In this document: in pieces, positions 1 through 64,000 of the stretch
Layout of the letters: every line of letters starts with the position of its first letter
Position numbering within the stretch: position 1 is the first letter of the stretch
NCBI RefSeq assembly: GCF_023055435.1
Contig: NW_025964353.1
Location: 806,001 to 870,000, forward strand
Source of the DNA: Haliotis rufescens
Lineage: Eukaryota
DNA: 64,000 bases
Direction: 5' to 3'
The notes under the pieces: generated by a model
Databases searched by the model: none
Told to the model about the DNA's origin: nothing
What the model saw: the letters and a program-made list of their open reading frames with translations, nothing else
Translations under genes and position numbers: made by a program

Positions 1-53
1 CCAGCCTTATTAGGCTTATGAGACATATTAAAATACAAGTGTATCCATTGTGA

Positions 54-90
54 AATAATAATAATAATAATAATAATAATGATAATAATA
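54..90. repeat. (AAT)n microsatellite
   Basis: Direct aat tandem run with one gat interruption, in a very AT-rich tract next to the 3' end of a LINE relic. Confidence 0.85.
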
Positions 91-197
91 AAAGTAAATT
101 GAAAAATAAATATAAGATATATATACAATACTAATAAAAATAAAAGTGGTGTTTTACTTTCTTAAAATAACAATAATAATTGTAATAATAATGATAA

Positions 198-490
198 TTA
201 ACTTTTATAGTTTTGTCTTCTTTTAAACATATGATATAGACATTTAGCTAAAATATGTTGCAATGATTCCTCTTGCATACTAAAAATCAATTTGTCTGAG
301 CTGCCTAAATTTAGAAAATCTCTGTTCATAGCAAAAGCTTCTTGTAAAAGATCAAAACGTAAGTCATCATAGGTACATTCGATTAAGAAATGGCATTCAT
401 CTTCAATATAAGTGGGAGGAGCATTGTGTTCATGAGAGTATATACAATATTTACATATTCTTTGAGACAAAGGAGTGGGAGGCTCGGAGT
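198..490 (-). mobile_element. Decayed non-LTR retrotransposon (CR1/L2-like) ORF2 C-terminal fragment
   Basis: Translation QRICKYC...IEDECHFLIECTYDDLR matches the R-x-C-xx-C...EDE-x-HFL-xx-C-x-Y zinc-knuckle motif at the end of LINE ORF2; an AT-rich tail follows. Confidence 0.7.
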
Positions 491-1289
491 ATCACATATC
501 ACTCGGAGTATGACATAGTTCCTTCTTGTACGCACTGACGCATCTGCTCTGTAACGTCTTCATGACGAGGCGACTGCCGTCATCACCCCCGGCACACCTC
601 GATAGCGAGAATGTTACCTCAGCGTTACGTGCCCGGCGACTCAATTGCAATCACGCCGACGACACGGGGTTATAGTAATACCAAGATAATAGGTAGAGGA
701 GATACACGTTCTGTATTTACATAAACAAATAAACAAACAAGTGGCGTGTGATGAGGTTACTGGCGTCGCCGGCAGCACAGTAGTGAGGTGTTGTTTTGTA
801 TCTACTAATGATTGCAATTATGTACGGCTGTGTATTAATCGAAGTGATGATTAGTGAGGGTTTGTTGTCAGTGTGTATCTGTAAGAGATACAATTTGCCT
901 CGGGACAAACAGTGCAATTAAAATAACGTTCCTTTCTTTGGAAAGGCCAAACCAATAACAAATTCACATATTTTAGACATATCAAGTAGAGTTATCAATG
1001 CAATTGATGAAAAATGAATATGTGTTTGTCAAATCCATAAGTAAACAAAGATCTACATGTAAGATCGAACAAGAAATATTTGACTCTATGATAAGTAATA
1101 ATTTTGTAAACATATTCTTTTTTTCTTTCCACGTTCTCTATTTAATATTTCGGAGCAAACATTTTGCAATATGTATCTTTTAGTTTAAAGTAATAAAAGT
1201 AAATTATTTTATTTGCTTTGCTGTTCTTTACTTTGTTTTTTACAATTGAATTCTTTATTCAGTACTGTACAGGCCACATGCCCTTTGAA

Positions 1290-1720
1290 CAAAATGTATG
1301 GCATATTTATGGCAACGTATTCTTTCTACTTTAGCGGTATTAATCATGAGCTTTGTGTTAGTTGTAGATAAAAGAATATTAAACTTATGGACATTTGGGT
1401 GTAAATAATATTTTGAAGGAATTTAGAGATGAGTATATGCAGGGCACACCAGCAGGAAATGAAACTCGTCTTCTATTAGGCCAAATTGACATAGTTTACA
1501 AAATCTTTCTTTACGAGGGGTGTTTACGTTTTCTACCAGTGTGCATCTAAACCTTGACATACATGACCGAAATTTACTCACGATTACACAATATTCTTCA
1601 CACTTCAACGTTCATTTAAAATGAGAATAGAAGGAGATTTTAGAACTATTACATAAACTTCTGTTCCATGTTTGTTGAAAATTATCTTTCAAACGTTGCA
1701 AAAACATCGAAGTAAATACC
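1290..1720 (-). mobile_element. Second decayed CR1/L2-like LINE ORF2 3' fragment
   Basis: ORF 1423-1608: SRFRC...RKERFCKLCQFGLIEDEFHFLLVCPAYTHL, the same terminal motif. Boundaries are approximate. Confidence 0.7.
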
Positions 1721-3369
1721 AAATGAATTTCAGTGTTAGTTGTTATTCATTCGTGAAAGAGGTGATACAGTACATAAGTACCAGGTTCAGCGTATATGTC
1801 CCACCTTGGCGTTTCATGAACCGGAACGGCCATCTTCTATCACTTTGCCAACTGCATTTCGTTTGTTTATCTTGGCCCACAGAAGATGTATCTGTCTGTA
1901 TCAATTCCCCATCTCTTGTCTTCAAGGCGCAGGGGATCAGTGGAAGCGGTGGCACCCCCTCAGTCCCCCATAAACCTGTCAATCATTCCAGAGTTGGACA
2001 ACAGTCACTAATCCAGCGATTATTAACATGGTCAAACTGATTTATCGCATCCACTACACTCATTGTTTCCTCCTCACCTCGAGCTGTTTCTGATCCAATC
2101 AAATGCCACCCTGGCTTCATATAGCCAATCAAACTTCGTCATTTCATGGCTCCTCTTTCTTCAGGGTGTTTATAAGTACACTTGATACAAACCCAAGAAC
2201 AATGTGTAATAACCTACACCACCTCACTCTAAGCCTACATGTCTATTCAATGAAACATTTCGTGTTGAATTATTGTTAATTTACACAACACGTCCGTCGT
2301 ATGAACGGGCAAAGAAGCCAATTAGCCCGACTGCAGCCCCGGGGTACCAAGTGCCTGCACAAAAAACCCACTAAGATTTTTTTCCAGACAGATTGAAGCG
2401 ACACGTACTAATCCCGTCGATTGTTTGTATATACCAGCTCTTGAGGGCCTACTAAACGCCATTGTCAGATGGTATGTGGGTATGGACTTCTTAGAAAAGT
2501 TTGGAAACCAAAAAGACCGTTATAATTGGTTATAAAGCACTTGATCGCACTTGTTGGGTATATTGTGCTTTGCCATGTAACTTGTGATTGAGTGGCTATT
2601 GATATTGTTCAATGGCGTGAAAATATTTGACAGAAACGATTTTGATAATCTTTTCCACTTGATCCATCTGTACTGGAGCAATTAGACTGGCGGGGCCCCG
2701 GGGCTGCACACGTCGGTCTCAACTTGAGGTTAGGGATAAACTGTGTATAACGTACCAATCGGAGATAACATGGATATTTGGTTCAATACAACTTTTGGCT
2801 TCAGTGTTTAGCCTGGTCCTTTCGAGGTTAAAGTTTCCTACAGCCATGCCGTTCTCACGTCTACCTACAGCGGCCAATTATCATAAAACTATCATACAAA
2901 TGATATTACATTATATGAGATTAATAATTTGTATATTTCTGTTACGTGGTCCCTTTTAACTGATTACTTAAAGTAAATATTCCCCAGCTGTATTAAGACT
3001 GACGCAATGGACTGTAAATTGATATAGTTGATGTTACTTGTGTTGTCCTGCTTTGTTCGTGCTATGATAAAGGGTCGTCATGAAATATATGTCCTTTTGT
3101 ACACAAAGTCATTTATTGTGAAGGAAAAGAAATTGTGAATTTCAATCGAGTTGTCTGGAATTAGCTGCCTGACATATTGCCTAAATAATCAGACCTTAAT
3201 AAATTATTTTCTTAAAGTATTAAGGTGCTGTATGATTTGTGTGTGTGACAAAGCAACAGACCTTTGAAACAAGGGACATCACTGATGCACAAACATCTTC
3301 CGGAAGGTCACAATGATACACCTCAAAACAACCAGCAAGGTTTGACTCGGGGGATTATGGAGTTAGCCC

Positions 3370-3544
3370 TGAGGGATTTGCCCACCCCGATAACACCCGG
3401 CCATTGTAAGACCCCTGTCCCCTAAACACAAGCAGCAGGACAAGGTATATAACCAACACGGGAGGTATCACTTCATCACTTAAATTGCTACATCCAGCAC
3501 TTAAACAGTAAAACGTGGACCGAACTGTCTGGAAGAGTAACACA
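3370..3544 (+). promoter_or_regulatory. Core promoter and 5' UTR of the + strand nodal gene, TATA box TATATAA at 3446-3452
   Basis: TATATAA lies ~95 nt before the ATG. Flanking motifs (aacacccggccattg, acacaag, ggtatataac, acacgggaggtatcac, ttgctacatcc) recur in reverse complement upstream of the type B copies (57700-57820) and, more diverged, the type A copies. Confidence 0.75.
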
Positions 3545-6500
3545 ATGTCACAGTTAGGAATTATCATTTTGATTGTGTGTATTGGACCTGTGTTTATTCA
3601 TGGAGTAGATTTTCCTCCACATTGGATCAAATCTGGAGTTGACGTCAGCACGGAAACAACTGTTGAAAAGTCGGACTCAACTGCGGACGATACGATTCGA
3701 TACTTCAAGAAATGGAGAATTGCGGCGGATTATAGGAAAGCATCTACTATATTTATGGTGAAACTTTTTAATTTCCTACAGAAGGGATCGCCCGTTGCTA
3801 AAGCGGCGGGTGGAAGGTTGAACCAACCCGATCTGAGATTGTCCGACACCATTAGGAGTTTCTCCACCAAAGGTAAGAGCACGGGGACATGTATAGTACG
3901 AAGAATGGATGTTTGTATTGGACAATGTTAGGATGATAAATATTCGTCCATTATATAGTTGAGAATACCAATGTCACCAATAGAACCATACCCATGAAAT
4001 AGGTTGTGAAAACATCAATTTCAAATGTTTTACAAGTAGTGGCCGTTATTAGCCAACTGAAATTAGATGAACGAGATATGTTGTTTCTGGTGTTATAAAG
4101 CAGGATCACGAAAGAAATTTAAGGACATTATTATACGAATTTGAAAGGTTTAGCAAAACGAATGAACAGTGGAAGGGATTTATTGGTGGTTTTGTTCAGA
4201 GAATCATCAACTCGGGTCCAAATCAAAAACAACAAACAAACAGAATAATTTCGCATATGTAACTAAATACTTGAAACACTTTAGTTTAAAAAAAATGTTT
4301 AACATGTACAGAGTAGTTGAATGTTTAAAGCAATATATTTGCGATTTACAAACAACATTTAACCAACCATTATGTCATGAAATGTTTAGGCCCGGAACAA
4401 CTGCATACGTTCGAAGTGTACCATACTTAAATACATTTTGTGTGTAAGTTCATACAATACATATGACTTTTATATGAATGGATTTCTTGAGACAGTTCTG
4501 AGAAAAACATGGTATACGCAACTTCGTGTTCAACATGGAACACTTGGATGTGTACGACAATCCCAATTCTCTTATACGTAAACATGTTGGCTGTCTGTGA
4601 TATATCTATGCTACACAACCGGCCTATTCACCATGACATTTGCATTAGAAACAAGTGTGATGCATGTATGTGTTACATACAATCAACTAAGTAGGTTCTG
4701 CGATACATGGTTCACGAGCCACACTAAGAATATCATTAAAAAACATTTAAATATGGAAACAACCAAGTTTCGCGAAATTTCCTGATTTATGTCTGAAATA
4801 TATCATAATTTGGCAATGCTTTTCTGATAATTAACAAGTTATTATATATATGTGTTGCCAGAAGTACGATGTAAAAATAGATGATGTGCTATTATACGTT
4901 ATCTAAGGGAAGGGTATAACAACTGAAGCTAAAGACAATCACATATAAATATTGGTATTGGATCAGTTTATGAACTATTTCATATGTAAAGAGAATTATT
5001 CAATCCTCGAAAACAATAAATACATGTTTGATTTATTATAATTGGAATAGAAATACTTCTTCGGTTTCCTCACTATGAAAAACTAAAACTGAGGAACAAA
5101 TGCTCAATATATTGTGGCCTATGACTATGGCAGATAGTTTTTCGAGATAAAAGTGTAGTTAATATGGTTATTTTTTATCATTTCAAAATAATAGCAGTTG
5201 CATCTGTTCACATGACTAAAGTTTTAAGTGTATATGAAACATGATTTTATGCTAATGATACTTCGGTGTAAATGACAAATAGCGTCAAATTAGGATATTT
5301 GCTTACGAGTCAACATCAACTGCCTGGTAAAAGAAAGTACACACCCATATTTGATGGTGGTTAAAAATGAAACCAACGAGAAATTGTTATTCGATCGCGA
5401 TGTATTCGATACATATTTGTGTTTTGGACCTTAAGTTTGCAATGTTTTGTATCGGAGACTATTACCAGCCAAGTAACGATTTTTTTATAACGTTTGTATT
5501 GTTTTGGTCAAATTCAATTTTCAAGTACATACTTTTTTTGCCCTGCAGTTTACATTTAATAATATATTCATTATGTTCCTGAATTTGTCTCTTACATTTT
5601 GTCTGGATTGTCACTTTTATAAAAAAAATAATTTAAAAACTACTTTTAATTTCAACTTAAGAGGAGTTCTGATGAACCTGTAATTAAGGGTAAACTAAAG
5701 CAATCCGTATGCTATCTTACAGTTGGGAAGGGCACGTGTCGTGATAATGACGCAGGGGCCTTAATCGTTTTTTTGTCAATTGAAGATGAACACATATTTT
5801 ATTCATCTAGCCACAGTATTCGCATAAGCGTAGTTTATACCATTATTATTATTATGGTTGTTGTTGTTGTTGTTGACGGAGCTGATAGGCCACACACCTA
5901 TAAAGATACACACATTGTTACTTTCTTTAAGTTTACACCGGATGCTATATTATTGTGTATATACACACATTCCAACATTAATTGTCGGGCAAACGAAAGG
6001 CAATTGGATTTGGCCCAAACATTATAAATGTTATGAAAACGTTATTTGGGGGGGGGGGGGGGGGGGGGGGGGGGTGGCAGAAACCTATGATTGTGGATTC
6101 GAATCCCGGTTCGCCCCAATTATGTTTCTAGGTTTGTCAGCGGCATACCCGTGCTCGTGAGTTTCACCGAAGTGGTAAACGTCTGGGACCTGCATCACTT
6201 GGGGCTTTCCTCCCACATTAAGCTGACACGCCGTGATATAACTGGAATACTGTTAAAAGCGGCGTTACACTCACTCACTCACGTTACTTGGCGCTGAAAA
6301 CAGTCGCCGAAACACTGTAAACTTAAGGTCCAAAACAAAAACTATTATACCCGACCCAAATGCATCCCCATCGAGTAACAATTTCTTTTTTGTTTCATCT
6401 TTAGCCTCCATCAAACATGGGTGTATACTTTATGTCTGTTGTCCGACAGTTTATGTGTACTAACGTCAAAATCAGTGCATAACCACTCCCATATTAGGAG

Positions 6501-7482
6501 CGATTTCTCATCGCAACCATGACTGTCAAACATTAATAAGTTGTGGGTCAGGTGGCCTCGTGTACTGAAATATATCTATCAATCTTGCTTATATGTTGTC
6601 TAATATTTCACATATGATACATATATACGTATTTTTGCAGAAATTCTACAACCAGAAGGAAGTAAAAAAGTGGAAATGCGTTTTAAGATTCCCTTTTTAC
6701 CCCGAAATGAACGACTTCGATTGGCTGAGTTCCGCTGTTTGCGTAAAAAATCCCGAAACGTAAGGACTAAGAAGTACAAGATCAAGATAGACATTTTCAA
6801 GGGAGGAAGTCTTGTCAGCAAATTTGCCTTTAGGACACCGCCTTTTGTTCACGCTGAATATGATGTGTTTGACGTCAGTCGCGCACTGACCCCTTGGATC
6901 AACGGTTACCATGGTAACGTCACGATAAACATTAAACTTCCATTGAAATATACCAAAACACTTTCTAAAAACAAGTCAAAGAAAGCTGATTCATTAATCG
7001 TCTTTTACCTGGAAGATGATGAATTCCTGAAAAATATGTATGAAAGTTACACAGCGGAAGAACGTGCGTCTAAGACGTCAAGTGACGTTATGTCACGTGG
7101 GAAGAGGGCGTCACGTGGCAAGAATCGACGTCATCGAAAGAACAGGAGATGGAACAAAGCAGGAAAGCGAGAGGGCTGTCATGTGTACGACTTTGACGTT
7201 GACTTCAACACTATCGGATGGGGACAGTGGATCATTCATCCAAAACGTTTCAATTCCAAAGTCTGTTACGGCAGCTGTCCCTCCCCCATCGACATCCGCT
7301 ACAAGCCCACCAACCACGCGATGTTGCAGTCACTGATGAGAACCAAACGGTCAAACTCTGCACCCGTCCCCTGTTGTGTTCCTACCAAGTTAAAAGCACT
7401 GAGCATGTTATACTTCGAATATGACGAAATTGTGGTACGTCACCACGAAGACATGATTGCTGATGAGTGTGGTTGTCGATGA
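3545..7482 (+). CDS. nodal: Nodal, TGF-beta superfamily ligand, 389 aa; exon 1 3545-3872, intron 3873-6640, exon 2 6641-7482
   Basis: Signal peptide MSQLGIIILIVCIGPVFIHG. Donor AAG|GTAAGA and acceptor tttttgcag|AA join in phase 1 (328+842=1170 nt). Furin site RGKR. Seven-cysteine domain with Nodal-type motifs IGWGQWIIHP, PTNHAMLQSL, CCVPTKL-x-x-LSMLY and RHHEDMIADECGCR. Confidence 0.92.
6048..6074 (+). repeat. Poly-G tract (about 27 nt) in the nodal intron
   Basis: Uninterrupted G homopolymer. Confidence 0.9.
6090..6282 (+). mobile_element. tRNA-derived SINE with (CACT)n tail
   Basis: B-box-like ggattcgaatccc at the 5' end; 3' end cgccgtgatataactggaatactgttaaaagcggcgttacactcactcactcac is shared with other SINE copies in the window. 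Confidence 0.65.
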
Positions 7483-7656
7483 CATCATCATCTTTGTGAC
7501 GTCATTTTATTCTACAGCATGAGGCTATGTGCAACAAAATACAATTCTACGGAAGCTGATCTGTGATGACAATTCTATGGTGCTATATTGTAGAAGCCTG
7601 ATTATATTGTGTTTCTTTGGGAATTTATACTGTAATATATGTGATGTAAACAATGA

Positions 7657-7662
7657 AATAAA
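7657..7662 (+). other. Putative polyadenylation signal of the + strand nodal gene
   Basis: AATAAA 175 nt after the stop codon, followed by G/T-rich sequence. Confidence 0.5.
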
Positions 7663-7984
7663 ACATGTGTAGATTGGTATATTGAATTTGGGTTATAATT
7701 TTTATACTGAGATAGTTGAGCAAATTTCACTTTTCGTTGAGCAATTTGAATAAGCCGTCGGTCTAAAGCAAGCATCAGTGTCGAAAATGTTGTACCTACA
7801 TTTGTATGGTGGGAATCGAATACAGGCCTTTGCAGTGAACAGCGACAGCATTGATAAAGAGGCTATTTTTGTACAGAAAATGTAAACGCCATAACCTGAT
7901 GAGTTGAACATGAATAATGTGTCCGTGTATGTTCACAATTGTGTATGTAAGTGTAATGATTTCTACCTCAATGTCAGTTTGTTC

Positions 7985-8220
7985 AATATGTACATTGTCG
8001 CTGTTTGTTGTTTAATGTCGCAGTCAGCAGTACTGCCTATATGTCGGCGGCCTGTATATAATCAAGTCCGACAAACCAGTGGTTGATATCATGACAACTT
8101 TCCATACAGTCGGGGTACGGTGACCCGCAATCAACCATGTCACCGAGCCAGACCACCCGATCCACTACGCAGCCTCAAAATGGCAGTATATTTTACTGGA
8201 GCCCTATTCTAACCAGCAAT
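7985..8220 (-). mobile_element. Probable degenerate SINE of a second family
   Basis: Minus strand ends ...ccgccgacatataggcagtactgctgactgcgacattaaacaacaaac, a SINE-like 3' end with an (AAC)-type tail. Recognised by pattern only. Confidence 0.4.
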
Positions 8221-8274
8221 GTCCATGTGGTCAATGTATTGTCACCGCTGAGTGTTATTTATCTACTAAACTTA

Positions 8275-8388
8275 AGGTGGTGGGGTACCCTAGTGGTCAA
8301 AGCATTCATGAAAGCCCACTTCTGGTGTCCCTTGTCGTGATATTGCTTGAATAATACTTAAAGCGGCGTAAAACCATACTCACTCACT
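8275..8388 (+). mobile_element. Internally deleted (CACT)n-tailed SINE
   Basis: A-box-like ctagtggtcaaagc joined to aagcccacttctggtgtccc...gcggcgtaaaaccatactcactcact, the reverse complement of the 9302-9455 copy. Confidence 0.7.
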
Positions 8389-9301
8389 ACTAAACTTTAC
8401 ATTGAAGGGAACCCAACCATAAATGGAGGGATGGTACACTTGTATATGATTGTGTTAGAAACAGATGATCGGTGTTGTTCTTCATAAATCAAACACACCA
8501 AGATGCAATTATCTACTTGTACAATTATACGGAATACACTTACAACACAGCGCATTACTCGTTCTGTTGCGTCACCAATACAATACAAGATGTTTGTTTG
8601 AATATTTTGCCATGAAGATAAACTAATCAGAATCTGCTGCTGTTAACAGAATAATCCGCTTGTCAGATAATATGAATCCGGTTTACCGGTACACGATCAC
8701 AGGGATTAACGGAATATGTAGCATGTCAATCTCTTACCTCTAAGGAACCGCCCATAACTAGAAGTCGGATTATCTCTGTGACGTGTCCACATTATCTGTC
8801 TGGGTGTTTGTGGGTCTGTGTGTATGTGTCTGTGTCTGTGTGTCTGTATATCAATGCATTACAGATATATTCGCGAACATACGTTTCCAAGACCATTTAC
8901 CCAGCTAGTATATGTAATGGATAAGATTGGACAATGGTCCAATCTACGAAAACCAATAGTATCAACATTTGGCTTGTTTTTAAAACGTCTTTTATACTGG
9001 AGTCAAAAGCTCGACATGGACACAAATCCGGATAAATATATATGTGTATTGGGTCCAGGAAATGTGCCACCAAATCCATGTCTCAAAGATAACTTATTAC
9101 CCTCAAAACATTGCATTTATCCACATTGTACGCAACAATTCCACTCGAACCACAATAAATTTGAGGTAAAGGGTTTTTCTTTGAGGTTCAGAAAATCAGA
9201 AGATAAACTTATACCTGATATTCATCACCCTCGGTACAGTGTTCGCTACAATGTAATACCTTCTGGGAAATCACACCTTTGTCCATAATCCCGTTTCAGT
9301 T

Positions 9302-9455
9302 TGAGTGAGTGAGTATAGTTTTACGCCGCTTTTATCAATATACCAGCAATATCACGGCAGGGGACACCAGAAATGGGCTTCACATATTGTGCCCATGTGG
9401 GAAGTCGAACCCGGGTCTTCAGCGTAACAAGCGAATATTTTAACCACCAGGCCAC
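9302..9455 (-). mobile_element. Near full-length tRNA-derived SINE with (CACT)n tail
   Basis: Minus strand shows A box tggcctggtgg, B box ggttcgact, body ...tttctggtgtcccc...gcggcgtaaaac and tail actcactcactca. The same family occurs at 8275, 54951 and in the array units. Confidence 0.8.
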
Positions 9456-9588
9456 ACACACACAACTGGGCAACACATGTTAATTATTACTGCGTAATAA
9501 CCTCAACATTCGGGAACTAGGTCCACGAGCATTACATCATCTTACGGAAGCCTTTTAGGGCCATTTGTTTTTTTAATTTTTTCGATAA

Positions 9589-9826
9589 TATCTTGAAATT
9601 TCAAGATGCTAAGTTGAAATTTCAAGACAGAGAAGTTGAAATTTCAAGATACTATCTTGAAATTTCAAGATTATTCACTTCAAACGTATTTTTACATCTT
9701 AGGATGTTAAAAACTTCTTATCTTGAAATTTCAATATAGTATCTTGAAATTCCAACTTCTCTATCTTGAAATTTCAACTTAGTATCTTGAAATTTCAACT
9801 TAGTATCTTGAAATTTCAACTTAGTA
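9589..9826. repeat. Fold-back (MITE-like) element made of palindromic TTGAAATTTCAA units
   Basis: Four ~21-22-nt units (9589-9672) and five inverted units (9719-9826) flank a short spacer; the two arms are reverse complements. Confidence 0.8.
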
Positions 9827-10211
9827 CTTATTTATCACTTGAGAAACGACTTAAACTATAATAGTCGCAGATAAAATCCCAGCTTGAGTGACCTTGCCCC
9901 ATCCCTTCAAACTATTCAATAATGTCAATCTTCTACAAAGTCCGAGTTCAGGTAAAATGATGTAAACAGTGAACCCCTGTTAGAGCAGACCCCTTTGGTC
10001 CGACAACTGCGTCTTTCGGAAAATTACTGTTGAGAACGTCTTTGTGATTGCAAGGTGACACTATTCCATATACCCATGATTTATTGATGTGGAAATTAGT
10101 TAAAGGTGCCATATTCGAAGCCTAAATTGTTTGATAGGCATTACTTAGAAGTTGACGGATGACAAGGTAGACACAATTTTATGGATGACAACTTCTTTAA
10201 TACTGTGAAAA

Positions 10212-10249
10212 GCGACGTTTCGGTATAGATCCTTATACCGTTGTCAAGC
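10212..10249 (-). ncRNA. Minimal hammerhead ribozyme-like motif in the Penelope pseudo-LTR
   Basis: Minus strand GC-UUGACAA-C-GGUAUA(aggauc)UAUACC-GAAACGUC-GC: core variant with U3/A8 in place of C3/G8, a 6-bp stem II and a minimal stem III. Stem I is very short. Confidence 0.6.
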
Positions 10250-10264
10250 AAGACTGAATGAGGG

Positions 10265-10926
10265 TACTTACTTAAATTAGGAATTTAACGTGCGATTTCC
10301 GACATATGCGTATTTCGCGCACGGGCCCGCAAGGCCATTTAGTGTTTGGTCGAAAAGAGTATGTCCGAAAAGGTGAGGCAACCTAGGTGGGGCTCTTTAG
10401 GGTTGCTTACTTAATTTGGAGAACAATTTTGGAATTTTGAAATATGCCATTAGGGGGGGGTGGGGGTGGGGGTGGGGGGACTAAAAGGAGTTTGTGTGTT
10501 TTATAGGTTTAGAATTTTAGGGTTTATTGACAGCTTCTTTGTTGTACTTTTATTTTTAAATGCGGCCAAGTAAGCCTGTTTTGATAAGATATATGCCTAG
10601 TGCTTTAAAGGTTTTTAAGTCATTTAGGGGGTTCAGTACAGTTGCTAGTGTCATTTGATTGTTGTAATTTAGTGTTGATTGGAGTGTTGTTCTGTGATGC
10701 TGGTAATGTGTGCAATATAGTATTACGTGCAGTGGGGGCATTTACCGGTTTGGTGTTTTTTAATTTGGTGCAGATGGGAGTTTAACTTAGTGTGGCCTGT
10801 TTGTAGTTTAGTTATTACTCTGTCAATTTTGTTTGTTTTATGATGGATTTTTGGTTTGTTGAGTGGCTTTTGTAGCAGGTGTTTTAGTTTGCAATCAGAT
10901 TTCTGATAGTTATTTTGCCAGTTATT
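10265..10926 (-). mobile_element. I-group LINE 3' fragment A (zinc-knuckle region, 3' UTR, (TAAG)n tail)
   Basis: Translation ..IDRVITKLQTGHTKLNSHL..HVILYCTHYQHHRTTLQ..FKALGIYLIKTGLLGRI is homologous to fragment B. Tail reads tacttactta on the + strand; flanked by gaatgaggg. Confidence 0.8.
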
Positions 10927-10937
10927 TGAATGAGGGA

Positions 10938-12222
10938 CTGACTGACTGATATAGGAGATTTAACGTGCGCTTTCCGACTGTAGCGTATTTCGCACACGGG
11001 CCTGGCCGGACCATTTAGTGTATTCCGAAAAGGGTGAAAGTGGTGTGTGCAACCCAAGAGGGGGCTTTTAGGGTTTGCTTATATTGAATTTTTGGAATTT
11101 TTAAATTTGGAATAAATGCCGAGGTGGGTGGAGGAGGGAACTAAGGGAGCCGGGTGAGGTGGGTGTTTGTATGTTTATTGGATTTTGGATTGGTAGATTA
11201 ATGAGTTTTTAGATGCGCTTAATTAGATCTGTTTTGATTAGGAATACGCCTAGGGCCTTGAAGTTTTCTAGTTTATTTTGAGGGTTTAGTATTTCATCTA
11301 GAGTAGGAACCTTATTTAGATTGAGGGTAGTTTGTAGTGTGGTTCTGTGTGTTTGGTAGTGGGTGCAGTGGATGAGTGCGTGTTCTGTGGTTTCGGGTTG
11401 TTTGCAGTGTGGGCAGTTGCCTGTGGTGTGCCTTTTAAGTTTTTTTAGGTGGTTATTTAGGTTCGTGTGTCCTGTTTGGAGTTTTGTAATTAATCTGTCA
11501 ATTTTTTTAGAGGGGTGTAGGATTTTAGGTTTGGCTAGTGGTTTTCTAAGCACTTTTTTTATTTGGCTATTTGAGTTTTGATATTGATTATGCCATTTTC
11601 TGGTTATTTTTTTGTTTGTTTACACTTTTAATTTCTGATTTTGAGATGGGTAGGTTTAGGCTTATTTCTGGTATTTTGAGAGATAATTTAGCTGCTTTAT
11701 CGGCGCTTTAGTTGCCGTAAATTCCTACGTGGGCGGGGATCCACAAGAAGGTTATTTGTTTGCCTGCTTTTGTTAGGTCGTTGGAGCTTTTAAGTATTTG
11801 CTTTATTAATTTAGGCCGTTTTTTTGTATTTTTGTTTTGGAGGGCTTGTAGTCCACTAAGGGAGTCGGTGAGAATTAGGATTTTATTGTTGTTTTTAGAT
11901 TGTTGGTTATGCAGGGCTGAGGCCATACCCATAAGTTCGGCCGTGAATATAGATTGGTTGTTAGAGAGTCGTTAAGATTGTGTGGATATAACTGGTTGTG
12001 TGGTATGGACTCCGAAGCCTGTGTGGTTGGAGATCGGGTCTCAAGATCCGTCAGTGTAAATGTGACACCAATTTGGCCAATTTTCGTGTATGTATGCAAG
12101 TGTGGTGGTTTTAGCTATGTTTGGGTCGGTTTGTTTATTTATTTGGTTAGCTAGCGTTGTGTCTATTTTGGGTATTTCGAGTTTAGGGGTGAAGATATTT
12201 GATTTTTTGCAGTTTTGTTTAA
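10938..12222 (-). mobile_element. I-group LINE 3' fragment B (RNase H, CCHC knuckle, 3' UTR, (TCAG)n tail)
   Basis: RNase H motifs HIYTDGS, ILILTDSLSGLQAL and FLWIPAHVGIYGN; C-terminal CPHCKQPETTEHALIHC. Frameshifted. Tail reads ctgactgactga on the + strand. Confidence 0.85.
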
Positions 12223-14160
12223 GAATGAGAGATATAGTACATAATATATATAGTAGGTGGAGGATTAACAGTAATAACAATTGCATACATGAGTGGGATA
12301 ACATTGGTAGGTGTTGACATCAAGGGGATGATGCTGTCACAGCACGCGGACAGAGAACACATAGGTGGAAGCCAATAGGGACATGAAGCCAATAAACAGG
12401 ATAAGTGATTATTGCTTGATGAGTTCATAGTAGGCGATGGGATGAAATAGCCTTGATCTCTGTTGATTGATGGCTTGTGGCGGCGAATGTGGACAGCTTC
12501 AGTTAGTTTTCTTTTAGTGAAATCATGCAGGTTGTTGGCGAGGATTTGGACGTTGTCCCAGTTGATGTTGTGATTGGGACAGTTGCTGATATGGTCCGAG
12601 ATGGCTGATGTGCTGTCGGATTTAATGGTGCAGGTTTTGTGCTCTTTCATTCTGGTGTTGATTGGACGGAATGTTTCACTTACGTAAGATTGTCCACAGT
12701 TGCAGTCAATTGTGTAAACTACACCTTTAGGCTCTTGGGGTTTGGTTGTGTTACTGCCGTTGGCTCTTAGCAGGGTGTTGAGGGAGTTGGAGCTGGTGAA
12801 GTGGGTGATGATGTTGGCTTGCTGTTTGAGGAGGCGGCTGATGATGTGGGAGGCTTTTCCTATGAACGGGAGGGCGATGCGGAAGGGCGCTGATTCGGGT
12901 TTAAGGGTCGCAGGTCTGGGTGTGGGATAGAGTACAGAGGCGATGACTTTGTCGACGAGATTGGGTGGATAATTGTTGAGGTCGGTGAAGACTTGGCGGA
13001 CGTGTTCGATCTCAGGTTTGGGGTCAGCAGTAGAAAGGTTGATGGCTCGTTTGGTGAGGGTGGAGTTGATGCCAGTCTTGGTTCTAAGAGGGTGGTTGGA
13101 GTTGAAGTGGATATACTGGTCGGTGTGGGTGGGCTTCCGGTAGACACTGGTTTGGATTCTGTTTGTTGGGCTTCTGGAGACGAGGACATCTAGGAAGGGT
13201 AGTCGGTTGTCCTTTTCTATTTCGATGGTGAACTGTACTCAGGGGTGTTGTTGGTTAAGATGTTGTAGTGGCAGGGTTGGGTTTTGGTCTTGTTTAAGGA
13301 AGACAAAGGTGTCGTCAACCAGCAAATAGGTTGGAACGGGTGATGTGGTGAGGGCTTGTTGTTCGAAGTAGGTCATGTAGATTTCAGTAAGTATAGGAGA
13401 CAGTGGGGATCCCATGGGTAGGCCGTGTATCTCTTGATGGTACTCGTCGCCCCTGGCGAAGTAGGTAGAGGAGATACAGGCGGTGGTGAGGGCGATGATA
13501 GATTCGGTGGTTAAGCTAGTTTCAAGAGGAGTTTCAGTGATGCGACGGAGGAGAACTTGCAGAGTGTCATCTATGGGTACGTTGGTGAAGAAGTCTACTA
13601 CGTCGTAACTGATGATTTGATCTGGATCGGTGGTGTTCTTGAGTTTGGAGCAGAAGTCCGTGGAGTCCGAGATGAAGGAGTCGGCTATTATCCCACTCAT
13701 GTATGCAATTGTTGTTACTGTTAATCCTCTACTGCTAATCCTCCACCTACTATAATATTACATATATCTTTACCTATATCCCTCATTCAGTCTTGCTAGA
13801 CAACGGTATAAGGATCTATACCGAAACGTCGCTTTTCACAGTATTAAAGAAGTTGTCATCCATAAAATTGTGTCTAGCTTGATATTCGATGCCGTTTGGA
13901 TGATAAGGGTCCACTGTCCAGGATGATGATGATCATGAGTTAATCGAGGGATGTTTTAAGGATACTAATGTTGATGTAAACTATATATATGAACAAAATG
14001 TTCTGTGAGGCGCTACAGGGATACATTGTAGGGTAGAATATTTCCAAGATAGATCGAACAATTAACCAGTGAAGGACATATTATTGAGACATTTTATCAA
14101 TACAAGTTTATTAGTATAAATAATAATAATAGCACTGATACATTTTATGCTTGGTGGACG

Positions 14161-15421
14161 TCACCGACAGCCACATTCAGAGGCGATCATGTCCTCGTGA
14201 TGACGTACAACGACTTCGCCATTCTACACAACAAGGGGAGGGAGCGATGTTGGAACGCTTGCTTCTCATGAGTGACTGCAACATGGCGTGGTTGGTGGGT
14301 TTGTGGCGGACGTCGATCGGGGAGGGACAGTTTCCGTGACAGAATTTGGAGTTGAAGCGTGTAGGGTGGATGATCCACTGTCCCCAGCCGATTGTGTTGA
14401 AGTCCACGTCAAAATCGTACAGACGACAGCCTTGTTTCTTTCCTGCCTTATTCCATCTTCTGTTCTTGCGTCGACGACGTCTGATTATGTCAGGTGCAGA
14501 TCTCTTACCACGCGATGCGCTATTCTTCAATCCATCGTATGTAGACTGCTCTTTAAACAAAACGTTTTGAAGAAAGTCCTGATTTTCCAAATACAAAACA
14601 AGTAAGTTTTCATAGACTTCGGATGTTGTTTTCGAAAGAAGTCGGAAGAAAGTCCGCGGCATTTCCACATGAATGGTGACGTCACCGTGGTAACCGTTGA
14701 CCCAGGCAGTGATGGCTCGACTGATGTCAAAAACAAAATCTTCACGGTGTGTAGTAGGTTGGACTCTGATGGTAACTTTTCTTGCGATCTTCTTTCCCTT
14801 GAAAATGCTGACCTTGACCTTGTACTTCTTTAGAAGGGAGAGAGCGCGTGGGCACCGGAACTCAGCTAATCGGAGACTCTCGTCCTTAGGCAGACTAGGT
14901 ATCTTGAACGAAAGGCCAAATCTGCTGCTTTCATTGATTTTACTCATGTCTGGAACAGGAAAACAGTATCATATGAACGAGCAAATAAAAAGTGAAGCAT
15001 TTTCCCAAAATAGATTCTTGTTTGGAATCAGAAAGACATTTTCCGGGTTTGTATTGCACATCTACACATCAGTCAGTCTGGTGTTAAGCTTACCTTTAGC
15101 TGCGAAGCTCCTGATAGTGTCGACTTTCATAAAATCAGCTGTTTTGAGCTTTCTGCCTGCTGCTGTTGCAAGTGGTGCCCCCTTTTGAAGAATATTAAAC
15201 AATCGCAGCATGAATTTGGTTGAATCCTTTTGATAATCAACTGTATGACTCAGCTTGCTGACAAAAGGGGATATGTCTGCAACATGTTTTCCCTCATTCC
15301 GGTAAGTGTGGGGTTTGACTTGAAACTCCTGGTTTAGCCATTGTTTGGGTGAAGCTAAGCGACGTGCTCCAACATTGGCGAGATATGTCAGAAATAAAAT
15401 GGCGATTTTACACTGCGACAT
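14161..15421 (-). pseudogene. nodal: Nodal type A copy 1, frameshifted; exon 1 15421-15094, exon 2 from 14949
   Basis: Exon 2 is 789 nt to the homologous stop versus 827 nt in intact copies. A 38-nt deletion between 14225 and 14226 turns CCVPTKL...ECGCR into CCVEWRSRCTSSRGHDRL* (stop at 14177), losing the terminal CxC. Confidence 0.88.
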
Positions 15422-15990
15422 TTTCTGATAGCTGGATTGATGTTTTGGTTTGTCAGTGTAGGATGCAGCAATGCAAGTGATGATGTGATAGCTTCAGTGT
15501 GGCGTTTTATACCAGACCCTACTACTTGTGTAAACAAGACAAGTGGTAACATAATGGTCGGGTGTTGGCGAGGTGTCCATATTCCTTCAGGCAAAGATTA
15601 TAATCTGTCGTAAGGACATGTCGCGTGCATCAGATCTAGTTGTAGCTTCTTCATGTAAAATAACACCTTCTGGTTACATCACTACATCATACCTTTAATG
15701 CAAGGTTTAGAGGAAAATAACCTAATATTTTGTGAAATGAACAATTAAACACACATTAGCCATACATATTCTGATACCTCGGATGCTTTAAATTAGTAAT
15801 TAATTTTGCTAATTATTCGTGAAATGTCTACTTTAAAAGGTAATCTTATGACAGTGGAGAGACTTCTTGGATTTTGTATGTTTTCAATTTGTTTGATTTT
15901 ACTGTTCAAATATGTACTTATACGCTGTTTCTCATAGATATAAAATATATTCAATATTCATAGATAAACAAGGATTTCGATATCCATTCA

Positions 15991-16110
15991 CCAGACAGGG
16001 GCGATCATCCCCAATCCACAGTAACAAGCCCGTCTCCCTGTCTCATCTGACTGTCGAACAATCACTGTCTGATCCTGTCTTCAGGATCACTCTCATTGCG
16101 CTAATCTAAG
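15991..16110. promoter_or_regulatory. Conserved upstream block rich in Smad-binding GTCT/AGAC motifs, with FoxH1-type AATCCACA at 16013-16020; repeated in each unit
   Basis: ccagac...ccgtctccctgtctcatctgactgtcgaacaatcactgtctgatcctgtct is almost identical in type B spacers (58385-58500, 62502-62620) although the flanks are diverged. Confidence 0.6.
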
Positions 16111-16401
16111 CTTATTACTGTTGTCATTAGTTTAAGAAAACAACTCGTCAGGTTCAAGAGTAACCCATTACACGCCACAGTGAATGTTCATGGAACGGAT
16201 TACACCTTTGTTTCTTTAGATTGCAGAGATTTTACTTCACTCCTATCCTTTTCGCAAACATTTACGCAGTATGTAAGATCAATATAAGCATAGAAAGTAT
16301 CACTACCTACATATCATTTCTACTTTTCCCTAACAGGAATATTTCCAAGATTGGTATCTACACGTTGGTATCGTCTGTAATATAACTACATTGTGTTTGT
16401 T

Positions 16402-16466
16402 AAAGTAGACACAATGTATGGATAACAACTTCTTGGAAAGGCGACGTTTCGGTATACATACTTATA
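16402..16466 (-). mobile_element. Short Penelope pseudo-LTR fragment carried in every type A spacer
   Basis: aagtagacacaatgtatggataacaacttctt..ggaaaggcgacgtttcggtatacatacttata aligns with 10164-10237; it is absent at the homologous site near 53045. Confidence 0.7.
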
Positions 16467-17514
16467 TTTATGTTATGTGTGTTACCTTCACTCCAAGTCC
16501 ATTTACGTTGGAATCTAATGATTCACTTCAAGATATCAGAACACATCTTCTCTTAAGGAAACTGTACATGGCATATGACGATCACATATAGAATATTGTT
16601 TTTGTCTGTTCCAAACACACACACTTTCTTGCGTTTTAAATGACGAGGGAAGTGTATGGGTACATGTCATGAAACGAGATTGTCTATCATCAAAACAATA
16701 CAAAGATCAATTATTTTAAATCCTTTTCAGCTGAGTGTCTATCAATATCCCGACATGTGTTATTGCGGCAATGTTTATGACGAAGTCGCCATGCATGTCA
16801 GACACCACAGTCAGCATATGCAGAAGTGTCAGACAGTTAGCATGTCTCCTGTGTTATCATCATTGCTATTTGGCCACTTGTTGTTGAATCAATATGGTGA
16901 AAGTGAATCAAAAGACATAATTAACTTCTTGATCTGTGAAGAATGAACAATTTGTACATCTCTGGATATAACCAAAGTCGTTATTTTCTGATTGGCTCTA
17001 TTAGAATTCCAAAGTGGATTCCAATTTTCAGCTACTCGTTATGCTGAGAGTAACTGAACTATCTCAATAAACAAACTTTATATAATTTGTTAAAATCACT
17101 GCTCCTTGAAAATAAAATATGTTCAATGTAATAACATATCTGTTCCAAACCATTTGCTGAATAGCAGTAAAATCATATTGCGTTGTCTATTTTCCGTTGC
17201 AGTATGCTCTTTAAAACAACAGGAATGGAAGACACTCATTTGAATGAAGAACTATTGTTTTCAGCGAAATTATGTGTAAGCATGAGAATATTTTCTCCAT
17301 AAATTATCTTTAAACTAATTCCTAAATGATGTATCTTTTAATTTCTACTATTGATAGTGAAGTAGGTTGATACATTTACGAAAAGGTTATTATTAGATTT
17401 AACTCTACACACTGTATCAGAAACACTCCATTAATTCGTTCTGCTGTTCAACATAAAGGCAACGTTAGACGCCGAAAAACAACCATCATTACTTGTAACA
17501 AGCCTGTCTTCCAG

Positions 17515-17596
17515 TGAGTGAGTGAGTGAGTGAGTATTGTTTTACGCCGCTTTTAGCAATATTCCAGCAATATAACGGCGGGGGACACCAGAAATG
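17515..17596 (-). mobile_element. 5'-truncated SINE with 11-bp target-site duplication, present in spacers 1-8 of the type A array
   Basis: (tgag)n-tattgttttacgccgc...ggacaccagaaatg flanked by ctgtcttccag (17504-17514) and c(c/t)gtcttccag (17597-17607); empty site at 53966-53976. Confidence 0.85.
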
Positions 17597-17889
17597 CCGT
17601 CTTCCAGACTCGTCTAACTAGAATACTCATAGTCTAACCCTGTTAATGATTAAACTGCTAAACTTTTCCACCAATAATCCTATCCAATCGATGTCCTTGT
17701 TGGTGAAATGAAAACAGTTCATCACACTATTCTGTCAGAGATTGAAGACATTTTTATTGGTATTTACAGAACTGACTTTGAGGCCCTTCGCGATCTGCAT
17801 GGGTAGACTCAGTCGCTTGTAGTTGCAAGCAAATATATTAAAGTGACAGTACAGCTATTTGAGAGTGTTCATAGAAATATCGAAGTTGG

Positions 17890-18051
17890 ATGTAAACATG
17901 ACAGGGAATATTATTAGGTTCAACAACTTCTTTATTATTCAAATACATGTACAACGTTCCATGGCTACTTCTTGTACCTTCACCTGATGAAGTTGTGTAT
18001 GTGCAATAAAGAAGTTGTTATCCATAATAATACTCCTTGTCACGAGTACAT
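17890..18051. repeat. Imperfect inverted-repeat element with ~47-bp arms in each type A spacer
   Basis: atgtaaacatgacagggaatattattaggttcaacaacttctttatt pairs with aataaagaagttgttatccataataatactccttgtcacgagtacat; the arms resemble the Penelope pseudo-LTR end (taaagaagttgtcatccataa). Confidence 0.65.
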
Positions 18052-18438
18052 GTTTTTGAAAAAAAACAACAACAATAATTTATATTTAGGAACTAAAATG
18101 CTGTCACAAGTACGCGTTCAACTAATTTACCGATTGTGAGGTGCATTCAAATGTTGCAGGAATATTTCTTTTACAATCGTTTATGATGGAGTAAGCCACA
18201 TAGACTGAAGGGTTTATCTTCACATTGTGAGTGCAAAATGTTCTTTGTAGCACTAGAGGTACACATTGTACAGTGTATTATCAGAACATGTCCAAGACAG
18301 ATCGAACAATTAACCAGTGAAAGACAAAGCATCAAGACATTTTATCAATACAAGTTTATTAGTATAAATAATAATAGCACTGATACGGTTATCACATGGC
18401 ATTCTCAAACCTCTCAAACGTTTTATGCTTGGTGGACG

Positions 18439-19737
18439 TCACCGACAGCCACATTCAGAGGCGATCATGTCTTCGTGATGACGTACAACGACTTCGCCAT
18501 CCTCCACGTACATCATACTGAGAGGTTCCAGTTTGGTAAGGACACAACAAGGGGAGGGAGCGACGTTGGAACGCTTGCTTCTCATGAGTGACTGCAACAT
18601 GGCGTGGTTGGTGGGTTTGTGGCGGACGTCGATCGGGGAGGGACAGTTTCCGTGACAGAATTTGGAGTTGAAGCGTGTAGGGTGGATGATCCACTGTCCC
18701 CAGCCGATTGTGTTGAAGTCCACGTCAAAATCGTACAGACGACAGCCTTGTTTCTTTCCTGCCTTATTCCATCTTCTGTTCTTGCGTCGACGACGTCTGA
18801 TTATGTCAGGTGCAGATCTCTTACCACGCGATGCGCTATTCATCAATCCATCGTATGTAGACTGCTCTTTAAACAAAACGTTTTGAAGAAAGTCCTGATT
18901 TTCCAAATACAAAACAAGTAAGTTTTCATAGACTTCGGATGTTGTTTTCGAAAGAAGTCGGAAGAAAGTCCGCGGCATTTCCACATGAATGGTGACGTCA
19001 CCGTGGTAACCGTTGACCCAGGCAGTGATGGCTCGACTGATGTCAAAAACAAAATCTTCACGGTGTGTAGTAGGTTGGACTCTGATGGTAACTTTTCTTG
19101 CGATCTTCTTTCCCTTGAAAATGCTGACCTTGACCTTGTACTTCTTTAGAAGGGAGAGAGCGCGTGGGCACCGGAACTCAGCTAATCGGAGACTCTCGTC
19201 CTTAGGCAGACTAGGTATCTTGAACGAAAGGCCAACTCTGCTGCTTTCATTGATTTTACTCATGTCTGAAATAAGAAACAGGATCATATTAAAAAGTAAA
19301 TAAAAAGGTGAAGCATTTTTCCAAAATAGATTCTTGTTTGGAATCAGAAAGATATTTTCCGGGTTTGTATTGCACATCTACACACCAGTCAGTCTGGTGT
19401 TAAGCTTACCTTTAGCTGCGAAGCTCCTGATAGTGTCGACTTTCATAAAATCAGCTGTTTTGAGCTTTCTGCCTGCTGCTGTTGCAAGTGGTGCCCCCTT
19501 TTGAAGAATATTAAACAATCGCAGCATGAATTTGGTTGAATCCTTTTGATAATCAACTGTATGACTCAGCTTGCTGACAAAAGGGGATATGTCTGCAACA
19601 TGTTTTCCCTCATTCCGGTAAGTGTGGGGTTTGACTTGAAACTCCTGGTTTAGCCATTGTTTGGGTGAAGCTAAGCGACGTGCTCCAACATTGGCGAGAT
19701 ATGTCAGAAATAAAATGGCGATTTTACACTGCGACAT
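18439..19737 (-). CDS. nodal: Nodal type A copy 2, 384 aa; exons 19737-19410 and 19265-18439
   Basis: Signal peptide, 144-nt GT-AG phase-1 intron, RGKR site, intact seven-Cys domain; private change CCVP to CCVL. Confidence 0.88.
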
Positions 19738-22700
19738 TTTCTGATAGCTGGATTGATGTTTTGGTTTGTCAGTGTAGGATGCAGCAATGCAAGTGATGAT
19801 GTGATAGCTTCAGTGTGGCGTTTTATACCAGACCCTACTACTTGTGTAAACAAGACAAGTGGTAACATAATGGTCGGGTGTTGGCGAGGTGTCCATATTC
19901 CTTCAGGCAAAGATTATAATCTGTCGTAAGGACATGTCGCGTGCATCAGATCTAGTTGTAGCTTCTTCATGTAAAATAACACCTTCTGGTTACATCACTA
20001 CATCATACCTTTAATGCAAGGTTTAGAGGAAAATAACCTAATATTTTGTGAAATGAACAATTAAACACACATTAGCCATACATATTCTGATACCTCGGAT
20101 GCTTTAAATTAGTAATTAATTTTGCTAATTATTCGTGAAATGTCTACTTTAAAAGGTAATCTTATGACAGTGGAGAGACTTCTTGGATTTTGTATGTTTT
20201 CAATTTGTTTGATTTTACTGTTCAAATATGTACTTATACGCTGTTTCTCATAGATATAAAATATATTCAATATTCATAGATAAACAAGGATTTCGATATC
20301 CATTCACCAGACAGGGGCGATCATCCCCAATCCACAGTAACAAGCCCGTCTCCCTGTCTCATCTGACTGTCGAACAATCACTGTCTGATCCTGTCTTCAG
20401 GATCACTCTCATTGCGCTAATCTAAGCTTATTACTGTTGTCATTAGTTTAAGAAAACAACTCGTCAGGTTCAAGAGTAACCCATTACACGCCACAGTGAA
20501 TGTTCATGGAACGGATTACACCTTTGTTTCTTTAGATTGCAGAGATTTTACTTCACTCCTATCCTTTTCGCAAACATTTACGCAGTATGTAAGATCAATA
20601 TAAGCATAGAAAGTATCACTACCTACATATCATTTCTACTTTTCCCTAACAGGAATATTTCCAAGATTGGTATCTACACGTTGGTATCGTCTGTAATATA
20701 ACTACATTGTGTTTGTTAAAGTAGACACAATGTATGGATAACAACTTCTTGGAAAGGCGACGTTTCGGTATACATACTTATATTTATGTTATGTGTGTTA
20801 CCTTCACTCCAAGTCCATTTACGTTGGAATCTAATGATTCACTTCAAGATATCAGAACACATCTTCTCTTAAGGAAACTGTACATGGCATATGACGATCA
20901 CATATAGAATATTGTTTTTGTCTGTTCCAAACACACACACTTTCTTGCGTTTTAAATGACGAGGGAAGTGTATGGGTACATGTCATGAAACGAGATTGTC
21001 TATCATCAAAACAATACAAAGATCAATTATTTTAAATCCTTTTCAGCTGAGTGTCTATCAATATCCCGACATGTGTTATTGCGGCAATGTTTATGACGAA
21101 GTCGCCATGCATGTCAGACACCACAGTCAGCATATGCAGAAGTGTCAGACAGTTAGCATGTCTCCTGTGTTATCATCATTGCTATTTGGCCACTTGTTGT
21201 TGAATCAATATGGTGAAAGTGAATCAAAAGACATAATTAACTTCTTGATCTGTGAAGAATGAACAATTTGTACATCTCTGGAGATAACCAAAGTCGTTAT
21301 TTTCTGATTGGCTCTATTAGAATTCCAAAGTGGATTCCAATTTTCAGCTACTCGTTATGCTGAGAGTAACTGAACTATCTCAATAAACAAACTTTATATA
21401 ATTTGTTAAAATCACTGCTCCTTGAAAATAAAATATGTTCAATGTAATAACATATCTGTTCCAAACCATTTGCTGAATAGCAGTAAAATCATATTGCGTT
21501 GTCTATTTTCCGTTGCAGTATGCTCTTTAAAACAACAGGAATGGAAGACACTCATTTGAATGAAGAACTATTGTTTTCAGCGAAATTATGTGTAAGCATG
21601 AGAATATTTTCTCCATAAATTATCTTTAAACTAATTCCTAAATGATGTATCTTTTAATTTCTACTATTGATAGTGAAGTAGGTTGATACATTTACGAAAA
21701 GGTTATTATTAGATTTAACTCTACACACTGTATCAGAAACACTCCATTAATTCGTTCTGCTGTTCAACATAAAGGCAACGTTAGACGCCGAAAAACAACC
21801 ATCATTACTTGTAACAAGCCTGTCTTCCAGTGAGTGAGTGAGTATTGTTTTACGCCGCTTTTAGCAATATTCCAGCAATATTACGGCGGGGAACACCAGA
21901 AATGCTGTCTTCCAGACTCGTCTAACTAGAATAATCATAGTCTAACCCTGTTAATGATTAAACTGCTAAACTTTTCCACCAATAATCCTATCCAATCGAT
22001 GTCCTTGTTGGTGAAATGAAAACAGTTCATCACACTATTCTGTCAGAGATTGAAGACATTTTTATTGGTATTTACAGAACTGACTTTGAGGCCCTTCGCG
22101 ATCTGCATGGGTAGACTCAGTCGCTTGTAGTTGCAAGCAAATATATTAAAGTGACAGTACAGCTATTTGAGAGTGTTCATAGAAATATCGAAGTTGGATG
22201 TAAACATGACAGGGAATATTATTAGGTTCAACAACTTCTTTATTATTCAAATACATGTACAACGTTCCATGGCTACTTCTTGTACCTTCACCTGATGAAG
22301 TTGTGTATGTGCAATAAAGAAGTTGTTATCCATAATAATACTCCTTGTCACGAGTACATGTTTTTGAAAAAAAAAAACAACAATAATTTATATTTAGGAA
22401 CTAAAATGCTGTCACAAGTACGCGTTCAACTAATTTACCGATTGTGAGGTGCATTCAAATGTTGCAGGAATATTTCTTTTACAATCGTTTATGATGGAGT
22501 AAGCCACATAGACTGAAGGGTTTATCTTCACATTGTGAGTGCAAAATGTTCTTTGTAGCACTAGAGGTACACATTGTACAGTGTATTATCAGAACATGTC
22601 CAAGACAGATCGAACAATTAACCAGTGAAAGACAAAGCATCAAGACATTTTATCAATACAAGTTTATTAGTATAAATAATAATAGCACTGATACGGTTAT

Positions 22701-22746
22701 CACATGGCATTCTCAAACCTCTCAAACGTTTTATGCTTGGTGGACG

Positions 22747-24045
22747 TCACCGACAGCCACATTCAGAGGCGATCATGTCTTCGTGATGACGTACAACGAC
22801 TTCGCCATCCTCCACGTACATCATACTGAGAGGTTCCAGTTTGGTAGGGACACAACAAGGGGAGGGAGCGACGTTGGAACGCTTGCTTCTCATGAGTGAC
22901 TGCAACATGGCGTGGTTGGTGGGTTTGTGGCGGACGTCGATCGGGGAGGGACAGTTTCCGTGACAGAATTTGGAGTTGAAGCGTGTAGGGTGGATGATCC
23001 ACTGTCCCCAGCCGATTGTGTTGAAGTCCACGTCAAAATCGTACAGACGACAGCCTTGTTTCTTTCCTGCCTTATTCCATCTTCTGTTCTTGCGTCGACG
23101 ACGTCTGATTATGTCAGGTGCAGATCTCTTACCACGCGATGCGCTATTCATCAATCCATCGTATGTAGACTGCTCTTTAAACAAAACGTTTTGAAGAAAG
23201 TCCTGATTTTCCAAATACAAAACAAGTAAGTTTTCATAGACTTCGGATGTTGTTTTCGAAAGAAGTCGGAAGAAAGTCCGCGGCATTTCCACATGAATGG
23301 TGACGTCACCGTGGTAACCGTTGACCCAGGCAGTGATGGCTCGACTGATGTCAAAAACAAAATCTTCACGGTGTGTAGTAGGTTGGACTCTGATGGTAAC
23401 TTTTCTTGCGATCTTCTTTCCCTTGAAAATGCTGACCTTGACCTTGTACTTCTTTAGAAGGGAGAGAGCGCGTGGGCACCGGAACTCAGCTAATCGGAGA
23501 CTCTCGTCCTTAGGCAGACTAGGTATCTTGAACGAAAGGCCAACTCTGCTGCTTTCATTGATTTTACTCATGTCTGAAATAAGAAACAGGATCATATTAA
23601 AAAGTAAATAAAAAGGTGAAGCATTTTTCCAAAATAGATTCTTGTTTGGAATCAGAAAGATATTTTCCGGGTTTGTATTGCACATCTACACACCAGTCAG
23701 TCTGGTGTTAAGCTTACCTTTAGCTGCGAAGCTCCTGATAGTGTCGACTTTCATAAAATCAGCTGTTTTGAGCTTTCTGCCTGCTGCTGTTGCAAGTGGT
23801 GCCCCCTTTTGAAGAATATTAAACAATCGCAGCATGAATTTGGTTGAATCCTTTTGATAATCAACTGTATGACTCAGCTTGCTGACAAAAGGGGATATGT
23901 CTGCAACATGTTTTCCCTCATTCCGGTAAGTGTGGGGTTTGACTTGAAACTCCTGGTTTAGCCATTGTTTGGGTGAAACTAAGCGACGTGCTCCAACATT
24001 GGCGAGATATGTCAGAAATAAAATGGCGATTTTACACTGCGACAT
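22747..24045 (-). CDS. nodal: Nodal type A copy 3, 384 aa; exons 24045-23718 and 23573-22747
   Basis: Same structure, open frame, intact seven-Cys domain. Confidence 0.9.
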
Positions 24046-27000
24046 TTTCTGATAGCTGGATTGATGTTTTGGTTTGTCAGTGTAGGATGCAGCAATGCAA
24101 GTGATGATGTGATAGCTTCAGTGTGGCGTTTTATACCAGACCCTACTACTTGTGTAAACAAGACAAGTGGTAACATAATGGTCGGGTGTTGGCGAGGTGT
24201 CCATATTCCTTCAGGCAAAGATTATAATCTGTCGTAAGGACATGTCGCGTGCATCAGATCTAGTTGTAGCTTCTTCATGTAAAATAACACCTTCTGGTTA
24301 CATCACTACATCATACCTTTAATGCAAGGTTTAGAGGAAAATAACCTAATATTTTGTGAAATGAACAATTAAACACACATTAGCCATACATATTCTGATA
24401 CCTCGGATGCTTTAAATTAGTAATTAATTTTGCTAATTATTCGTGAAATGTCTACTTTAAAAGGTAATCTTATGACAGTGGAGAGACTTCTTGGATTTTG
24501 TATGTTTTCAATTTGTTTGATTTTACTGTTCAAATATGTACTTATACGCTGTTTCTCATAGATATAAAATATATTCAATATTCATAGATAAACAAGGATT
24601 TCGATATCCATTCACCAGACAGGGGCGATCATCCCCAATCCACAGTAACAAGCCCGTCTCCCTGTCTCATCTGACTGTCGAACAATCACTGTCTGATCCT
24701 GTCTTCAGGATCACTCTCATTGCGCTAATCTAAGCTTATTACTGTTGTCATTAGTTTAAGAAAACAACTCGTCAGGTTCAAGAGTAACCCATTACACGCC
24801 ACAGTGAATGTTCATGGAACGGATTACACCTTTGTTTCTTTAGATTGCAGAGATTTTACTTCACTCCTATCCTTTTCGCAAACATTTACGCAGTATGTAA
24901 GATCAATATAAGCATAGAAAGTATCACTACCTACATATCATTTGTACTTTTCCCTAACAGGAATATTTCCAAGATTGGTATCTACACGTTGGTATCGTCT
25001 GTAATATAACTACATTGTGTTTGTTAAAGTAGACACAATGTATGGATAACAACTTCTTGGAAAGGCGACGTTTCGGTATACATACTTATATTTATGTTAT
25101 GTGTGTTACCTTCACTCCAAGTTCATTTACGTTGGAATCTAATGATTCACTTCAAGATATCAGAACACATCTTCTCTTAAGGAAACTGTACATGGCATAT
25201 GACGATCACATATAGAATATTGTTTTTGTCTGTTCCAAACACACACACTTTCTTGCGTTTTAAATGACGAGGGAAGTGTATGGGTACATGTCATGAAACG
25301 AGATTGTCTATCATCAAAACAATACAAAGATCAATTATTTTAAATCCTTTTCAGCTGAGTGTCTATCAATATCCCGACATGTGTTATTGCGGCAATGTTT
25401 ATGACGAAGTCGCCATGCATGTCAGACACCACAGTCAGCATATGCAGAAGTGTCAGACAGTTAGCATGTCTCCTGTGTTATCATCATTGCTATTTGGCCA
25501 CTTGTTGTTGAATCAATATGGTGAAAGTGAATCAAAAGACATAATTAACTTCTTGATCTGTGAAGAATGAACAATTTGTACATCTCTGGATATAACCAAA
25601 GTCGTTATTTTCTGATTGGCTCTATTAGAATTCCAAAGTGGATTCCAATTTTCAGCTACTCGTTATGCTGAGAGTAACTGAACTATCTCAATAAACAAAC
25701 TTTATATAATTTGTTAAAATCACTGCTCCTTGAAAATAAAATATGTTCAATGTAATAACATATCTGTTCCAAACCATTTGCTGAATAGCAGTAAAATCAT
25801 ATTGCGTTGTCTATTTTCCGTTGCAGTATGCTCTTTAAAACAACAGGAATGGAAGACACTCATTTGAATGAAGAACTATTGTTTTCAGCGAAATTATGTG
25901 TAAGCATGAGAATATTTTCTCCATAAATTATCTTTAAACTAATTCCTAAATGATGTATCTTTTAATTTCTACTATTGATAGTGAAGTAGGTTGATACATT
26001 TACGAAAAGGTTATTATTAGATTTAACTCTACACTCTGTATCAGAAACACTCCATTAATTCGTTCTGCTGTTCAACATAAAGGCAACGTTAGACGCCGAA
26101 AAACAACCATCATTACTTGTAACAAGCCTGTCTTCCAGTGAGTGAGTGAGTATTGTTTTACGCCGCTTTTAGCAATATTCCAGCAATATTACGGCGGGGA
26201 ACACCAGAAATGCTGTCTTCCAGACTCGTCTAACTAGAATAATCATAGTCTAACCCTGTTAATGATTAAACTGCTAAACTTTTCCACCAATAATCCTATC
26301 CAATCGATGTCCTTGTTGGTGAAATGAAAACAGTTCATCACACTATTCTGTCAGAGATTGAAGACATTTTTATTGGTATTTACAGAACTGACTTTGAGGC
26401 CCTTCGCGATCTGCATGGGTAGACTCAGTCGCTTGTAGTTGCAAGCAAATATATTAAAGTGACAGTACAGCTATTTGAGAGTGTTTATAGAAATATCGAA
26501 GTTGGATGTAAACATGACAGGGAATATTATTAGGTTCAACAACTTCTTTATTATTCAAATACATGTACAACGTTCCATGGCTACTTCTTGTACCTTCACC
26601 TGATGAAGTTGTGTATGTGCAATAAAGAAGTTGTTATCCATAATAATACTCCTTGTCACGAGTACATGTTTTTGAAAAAAAAAAACAACAATAATTTATA
26701 TTTAGGAACTAAAATGCTGTCACAAGTACGCGTTCAACTAATTTACCGATTGTGAGGTGCATTCAAATGTTGCAGGAATATTTCTTTTACAATCGTTTAT
26801 GATGGAGTAAGCCACATAGACTGAAGGGTTTATCTTCACATTGTGAGTGCAAAATGTTCTTTGTAGCACTAGAGGTACACATTGTACAGTGTATTATCAG
26901 AACATGTCCAAGACAGATCGAACAATTAACCAGTGAAAGACAAAGCATCAAGACATTTTATCAATACAAGTTTATTAGTATAAATAATAATAGCACTGAT

Positions 27001-27054
27001 ACGGTTATCACATGGCATTCTCAAACCTCTCAAACGTTTTATGCTTGGTGGACG

Positions 27055-28353
27055 TCACCGACAGCCACATTCAGAGGCGATCATGTCTTCGTGATGACGT
27101 ACAACGACTTCGCCATCCTCCGCGTACATCATACTGAGAGGTTCCAGTTTGGTAGGGACACAACAAGGGGAGGGAGCGACGTTGGAACGCTTGCTTCTCA
27201 TGAGTGACTGCAACATGGCGTGGTTGGTGGGTTTGTGGCGGACGTCGATCGGGGAGGGACAGTTTCCGTGACAGAATTTGGAGTTGAAGCGTGTAGGGTG
27301 GATGATCCACTGTCCCCAGCCGATTGTGTTGAAGTCCACGTCAAAATCGTACAGACGACAGCCTTGTTTCTTTCCTGCCTTATTCCATCTTCTGTTCTTG
27401 CGTCGACGACGTCTGATTATGTCAGGTGCAGATCTCTTACCACGCGATGCGCTATTCATCAATCCATCGTATGTAGACTGCTCTTTAAACAAAACGTTTT
27501 GAAGAAAGTCCTGATTTTCCAAATACAAAACAAGTAAGTTTTCATAGGCATCGGATGTTGTTTTCGAAAGAAGTCGGAAGAAAGTCCGCGGCATTTCCAC
27601 ATGAATGGTGACGTCACCGTGGTAACCGTTGACCCAGGCAGTGATGGCTCGACTGATGTCAAAAACAAAATCTTCACGGTGTGTAGTAGGTTGGACTCTG
27701 ATGGTAACTTTTCTTGCGATCTTCTTTCCCTTGAAAATGCTGACCTTGACCTTGTACTTCTTTAGAAGGGAGAGAGCGCGTGGGCACCGGAACTCAGCTA
27801 ATCGGAGACTCTCGTCCTTAGGCAGACTAGGTATCTTGAACGAAAGGCCAACTCTGCTGCTTTCATTGATTTTACTCATGTCTGAAATAAGAAACAGGAT
27901 CATATTAAAAAGTAAATAAAAAGGTGAAGCATTTTTCCAAAATAGATTCTTGTTTGGAATCAGAAAGATATTTTCCGGGTTTGTATTGCACATCTACACA
28001 CCAGTCAGTCTGGTGTTAAGCTTACCTTTAGCTGCGAAGCTCCTGATAGTGTCGACTTTCATAAAATCAGCTGTTTTGAGCTTTCTGCCTGCTGCTGTTG
28101 CAAGTGGTGCCCCCTTTTGAAGAATATTAAACAATCGCAGCATGAATTTGGTTGAATCCTTTTGATAATCAACTGTATGACTCAGCTTGCTGACAAAAGG
28201 GGATATGTCTGCAACATGTTTTCCCTCATTCCGGTAAGTGTGGGGTTTGACTTGAAACTCCTGGTTTAGCCATTGTTTGGGTGAAGCTAAGCGACGTGCT
28301 CCAACATTGGCGAGATATGTCAGAAATAAAATGGCGATTTTACACTGCGACAT
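27055..28353 (-). CDS. nodal: Nodal type A copy 4, 384 aa; exons 28353-28026 and 27881-27055
   Basis: Intact; variants SDAYE and MYAED. Confidence 0.9.
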
Positions 28354-31300
28354 TTTCTGATAGCTGGATTGATGTTTTGGTTTGTCAGTGTAGGATGCAG
28401 CAATGCAAGTGATGATGTGATAGCTTCAGTGTGGCGTTTTATACCAGACCCTACTACTTGTGTAAACAAGACAAGTGGTAACATAATGGTCGGGTGTTGG
28501 CGAGGTGTCCATATTCCTTCAGGCAAAGATTATAATCTGTCGTAAGGACATGTCGCGTGCATCAGATCTAGTTGTAGCTTCTTCATGTAAAATAACACCT
28601 TCTGGTTACATCACTACATCATACCTTTAATGCAAGGTTTAGAGGAAAATAACCTAATATTTTGTGAAATGAACAATTAAACACACATTAGCCATACATA
28701 TTCTGATACCTCGGATGCTTTAAATTAGTAATTAATTTTGCTAATTATTCGTGAAATGTCTACTTTAAAAGGTAATCTTATGACAGTGGAGAGACTTCTT
28801 GGATTTTGTATGTTTTCAATTTGTTTGATTTTACTGTTCAAATATGTACTTATACGCTGTTTCTCATAGATATAAAATATATTCAATATTCATAGATAAA
28901 CAAGGATTTCGATATCCATTCACCAGACAGGGGCGATCATCCCCAATCCACAGTAACAAGCCCGTCTCCCTGTCTCATCTGACTGTCGAACAATCACTGT
29001 CTGATCCTGTCTTCAGGATCACTCTCATTGCGCTAATCTAAGCTTATTACTGTTGTCATTAGTTTAAGAAAACAACTCGTCAGGTTCAAGAGTAACCCAT
29101 TACACGCCACAGTGAATGTTCATGGAACGGATTACACCTTTGTTTCTTTAGATTGCAGAGATTTTACTTCACTCCTATCCTTTTCGCAAACATTTACGCA
29201 GTATGTAAGATCAATATAAGCATAGAAAGTATCACTACCTACATATCATTTGTACTTTTCCCTAACAGGAATATTTCCAAGATTGGTATCTACACGTTGG
29301 TATCGTCTGTAATATAACTACATTGTGTTTGTTAAAGTAGACACAATGTATGGATAACAACTTCTTGGAAAGGCGACGTTTCGGTATACATACTTATATT
29401 TATGTTATGTGTGTTACCTTCACTCCAAGTCCATTTACGTTGGAATCTAATGATTCACTTCAAGATATCAGAACACATCTTCTCTTAAGGAAACTGTACA
29501 TGGCATATGACGATCACATATAGAATATTGTTTTTGTCTGTTCCAAACACACACACTTTCTTGCGTTTTAAATGACGAGGGAAGTGTATGGGTACATGTC
29601 ATGAAACGAGATTGTCTATCATCAAAACAATACAAAGATCAATTATTTTAAATCCTTTTCAGCTGAGTGTCTATCAATATCCCGACATGTGTTATTGCGG
29701 CAATGTTTATGACGAAGTCGCCATGCATGTCAGACACCACAGTCAGCATATGCAGAAGTGTCAGACAGTTAGCATGTCTCCTGTGTTATCATCATTGCTA
29801 TTTGGCCACTTGTTGTTGAATCAATATGGTGAAAGTGAATCAAAAGACATAATTAACTTCTTGATCTGTGAAGAATGAACAATTTGTACATCTCTGGAGA
29901 TAACCAAAGTCGTTATTTTCTGATTGGCTCTATTAGAATTCCAAAGTGGATTCCAATTTTCAGCTACTCGTTATGCTGAGAGTAACTGAACTATCTCAAT
30001 AAACAAACTTTATATAATTTGTTAAAATCACTGCTCCTTGAAAATAAAATATGTTCAATGTAATAACATATCTGTTCCAAACCATTTGCTGAATAGCAGT
30101 AAAATCATATTGCGTTGTCTATTTTCCGTTGCAGTATGCTCTTTAAAACAACAGGAATGGAAGACACTCATTTGAATGAAGAACTATTGTTTTCAGCGAA
30201 ATTATGTGTAAGCATGAGAATATTTTCTCCATAAATTATCTTTAAACTAATTCCTAAATGATGTATCTTTTAATTTCTACTATTGATAGTGAAGTAGGTT
30301 GATACATTTACGAAAAGGTTATTATTAGATTTAACTCTACACACTGTATCAGAAACACTCCATTAATTCGTTCTGCTGTTCAACATAAAGGCAACGTTAG
30401 ACGCCGAAAAACAACCATCATTACTTGTAACAAGCCTGTCTTCCAGTGAGTGAGTGAGTGAGTGAGTGAGTATTGTTTTACGCCGCTTTTAGCAATATTC
30501 CAGCAATATAACGGCGGGGGACACCAGAAATGCCGTCTTCCAGACTCGTCTAACTAGAATACTCATAGTCTAACCCTGTTAATGATTAAACTGCTAAACT
30601 TTTCCACCAATAATCCTATCCAATCGATGTCCTTGTTGGTGAAATGAAAACAGTTCATCACACTATTCTGTCAGAGATTGAAGACATTTTTATTGGTATT
30701 TACAGAACTGACTTTGAGGCCCTTCGCGATCTGCATGGGTAGACTCAGTCGCTTGTAGTTGCAAGCAAATATATTAAAGTGACAGTACAGCTATTTGAGA
30801 GTGTTCATAGAAATATCGAAGTTGGATGTAAACATGACAGGGAATATTATTAGGTTCAACAACTTCTTTATTATTCAAATACATGTACAACGTTCCATGG
30901 CTACTTCTTGTACCTTCACCTGATGAAGTTGTGTATGTGCAATAAAGAAGTTGTTATCCATAATAATACTCCTTGTCACGAGTACATGTTTTTGAAAAAA
31001 AAAAACAACAATAATTTATATTTAGGAACTAAAATGCTGTCACAAGTACGCGTTCAACTAATTTACCGATTGTGAGGTGCATTCAAATGTTGCAGGAATA
31101 TTTCTTTTACAATCGTTTATGATGGAGTAAGCCACATAGACTGAAGGGTTTATCTTCACATTGTGAGTGCAAAATGTTCTTTGTAGCACTAGAGGTACAC
31201 ATTGTACAGTGTATTATCAGAACATGTCCAAGACAGATCGAACAATTAACCAGTGAAAGACAAAGCATCAAGACATTTTATCAATACAAGTTTATTAGTA

Positions 31301-31374
31301 TAAATAATAATAGCACTGATACGGTTATCACATGGCATTCTCAAACCTCTCAAACGTTTTATGCTTGGTGGACG

Positions 31375-32673
31375 TCACCGACAGCCACATTCAGAGGCGA
31401 TCATGTCTTCGTGATGACGTACAACGACTTCGCCATCCTCCACGTACATCATACTGAGAGGTTCCAGTTTGGTAGGGACACAACAAGGGGAGGGAGCGAC
31501 GTTGGAACGCTTGCTTCTCATGAGTGACTGCAACATGGCGTGGTTGGTGGGTTTGTGGCGGACGTCGATCGGGGAGGGACAGTTTCCGTGACAGAATTTG
31601 GAGTTGAAGCGTGTAGGGTGGATGATCCACTGTCCCCAGCCGATTGTGTTGAAGTCCACGTCAAAATCGTACAGACGACAGCCTTGTTTCTTTCCTGCCT
31701 TATTCCATCTTCTGTTCTTGCGTCGACGACGTCTGATTATGTCAGGTGCAGATCTCTTACCACGCGATGCGCTATTCATCAATCCATCGTATGTAGACTG
31801 CTCTTTAAACAAAACGTTTTGAAGAAAGTCCTGATTTTCCAAATACAAAACAAGTAAGTTTTCATAGACTTCGGATGTTGTTTTCGAAAGAAGTCGGAAG
31901 AAAGTCCGCGGCATTTCCACATGAATGGTGACGTCACCGTGGTAACCGTTGACCCAGGCAGTGATGGCTCGACTGATGTCAAAAACAAAATCTTCACGGT
32001 GTGTAGTAGGTTGGACTCTGATGGTAACTTTTCTTGCGATCTTCTTTCCCTTGAAAATGCTGACCTTGACCTTGTACTTCTTTAGAAGGGAGAGAGCGCG
32101 TGGGCACCGGAACTCAGCTAATCGGAGACTCTCGTCCTTAGGCAGACTAGGTATCTTGAACGAAAGGCCAACTCTGCTGCTTTCATTGATTTTACTCATG
32201 TCTGAAATAAGAAACAGGATCATATTAAAAAGTAAATAAAAAGGTGAAGCATTTTTCCAAAATAGATTCTTGTTTGGAATCAGAAAGATATTTTCCGGGT
32301 TTGTATTGCACATCTACACACCAGTCAGTCTGGTGTTAAGCTTACCTTTAGCTGCGAAGCTCCTGATAGTGTCGACTTTCATAAAATCAGCTGTTTTGAG
32401 CTTTCTGCCTGCTGCTGTTGCAAGTGGTGCCCCCTTTTGAAGAATATTAAACAATCGCAGCATGAATTTGGTTGAATCCTTTTGATAATCAACTGTATGA
32501 CTCAGCTTGCTGACAAAAGGGGATATGTCTGCAACATGTTTTCCCTCATTCCGGTAAGTGTGGGGTTTGACTTGAAACTCCTGGTTTAGCCATTGTTTGG
32601 GTGAAACTAAGCGACGTGCTCCAACATTGGCGAGATATGTCAGAAATAAAATGGCGATTTTACACTGCGACAT
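31375..32673 (-). CDS. nodal: Nodal type A copy 5, 384 aa; exons 32673-32346 and 32201-31375
   Basis: Intact; translation matches copy 3 (RRLVS, SEVYE, MYVED). Confidence 0.9.
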
Positions 32674-35600
32674 TTTCTGATAGCTGGATTGATGTTTTGG
32701 TTTGTCAGTGTAGGATGCAGCAATGCAAGTGATGATGTGATAGCTTCAGTGTGGCGTTTTATACCAGACCCTACTACTTGTGTAAACAAGACAAGTGGTA
32801 ACATAATGGTCGGGTGTTGGCGAGGTGTCCATATTCCTTCAGGCAAAGATTATAATCTGTCGTAAGGACATGTCGCGTGCATCAGATCTAGTTGTAGCTT
32901 CTTCATGTAAAATAACACCTTCTGGTTACATCACTACATCATACCTTTAATGCAAGGTTTAGAGGAAAATAACCTAATATTTTGTGAAATGAACAATTAA
33001 ACACACATTAGCCATACATATTCTGATACCTCGGATGCTTTAAATTAGTAATTAATTTTGCTAATTATTCGTGAAATGTCTACTTTAAAAGGTAATCTTA
33101 TGACAGTGGAGAGACTTCTTGGATTTTGTATGTTTTCAATTTGTTTGATTTTACTGTTCAAATATGTACTTATACGCTGTTTCTCATAGATATAAAATAT
33201 ATTCAATATTCATAGATAAACAAGGATTTCGATATCCATTCACCAGACAGGGGCGATCATCCCCAATCCACAGTAACAAGCCCGTCTCCCTGTCTCATCT
33301 GACTGTCGAACAATCACTGTCTGATCCTGTCTTCAGGATCACTCTCATTGCGCTAATCTAAGCTTATTACTGTTGTCATTAGTTTAAGAAAACAACTCGT
33401 CAGGTTCAAGAGTAACCCATTACACGCCACAGTGAATGTTCATGGAACGGATTACACCTTTGTTTCTTTAGATTGCAGAGATTTTACTTCACTCCTATCC
33501 TTTTCGCAAACATTTACGCAGTATGTAAGATCAATATAAGCATAGAAAGTATCACTACCTACATATCATTTGTACTTTTCCCTAACAGGAATATTTCCAA
33601 GATTGGTATCTACACGTTGGTATCGTCTGTAATATAACTACATTGTGTTTGTTAAAGTAGACACAATGTATGGATAACAACTTCTTGGAAAGGCGACGTT
33701 TCGGTATACATACTTATATTTATGTTATGTGTGTTACCTTCACTCCAAGTTCATTTACGTTGGAATCTAATGATTCACTTCAAGATATCAGAACACATCT
33801 TCTCTTAAGGAAACTGTACATGGCATATGACGATCACATATAGAATATTGTTTTTGTCTGTTCCAAACACACACACTTTCTTGCGTTTTAAATGACGAGG
33901 GAAGTGTATGGGTACATGTCATGAAACGAGATTGTCTATCATCAAAACAATACAAAGATCAATTATTTTAAATCCTTTTCAGCTGAGTGTCTATCAATAT
34001 CCCGACATGTGTTATTGCGGCAATGTTTATGACGAAGTCGCCATGCATGTCAGACACCACAGTCAGCATATGCAGAAGTGTCAGACAGTTAGCATGTCTC
34101 CTGTGTTATCATCATTGCTATTTGGCCACTTGTTGTTGAATCAATATGGTGAAAGTGAATCAAAAGACATAATTAACTTCTTGATCTGTGAAGAATGAAC
34201 AATTTGTACATCTCTGGATATAACCAAAGTCGTTATTTTCTGATTGGCTCTATTAGAATTCCAAAGTGGATTCCAATTTTCAGCTACTCGTTATGCTGAG
34301 AGTAACTGAACTATCTCAATAAACAAACTTTATATAATTTGTTAAAATCACTGCTCCTTGAAAATAAAATATGTTCAATGTAATAACATATCTGTTCCAA
34401 ACCATTTGCTGAATAGCAGTAAAATCATATTGCGTTGTCTATTTTCCGTTGCAGTATGCTCTTTAAAACAACAGGAATGGAAGACACTCATTTGAATGAA
34501 GAACTATTGTTTTCAGCGAAATTATGTGTAAGCATGAGAATATTTTCTCCATAAATTATCTTTAAACTAATTCCTAAATGATGTATCTTTTAATTTCTAC
34601 TATTGATAGTGAAGTAGGTTGATACATTTACGAAAAGGTTATTATTAGATTTAACTCTACACTCTGTATCAGAAACACTCCATTAATTCGTTCTGCTGTT
34701 CAACATAAAGGCAACGTTAGACGCCGAAAAACAACCATCATTACTTGTAACAAGCCTGTCTTCCAGTGAGTGAGTGAGTATTGTTTTACGCCGCTTTTAG
34801 CAATATTCCAGCAATATTACGGCGGGGAACACCAGAAATGCTGTCTTCCAGACTCGTCTAACTAGAATAATCATAGTCTAACCCTGTTAATGATTAAACT
34901 GCTAAACTTTTCCACCAATAATCCTATCCAATCGATGTCCTTGTTGGTGAAATGAAAACAGTTCATCACACTATTCTGTCAGAGATTGAAGACATTTTTA
35001 TTGGTATTTACAGAACTGACTTTGAGGCCCTTCGCGATCTGCATGGGTAGACTCAGTCGCTTGTAGTTGCAAGCAAATATATTAAAGTGACAGTACAGCT
35101 ATTTGAGAGTGTTTATAGAAATATCGAAGTTGGATGTAAACATGACAGGGAATATTATTAGGTTCAACAACTTCTTTATTATTCAAATACATGTACAACG
35201 TTCCATGGCTACTTCTTGTACCTTCACCTGATGAAGTTGTGTATGTGCAATAAAGAAGTTGTTATCCATAATAATACTCCTTGTCACGAGTACATGTTTT
35301 TGAAAAAAAACAACAACAATAATTTATATTTAGGAACTAAAATGCTGTCACAAGTACGCGTTCAACTAATTTACCGATTGTGAGGTGCATTCAAATGTTG
35401 CAGGAATATTTCTTTTACAATCGTTTATGATGGAGTAAGCCACATAGACTGAAGGGTTTATCTTCACATTGTGAGTGCAAAATGTTCTTTGTAGCACTAG
35501 AGGTACACATTGTACAGTGTATTATCAGAACATGTCCAAGACAGATCGAACAATTAACCAGTGAAAGACAAAGCATCAAGACATTTTATCAATACAAGTT

Positions 35601-35682
35601 TATTAGTATAAATAATAATAGCACTGATACGGTTATCACATGGCATTCTCAAACCTCTCAAACGTTTTATGCTTGGTGGACG

Positions 35683-36981
35683 TCACCGACAGCCACATTC
35701 AGAGGCGATCATGTCTTCGTGATGACGTACAACGACTTCGCCATCCTCCGCGTACATCATACTGAGAGGTTCCAGTTTGGTAGGGACACAACAAGGGGAG
35801 GGAGCGACGTTGGAACGCTTGCTTCTCATGAGTGACTGCAACATGGCGTGGTTGGTGGGTTTGTGGCGGACGTCGATCGGGGAGGGACAGTTTCCGTGAC
35901 AGAATTTGGAGTTGAAGCGTGTAGGGTGGATGATCCACTGTCCCCAGCCGATTGTGTTGAAGTCCACGTCAAAATCGTACAGACGACAGCCTTGTTTCTT
36001 TCCTGCCTTATTCCATCTTCTGTTCTTGCGTCGACGACGTCTGATTATGTCAGGTGCAGATCTCTTACCACGCGATGCGCTATTCATCAATCCATCGTAT
36101 GTAGACTGCTCTTTAAACAAAACGTTTTGAAGAAAGTCCTGATTTTCCAAATACAAAACAAGTAAGTTTTCATAGGCATCGGATGTTGTTTTCGAAAGAA
36201 GTCGGAAGAAAGTCCGCGGCATTTCCACATGAATGGTGACGTCACCGTGGTAACCGTTGACCCAGGCAGTGATGGCTCGACTGATGTCAAAAACAAAATC
36301 TTCACGGTGTGTAGTAGGTTGGACTCTGATGGTAACTTTTCTTGCGATCTTCTTTCCCTTGAAAATGCTGACCTTGACCTTGTACTTCTTTAGAAGGGAG
36401 AGAGCGCGTGGGCACCGGAACTCAGCTAATCGGAGACTCTCGTCCTTAGGCAGACTAGGTATCTTGAACGAAAGGCCAACTCTGCTGCTTTCATTGATTT
36501 TACTCATGTCTGAAATAAGAAACAGGATCATATTAAAAAGTAAATAAAAAGGTGAAGCATTTTTCCAAAATAGATTCTTGTTTGGAATCAGAAAGATATT
36601 TTCCGGGTTTGTATTGCACATCTACACACCAGTCAGTCTGGTGTTAAGCTTACCTTTAGCTGCGAAGCTCCTGATAGTGTCGACTTTCATAAAATCAGCT
36701 GTTTTGAGCTTTCTGCCTGCTGCTGTTGCAAGTGGTGCCCCCTTTTGAAGAATATTAAACAATCGCAGCATGAATTTGGTTGAATCCTTTTGATAATCAA
36801 CTGTATGACTCAGCTTGCTGACAAAAGGGGATATGTCTGCAACATGTTTTCCCTCATTCCGGTAAGTGTGGGGTTTGACTTGAAACTCCTGGTTTAGCCA
36901 TTGTTTGGGTGAAGCTAAGCGACGTGCTCCAACATTGGTGAGATATGTCAGAAATAAAATGGCGATTTTACACTGCGACAT
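35683..36981 (-). CDS. nodal: Nodal type A copy 6, 384 aa; exons 36981-36654 and 36509-35683
   Basis: Intact; like copy 4 plus YLTN in the signal peptide. Confidence 0.9.
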
Positions 36982-39900
36982 TTTCTGATAGCTGGATTGA
37001 TGTTTTGGTTTGTCAGTGTAGGATGCAGCAATGCAAGTGATGATGTGATAGCTTCAGTGTGGCGTTTTATACCAGACCCTACTACTTGTGTAAACAAGAC
37101 AAGTGGTAACATAATGGTCGGGTGTTGGCGAGGTGTCCATATTCCTTCAGGCAAAGATTATAATCTGTCGTAAGGACATGTCGCGTGCATCAGATCTAGT
37201 TGTAGCTTCTTCATGTAAAATAACACCTTCTGGTTACATCACTACATCATACCTTTAATGCAAGGTTTAGAGGAAAATAACCTAATATTTTGTGAAATGA
37301 ACAATTAAACACACATTAGCCATACATATTCTGATACCTCGGATGCTTTAAATTAGTAATTAATTTTGCTAATTATTCGTGAAATGTCTACTTTAAAAGG
37401 TAATCTTATGACAGTGGAGAGACTTCTTGGATTTTGTATGTTTTCAATTTGTTTGATTTTACTGTTCAAATATGTACTTATACGCTGTTTCTCATAGATA
37501 TAAAATATATTCAATATTCATAGATAAACAAGGATTTCGATATCCATTCACCAGACAGGGGCGATCATCCCCAATCCACAGTAACAAGCCCGTCTCCCTG
37601 TCTCATCTGACTGTCGAACAATCACTGTCTGATCCTGTCTTCAGGATCACTCTCATTGCGCTAATCTAAGCTTATTACTGTTGTCATTAGTTTAAGAAAA
37701 CAACTCGTCAGGTTCAAGAGTAACCCATTACACGCCACAGTGAATGTTCATGGAACGGATTACACCTTTGTTTCTTTAGATTGCAGAGATTTTACTTCAC
37801 TCCTATCCTTTTCGCAAACATTTACGCAGTATGTAAGATCAATATAAGCATAGAAAGTATCACTACCTACATATCATTTGTACTTTTCCCTAACAGGAAT
37901 ATTTCCAAGATTGGTATCTACACGTTGGTATCGTCTGTAATATAACTACATTGTGTTTGTTAAAGTAGACACAATTTATGGATAACAACTTCTTGGAAAG
38001 GCGACGTTTCGGTATACATACTTATATTTATGTTATGTGTGTTACCTTCACTCCAAGTTCATTTACGTTGGAATCTAATGATTCACTTCAAGATATCAGA
38101 ACACATCTTCTCTTAAGGAAACTGTACATGGCATATGACGATCACATATAGAATATTGTTTTTGTCTGTTCCAAACACACACACTTTCTTGCGTTTTAAA
38201 TGACGAGGGAAGTGTATGGGTACATGTCATGAAACGAGATTGTCTATCATCAAAACAATACAAAGATCAATTATTTTAAATCCTTTTCAGCTGAGTGTCT
38301 ATCAATATCCCGACATGTGTTATTGCGGCAATGTTTATGACGAAGTCGCCATGCATGTCAGACACCACAGTCAGCATATGCAGAAGTGTCAGACAGTTAG
38401 CATGTCTCCTGTGTTATCATCATTGCTATTTGGCCACTTGTTGTTGAATCAATATGGTGAAAGTGAATCAAAAGACATAATTAACTTCTTGATCTGTGAA
38501 GAATGAACAATTTGTACATCTCTGGATATAACCAAAGTCGTTATTTTCTGATTGGCTCTATTAGAATTCCAAAGTGGATTCCAATTTTCAGCTACTCGTT
38601 ATGCTGAGAGTAACTGAACTATCTCAATAAACAAACTTTATATAATTTGTTAAAATCACTGCTCCTTGAAAATAAAATATGTTCAATGTAATAACATATC
38701 TGTTCCAAACCATTTGCTGAATAGCAGTAAAATCATATTGCGTTGTCTATTTTCCGTTGCAGTATGCTCTTTAAAACAACAGGAATGGAAGACACTCATT
38801 TGAATGAAGAACTATTGTTTTCAGCGAAATTATGTGTAAGCATGAGAATATTTTCTCCATAAATTATCTTTAAACTAATTCCTAAATGATGTATCTTTTA
38901 ATTTCTACTATTGATAGTGAAGTAGGTTGATACATTTACGAAAAGGTTATTATTAGATTTAACTCTACACTCTGTATCAGAAACACTCCATTAATTCGTT
39001 CTGCTGTTCAACATAAAGGCAACGTTAGACGCCGAAAAACAACCATCATTACTTGTAACAAGCCTGTCTTCCAGTGAGTGAGTGAGTATTGTTTTACGCC
39101 GCTTTTAGCAATATTCCAGCAATATTACGGCGGGGAACACCAGAAATGCTGTCTTCCAGACTCGTCTAACTAGAATAATCATAGTCTAACCCTGTTAATG
39201 ATTAAACTGCTAAACTTTTCCACCAATAATCCTATCCAATCGATGTCCTTGTTGGTGAAATGAAAACAGTTCATCACACTATTCTGTCAGAGATTGAAGA
39301 CATTTTTATTGGTATTTACAGAACTGACTTTGAGGCCCTTCGCGATCTGCATGGGTAGACTCAGTCGCTTGTAGTTGCAAGCAAATATATTAAAGTGACA
39401 GTACAGCTATTTGAGAGTGTTCATAGAAATATCGAAGTTGGATGTAAACATGACAGGGAATATTATTAGGTTCAACAACTTCTTTATTATTCAAATACAT
39501 GTACAACGTTCCATGGCTACTTCTTGTACCTTCACCTGATGAAGTTGTGTATGTGCAATAAAGAAGTTGTTATCCATAATAATACTCCTTGTCACGAGTA
39601 CATGTTTTTGAAAAAAAACAACAACAATAATTTATATTTAGGAACTAAAATGCTGTCACAAGTACGCGTTCAACTAATTTACCGATTGTGAGGTGCATTC
39701 AAATGTTGCAGGAATATTTCTTTTACAATCGTTTATGATGGAGTAAGCCACATAGACTGAAGGGTTTATCTTCACATTGTGAGTGCAAAATGTTCTTTGT
39801 AGCACTAGAGGTACACATTGTACAGTGTATTATCAGAACATGTCCAAGACAGATCGAACAATTAACCAGTGAAAGACAAAGCATCAAGACATTTTATCAA

Positions 39901-39990
39901 TACAAGTTTATTAGTATAAATAATAATAGCACTGATACGGTTATCACATGGCATTCTCAAACCTCTCAAACGTTTTATGCTTGGTGGACG

Positions 39991-41289
39991 TCACCGACAG
40001 CCACATTCAGTGGCGATCATGTCTTCGTGATGACGTACAACGACTTCGCCATCCTCCGCGTACATCATACTGAGAGGTTCCAGTTTGGTAGGGACACAAC
40101 AAGGGGAGGGAGCGACGTTGGAACGCTTGCTTCTCATGAGTGACTGCAACATGGCGTGGTTGGTGGGTTTGAGGCGGACGTCGATCGGGGAGGGACAGTT
40201 TCCGTGACAGAATTTGGAGTTGAAGCGTGTAGGGTGGATGATCCACTGTCCCCAGCCGATTGTGTTGAAGTCCACGTCAAAATCGTACAGACGACAGCCT
40301 TGTTTCTTTCCTGCCTTATTCCATCTTCTGTTCTTGCGTCGACGACGTCTGATTATGTCAGGTGCAGATCTCTTACCACGCGATGCGCTATTCATCAATC
40401 CATCGTATGTAGACTGCTCTTTAAACAAAACGTTTTGAAGAAAGTCCTGATTTTCCAAATACAAAACAAGTAAGTTTTCATAGGCATCGGATGTTGTTTT
40501 CGAAAGAAGTCGGAAGAAAGTCCGCGGCATTTCCACATGAATGGTGACGTCACCGTGGTAACCGTTGACCCAGGCAGTGATGGCTCGACTGATGTCAAAA
40601 ACAAAATCTTCACGGTGTGTAGTAGGTTGGACTCTGATGGTAACTTTTCTTGCGATCTTCTTTCCCTTGAAAATGCTGACCTTGACCTTGTACTTCTTTA
40701 GAAGGGAGAGAGCGCGTGGGCACCGGAACTCAGCTAATCGGAGACTCTCGTCCTTAGGCAGACTAGGTATCTTGAACGAAAGGCCAACTCTGCTGCTTTC
40801 ATTGATTTTACTCATGTCTGAAATAAGAAACAGGATCATATTAAAAAGTAAATAAAAAGGTGAAGCATTTTTCCAAAATAGATTCTTGTTTGGAATCAGA
40901 AAGATATTTTCCGGGTTTGTATTGCACATCTACACACCAGTCAGTCTGGTGTTAAGCTTACCTTTAGCTGCGAAGCTCCTGATAGTGTCGACTTTCATAA
41001 AATCAGCTGTTTTGAGCTTTCTGCCTGCTGCTGTTGCAAGTGGTGCCCCCTTTTGAAGAATATTAAACAATCGCAGCATGAATTTGGTTGAATCCTTTTG
41101 ATAATCAACTGTATGACTCAGCTTGCTGACAAAAGGGGATATGTCTGCAACATGTTTTCCCTCATTCCGGTAAGTGTGGGGTTTGACTTGAAACTCCTGG
41201 TTTAGCCATTGTTTGGGTGAAGCTAAGCGACGTGCTCCAACATTGGCGAGATATGTCAGAAATAAAATGGCGATTTTACACTGCGACAT
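39991..41289 (-). CDS. nodal: Nodal type A copy 7, 384 aa; exons 41289-40962 and 40817-39991
   Basis: Intact; variants SDAYE, DVRLK, MYAED and MIATE. Confidence 0.9.
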
Positions 41290-44200
41290 TTTCTGATAGC
41301 TGGATTGATGTTTTGGTTTGTCAGTGTAGGATGCAGCAATGCAAGTGATGATGTGATAGCTTCAGTGTGGCGTTTTATACCAGACCCTACTACTTGTGTA
41401 AACAAGACAAGTGGTAACATAATGGTCGGGTGTTGGCGAGGTGTCCATATTCCTTCAGGCAAAGATTATAATCTGTCGTAAGGACATGTCGCGTGCATCA
41501 GATCTAGTTGTAGCTTCTTCATGTAAAATAACACCTTCTGGTTACATCACTACATCATACCTTTAATGCAAGGTTTAGAGGAAAATAACCTAATATTTTG
41601 TGAAATGAACAATTAAACACACATTAGCCATACATATTCTGATACCTCGGATGCTTTAAATTAGTAATTAATTTTGCTAATTATTCGTGAAATGTCTACT
41701 TTAAAAGGTAATCTTATGACAGTGGAGAGACTTCTTGGATTTTGTATGTTTTCAATTTGTTTGATTTTACTGTTCAAATATGTACTTATACGCTGTTTCT
41801 CATAGATATAAAATATATTCAATATTCATAGATAAACAAGGATTTCGATATCCATTCACCAGACAGGGGCGATCATCCCCAATCCACGGTAACAAGCCCG
41901 TCTCCCTGTCTCATCTGACTGTCGAACAATCACTGTCTGATCCTGTCTTCAGGATCACTCTCATTGCGCTAATCTAAGCTTATTACTGTTGTCATTAGTT
42001 TAAGAAAACAACTCGTCAGGTTCAAGAGTAACCCATTACACGCCACAGTGAATGTTCATGGAACGGATTACACCTTTGTTTCTTTAGATTGCAGAGATTT
42101 TACTTCACTCCTATCCTTTTCGCAAACATTTACGCAGTATGTAAGATCAATATAAGCATAGAAAGTATCACTACCTACATATCATTTGTACTTTTCCCTA
42201 ACAGGAATATTTCCAAGATTGGTATCTACACGTTGGTATCGTCTGTAATATAACTACATTGTGTTTGTTAAAGTAGACACAATTTATGGATAACAACTTC
42301 TTGGAAAGGCGACGTTTCGGTATACATACTTATATTTATGTTATGTGTGTTACCTTCACTCCAAGTTCATTTACGTTGGAATCTAATGATTCACTTCAAG
42401 ATATCAGAACACATCTTCTCTTAAGGAAACTGTACATGGCATATGACGATCACATATAGAATATTGTTTTTGTCTGTTCCAAACACACACACTTTCTTGC
42501 GTTTTAAATGACGAGGGAAGTGTATGGGTACATGTCATGAAACGAGATTGTCTATCATCAAAACAATACAAAGATCAATTATTTTAAATCCTTTTCAGCT
42601 GAGTGTCTATCAATATCCCGACATGTGTTATTGCGGCAATGTTTATGACGAAGTCGCCATGCATGTCAGACACCACAGTCAGCATATGCAGAAGTGTCAG
42701 ACAGTTAGCATGTCTCCTGTGTTATCATCATTGCTATTTGGCCACTTGTTGTTGAATCAATATGGTGAAAGTGAATCAAAAGACATAATTAACTTCTTGA
42801 TCTGTGAAGAATGAACAATTTGTACATCTCTGGATATAACCAAAGTCGTTATTTATTGATTGGCTCTATTAGAATTCCAAAGTGGATTCCAATTTTCAGC
42901 TACTCGTTATGCTGAGAGTAACTGAACTATCTCAATAAACAGACTTTATATAATTTGTTAAAATCACTGCTCCTTGAAAATAAAATATGTTCAATGTAAT
43001 AACATATCTGTTCCAAACCATTTGCTGAATAGCAGTAAAATCATATTGCGTTGTCTATTTTCCGTTGCAGTATGCTCTTTAAAACAACAGGAATGGAAGA
43101 CACTCATTTGAATGAAGAACTATTGTTTTCAGCGAAATTATGTGTAAGCATGAGAATATTTTCTCCATAAATTATCTTTAAACTAATTCCTAAATGATGT
43201 ATCTTTTAATTTCTACGATTTATAGTGAAGTAGGTTGATACATTTACGAAAAGGTTATTATTAGATTTAACTCTACACACTGTATCAGAAACACTCCATT
43301 AATTCGTTCTGATGTTCAACATAAAGGCAACGTTAGACGCCGAAAAACAACCATCATTACTTGTAACAAGCCTGTCTTCCAGTGAGTGAGTGAGTGAGTA
43401 TTGTTTTACGCCGCTTTTAGCAATATTCCAGCAATATTACGGCGGGGGACACCAGAAATGCTGTCTTCCAGACTCGTCTAACTAGAATACTCATAGTCTA
43501 ACCCTGTTAATGATTAAACTGCTAAACTTTTCCACCAATAATCCTATCCAATCGATGTCCTTGTTGGTGAAATGAAAACAGTTCATCACACTATTCTGTC
43601 AGAGATTGAAGACATTTTTATTGGTATTTACAGAACTGACTTTGAGGCCCTTCGCGATCTGCATGGGTAGACTCAGTCGCTTGTAGTTGCAAGCAAATAT
43701 ATTAAAGTGACAGTACAGCTATTTGAGAGTGTTTATAGAAATATCGAAGTTGGATGTAAACATGACAGGGAATATTATTAGGTTCAACAACTTCTTTATT
43801 ATTCAAATACATGTACAACGTTCCATGGCTACTTCTTGTACCTTCACCTGATGAAGTTGTGTATGTGCAATAAAGAAGTTGTTATCCATAATACTACTCC
43901 TTGTCACGAGTACATGTTTTTGAAAAAAAACAACAACAATAATTTATATTTAGGAACTAAAATGCTGTCACAAGTACGCGTTCAACTAATTTACCGATTG
44001 TGAGGTGCATTCAAATGTTGCAGGAATATTTCTTTTACAATCGTTTATGATGGAGTAAGCCACATAGACTGAAGGGTTTATCTTCACATTGTGAGTGCAA
44101 AATGTTCTTTGTAGCACTAGAGGTACACATTGTACAGTGTATTATCAGAACATGTCCAAGACAGATCGAACAATTAACCAGTGAAAGACAAAGCATCAAG

Positions 44201-44302
44201 ACATTTTATCAATACAAGTTTATTAGTATAAATAATAATAGCACTGATACGGTTATCACATGGCATTCTCAAACCTCTCAAACGTTTTATGCTTGGTGGA
44301 CG

Positions 44303-45601
44303 TCACCGACAGCCACATTCAGAGGCGATCATGTCTTCGTGATGACGTACAACGACTTCGCCATCCTCCACGTACATCATACTGAGAGGTTCCAGTTTGG
44401 TAGGGACACAACAAGGGGAGGGAGCGACGTTGGAACGCTTGCTTCTCATGAGTGACTGCAACATGGCGTGGTTGGTGGGTTTGTGGCGGACGTCGATCGG
44501 GGAGGGACAGTTTCCGTGACAGAATTTGGAGTTGAAGCGTGTAGGGTGGATGATCCACTGTCCCCAGCCGATTGTGTTGAAGTCCACGTCAAAATCGTAC
44601 AGACGACAGCCTTGTTTCTTTCCTGCCTTATTCCATCTTCTGTTCTTGCGTCGACGACGTCTGATTATGTCAGGTGCAGATCTCTTACCACGCGATGCGC
44701 TATTCATCAATCCATCGTATGTAGACTGCTCTTCAAACAAAACGTTTTGAAGAAAGTCCTGATTTTCCAAATACAAAACAAGTAAGTTTTCATAGGCTTC
44801 GGATGTTGTTTTCGAAAGAAGTCGGAAGAAAGTCCGCGGCATTTCCACATGAATGGTGACGTCACCGTGGTAACCGTTGACCCAGGCAGTGATGGCTCGA
44901 CTGATGTCAAAAACAAAATCTTCACGGTGTGTAGTAGGTTGGACTCTGATGGTAACTTTTCTTGCGATCTTCTTTCCCTTGAAAATGCTGACATTGACCT
45001 TGTACTTCTTTAGAAGGGAGAGAGCGCGTGGGCACCGGAACTCAGCTAATCGGAGACTCTCGTCCTTAGGCAGACTAGGTATCTTGAACGAAAGGCCAAC
45101 TCTGCTGCTTTCATTGATTTTACTCATGTCTGAAATAAGAAACAGGATCATATTAAAAAGTAAATAAAAAGGTGAAGCATTTTTCCAAAATAGATTCTTG
45201 TTTGGAATCAGAAAGATATTTTCCGGGTTTGTATTGCACATCTACACACCAGTCAGTCTGGTGTTAAGCTTACCTTTAGCTGCGAAGCTCCTGACAGTGT
45301 CGACTTTCATAAAATCAGCTGTTTTGAGCTTTCTGCCTGCTGCTGTTGCAAGTGGTGCCCCCTTTTGAAGAATATTAAACAATCGCAGCATGAATTTGGT
45401 TGAATCCTTTTGATAATCAACTGTATGACTCAGTTTGCTGACAAAAGGGGATATGTCTGCAACATGTTTTCCCTCATTCCGGTAAGTGTGGGGTTTGACT
45501 TGAAAATCCTGGTTTAGCCATTGTTTGGGTGAAACTAAGCGACGTGCTCCAACATTGGCAAGATATGTCAGAAATAAAATGGCGATTTTACACTGCGACA
45601 T
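44303..45601 (-). CDS. nodal: Nodal type A copy 8, 384 aa; exons 45601-45274 and 45129-44303
   Basis: Intact; several private prodomain substitutions (NQDF, DTVR, KVNV, LFEE). Confidence 0.9.
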
Positions 45602-48600
45602 TTTCTGATAGCTGGATTGATTTTTTAGTTTGTCAGTGTAGGATGCAGAAATGCAAGCGATGATGTGATAGCTTCAGTGTGGCGTTATATACCAGACCCT
45701 ACTACTTGTGTAAACAAGACAAGTGGTAACATAATGGTCGGGTGTTGGCGAGGTGTCCATATTCCTTCAGGCAAAGATTATAATCTGTCGTAAGGACATG
45801 TCGCGTGCATCAGATCTAGTTGTAGCTTCTTCATGTAAAATAACACCTTCTGGTTACATCACTACATCATACCTTTAATGCAAGGTTTTGAGGAAAATAA
45901 CCTAATACTTTGTGAAATGAAGAATTAAACACACATTAGCCATACATATTCTGATACCTCGGATACTTTAAATTAGTAATTAATTTTGCTAATGTATATT
46001 CCCATTTCGTGAAATGTCTACTTTAAAAGGTAATCTTATGACAGTGGAGAGACTTCTTGGACTTTGTATATTTTCAATTTGTTTGATTTTACTGTTCAAA
46101 TATGTACTTATACGCTGTTTCTCATAGATATAAAATATATTCAATATTCATAGATAAACAAGGATTTCGATATCCATTCACCAGACAGGGACGATCATCC
46201 CCAATCCACAGTAACAAGCCCGTCTCCCTGTCTCATCTGACTGTCGAACAATCACTGTCTGATCCTGTCTTCAGGATCACTCTCATCCCGCTAATCTAAG
46301 CTTATTACTGTTGTCATTGGTTTAAGAGAACAACTCGTCAGGTTCAAGAGTAACCCATTACACGCGACAGTGAATGTTCATGGAACGGATTACACCTTTG
46401 TTTCTTTAGATTGCAGAGATTTTACTTCACTCCTATCCTTTTCGCAAACATTTACGCAGTATGTAAGATCAATATAAGCATAGAAAGTATCACTACCTAC
46501 ATATCATTTGTACTTTTCCCTAACAGGAATATTTCCAAGATTGGTATCTACACGTTGGTATCGTCTGTAATATAACTACATTGTGTTTGTTAAAGTAGAC
46601 ACAATTTATGGATAACAACTTCTTGGAAAGGCGACGTTTCGGTATACATACTTATATTTATGTTATGTGTGTTACCTTCACTCCAAGTTCATTTACGTTG
46701 GAATCTAATGATTCACTTCAAGATATCAGAACACATCTTCTCGTAAGGAAACTGTACATGGCATATGCCGATCACATATAGAATATTGTTTTTGTCTGAT
46801 CCAAACACACACACTTTCTTCCGTTTTAAATGACGAAGGAAGTGTATGGGTACATGTCATGAAACGAGATTGTCTATCATCAAAACAATACAAAGATCAA
46901 TTATTTTAAATCCTTCTCAGCTGAGTGTTTATCAATATCCCGACATGTGTTATTGCGGCAATGTTGATGACGAAGTCGCCATGCATGTCAGACACCACAG
47001 TCAGCATATGCAAAAGTGTCAGACAGTTAGCATGTCTCCTGTGCTATCATCATTGCTATTTGGCCTCTTGTTGTTGAATCAATATGGTGAAAGTGAATCA
47101 AAAGACATAATTAACTTCTTGATCTGTGAAGAATGAATAGTTTGTACATCTCTGGATATAACCAAAGTCGTTATTTTCTGATTGGCTCTATTAGAATTCC
47201 AAAGTGGATTCCAATTTTCAGCTACTCGTTATGCTGAGAGTAACTGAACTATTTCAGAGACAAACTTTATATAATTTGTTAAAATCACTGCTCCTTGAAA
47301 ATAAAATATGTTCAATGTAATAACATATCTGTTCCAAACCATTTGCTGAATAGCAGTAAAATCATATTGCGTTGTCTATTTTCCGTTGCAGTATGCTCTT
47401 TAAAACAACAGGAATGGAAGACACTCATTTGAATGAAGAACTATTGTTTTTAGCGTATTATGTGTAAGCATGAGGATATTTTCACCATAAATTATCTTGA
47501 AACTAATTCCTAAATGATGTATCTTTTAATTTCTACTATTGATAGTGAAGTAGGTTGATACATTTACGAAAAGGTTATTATTAGATTTAACTCTACACAC
47601 TGTATCAGAAACACTCCATTAATTCGTTCTGCTGTTCAACATAAAGGCAACGTTAGACGCCGAACAACAACCATCATTACTTGTAACAAGCCTGTCTTCC
47701 AGTGAGTGAGTGAGTGAGTATTGTTTTACGCCGCTTTTAGCAATATTCCAGCAATATCACGGCGGGGGACACCAGAAATGCTGTCTTCCAGACTCGTCTA
47801 ACTAGAATACTCATAGTCTAACCCTGTTAATGATTAAACTGTTAAACTTTTCCACTAATAATCTTTTCCAATCGATGTTCTTGTTGGTGAAATGAAAACA
47901 GTTCATCACACTATTCTGTCAGAGATTGAAGACATTTTTATTGGTATTTACAGAACTGACTTTGAGGCCCTTCGCGATCTACATGGGTTGACTCAGTCGC
48001 TTGTAGTTGCAAGCAAAAATATTAAAGTGACAGTACAGCTATTTGAGAGTGTTTATAGGAATATCGAAGTTGGATGTAAACATGACAGGGAATATTATTA
48101 GGTTCAACAACTTCTTTATTATTCAAATACATGTACATCGTTCCATGGCTACTTCTTGTCCCTTCACCTGATGAAGTTGTGTATGTTCAATAAAGAAGTT
48201 GTTATCCATAATACTACTCCTTGTCACGAGTACATGTTTTTGAAAAGAAACCACAAACAATAATTTATATCGAGGAACTAAAATGCCGTCACAAGTACGC
48301 GTTCAACTAATTTAACGATTGTGAGGTGCATTCAAATGTTGCTGGAATATGTCTTTTACAATCGTTTATGATGGAGTAAGCCACATAGACTGAAGGGTTT
48401 ATCTTTACATCGTGAGTGCAAAATGTTCTTTGTACCACAAGAGGTACACATTGTACAGTGTATTATCAGAACATGTCCAAGACAGATGGAACAATTAACC
48501 AGTGAAAGACAAAGCATCAAGACATTTTATCAATTCAAGTTTATTAGTATAAATAATAATAGCACTGATACGTTTATCACATGGCATTCTCAAACCTCTC

Positions 48601-48624
48601 AAACGTTTTATGCTTTGGTGGACG

Positions 48625-49922
48625 TCACCGACAGCCACATTCAGAGGCGATCATGTCTTCGTGATGACGTACAACGACTTCGCCATCCTCCACGTACATC
48701 ATACTGAGAGGTTCCAGTTTGGTAGGGACACAACAAGGGGAGGGAGCGACGTTGGAACGCTTGCTTCTCATGAGTGACTGCAACATGGCGTGGTTGGTGG
48801 GTTTGAGGCGGACGTCGATCGGGGAGGGACAGTTTCCGTGACAGAATTTGGAGTTGAAGCGTGTAGGGTGGATTATCCACTGTCCCCAGCCGATTGTGTT
48901 AAAGTCCACGTCATAATCGTACAGACGACAGCCTTGTTTCTTTCCTGCCTTATTCCATCTTCTGTTCTTGCGTCGACGACGTCTGATTATGTCAGGTGCA
49001 GATCTCTTACCACGCGATGCGCTATTCTTCAATCCATCGTATGTTGACTGCTCTTTGACAAAAACGTTTTGAAGAAAGTCCTGATTTTCCAAATACAAAA
49101 CAAGTAAGTTTTCATAAGCTTCGGATGTTGTTTTCGAAAGAAGTCGGAAGAAAGTCCGCGGCATTTCCACATGAATGGTGACGTCACCGTGGTAACCGTT
49201 GACCCAGGCAGTGATGGCTCGACTGATGTCAAAAACAACATCTTTATGGTGTGTAGTAGGTTGGACTCTGATGGTAACTTTTCTTGCGATCTTCTTTCCC
49301 TTAAAAATGCTGACCTTGACCTTGTACTTCTTTAGAAGGGAGAGAGCGCGTGGGCACCGGAACTCAGCTAATCGGAGACTCTCGTCCTTAGGCAGACTAG
49401 GTATCTTGAACGAAAGGCCAAATCTGCTGCTTTCATTGATTTTACTCATGTCTGAAATAAGAAACCGAATCATATAACAAGTAAATAAAAAGGTGAAGCA
49501 TTTTCCCAAAATAGATTCTTGTTTGGAATCAGAAAGATATTTTCCGGGTTTGTATTGCACATCTACACACCAGTCAGTCTGGTGTTAAGCTTACCTTTAG
49601 CTGCGAAGCTCCTGATAGTGTCGACTTTCATAAAATCAGCTGTTTTGAGCTTTCTGCCTGCTGCTGTTGCAAGTGGTGCCCCCTTTTGAAGAATATTAAA
49701 CAATCGCAGCATGAATTTGGTTGAATCCTTTTGATAATCAACTGTATGACTCAGCTTGCTGACAAAAGGGGATATGTCTGCAACATGTTTTCCCTCATTC
49801 CGGTAAGTGTGGGGTTTGACTTGAAACTCCTGGTTTAGCCATTGTTTTGGTGAAGCTAAGCGACGTGCTCCAACATTGGTGAGATATGTCAGAAATAAAA
49901 TGGCGATTTTACACTGCGACAT
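48625..49922 (-). CDS. nodal: Nodal type A copy 9, 384 aa; exons 49922-49595 and 49451-48625
   Basis: Intact; 143-nt intron; most divergent intact A copy (HHKDVV, VFVK, YDYD, DVRLK). Confidence 0.9.
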
Positions 49923-52259
49923 TTTCTGATAGCTGGATTGATGTTTTGGTTTGTCAGTGTAGGATGCAGAAATGCGAGCGATGATGTGATAGCTTCAGTG
50001 TGGCGTTATATAGCAGACCCTACTACTTGTGTAAACAAGACAAGTGGTAACACAATGGTCGGGTGTTGGCGAGGTGTCCATATTCCTTCAGGCAATGATT
50101 ATAATCTGTCGTAAGGACATGTCGCGTGCATCAGATCTAGTTGTAGCTTCTTCATTTAAAATAACATCTTCTGGTTAAATCAGTACATCATACCTTTAAT
50201 GCAAGGTTTTGAAGAAAATAACCTAATATTTTGTGAAATGAACAATGAATCACATATTAGCCATACATATTCTGATACCTCGGATACTTTAAATTAGTAA
50301 TTAATTTTGCTAATGTATATTCCCATTTCGTGAAATGTCTACTTGAAATGGTAATCTTATGACAGTGGAGAGACTACTTGGATTTTGCATATTTTCAATT
50401 TGTTTGATTTTACTGTTCAAATATGTACTTATACGCTGTTTCTCATAGATCTAAAATATATTTAATATTCATAGATTAACAAGGATTTCGATATCCATTC
50501 ACCAGACAGGGGCGATCATTCCCATTCCACAGTAACAAGCCTGTCTCCCTGTCTCATCTGACTGTCGAACTATCACTGTCTGATCCTGTCTTCAGGATCA
50601 CACTCATCCTGCTAATCTAAGCTTATTACTGTTGTCATTGGTTTAAGAGAAACAACTCGTCAGGTTCAAGAGTAACCCATTACACGCGACAGTGAATGTT
50701 CATGGAACGGATTACACCTTTGTTTCTGGAGATTGTATAGATTTTACTTTACTCCTATCCTTTTCGCAGACATTTACGCAGTATGTAAGATCAATATAAG
50801 CATAGAAAGTATCACTATATACATATCATTTGTACTTTTCCCTAACAGGAATATTTCCAAGATTGGTATCTACACGTTGGTATCGTCTGTAATATAACTA
50901 CATTGTGTTTGTTAAAGTAGACACAATGTATGGATAACAACTTCTTTAACACTGGAAAGGCGACGTTTCGGTATACATACTTATATTTAGGGGATGTATG
51001 TTACCTTCACTCCAAGTTCATTTACGTTGGAATCTAATGATTCACTTCAAGATATCAGAACACATCTTCTCGTAAGGAAACTGTACATGGCATATGACGA
51101 TCACATATAGAATATTGTTTTTGTCCGATCCAAACACACACACTTTCTTCCGTTTTAAATGACGAGGGAAGTGTATGGGTACATGTCATGAAACGAGATT
51201 GTCTATCATCAAAACAATACAAAGATCAATTATTTTAAATCCTTCTCAGCTGAGTGTTTATCAATATCCCGACATGTGTTATTGCGGCAATGTTGATGAC
51301 GAAGTCGCCATGCATGTCAGACACCACAGTCAGCATATGCAGAAGTGTCAGACAGTTAGCATGTCTCCTGTGCTATCATCATTGCTATTTGGCCTCTTGT
51401 TGTTGAAACAATATGGTAAAAGTGAATCAAAAGACATAATTAATTTCTTGATCTGTGAAGAATGAATAATTTGTACATCTCTGGATATAACCAAAGTCAT
51501 TATTTTCTGATTGGCATTATTAGAATTCCAAAGTGGATTCCAATTTTCAGCTAGTCATTATGTAGAGAGTAACTAAACTATCTCAATAAAGAAACTTTTA
51601 TATAATCTGTTAAAATCACTGCTCCTTGAAAATAAAATATGTTAAATGTAATAACATATCTGTTCTAAACCATTTGCTGAATAGCAGTTAAATCATATTG
51701 TGTTGCCTATTTTCCGATGCAGTATAATCTTTAAAACAACAGGAGTGGAAGACACTCATTTGAATGAAGAACTATTGTTTTTAGCGTATTATGTGTAAGC
51801 ATGAGAATAATTTCTCCATAAATGATGTATCTTTTAAATTCTTCGATTTATATTGAAGTAGGTTGATACATTTACGAAAAGGTTATTATTAGATTTAACT
51901 CTACACTCTGTATCAGACACACTCTATTAATTCGTTCTGCTGTTCAACAACTTCTTTATTATTCAAATACATGTACAACGTTCCATGGCTACTTCTTGTC
52001 CCTTCACCTGATAAAGTTGTGTATGTACAATAAAGAACCTGTTATCCATAATAATACTCCTTGTCACGAGTACATATTTTTGAAAAAAACCACAAACAAT
52101 AATTCATATTTAGGAACTATAATGCCGTCACAAGTACGCGTTCAACTAATTTACCGATTGTGAGGTGCATTCAAATGTTGCTGGAATATGTCTTTTACAA
52201 TCGTTTATGATGGAGTAAGCCACATAGACTGAAGGGTTTATCTTTACATTGTGAGTGCA

Positions 52260-54390
52260 AAATGTTCTTTGTAGCACTAGAGGTACATAATGTATAGTGT
52301 ATTATCAGAACATGTCCAAGAAAGATCGAACAATTAACCAGTGAAAGACAAAGCATCAAGACATTTTATCAATACAAGTTTATTAGTATATGCATCAGAT
52401 CTAGTTGTAGCCTCTTTATGTAAAATAACACCAACTGGTTACATCACTACATCATACCTTTAATGCAAGGTTTTGAGGAAAATAACCTAATATTTTGTGA
52501 AATGAACAATTTATCACATATTACCCATACATATTCTGATACCTCGGATGTTTTAAAATTTTTAATTAATTTCGTTAGTGTATATAACCCTTTAGTGAAA
52601 TCGCTACTTTAAATGATAATATTTTAACAGGGAAGAGACTTCTTGGATTTTGTATGTTTTCAATTTGTTTGATTTTTCTATTCAAATATGTACTAGTACG
52701 CTGTTTCTCATGAATATAAAATATATTCCATATTCGAACATAAACAAGGATTTCGATATCAGTTCCCAGACGGAGGCTATCATGCCTCTTCAACAGAAAC
52801 AAGCTCGTCTCCCTGTCTCATCTTACTGAGGTTCAAGAGTAAGGTTCAAGAGTAACCCATTACACGCCACAGTGATTGTTCATGGAACGGATTATGCTTT
52901 TGTTTCTCTAGATTGTATAGATTTTACTTTATTCCTATCCTTGTTCGCAAACAGTTACGCAGGATGTGAGATCAATATAAGCATAGAAATATTTCCAAGA
53001 TTGGTATCTACACGTTGGTATCTTCTGTAAAATAACTAGATTGTGTACGTTACCTTTACTCCAATTTCATTTACGTTGGAATCTAATGATTCACATTAAG
53101 ATATCAGAACACATCTTCTCGTAAGGAAACTGTATGTGGTATAAAGATCACATATACAATAGTGTTTTTGTCCGATCCACACACAAACACTTACTTCCGT
53201 TTAAAAGGGCGAAGAAAATGTATGGGTACATGCCATGAAACTAGATTGTCTTACATTTAAACATTATAAAGATCAAGTATTTTAAATCTGTCTCAGCTGA
53301 GCAAAATGTTTCGACATGTGTTATTACAGCAATATTGATGACGAAGTCGCCATGTATGTCAGACACCACAGTCAGCATATGCAGAAGTGTCAGACAGTTA
53401 GCACGTCTCCGAGGCTGTCATCATTGCTATTTGGCCTCGTGTTGTAGAAACAATATGGTAAAACTGATAATCAAATGACATAATTGACTTCTTGATCTGT
53501 GAAGAATGAATAATTTGTACATCTCTGGATATAACCATAGTCATTATTTTCTGATTTTTCTCCATTTAGAATTCCAAAATGGATTACAATTGTCAGCTAG
53601 TCGTTATACTGAGAGTAACTAAACTATCTCCACAAACAAACTTTAAATGATTTGTTAAAATCACAGCTCCTTGATGAAAAGAAAATAATATGAAGACGCT
53701 CGTTTGAATTTGAAACTATTGTTTCATGATAACGTATTATGTGTAAGCATGATAATATTTTCTCTATACATTATTTTAAAACAAATACCTTAATGTATCT
53801 TTAAAATTCTACGGTTCATATGAAGCAGGTTGATACATTTACGAAAAGTGTTTTATAGATTTAACTCTGCACACTGTATCATAAATACTCCATTTATGCG
53901 TTCTGCTGTTCAACATAAAGGCAGCACCAGACGCCGAACGACAACCATCATTACTTGTAAAAAGCCTGTGTTCCAGACTCGTCTTACGAGAGTAGTCTCA
54001 CCCTGTTCATGATTTAAGTGCTAAACTTTTCCACCAATAATCTCTTTCCATCGATGTCCTCGTTGGTGGAATGAAAGCAGTTCATCACACTAGTCTGTCA
54101 GAGATTGAAGACATTTTTATTGGTATTTACAGAACTGACTTTGAGGCCCTTCGAGATCTTTATGGTTAGGCTCAGTCGCTTGTAGCTGAAAGAAAAATAT
54201 TAAAGTGACAGTACAGTTATTTGAGAGCGTTCATTGGAATATCGAAGTTGGATCATGGGCTACTCCTTGTCCCTTCACCTGACGACATTGTGCAAGTAAA
54301 ATAAAGAAGCTGCTGTCCATAATAATACTCCTTGTGATACGCGTACATGTTTTTGAAAACAAAATGAATGAATAATTTATATTTTGGAAC
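52260..54390 (-). pseudogene. Gene-less relic unit: 3' flank fused directly to the upstream spacer, whole nodal gene deleted
   Basis: Junction ...gtttattagtata|tgcatcagatctag... at 52390/52391 joins sequences about 1575 nt apart in intact units (18366 and 19942 in copy 2). The following spacer is a diverged type A homologue. Confidence 0.85.
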
Positions 54391-54950
54391 TTATCCAGGT
54401 TACATCTTCCCGTTTGAACCGCAAAACGTTGCAATCAATGTTACATGCACGTTCATACGTTGATGGCGAAGCAGTTGCAGTTTATTAATACTGCTGTTTA
54501 GTGGTGTAAAGGTTCCTTCACGTTGTATATTTAGACATGCTATCACAGCTTCATGTGATTCTAATCCCTTACATATTCATGTCTATTTTATTCTTGAAGA
54601 TGCATGTACTTGTATGCATCTCTTGATTAGACATGAACACTTCAACATTTCTGTAGTTTCGATATTGTTTTCATGTACATGCATTTTGCATTCTACATCT
54701 ATCAACATGTTGTATTTCATAATTTCTGTTCATAATTTGACGAATTTGCTGCAACAGGTAAAATTATCCATACAGTGACTCCCCATTACACGGAAATTGG
54801 TTAAAACGCACGAATTTGCTGGGAACGAAGCCGTTCGGATGAAACGGGTTACATTCTATAGGATAAAGATGACAACTGATGATAAAACAACTTAAAGATT
54901 AAAGTATTTTGATGTTCATGATAATGTTTGAATATTTTCTTCAATGTATA

Positions 54951-55096
54951 AGGGGCGGTGAGGCTGTCTAGTGTTTTAAGCGTTTGCCCAAAAATGAAAA
55001 CCCAGATTCGGTTCCCTTTATCGGTAAACTATGTAAATCTCATTTTTAGTATTCCTCGCCTTGATGATGCTGGAATACTGCTAAAGGCCGTGTAAA
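54951..55096 (+). mobile_element. Diverged full-length (CACT)n-tailed SINE
   Basis: ggggcggtgaggctgtctagtg...cccagattcggttccc...gctggaatactgctaaaggccgtgtaaaa...cactcactcact aligns with the family at 9302-9455. Confidence 0.7.
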
Positions 55097-56241
55097 AATA
55101 CACCCACTCACTCACTTACATGTATATGTATACTCCTCAAGAATATGAACTTGCTAAAACTGAAAGGACATTATTGACTTCTTTGTTAAATAAATAATTG
55201 GCACATCCATGAATGTTTTACAAATTATTAATAACTTATTGGTGTTATTGGAATTCCAAAATGGATTAAAACTGTCAGCTAATCACTAGCCCAAGAACTA
55301 ATAAACATTGCCTTCATTGCCGAAATATATATTATAATGAAATATAAAGAGGTTACAAATACAAAGTTTTCGCCGTATCCATATATAATTCGTCTTTCCG
55401 GACGTTTTTTACAAGGAATCGCACCATCCGGAAAGAAAGGGTTTCACTCTTCACAATTTTACTGCCGACAATGATTGATCGTTGATTAATTCTGCCGAAT
55501 GTCGCTGACACCACATTCGTTGACGCATATAGAAAACATGGTTAGGATATGGCGTGTGAAAATCAATTTATGCTTCTCAACATACGTTAAGGTTTTTTTA
55601 TTTCGCTTGCTGCAGACATGTCACTTTCACTGGTGGCATCTTTGTTAATCTCCTTTGTGTCAAAGGCATGCAACTACTTGTGCTAATCAGGTTATCATGA
55701 TACACTTCAAGAGTGTTGTCTCATGATAAAAATGAGGAGTGCGCTCTTCCTATTTATCACACCTATTTTAAGTGTGAATAAGAGAATTCGTATGCATTCC
55801 ATGTATTGCATTGAAAAGGTAATTTCAGGTGACATGCAAGCACAAACTAACTAGCGTTGGTAACGTATGACCGATGGAAGGTGAAGTGCAATCGAAAGTT
55901 GTACGAGTATGTATTTTCTAATTGTTTATAAAAGAGTAACCTCCTTGGACTGACTAGTTGGATGTATCATATTTGAATATAAATTGTTCTGTGTAGCGCT
56001 AAAGAAATAATATTACGATGATTCAAGAAAGATAGTTGGGTACAGTGTAACATTTATTACAAACGATCCATTTCTTTTACATGAAGCAAATCAGTATCTA
56101 CAAAATAGCACCATTGTATATCTATATATCACAGTTACAATTGGCCGTGCCAAGGTGTCATGACACAGATTGGTTGTTTGGCAGCTGATTACGATCAGAA
56201 TTCATGACATAGTCCACTGGTGTTCATAGGAGACGTCAACG

Positions 56242-57674
56242 TCATCGACATCCACATTCAGAGGCGATCACGTCCTCGTGATGACGTACAACAACTTCGC
56301 CATCCTCCACGTACATCATGCTGAGAGGTTCCAGTTTGGTTGGGACACAACACAGGTCGGGAGCGGCGTTGGAGCGCTTGCTTCTCATGAGTGACTGCAG
56401 CATGGCGTGATTGGTGGGTTTGAATCGGATGTCGATGGGGGAGGGACAGTTTCCGTGGCAGAATTTGGAGTTGAAGCGTGTCGGGTGGATGATCCACTGT
56501 CCCCAGCCGATCGTCTTGAAGTCCACGTTAAAGTCGTACAGACGACAGCCTTGTTTCTTCCCTGACTTGTTCCATCGTCTGTTCTTGCGATCTCGACGTC
56601 TGCTTGTGGCATGTGCTGATCTTTTAGCGCGTGATGCTATATTACCTAATCCATCAAAAGTGGAATGCTCTTCGACTTTGTAGGTTTCCAAAAGGTTTTG
56701 AAGAAAGTGGCGATTTTCCAAATAAAATACAAGTAAGTATCCATAAGTTTCGGATGCTGTTTTCAAAAGAGTTCTGGAGAATGTCCGTGGTATTTCCACA
56801 TGAATGGTGGCGTCACCGTGGTAACCGTTGATGAAGGTATTAATGGCTCGACTGATGTCAAATACATAATATTCACCCTGTGTAATAGGTTTGACGCTGA
56901 TGTTAGCTTTTCGTGCGATATTCTCTCCCTTGCGAATGATGACCTTGACCCTGTACTTCTTTAAAGGAGATACAGAGCGTCTGCACCGGAACTCAGCTAA
57001 TCGGAGACGTTCGTTCTCAGGTAGACTAGGAATCTTGAACGATAGCTCGACTCTCTTTCTTACATTCTTTTGTGTCATGTCTGGAATTAAACATACATTG
57101 CATGAAAACCAAAGTTGTACAAATAAAACACTTTCATCAAGAATATTCTTGCAGTGAATGCTTAACGTCTGCGAGCCATTCATCTAATTTCCATCCCTAT
57201 TTGGCATTTTATGCGCATTGCAATTGTTTCGGCAGACAATCGAGACTGATTATTCCCTGGCCTTGATATATTGAATTTCTTACTTTTTTCATATTGTTTG
57301 TTAATGATTAAAATCGTATGTGATCTGACTCCAGGTTAAAGATTACCTTTAGCCGTGAAGCTCCTGATGGTGTCTGCTTTCTTGAAATCAGCTGTGTTCA
57401 GCTTTCTGCCTGCCGCTCTTGCAAGTGGTGCCCCTTTTTGAAGAATGTTAAACAATTGTACCATGAGTTGTGTTGAAGGCTTTTGATAATCAACTGGATG
57501 ACTCAACCTTCCAACAATAGGGGACAGATCTGCAAGAGGTCTTGCACCATTCCCATAAGTATCAGTTAGGACTCGAACATCTTGGGTTAGCAATTGTTTG
57601 GGAAAATCAATACCTCGTCCTCCAACATTTCCGACACATATCAGAAAGAAAATTGCCATTTTAAACTGCGACAT
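56242..57674 (-). CDS. nodal: Nodal type B copy 1, 388 aa; exons 57674-57347 and 57080-56242
   Basis: Signal peptide MSQFKMAIFFLICVGNVGG; donor AAG|GTAATC, acceptor ttccag|AC, 266-nt intron; RAKR site; intact seven-Cys domain ending HHEDVIASECGCR. Confidence 0.9.
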
Positions 57675-60365
57675 TTTCAGACAGTTGGATAGATATTTTG
57701 GTGTGCAAGCGTAGGATGTAGCAATGCAAGTGATCATGTGATACCTCCCGTGTAGCGTTATATACCAGACCCAACTACTTGTGTATACAAGACAAGTGGT
57801 CATTCAATGGCCGGGTGTTGGCGAGGTGTTCAAATTCCTTCAGGCAATGCTTATAATCTGCTATAGAGAAATGGTAGTCGCGTGTATTATGTGTAATTGT
57901 ACGCATCGTATGTAACATAAACACGTATCTGCTACATTAATATATTTTTAAGCGTTACTGTGATTTGACAGATAATATATTTTGCAAACGAATAATTTGA
58001 AAAAAATAATTACATAGATCTTATTACCATATGTTTCAAGCAAGGTGTTTATGAAAATATTCTGTAATATACTACTGTACATGTGGACGTTGTCTTCTTA
58101 AGGCATGAAATATAAGTTCTCTGACATTAAACATTGTTATTTTAATATACGCATAAGCTATATACAGGATTCCGATGTTGTCAGATTGAATAAAGCTTTC
58201 TTGATTCAATGAAATTGCACAACTAATTCTGATCTTACATGTATATTCAGTATATTTATATATTGGTGCCAAGTCCCAGAAACTGTATATGCTTCTTTAA
58301 ATCACGGCTTATGCATATTCACAATTCGTCAGTGTAAGATGGCCTTCATCTTTACAGGTACATACTCTTTTCACTATTCAGTTCCCAGACAGCGGCTATC
58401 ATGCTCCTCCACAGTAACTAGCCCGTCTCCCTGTCTCATCTGACTGTCGAACAATCACTGTCTGATCCTGTCTCCCGGATCACACTCATCCCGTTAATCT
58501 CAGCTAGTTCCTAGTTTTCTTTAAGAAAACACCTCGTCAGCTTTTAGAGTGAACGATTACACGCCTCAGTGAATATTCATCAAAGCGATTCTTAAATGCT
58601 GATTGCAAGGTTTCATTGCACTGTTGTTATTGTGAGCACATATTCTCATAGTATGTAACAATCAAGTTAAGCATATAGAAAGTACCCAAATATAAGATAT
58701 TAGTTTCATATTTCTGAACTACAATGTTCCATTATTGCTATCTCTCTGTTTACATGTTGCTACTTTCTGTAATACACTGTATGTGTTAGTTCCTCGCCAA
58801 AGCTATTCATAAGAGGAATTGAAGGATGCATTTCAAGTAGTTAAGTTCACCAAGCTTCTTAGGAAACCAAAGTGATCAACACAGCAACATTTTCTCCCGT
58901 TTTATGAGGATAAAGCATGTAATGACACATGTCGTGATAAGAGATTATCTATCATCAAAACATCATAAAGATCAAGTATTTTTAATCCTCCTCAACTAAG
59001 TGTGTATCAGTATCCCGCCATGCCTTGGTGCAACAACGTCGATGTAGACGTCGCCATGTCAGACAACACACTCAGCCTCAGTATGTTAGCATGTCTCCTG
59101 TCTTATTATTATTATCATTGCTCTGTGGCCCTGTGATCTTGAAACAACATGAAATTGTTAACACTGAAAGGACATTATTGACTTCTTTGTTAAATAAATA
59201 ATTGGCACATCCCTGAATGTTTTACAAATTATTACTTACTTATTGGCGTTATTGGAATTCAAAAATGGATTAAAACTATCAGCTTATCACTAACCCGAGA
59301 AAAAATAAACATTGCCTTCATTGCCGAAATATATATTATAATGAAATAAAAAGAGGGTTCCTGGAACATACCATAATATTCTGAATAAGATTCTTGTGTC
59401 TTTGATTTGGAATCCTTAATCATAGTCCACTTTCAATTGGTGGTAAGTAATTAAGGAACAGACAGCTACAGAGGTTTCGAAAACATTGTATGACTTGTAG
59501 CCACTCTAGTTAAATGATGCAGTCTTGTTTGGAATGTATATATGAAAACACAAAGTTTTCGCCGTATCCATATATAATTCGTCTTTCCGGACGTTTTTTA
59601 CAAGGAATGGCACCACCCGGAAATGTCGCTGACACCACATTCGTTGACGCATATAGAAAACATGGTTAGGATATGGCGTGTGAAAATCAATTTATGCTTC
59701 TCAACATACGTTAAGTTTTTTTTATTTCGCTTGCTGCAGACATGTCACTTTCACTGGTGGCATCTTTGTTAATCTCCTTTGTGTCAAAGGCATGCAACTA
59801 CTTGTGCTAATCAGGTTATCATGATACACTTCAAGAGTGTTTTCTCATGATAAAAATGAGGAGTGCGCTCTTCCTATTTATCACACCTATTTTAAGTGTG
59901 AATAAGACAATTCGTATGCATTCCATGTATTGCATTGAAAAGGTAATTTCAGGTGACATGCAAGCACAAACTATTTAGCGTTGGTAACGTATGACCGATG
60001 GAAGGTGAAGTGCAATCGAAAGTTGTACGAGTATGTATTTTCTAATTGTTTATAAAAGAGTAACCTCCTTGGACTGACTAGTTGGATGTATCATATTTGA
60101 ATATAAATTGTTCTGTGTAGCGCTAAAGAAATAATATAACGATGATTCAAGAAAGATAGTTGGGTACAGTGTAACATTTATTACAAACGATCCATTTCTT
60201 TTACATGAAGCAAATCAGTATCTACAAAATAGCACCATTGTATATCTATATATCACAGTTACAATTGGCCGTGCCAAGGTGTCATGACACAGATTGGTTG
60301 TTTGGCAGCTGATTACGATCAGAATTCATGACATAGTCCACTGGTGTTCATGGGAGACGTCAACG

Positions 60366-61798
60366 TCATCGACATCCACATTCAGAGGCGATCATGTCCT
60401 CGTGATGACGTACAACAACTTCGCCATCCTCCACGTACATCATGCTGAGAGGTTCCAGTTTGGTTGGGACACAACACAGGTCGGGAGCGGCGTTGGAGCG
60501 CTTGCTTCTCATGAGTGACTGCAGCATGGCGTGATTGGTGGGTTTGAATCGGATGTCGATGGGGGAGGGACAGTTTCCGTGGCAGAATTTGGAGTTGAAG
60601 CGTGTCGGGCGGATGATCCACTGTCCCCAGCCGATCGTCTTGAAGTCCACGTTAAAGTCGTACAGACGACAGCCTTGTTTCTTCCCTGACTTGTTCCATC
60701 GTCTGTTCTTGCGTTCTCGACGTCTGCTTGTGGCATGTGCCGATCTTTTAGCGCGTGATGCTATATTACCTAATCCATCAAAAGTGGAATGCTCTTCGAC
60801 TTTGTAGGTTTCCAAAAGGTTTTGAAGAAAGTGGCGATTTTCCAAATAAAATACAAGTAAGTATCCATAAGTTTCGGATGCTGTTTTCAAAAGAATTCTG
60901 GAGAATGTCCGTGGTATTTCCACATGAATGGTGGCGTCACCGTGGTAACCGTTGATGAAGGTATTGATGGCTCGACTGATGTCAAATACATAATATTCAC
61001 CCTGTGTAATAGGTTTGACCCTGATGTTAGCTTTTCGTGCGATATTCTCTCCCTTGCGAATGATGACCTTGACCCTGTACTTCTTTAAAGGAGATACAGA
61101 GCGTCTGCACCGGAACTCAGCTAATCGGAGACGTTCGTTCTCAGGTAGACTAGGAATCTTGAACGATAGCTCGACTCTCTTTCTTACATTCTTTTGTGTC
61201 ATGTCTGGAATTAAACATACATTGCATGAAAACCAAAGTTGTACAAATAAAACACTTTCATCAAGAATATTCTTGCAGTGAATGCTTAACGTCTGCGAGC
61301 CATTCATCTAATTTCCATCCCTATTTGGCATTTTATGCGCATTGCAATTGTTTCGGCAGACAATCGAGACTGATTATTCCCTGGCCTTGATATATTGAAT
61401 TTCTTACTTTTTTCATATTGTTTGTTAATGATTAAAATCGTATGTGATCTGACTCCAGGTTAAAGATTACCTTTAGCCGTGAAGCTCCTGATGGTGTCTG
61501 CTTTCTTGAAATCAGCTGTGTTCAGCTTTCTGCCTGCCGCTCTTGCAAGTGGTGCCCCTTTTTGAAGAATGTTAAACAATTGTACCATGAATTGTGTTGA
61601 AGGCTTTTGATAATCAACTGGATGACTCAACCTTCCAACAATAGGGGACAGATCTGCAAGAGGTCTTGCACCATTCCCATAAGTATCAGTTAGGACTCGA
61701 ACATCTTGGGTTAGCAATTGTTTGGGAAAATCAATACCTCGTCCTCCAACATTTCCGACACATATCAGAAAGAAAATTGCCATTTTAAACTGCGACAT
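60366..61798 (-). CDS. nodal: Nodal type B copy 2, 388 aa; exons 61798-61471 and 61204-60366
   Basis: Same structure as B1; variants WIIRP and EDMI. Confidence 0.9.
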
Positions 61799-64000
61799 TT
61801 TCAGACAGTTGGATAGATATTTTGGTGTGCAAGCGTAGGATGTAGCAATGCAAGTGATCATGTGATACCTCCCGTGTAGCGTTATATACCAGACCCAACT
61901 ACTTGTGTATACAAGACAAGTGGTCATTCAATGGCCGGGTGTTGGCGAGGTGTTCAAATACCTTCAGGCAATGCTTATAATCTGCTATAGAGAATTGGTA
62001 GTCGCGTGTATTATGTGTAATTGTACGCATCGTATGTAACATAAACACGTATCTGCTACATTAATATATTTTTAAGCGTTACTGTGATTTGACAGATAAT
62101 ATATTTTGCAAACGAATAATTTGAAAAAAATAATTACATAGATCTTATTACCATATGTTTCAAGCAAGGTGTTTATGAAAATATTCTGTAATATACTACA
62201 GTGGAAGTTGTCTTCTTAAGGCATGAATTATAGATTCTCTGACATTAAACATTGTTATTTTAATATACGCATAAGCTATATACAGGAATCCGATGTCCTC
62301 AGATTGAATTACGCTTTCTTGATTCAATGAAATTGCACAACTAATTCTGATCTTACATGTATATTCAGTATATTTATATATTGGTGCCAAGTCCCAGAAA
62401 CTGTATATGCTTCTTTAAATCACGGCTTATGCATATTCACAATTCGTCAGTGTAAGATGGCCTTCATCTTTACAGGTACATACTCTTTTCACTATTCAGT
62501 TCCCAGACAGCGGCTATCATGCTCCTCCACAGTAACTAGCCCGTCTCCCTGTCTCATCTGACTGTCGAACAATCACTGTCTGATCCTGTCTCCCGGATCA
62601 CACTCATCCCGTTAATCTCAGCTAGTTCCTAGTTTCCTTCAAGAAAACACCTCGTCAGCTTTTAGAGTGAACGATTACACGCCTCAGTGAATATTCATCA
62701 AAGCGATTCTTAAATGCTGATTGCAAGGTTTCATTGCACTGTTGTTATTGTGAGCACATATTCTCATAGTATGTAACAATCAAGTTAAGCATATAGAAAG
62801 TACCCAAATATAAGATATTAGTTTCATATTTCTGAACTACAATGTTCCATTATTGCTATCTCTCTGTTTACATGTTGCTACTTTCTGTAATACACTGTAT
62901 GTGTTAGTTCCTCGCCAAAGCTATTCATAAGAGGAATTGAAGGATGCATTTCAAGTAGTTAAGTTCACCAAGCTTGTTAGGAAACCAAAGTGATCAACAC
63001 AGCAACATTTTCTCCCGTTTTATGAGGATAAAGCATGTAATGACACATGTCGTGATAAGAGATTATCTATCATCAAAACATCATAAAGATCAAGTATTTT
63101 TAATCCTCCTCAACTAAGTGTGTATCAGTATCCCGCCATGCCTTGGTGCAACAACGTCGATGTAGACGTCGCCATGTCAGACAACACACTCAGCCTCAGT
63201 GTGTTAGCATGTCTCCTGTCTTATTATTATTATCATTGCTCTGTGGCCCTGTGATCTTGAAACAACATGAAATTGTTAACACTGAAAGGACATTATTGAC
63301 TTCTTTGTTAAATAAATAATTGGCACATCCCTGAATGTTTTACAAATTATGACTTACTTATTGGTGTTATTGGAATTCAAAAAATGGTTTAAAACTATCA
63401 GCTAATCACTAACCCGAGAAAAAATAAACATTGCCTTCATTGCCGAAATATATATTATAATGAAATAAAAAGAGGGTTCCTGGAACATACCATAATATTC
63501 TGAATAAGATTCTTTTGTCTTTGATTTGGAATCCTTAATCATAGTCCACTTTCAATTGGTGGTAAGTAATTAAGGAACAGACAGCTACAGAGGTTTCGAA
63601 AACATTGTATGACTTGTAGCCACTCTAGTTAAATGATGCAGTCTTGTTTGGAATGTATATATGAAAACACAAAGTTTTCGCCGTATCCATATATAATTCG
63701 TCTTTCCGGACGTTTTTTACAAGGAATGGCACCACCCGGAAAGGAAGGGTTTCACTCTTCACAATTTTACTGCCAACAATGATTGATCGTTGATTAATTC
63801 TGCCGAATGTCGCTGACACCACATTCGTTGACGCATATAGAAAACATGGTTAGGATATGGCGTGTGAAAATCAATTGATGTTTCTAAACATACGTTAAGG
63901 TTTTTTATTTCGCTTGCTGCAGACATGTCACTTTCACTGGTGGCCTCTTTGTTAATCTCCTTTGTGTCAAAGGCATGCAACTACTTGTGCTAATCAGGTT

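What the first reader, a model, noticed from the sequence alone, without database searches (positions are those of the whole stretch)
3545..64000. Tandem amplification of the morphogen gene Nodal: at least 12 copies in three subfamilies in an invertebrate-like genome
Seen: one long-intron nodal gene, nine type A and two type B compact paralogues; 11 of the 12 have intact frames, splice sites, furin sites and promoters. Established: nodal is usually single or low copy in invertebrates, controls left-right asymmetry and shell chirality in gastropods, and is dosage-sensitive; tandem nodal amplification is known in Xenopus (nodal3, nodal5). Inference: a convergent amplification in a probable mollusc, possibly giving a rapid early burst of Nodal or a new role for the derived ligands.
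Basis: partly seen in the sequence, partly recalled or inferred. Interest (0 to 1): 0.93.

Follow-up and report, generated by a model that had tools for sequence, protein, structure and literature searches.

The report
Abalone tandem Nodal gene array
Red abalone carries about 25 head-to-tail copies of Nodal, the signalling gene that sets left-right asymmetry in snails, where most invertebrates have one; this is real and larger than first reported, but whether and when the extra copies are expressed is untested.

Summary
The window is Haliotis rufescens (red abalone) scaffold C575:806001-870000.

It holds:
- one long-intron Nodal gene (G1, + strand);
- nine compact type A copies on the - strand, in 4.3-kb units. 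Eight are intact; A1 has a 38-bp frameshifting deletion;
- the first two type B copies.

The B array runs on beyond the window to 15 copies, giving 25 copies in all, 22 of them intact. No copy lies on any other contig.

All copies fall inside a well-supported Nodal clade (97/95) with vertebrate, echinoderm, hemichordate, brachiopod and Lottia Nodal. They keep a signal-peptide-like N-terminus, furin sites and 7 cysteines.

The mature ligand is under purifying selection: dN/dS is 0.14 between A and B, and 0.09 between A/B and G1. A roughly 170-bp TATA promoter is shared by G1, A and B and occurs nowhere else in the genome.

RefSeq models show multi-copy arrays in H. cracherodii, H. rubra and H. 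asinina too. H. rufescens B copies form a species-specific clade, which points to array turnover.

The genes carry automated annotations, but I found no paper describing the array.

The parts
3365..3544 (+). G1 proximal promoter with a TATA box, conserved with the A and B promoters
   Evidence: Alignment. A genome-wide search finds this block only upstream of nodal copies on C575 (75% identity over 167 bp to B copies).
3545..3872 (+). G1 exon 1: start codon, signal-peptide-like N-terminus, N-terminal prodomain; donor GTAAGA
   Evidence: The N-terminus matches the full-length H. rubra model P0092 (print-out).
3873..6640 (+). G1 intron, 2768 nt, phase 1
6641..7482 (+). G1 exon 2: prodomain, furin sites, 110-aa mature Nodal domain
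   Evidence: Pfam TGF_beta E 3.7e-31. The C-terminal 270 residues are identical to H. cracherodii 'nodal homolog' P0005.
14161..15421 (-). A1, a pseudogene: a 38-bp deletion in exon 2 shifts the frame after the CC motif
18439..19737 (-). A2, intact (P242L in the mature domain)
22747..24045 (-). A3, intact. Exon 1 at 24045-23718, intron at 23717-23574, exon 2 at 23573-22747.
27055..28353 (-). A4, intact
31375..32673 (-). A5, intact. Its unit differs from the A3 unit by one substitution.
35683..36981 (-). A6, intact
39991..41289 (-). A7, intact. Both exon translations and the junction residue are identical to RefSeq model XP_048242869.1 (P0078, 384 aa).
44303..45601 (-). A8, intact
48625..49922 (-). 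A9, intact and the most diverged A copy (about 3.8% per unit). It groups with H. cracherodii type A.
20291..20507 (-). Distal block 560-770 bp upstream of each A start codon, conserved with B (one example; it repeats in every unit). RefSeq models P0074 and P0075 place an alternative first exon here.
50186..54253 (-). Two degenerate A-like partial units that lack the gene, lying between the A and B arrays
56242..57674 (-). B1, intact (388 aa, 266-nt intron, donor GTAATC)
60366..61798 (-). B2, intact
62218..64000 (-). Start of the B3 unit. The B array continues outside the window to C575:~927,600.

Best explanation
This is a real, abalone-lineage tandem amplification of the Nodal ligand gene.

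Shown:
- An old duplication (synonymous sites saturated) separated a conventional long-intron Nodal (G1) from a derived paralogue lying tail-to-tail with it.
- The derived paralogue split into types A and B (dS about 0.32).
- Each type was then multiplied head-to-tail in 4.1-4.3-kb units, to 9 A and 15 B copies in Haliotis rufescens.
- Neighbouring units are the most alike, and some are identical or differ by one base.
- H. rufescens B copies form a species-specific clade, and type A numbers at least 3 RefSeq models in H. cracherodii against 9 copies here.

Inferred from these points: the arrays turn over by unequal crossing-over or gene conversion.

The copies look like working genes (about 75% likely). 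Of the 25, 22 keep the frame, the splice sites, a signal-peptide-like N-terminus, two RXXR sites and all 7 cysteines. The mature domain is under purifying selection. All three types keep the same ~170-bp TATA promoter, although synonymous sites between G1 and A/B are saturated.

Most likely function (inferred, about 40%): the short-intron copies are co-regulated with G1 and multiply Nodal transcript output during a short embryonic interval. Tandem nodal5/nodal3 arrays are thought to do this in Xenopus.
For: Copy map and intactness.

No copies on other contigs, so this is not haplotig duplication.

Family assignment:
- Pfam TGF_beta.
- The best solved-structure match is the Nodal/BMP2 chimera 4n1d.
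- Nodal clade at 95/99* and 97/95*.
- Only Nodal among named non-mollusc hits.

Species, and RefSeq gene models from other assemblies in other abalones:
- H. cracherodii has at least 3 A-type and at least 12 B-type models on an 82-Mb scaffold.
- H. rubra has 5 models on one 94-kb contig.
- H. asinina has 2.
- RefSeq model P0078 matches my A7 exon translations and junction residue.

Selection:
- A-B: mature dN/dS 0.14, prodomain 0.5-0.6.
- A/B-G1: mature 0.09, with dS above 1.2.

Species-wise clustering. Distance-dependent unit similarity. Promoter conservation and uniqueness.
Against: - No expression evidence could be obtained.
- In the protein collection, the only Logan-derived members of the A and G1 clusters are unspliced genomic-type ORFs, and the B cluster has none. 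This is a weak hint that transcripts are rare in the sampled libraries.
- Among the youngest A copies, all 8 coding differences in exon 2 are non-synonymous. Selection on individual recent copies is therefore not demonstrated.
- Units that are identical (B6 = B7) or differ by one base (A3 and A5) are hard to count, so the copy number in the array cores could be off by a few.
- RefSeq models of type B start at exon 2 and lack a signal peptide.
Confidence: 0.72

Rival explanations
1. The derived A/B ligands have taken on a role other than more of the same Nodal signal. They could be heterodimer partners or modulators of G1 Nodal, or act in a different tissue or life stage such as gonad, mantle or shell growth, or metamorphosis.
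For: - The prodomains of A and B evolve fast: dN/dS 0.5-0.6 against 0.14 for the mature domain.
- A and B share distal upstream blocks that G1 lacks.
- A/B mature domains differ from G1 at about 21% of residues.
- The precedent is amplified Xenopus nodal3, which is functionally divergent (general knowledge; gene clusters in PMC12344233).
Against: - All 7 cysteines and the furin sites are kept.
- The proximal promoter is shared with G1.
- The mature domain is strongly constrained.
Confidence: 0.2
2. The array is largely neutral copy-number expansion. Recent segmental duplicates have not yet decayed and contribute little or nothing to function.
For: - Core units differ by 0-0.5%.
- All 8 exon-2 differences among A2-A8 are non-synonymous. 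This is compatible with neutrality: P is about 0.1 for 0 synonymous changes out of 8.
- Three copies are already broken.
- A full-length LINE sits inside the B array.
Against: - Multi-copy arrays persist in four abalone species that diverged long ago.
- A and B have stayed under purifying selection since their split at dS 0.32.
- Within B, dN/dS is 0.3-0.45.
- The promoters are conserved beyond synonymous sites.
Confidence: 0.12
3. Assembly artefact: the assembler over-expanded, or mis-joined haplotypes of, a much smaller cluster on an unplaced 2.6-Mb scaffold.
For: - C575 is a small scaffold.
- B6 and B7 units are identical, and A3 and A5 differ by one base.
- Read depth could not be checked.
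Against: - There are 9 distinct A-unit sequences. Of the 13 B units compared, 12 are distinct, and similarity falls smoothly with distance.
- The 154 kb examined contains no Ns.
- No second copy of the locus exists elsewhere in the assembly.
- A separately assembled species, H. cracherodii, has at least 15 gene models of the same two types on a chromosome-scale scaffold.
Confidence: 0.07

Closest known systems
Gastropod Nodal (Lottia gigantea nodal B6RSZ9; Biomphalaria nodal; Grande & Patel 2009)
   Same: - Same clade in the trees.
- 48% identity over the exon-2-encoded part of type A, and 75% in the G1 mature domain.
- Same pre-pro-ligand layout, with 7 cysteines.
   Different: Those species show one hit each in these searches. 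Abalone has one conventional gene plus 24 derived compact copies. The asymmetric expression and Pitx linkage known for Lottia and Biomphalaria were not tested here.
Xenopus tandem Nodal arrays (Xnr5/nodal5 and Xnr3/nodal3; Takahashi et al. 2006, Suzuki et al. 2017, reviewed in PMC12344233)
   Same: Lineage-specific head-to-tail multiplication of a Nodal paralogue next to single-copy relatives, with a copy number that is hard to fix.
   Different: - The origin is independent, in a protostome.
- Here all intact copies keep the seventh cysteine. By my recollection, not checked here, Xnr3 has lost one.
- Early zygotic expression is established for the frog genes but unknown for abalone.
Other mollusc Nodal duplicates (Sinanodonta woodiana 3 hits, Babylonia areolata 2 hits)
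   Same: More than one Nodal-clade gene in a mollusc genome.
   Different: These are two or three diverged paralogues. No array of tens of near-identical units is evident from these searches.

Membership tests
Nodal subfamily of TGF-beta ligands | C-terminal TGF-beta cystine-knot domain with 7 conserved cysteines | tested here: met
   Pfam PF00019 E 4e-31 to 8e-33. There are 7 Cys in the mature domain of every intact A and B copy; G1's mature sequence shows the same cysteine pattern by eye.
Nodal subfamily of TGF-beta ligands | Pre-pro-protein: signal peptide, prodomain, RXXR furin cleavage site before the mature domain | tested here: met
   Read directly from the translations: a hydrophobic N-terminus and two RXXR motifs just before the 110-aa mature domain in G1, A and B. 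No signal-peptide predictor was run. The Pfam propeptide model matches only G1, and weakly (E 8e-4).
Nodal subfamily of TGF-beta ligands | Placement inside the Nodal clade, apart from the BMP, GDF, activin and myostatin clades | tested here: met
   The Nodal set forms one side of a branch at 97/95* and includes a vertebrate (Narcine), echinoderms, hemichordates, Lingula and Lottia. The genome's own other TGF-beta genes fall outside. Named Vg1/GDF1/univin and ADMP references were not available.
Nodal subfamily of TGF-beta ligands | Signals through activin-type receptors to Smad2/3 | not testable with these tools
   This needs ligand assays.
Nodal subfamily of TGF-beta ligands | Embryonic, side-specific expression upstream of Pitx (the gastropod role) | not tested
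No paper with abalone nodal expression was found.
Tandemly amplified Nodal arrays of the Xenopus nodal5/nodal3 type | Many head-to-tail copies of one Nodal paralogue at a single locus | tested here: met
   9 A and 15 B units on one strand of one contig.
Tandemly amplified Nodal arrays of the Xenopus nodal5/nodal3 type | Very early zygotic transcription | not tested
   No RNA data could be reached. The short introns (144 and 266 nt against 2768 nt) are only suggestive.

The most novel reading that the evidence does not exclude
Abalones have independently evolved a high-copy, short-intron Nodal battery driven by the ancestral Nodal promoter. It would deliver a burst of ligand in the fast-cleaving embryo, a protostome counterpart of the frog nodal5/nodal3 arrays. 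Its copy number turns over quickly between species, so Nodal dosage would be an evolving and possibly polymorphic trait in a strongly asymmetric gastropod.
Probability: 0.35. Interest if true: 0.8.

Novelty: new member of a known kind. Interest (0 to 1): 0.64.

Why it matters
Nodal is a dosage-sensitive morphogen and the key left-right signal in snails. In the searches here, most other invertebrate species returned one Nodal-clade gene.

A 25-copy array has three features of note:
- the mature ligands are conserved;
- the promoter is shared with the conventional gene;
- the array turns over rapidly between abalone species.

It would be the first protostome parallel to the frog Nodal arrays. 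It gives a concrete system for asking how embryos use gene copy number to set morphogen output.

It also matters practically:
- RefSeq names some copies "GDF6-like" and models type B without its first exon.
- Abalone expression studies that treat nodal as one gene will mis-assign reads.
- Copy number may vary among farmed and endangered abalone stocks.

Tried and rejected
Tools that gave nothing:
- Tandem Repeats Finder found nothing, because the 4.3-kb units exceed its 500-bp period limit. BLAST of one unit against the window was used instead.
No run ids were available. Transcripts and read depth are therefore untested.
The H. cracherodii locus DNA could not be fetched, and the cross-species comparison rests on RefSeq proteins only.
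- One translation request failed on a frame slip and was corrected.

Ideas rejected:
- A1 cut off by the neighbouring retroelements. It carries a 38-bp internal deletion, and its old stop codon and 3' flank are still present.
- A missing B copy in the 9-kb gap between B10 and B11. The gap is a full-length LINE insertion in the spacer.
- A conserved 3' element shared by G1 and A. It is a dispersed short repeat with at least 1800 candidate copies in the genome.
- Positive selection among the youngest A copies. The count is 8 non-synonymous against 0 synonymous differences, too few events to call (about P 0.1).

Literature: five searches found no description of an abalone nodal array. The H. iris genome paper discusses Pitx, not nodal copy number.

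Spliced models: exons were searched separately by reference. dN/dS and the trees were computed exon by exon, with the split codon dropped.
Full report
**What is there.**
The window is G000:C575:806001-870000 of a 1.33-Gb assembly. C575 is 2,645,980 bp long. RefSeq proteins named "nodal homolog", "nodal-like" or "nodal homolog 2-A-like [Haliotis rufescens]" lie on a contig of exactly that length. One of them (P0078, XP_048242869.1, 384 aa) matches both exon translations and the junction residue of my model of copy A7. The organism is therefore red abalone, a vetigastropod mollusc.

ORF listing, a unit-against-window BLAST and direct reading of the splice sites give twelve genes in the window.
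- G1 lies on the + strand. Exon 1 is 3545-3872, the intron is 2768 nt in phase 1, and exon 2 is 6641-7482.
- Nine type A genes lie on the - strand, with start codons from 15421 to 49922. The intron is 144 nt (143 in A9) and the product 384 aa.
- Two type B genes lie on the - strand, at 56242-57674 and 60366-61798. The intron is 266 nt and the product 388 aa.
- All three types split the same codon after 109 codons.
- Seven exon ORFs were scanned against Pfam. All four exon-2 ORFs (G1, A1, A3, B2) match TGF_beta, at E 4e-31 to 8e-33 for the intact ones; the exon-1 ORFs match nothing.

**Extent.**
The array does not stop at the window's end. A six-frame search of the whole assembly and the neighbouring 90 kb show type B continuing to window-equivalent ~121,600. 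That makes 15 B units.
- Thirteen B copies are intact.
- B12 is frameshifted.
- B15 has exon 2 only.

A 9-kb interval between B10 and B11 is not a lost copy. It is a full-length LINE in the spacer, with a 1201-aa ORF carrying endonuclease and reverse-transcriptase domains. A1 is disabled by a 38-bp deletion in exon 2.

The total is 25 copies, 22 of them intact. No Nodal-like match lies on any other contig. The 154 kb examined has no Ns.

**Is it Nodal?**
- The best solved-structure match of the type A mature domain is a Nodal/BMP2 chimera, ahead of BMP2.
- A search with the exon-2 product of type A finds H. cracherodii "nodal homolog" at 97% identity. After other molluscs, including the experimentally studied Lottia nodal B6RSZ9 at 48%, come hemichordate and echinoderm Nodal, and only then BMP10, GDF2 and Dpp.
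- A search scored on the G1 mature domain alone returns only Nodal among named non-mollusc hits: sea urchins, starfish, crinoids, Lingula, Ptychodera and the ray Narcine.
- In maximum-likelihood trees of mature domains, all abalone copies sit in one Nodal clade. Support is 95/99* and 97/95*, with one label change.
- That clade excludes the genome's own BMP2/4-like, BMP5-8-like, activin-like and myostatin-like genes, and BMP9/10 and Dpp.
- Named Vg1/GDF1/univin and ADMP references were not available, so that part of the test is open.
- Every intact A and B copy keeps 7 cysteines. All three types show two RXXR motifs ahead of a 110-aa mature domain and a hydrophobic N-terminus.

**History.**
Within Haliotis, G1 orthologues from four species form one clade. 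All derived copies form its sister clade, at 100/100 each.

| Comparison | dS | dN/dS, mature domain | dN/dS, prodomain |
|---|---|---|---|
| G1 against A/B | 1.2 in the mature domain; above 1.7 or not computable elsewhere | 0.09 | 0.17-0.25 (exon-2 part) |
| A against B | about 0.32 | 0.14 | 0.5-0.6 |

(All values.)

Within each array the units are very close and the similarity falls with distance.
- A2-A7 differ by 1-22 substitutions per 4.3 kb.
- A8 differs from them by about 85 and A9 by about 165.
- B6 and B7 are identical, and B5-B9 differ by 0-11.
- The two ends of the B array differ by about 50.

H. rufescens B copies form a species-specific clade (97/97*) among H. cracherodii B copies. 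A9 groups weakly with H. cracherodii type A, and A2-A8 look like a red-abalone burst.

RefSeq holds these gene models:

| Species | Models | Location |
|---|---|---|
| H. cracherodii | at least 3 A-type and at least 12 B-type | one 82-Mb scaffold |
| H. rubra | 5 derived copies | one 94-kb contig |
| H. asinina | 2 derived copies | one 79.6-Mb scaffold |

I infer turnover by unequal crossing-over or gene conversion on top of an old duplication.

**Regulatory sequence.**
The 170-190 bp before the start codon, including a TATA box, align among G1, A and B.
- A and B are 85% identical there, and B and G1 79% over 131 bp.
- The G1 block is found nowhere else in the genome except in front of array copies.
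- G1 and A/B are saturated at synonymous sites, so this conservation implies selection on a shared promoter.

A and B also share two distal blocks that G1 lacks. One of them, 560-770 bp upstream, contains the site that RefSeq models P0074 and P0075 use as an alternative first exon. It also contains the element another first-stage note called a candidate enhancer.

A block shared by the G1 and A 3' flanks proved to be a dispersed repeat.

**How it probably works.**
- Shown: a real multi-copy Nodal locus with conserved ligands and promoters.
- Inferred: the compact copies are co-regulated with G1 and raise Nodal output in a short embryonic interval, as proposed for the frog arrays (PMC12344233). 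I put this at about 40%.
- A divergent role for A/B is at about 20%.
- A largely neutral expansion is at about 12%.
- An assembly artefact is at about 7%.

**Limits.**
I could test neither transcripts nor depth, and I could not read the H. cracherodii DNA.
- The only Logan-derived members of the A and G1 protein clusters look like unspliced genomic ORFs. That is at most a weak hint that transcripts are rare in sampled libraries.

**Novelty.**
The genes are already in RefSeq under automated and partly misleading names such as "GDF6-A-like", with type B modelled without exon 1. Five full-text searches found no description of the array. It is a new, protostome instance of a known phenomenon.

Noticed in passing
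L007:3651-8449 (window-equivalent 97,651-102,449): A full-length non-LTR retrotransposon sits in the spacer between B10 and B11. It has an uninterrupted 1201-aa ORF with endonuclease and reverse-transcriptase domains, so it is probably young.
   Followed up: partly
window 10000-14035: A retroelement-rich stretch lies between G1 and the array. It holds reverse-transcriptase fragments (13239-13700, 11209-11553) and shows very strong strand skew (GC skew about 0.4). The array homology ends at about 14035.
   Followed up: partly
window 20412, 24720, 29028 and the same place in each A unit: RefSeq models P0074 and P0075 (319 aa) begin with a short exon about 675 bp upstream of the normal start codon. 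It is spliced into the middle of exon 1, which would remove the signal peptide. The exon lies inside a block conserved between A and B. It could be a real upstream promoter or exon, or an annotation artefact.
   Followed up: partly
window 8313-8392 and about 840-920 bp past each A stop codon: A short dispersed repeat with at least 1800 candidate copies genome-wide, ending in a CACT-type tail. It mimics a conserved 3' element between G1 and type A.
   Followed up: yes
B copies, e.g. window 57347-57674 and 61471-61798: RefSeq models type B as 278 aa starting at the first Met of exon 2, in both H. rufescens and H. cracherodii. An upstream exon-1 ORF with a signal-peptide-like start and a GT donor is intact in all 14 B copies that have it. 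H. rubra and H. asinina models include its counterpart.
   Followed up: partly
G000:C2:36404234-36404578 (L016): A very divergent TGF-beta domain gene fell inside the Nodal clade in the first tree on a very long branch (length 5.2). This is probably long-branch attraction, and the gene was left out of the second tree.
   Followed up: no
protein hits: Several other molluscs show more than one Nodal-clade protein: Sinanodonta woodiana has 3, two of them on one scaffold, and Babylonia areolata has 2. Some unnamed Logan/ENA clusters have many members (P0053 has 34, P0024 has 11). Nodal multiplication may therefore not be confined to abalone.
   Followed up: no
window 50186-54253: Two decayed A-like units that keep the spacer but have lost the gene lie between the A and B arrays. 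They are evidence of past copy loss.
   Followed up: partly

Follow-up and report, generated by a model that had tools for sequence, protein, structure and literature searches.

An almost invariant, probably regulatory 66-nt block with Smad-type motifs upstream of every full unit of an abalone nodal array

A tandem array of nodal paralogs in two unit types

The window, the whole 64,000-nt stretch of Haliotis rufescens DNA that was analysed, contains a single two-exon TGF-β gene on the plus strand, S, and two-exon paralogs of it arranged as an inverted tandem array (Table 1). Nine units of type A open the array; after a gene-less spacer (D) come 14 full units of type B and, last, a B unit that lacks exon 1. 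Twelve of the full B units and the one without exon 1 lie past B2, outside the window, and run to G000:C575:927820; over the window and the neighbouring stretches the array is ~108 kb long. G000:C575:820161-927820 (window 14161-64000 plus loci L027-L032) holds 23 full nodal units of two types together with two remnants. Reading frames are intact in 21 of the 23 full units, the frameshifts being in A1 and B12. The B array is interrupted for ~5 kb between B10 and B11 (G000:C575:903262-908666). A broken retroelement lies between S and the array (window 11209-13757), with a reverse transcriptase match at 13239-13757 and a GIY-YIG-like stretch at 12219-13238 that we take to be Penelope-like. Short dispersed repeats are present in each A spacer (window 20714-20750 and about 21810-21900), the first of these being covered at very high contig depth by each of the four runs.

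Table 1 Features of the nodal locus in window coordinates, with the FoxH genes in genome coordinates
Feature	Position	Strand	Remarks
Nodal gene S	3545..7482	+	Single, slow-evolving; 2.8-kb intron
Nodal paralog A1	14161..15421	-	Two exons; frameshift near C-terminus; ATG 15421
Proximal promoter and 5' leader	15422..15610	-	TATAAAA at 15505-15511
Element copy A1	15991..16110		120 nt
CAGA box CCAGACA(G)	15991..15998		Kept in A and B within diverged left flank
GTCT/AGAC motifs, copy A1	15993, 16032, 16040, 16067, 16077
FoxH1 consensus AATCCACA	16013..16020		Likely recently derived
AATCCACA, other positions	20329, 24637, 28945, 33265, 37573, 46203
Invariant block, copy A1	16015..16080		66 nt; four GTCT, four CTGTC repeats
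Nodal paralog A2	18439..19737	-	Intact, 384 aa
Element copy A2	20307..20426
Nodal paralogs A3-A9	Beyond A2; last at 48625-49922		Spacing ~4.31 kb
Element copies A3-A9, start positions	24615, 28923, 33243, 37551, 41859, 46181, 50502
Spacer D	52391..54253		Gene-less degenerate A-type; element at 52766-52828
Nodal paralog B1	56242..57674	-	Intact, 388 aa; ATG 57674
Element copy B1	58385..58503		Reads CCTCCACA, without FoxH1 consensus
Nodal paralog B2	60366..61798	-
Element copy B2	62503..62621
Three FoxH genes (L060-L062)	G000:C101:18137119-18147166 and 25048521-25048760		Divergent

Protein comparisons identify the array genes and S as nodal, in agreement with the preliminary description of this DNA. 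The best solved-structure match is a Nodal/BMP2 chimera in the PDB, the nearest named proteins are nodals of Haliotis and other gastropods, and in a tree of 29 selected proteins S and the array share one abalone clade (support 99/98). The array clade also contains at least 15 H. cracherodii accessions, five members from one 94-kb H. rubra contig and two from H. asinina, so this assembly is not alone in having the expansion. Types A and B form separate clades, each with H. cracherodii orthologs, and inside each type the copies cluster by species (support 86-97), which fits concerted evolution within types. Synonymous divergence between A and B (pS 0.28, dS 0.35; four-fold sites 30/118) is even along the gene (dS 0.32-0.41). 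As dN in the mature domain is 0.043 against a dS of 0.32, both A and B genes have been under selection. No polymorphism is shared between the types in 1,339 exon and promoter columns, and outside the block described below A and B have otherwise been kept apart.

The proximal promoter of the array carries fixed A/B differences at 26 of 190 columns and is homologous to the promoter of S (68-75% over 170-184 nt). One putative RNA run contained contigs over exon 2 and over exon 1 plus the leader, none of which spanned the intron, and did not cover the element; we take this as at most a weak hint of expression and give it no weight here. Metagenome contigs held no relatives, either by protein search or by a 28-nt pattern.

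The upstream block, its motifs and the FoxH1-type site

The element lies 570-689 nt upstream of the ATG in type A and 711-829 nt upstream in type B, as had been claimed, and the core reported as near-identical between the types within diverged flanks has an invariant extent of 66 nt (16015-16080). Across 22 copies (A1 was omitted from the counts of fixed differences and block polymorphism) none of the 66 columns carries a fixed A/B difference, against 54 of 208 in the right flank (26%; Fisher p 6e-8) and five of 23 in the left, so that the block is indeed more conserved than the spacer in which it sits. A 66-nt run without a fixed difference arose in 0 of 20,000 simulated 3-kb alignments with p=0.25. 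The block is also the longest exact A/B match of the whole unit, extending over 66 nt against B11 (16015-16080), 54 nt against B1 (from 16027) and 49 nt against B4; the next longest, of 29 nt, is in coding sequence. The element had been described as copied with every unit, which holds for the 23 full units and fails for the two remnants: D keeps a decayed half and the last B unit has no element.

All 24 matches found by a genome DNA search with the block were inside the array, as was every hit of two exact 18-mers taken from it (23/23 and 22/22), which bears out the expectation that it is not a dispersed repeat. No homology of the block was detected at S: local alignments against the intron and against 3.5 kb and 9 kb of upstream sequence did no better than shuffled controls (in the best case 25 of 200 shuffles matched the score), for which reason a look-alike near 2385 was discarded. 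Neither the upstream region nor the intron of S contains a comparable motif cluster. A possible second module was noticed at window 16640-16900 and in each unit; it can be aligned between A and B with 32 fixed differences in 195 columns and retains the words GTCAGACA and CATGTCTCCTG. A B polymorphism count of 69 for this second upstream block stems from misalignment and was disregarded.

Five GTCT/AGAC motifs per 120-nt element were recovered in all 23 gene-bearing copies, as first described, and three in the gene-less copy D. The CAGA box beside the block is an exact match to the definition given in the available part of PMC11063908. Enrichment of GTCT/AGAC above background is modest: the cluster gave P=0.03 (A) and 0.016 (B) in a 92-nt window fitted to it and P 0.11 (A) and 0.05 (B) at 120 nt, with 1000 shuffles each, and 4 of 54 background 3-kb blocks had a comparable cluster. 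Four copies of the longer word CTGTCT/AGACAG, which was picked after inspection, lie within 92 nt, a density reached in 0/1000 shuffles and 2/54 background blocks. The most over-represented word is CTGTC, present five times in the element (1/54 background blocks); four of the five extend to CTGTCT and one lacks the trailing T. GTCT makes up just 16 of the 66 invariant bases, and the other 50 positions are equally invariant. Between the motifs there are an E-box (16044; CATCTG) and a Sox-type site (16057; AACAAT), as we presume them to be. Block and cluster together stand about 0.5-0.8 kb upstream of the conserved TATA promoter. Smad4-type sites such as these could equally take BMP or other TGF-β input.

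The variants of the FoxH1-type site are those originally listed, namely AATCCACA in A copies 1-6 and 8, AATCCACG in copy 7, ATTCCACA in copy 9 and CCTCCACA in type B. The consensus is present in 7 of 24 copies and in none of the 14 B copies, D or A9, and the first two bases of the site, which distinguish the variants, fall just outside the invariant block. There is one consensus per unit at most, upstream, and none in the array introns; with a background of 37 in 174 kb, the 8-mer is expected by chance at 2.5% per 120 nt and ~60% per 4.3-kb unit. A-type contigs of all three sister species have T at the second base (place 20330) at the whole A depth and read ATTCCACA. Since this is also the reading of A9, AATCCACA looks like a recent gain homogenised within type A. 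The simplest history would have ATTCCACA ancestral in type A and one mutation spreading through A1-A8, and AATCCACA probably arose recently and incidentally and was carried along by concerted evolution. The preliminary description had treated copies 7, 9 and type B as having an altered site; given the three sister species, the direction is likely the reverse. A further FoxH1 consensus in the intron of S (window 6092-6099) lies inside an apparent SINE-type repeat and is therefore probably there by chance.

A genome carrying such a site would be expected to encode FoxH, and three FoxH genes were found, all with W.DS[IV]RH including the helix-3 Asp, Arg and His; for one of them the best PDB match is FoxH1 (E 5e-27). 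The helix-3 Asp is tied to TGTG(G/T)ATT binding in the portion of PMC9701222 at hand, and FoxH is known in spiralians from parts of PMC7535936 and PMC9050690. PPNKS, given as the Smad-interaction motif of FoxH in the part of PMC11063908 cited above, is absent from the three FoxH reading frames, and six frames of the 30 kb around contain no PPNK; the best look-alike is PPDKK, and the motif may still lie in a remote additional exon or have diverged. One FoxH has an eh1-like FSIDSIL, and all three share a short P[PF]..[LV]LY[HQ]T stretch. Elsewhere in this genome, ten tandem forkhead genes with near-identical domains (G000:C1:48668270-48820630; L041, L044-L052), which we assume to be FoxAB-like, form a second amplified developmental regulator.

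Selection, conversion and what may read the block

We consider it likely, from its conservation, that the block is a functional element. The main challenge to this is that it could be a functionless gene-conversion tract, in which one A/B exchange made the 66-nt match and then seeded repeated short conversions. Such a tract, which we judge unlikely, would explain the sharp edges and the 100% identity. Polymorphism within types is at a normal level in the block (3 and 2 of 66 sites vary, vs 5.8% and 3.9% upstream), and no difference is fixed there (MK-type Fisher p 0.003 in comparison with the right flank). One polymorphism in the 66 columns is shared by A and B, against none in the 1,339 columns of exon and promoter, although the site in question, the C/T at 16031, is a CpG, where two independent mutations are conceivable. 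The B copies show all four two-site haplotypes, B11-B14 carrying a different block haplotype. In its left flank D matches B rather than A: 35 columns there contain 6 A-only changes, compared with 8 in 494 columns elsewhere, a pattern suggestive of past conversion between the types at this place; the window 15978-16014 is either a B-to-D conversion tract or a stretch of accelerated change in type A. The comparison of polymorphism with divergence cannot itself separate the two explanations, since constrained coding sites are polymorphic too (12 non-synonymous and 6 synonymous in the mature domain, A1 and the frameshifted B12 omitted). In one sister species a 66-nt contig lies exactly over the block at ~2x the flank depth with 0 other letters, and in the other two the contigs break at the same edges. 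The type-B state in the sister species is taken from this collapsed double-depth contig, the comparison with these species covers 40 of 78 differences, a position outside those 40 not being read as identical, and at only about 2-3% divergence the sister species add little power.

Spacer D points away from conversion. It is located between A9 and B1, is closer to A than B is, has neither gene nor promoter, and has half of the block deleted. The 38 nt of block that it retains carry four D-only changes, no A-only and no B-only change, and D differs from A1 at 4/39 positions in the block vs 37/350 and 76/613 in the flanks; its block copy has decayed at the neutral rate, the same as its flanks. Blind conversion does not predict a decayed D that sits between A9 and B1 and yet was not homogenised, and because D decayed neutrally a single old exchange is not enough. 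By our estimate the A and B lineages should have accumulated ~7 changes after D branched off, and 0-3 are observed. Furthermore, the 91%-identical mature-domain exon has no such tract (longest run 29 nt), and the tract coincides with the densest group of motifs in the spacer. The evidence is mixed, with the decay of D favouring selection, and the shared polymorphism and the B-like flank of D favouring conversion. The two may coexist, as a selected identical block can be a ready seed for conversion.

Our preferred explanation, held tentatively, is a selected, FoxH-independent and probably Smad-bound cis-element copied with each unit; that Smads bind the block is plausible at about the same strength. 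A functional enhancer core could instead be read mainly by non-Smad factors, such as a bHLH protein on CATCTG, a Sox protein on AACAAT or some factor specific for the repeated CTGTC, in which case the array would answer to an upstream input instead of its own signal. The same conservation evidence serves this rather less probable account, in that all 66 nt are invariant and not GTCT alone, CTGTC is the most over-represented word with one copy that is not CTGTCT, and S lacks the cluster; in favour of Smads are the other four CTGTC copies, which extend to CTGTCT, and the exact CAGA box, which is retained on its own within the diverged flank. The Smad-plus-FoxH1 architecture originally proposed, a chordate-style autoregulatory enhancer in which the FoxH1 site would tune individual copies, now seems very improbable. 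The exact consensus does touch the block in seven A copies, the three FoxH genes have the specificity Asp, and the adjoining 35 nt changed 6 times on the A lineage, more than elsewhere. However, the site is missing in 17 of 24 copies and lies partly outside the block, type A of all three sister species reads ATTCCACA, there is a single site only, with a chance frequency of 2.5% per 120 nt and ~60% per unit, and the FoxH frames lack PPNKS. Least probable of all is a dispersed-repeat fragment or a small structured RNA: type A has a local hairpin about 16070-16089, but Rfam gave no match of the element at E<=1, its folding z is only -1.2 to -2.0, and the A and B structures differ, while the confinement of all genome and 18-mer matches to the array largely refutes the repeat reading.

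On the Smad-bound explanation that we prefer, the 66-nt block and the CAGA box would form a cis-regulatory module under purifying selection upstream of all 23 full units. Phospho-Smad2/3-Smad4 would bind the clustered sites with non-FoxH partners, for which the E-box and the Sox-type site between them are candidates, and the bound complex would raise transcription of the adjacent nodal copy. As the array product is Nodal, Nodal itself would be the most likely ligand. Each unit would then add both ligand and responsive element to a positive loop, the gain of which would scale with copy number. Nodal autoregulation through the block is possible but doubtful, and we are equally reserved about the wider picture, in which abalones would have a fast-evolving Nodal array of >20 copies, each unit with its own Smad-responsive, FoxH-independent feedback enhancer and copy number multiplying the gain. 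That type A gained a FoxH input on top of this is highly unlikely.

Significance and known systems

The element is real and striking, and the sequence evidence suggests that it is probably regulatory, plausibly Smad-responsive and most likely FoxH-independent. If its proposed role is true, it would be, as far as our searches reached, the first element for nodal autoregulation to be mapped in any mollusc. In snails, both left-right asymmetry and the coiling of the shell are set by Nodal, and the locus bears on how nodal is turned on and maintained in molluscs. Its 66-nt candidate comes with built-in controls: two unit types that have diverged, a gene-less copy that has decayed, and S without the element. 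A direct test of spiralian Nodal feedback through Smads without FoxH thereby becomes possible. Should the block be only a conversion tract, it would still be a clear case of short stretches being exchanged between array types that otherwise stay separate. The array itself may prove more interesting than the element. Its gene copies are already in public annotations; among open-access titles and abstract starts, a set that leaves subscription journals mostly outside, we found neither an abalone nodal array nor a molluscan nodal enhancer. The accessible parts of PMC13544226 make no mention of a nodal array, and parts of PMC6824466 and PMC5104510 also belong to the known context.

Nodal duplicates occur in other gastropods, with nodalA/B in Crepidula and duplicates in Patella (PMC9907556, in part), and like the abalone array these are lineage-specific snail nodal paralogs. 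Unlike it, they number two, and the same part of PMC9907556 describes neither an array nor a cis-element. Tandem amplification of a nodal paralog is shared with Xenopus, where Xnr5 and Xnr3 form tandem clusters of uncertain high copy number (from sections of PMC12344233). The abalone array differs in its independent origin, in its two long-separated unit types (dS 0.35) and in its one invariant upstream block. Maternal factors activate Xnr5, which is not known to depend on Nodal feedback.

The vertebrate ASE is intronic and has paired conserved FoxH1 sites. Positive feedback by Nodal is general in deuterostomes according to portions of PMC10794066, and in vertebrates it runs through the FoxH1-dependent ASE (PMC4736825, in part). 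Like the ASE, the abalone element is non-coding, lies beside nodal and contains Smad-type motifs, and abalone FoxH has the same DNA-reading Asp. In contrast, the abalone element is upstream of the gene, and two features that define the ASE are lacking, a conserved FoxH1 site, the lone consensus here not being conserved, and PPNKS in FoxH.

In the sea urchin, nodal is maintained through Smad sites combined with other inputs. Nam et al. 2007 and Range et al. 2007 are said to have described cis-regulatory modules of this gene that contain Smad sites. Sea urchins are without FoxH, as stated in a part of PMC4077281. The abalone element is predicted to resemble these modules in its FoxH independence and in combining clustered Smad sites with other inputs. 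The sea urchin gene is single-copy and reporter-tested, whereas the abalone locus is a fast-evolving paralog array known from sequence alone; homology at the sequence level would not be expected between the two. By analogy, the sea urchin modules may provide a closer working analogue of the abalone element than does the vertebrate ASE.
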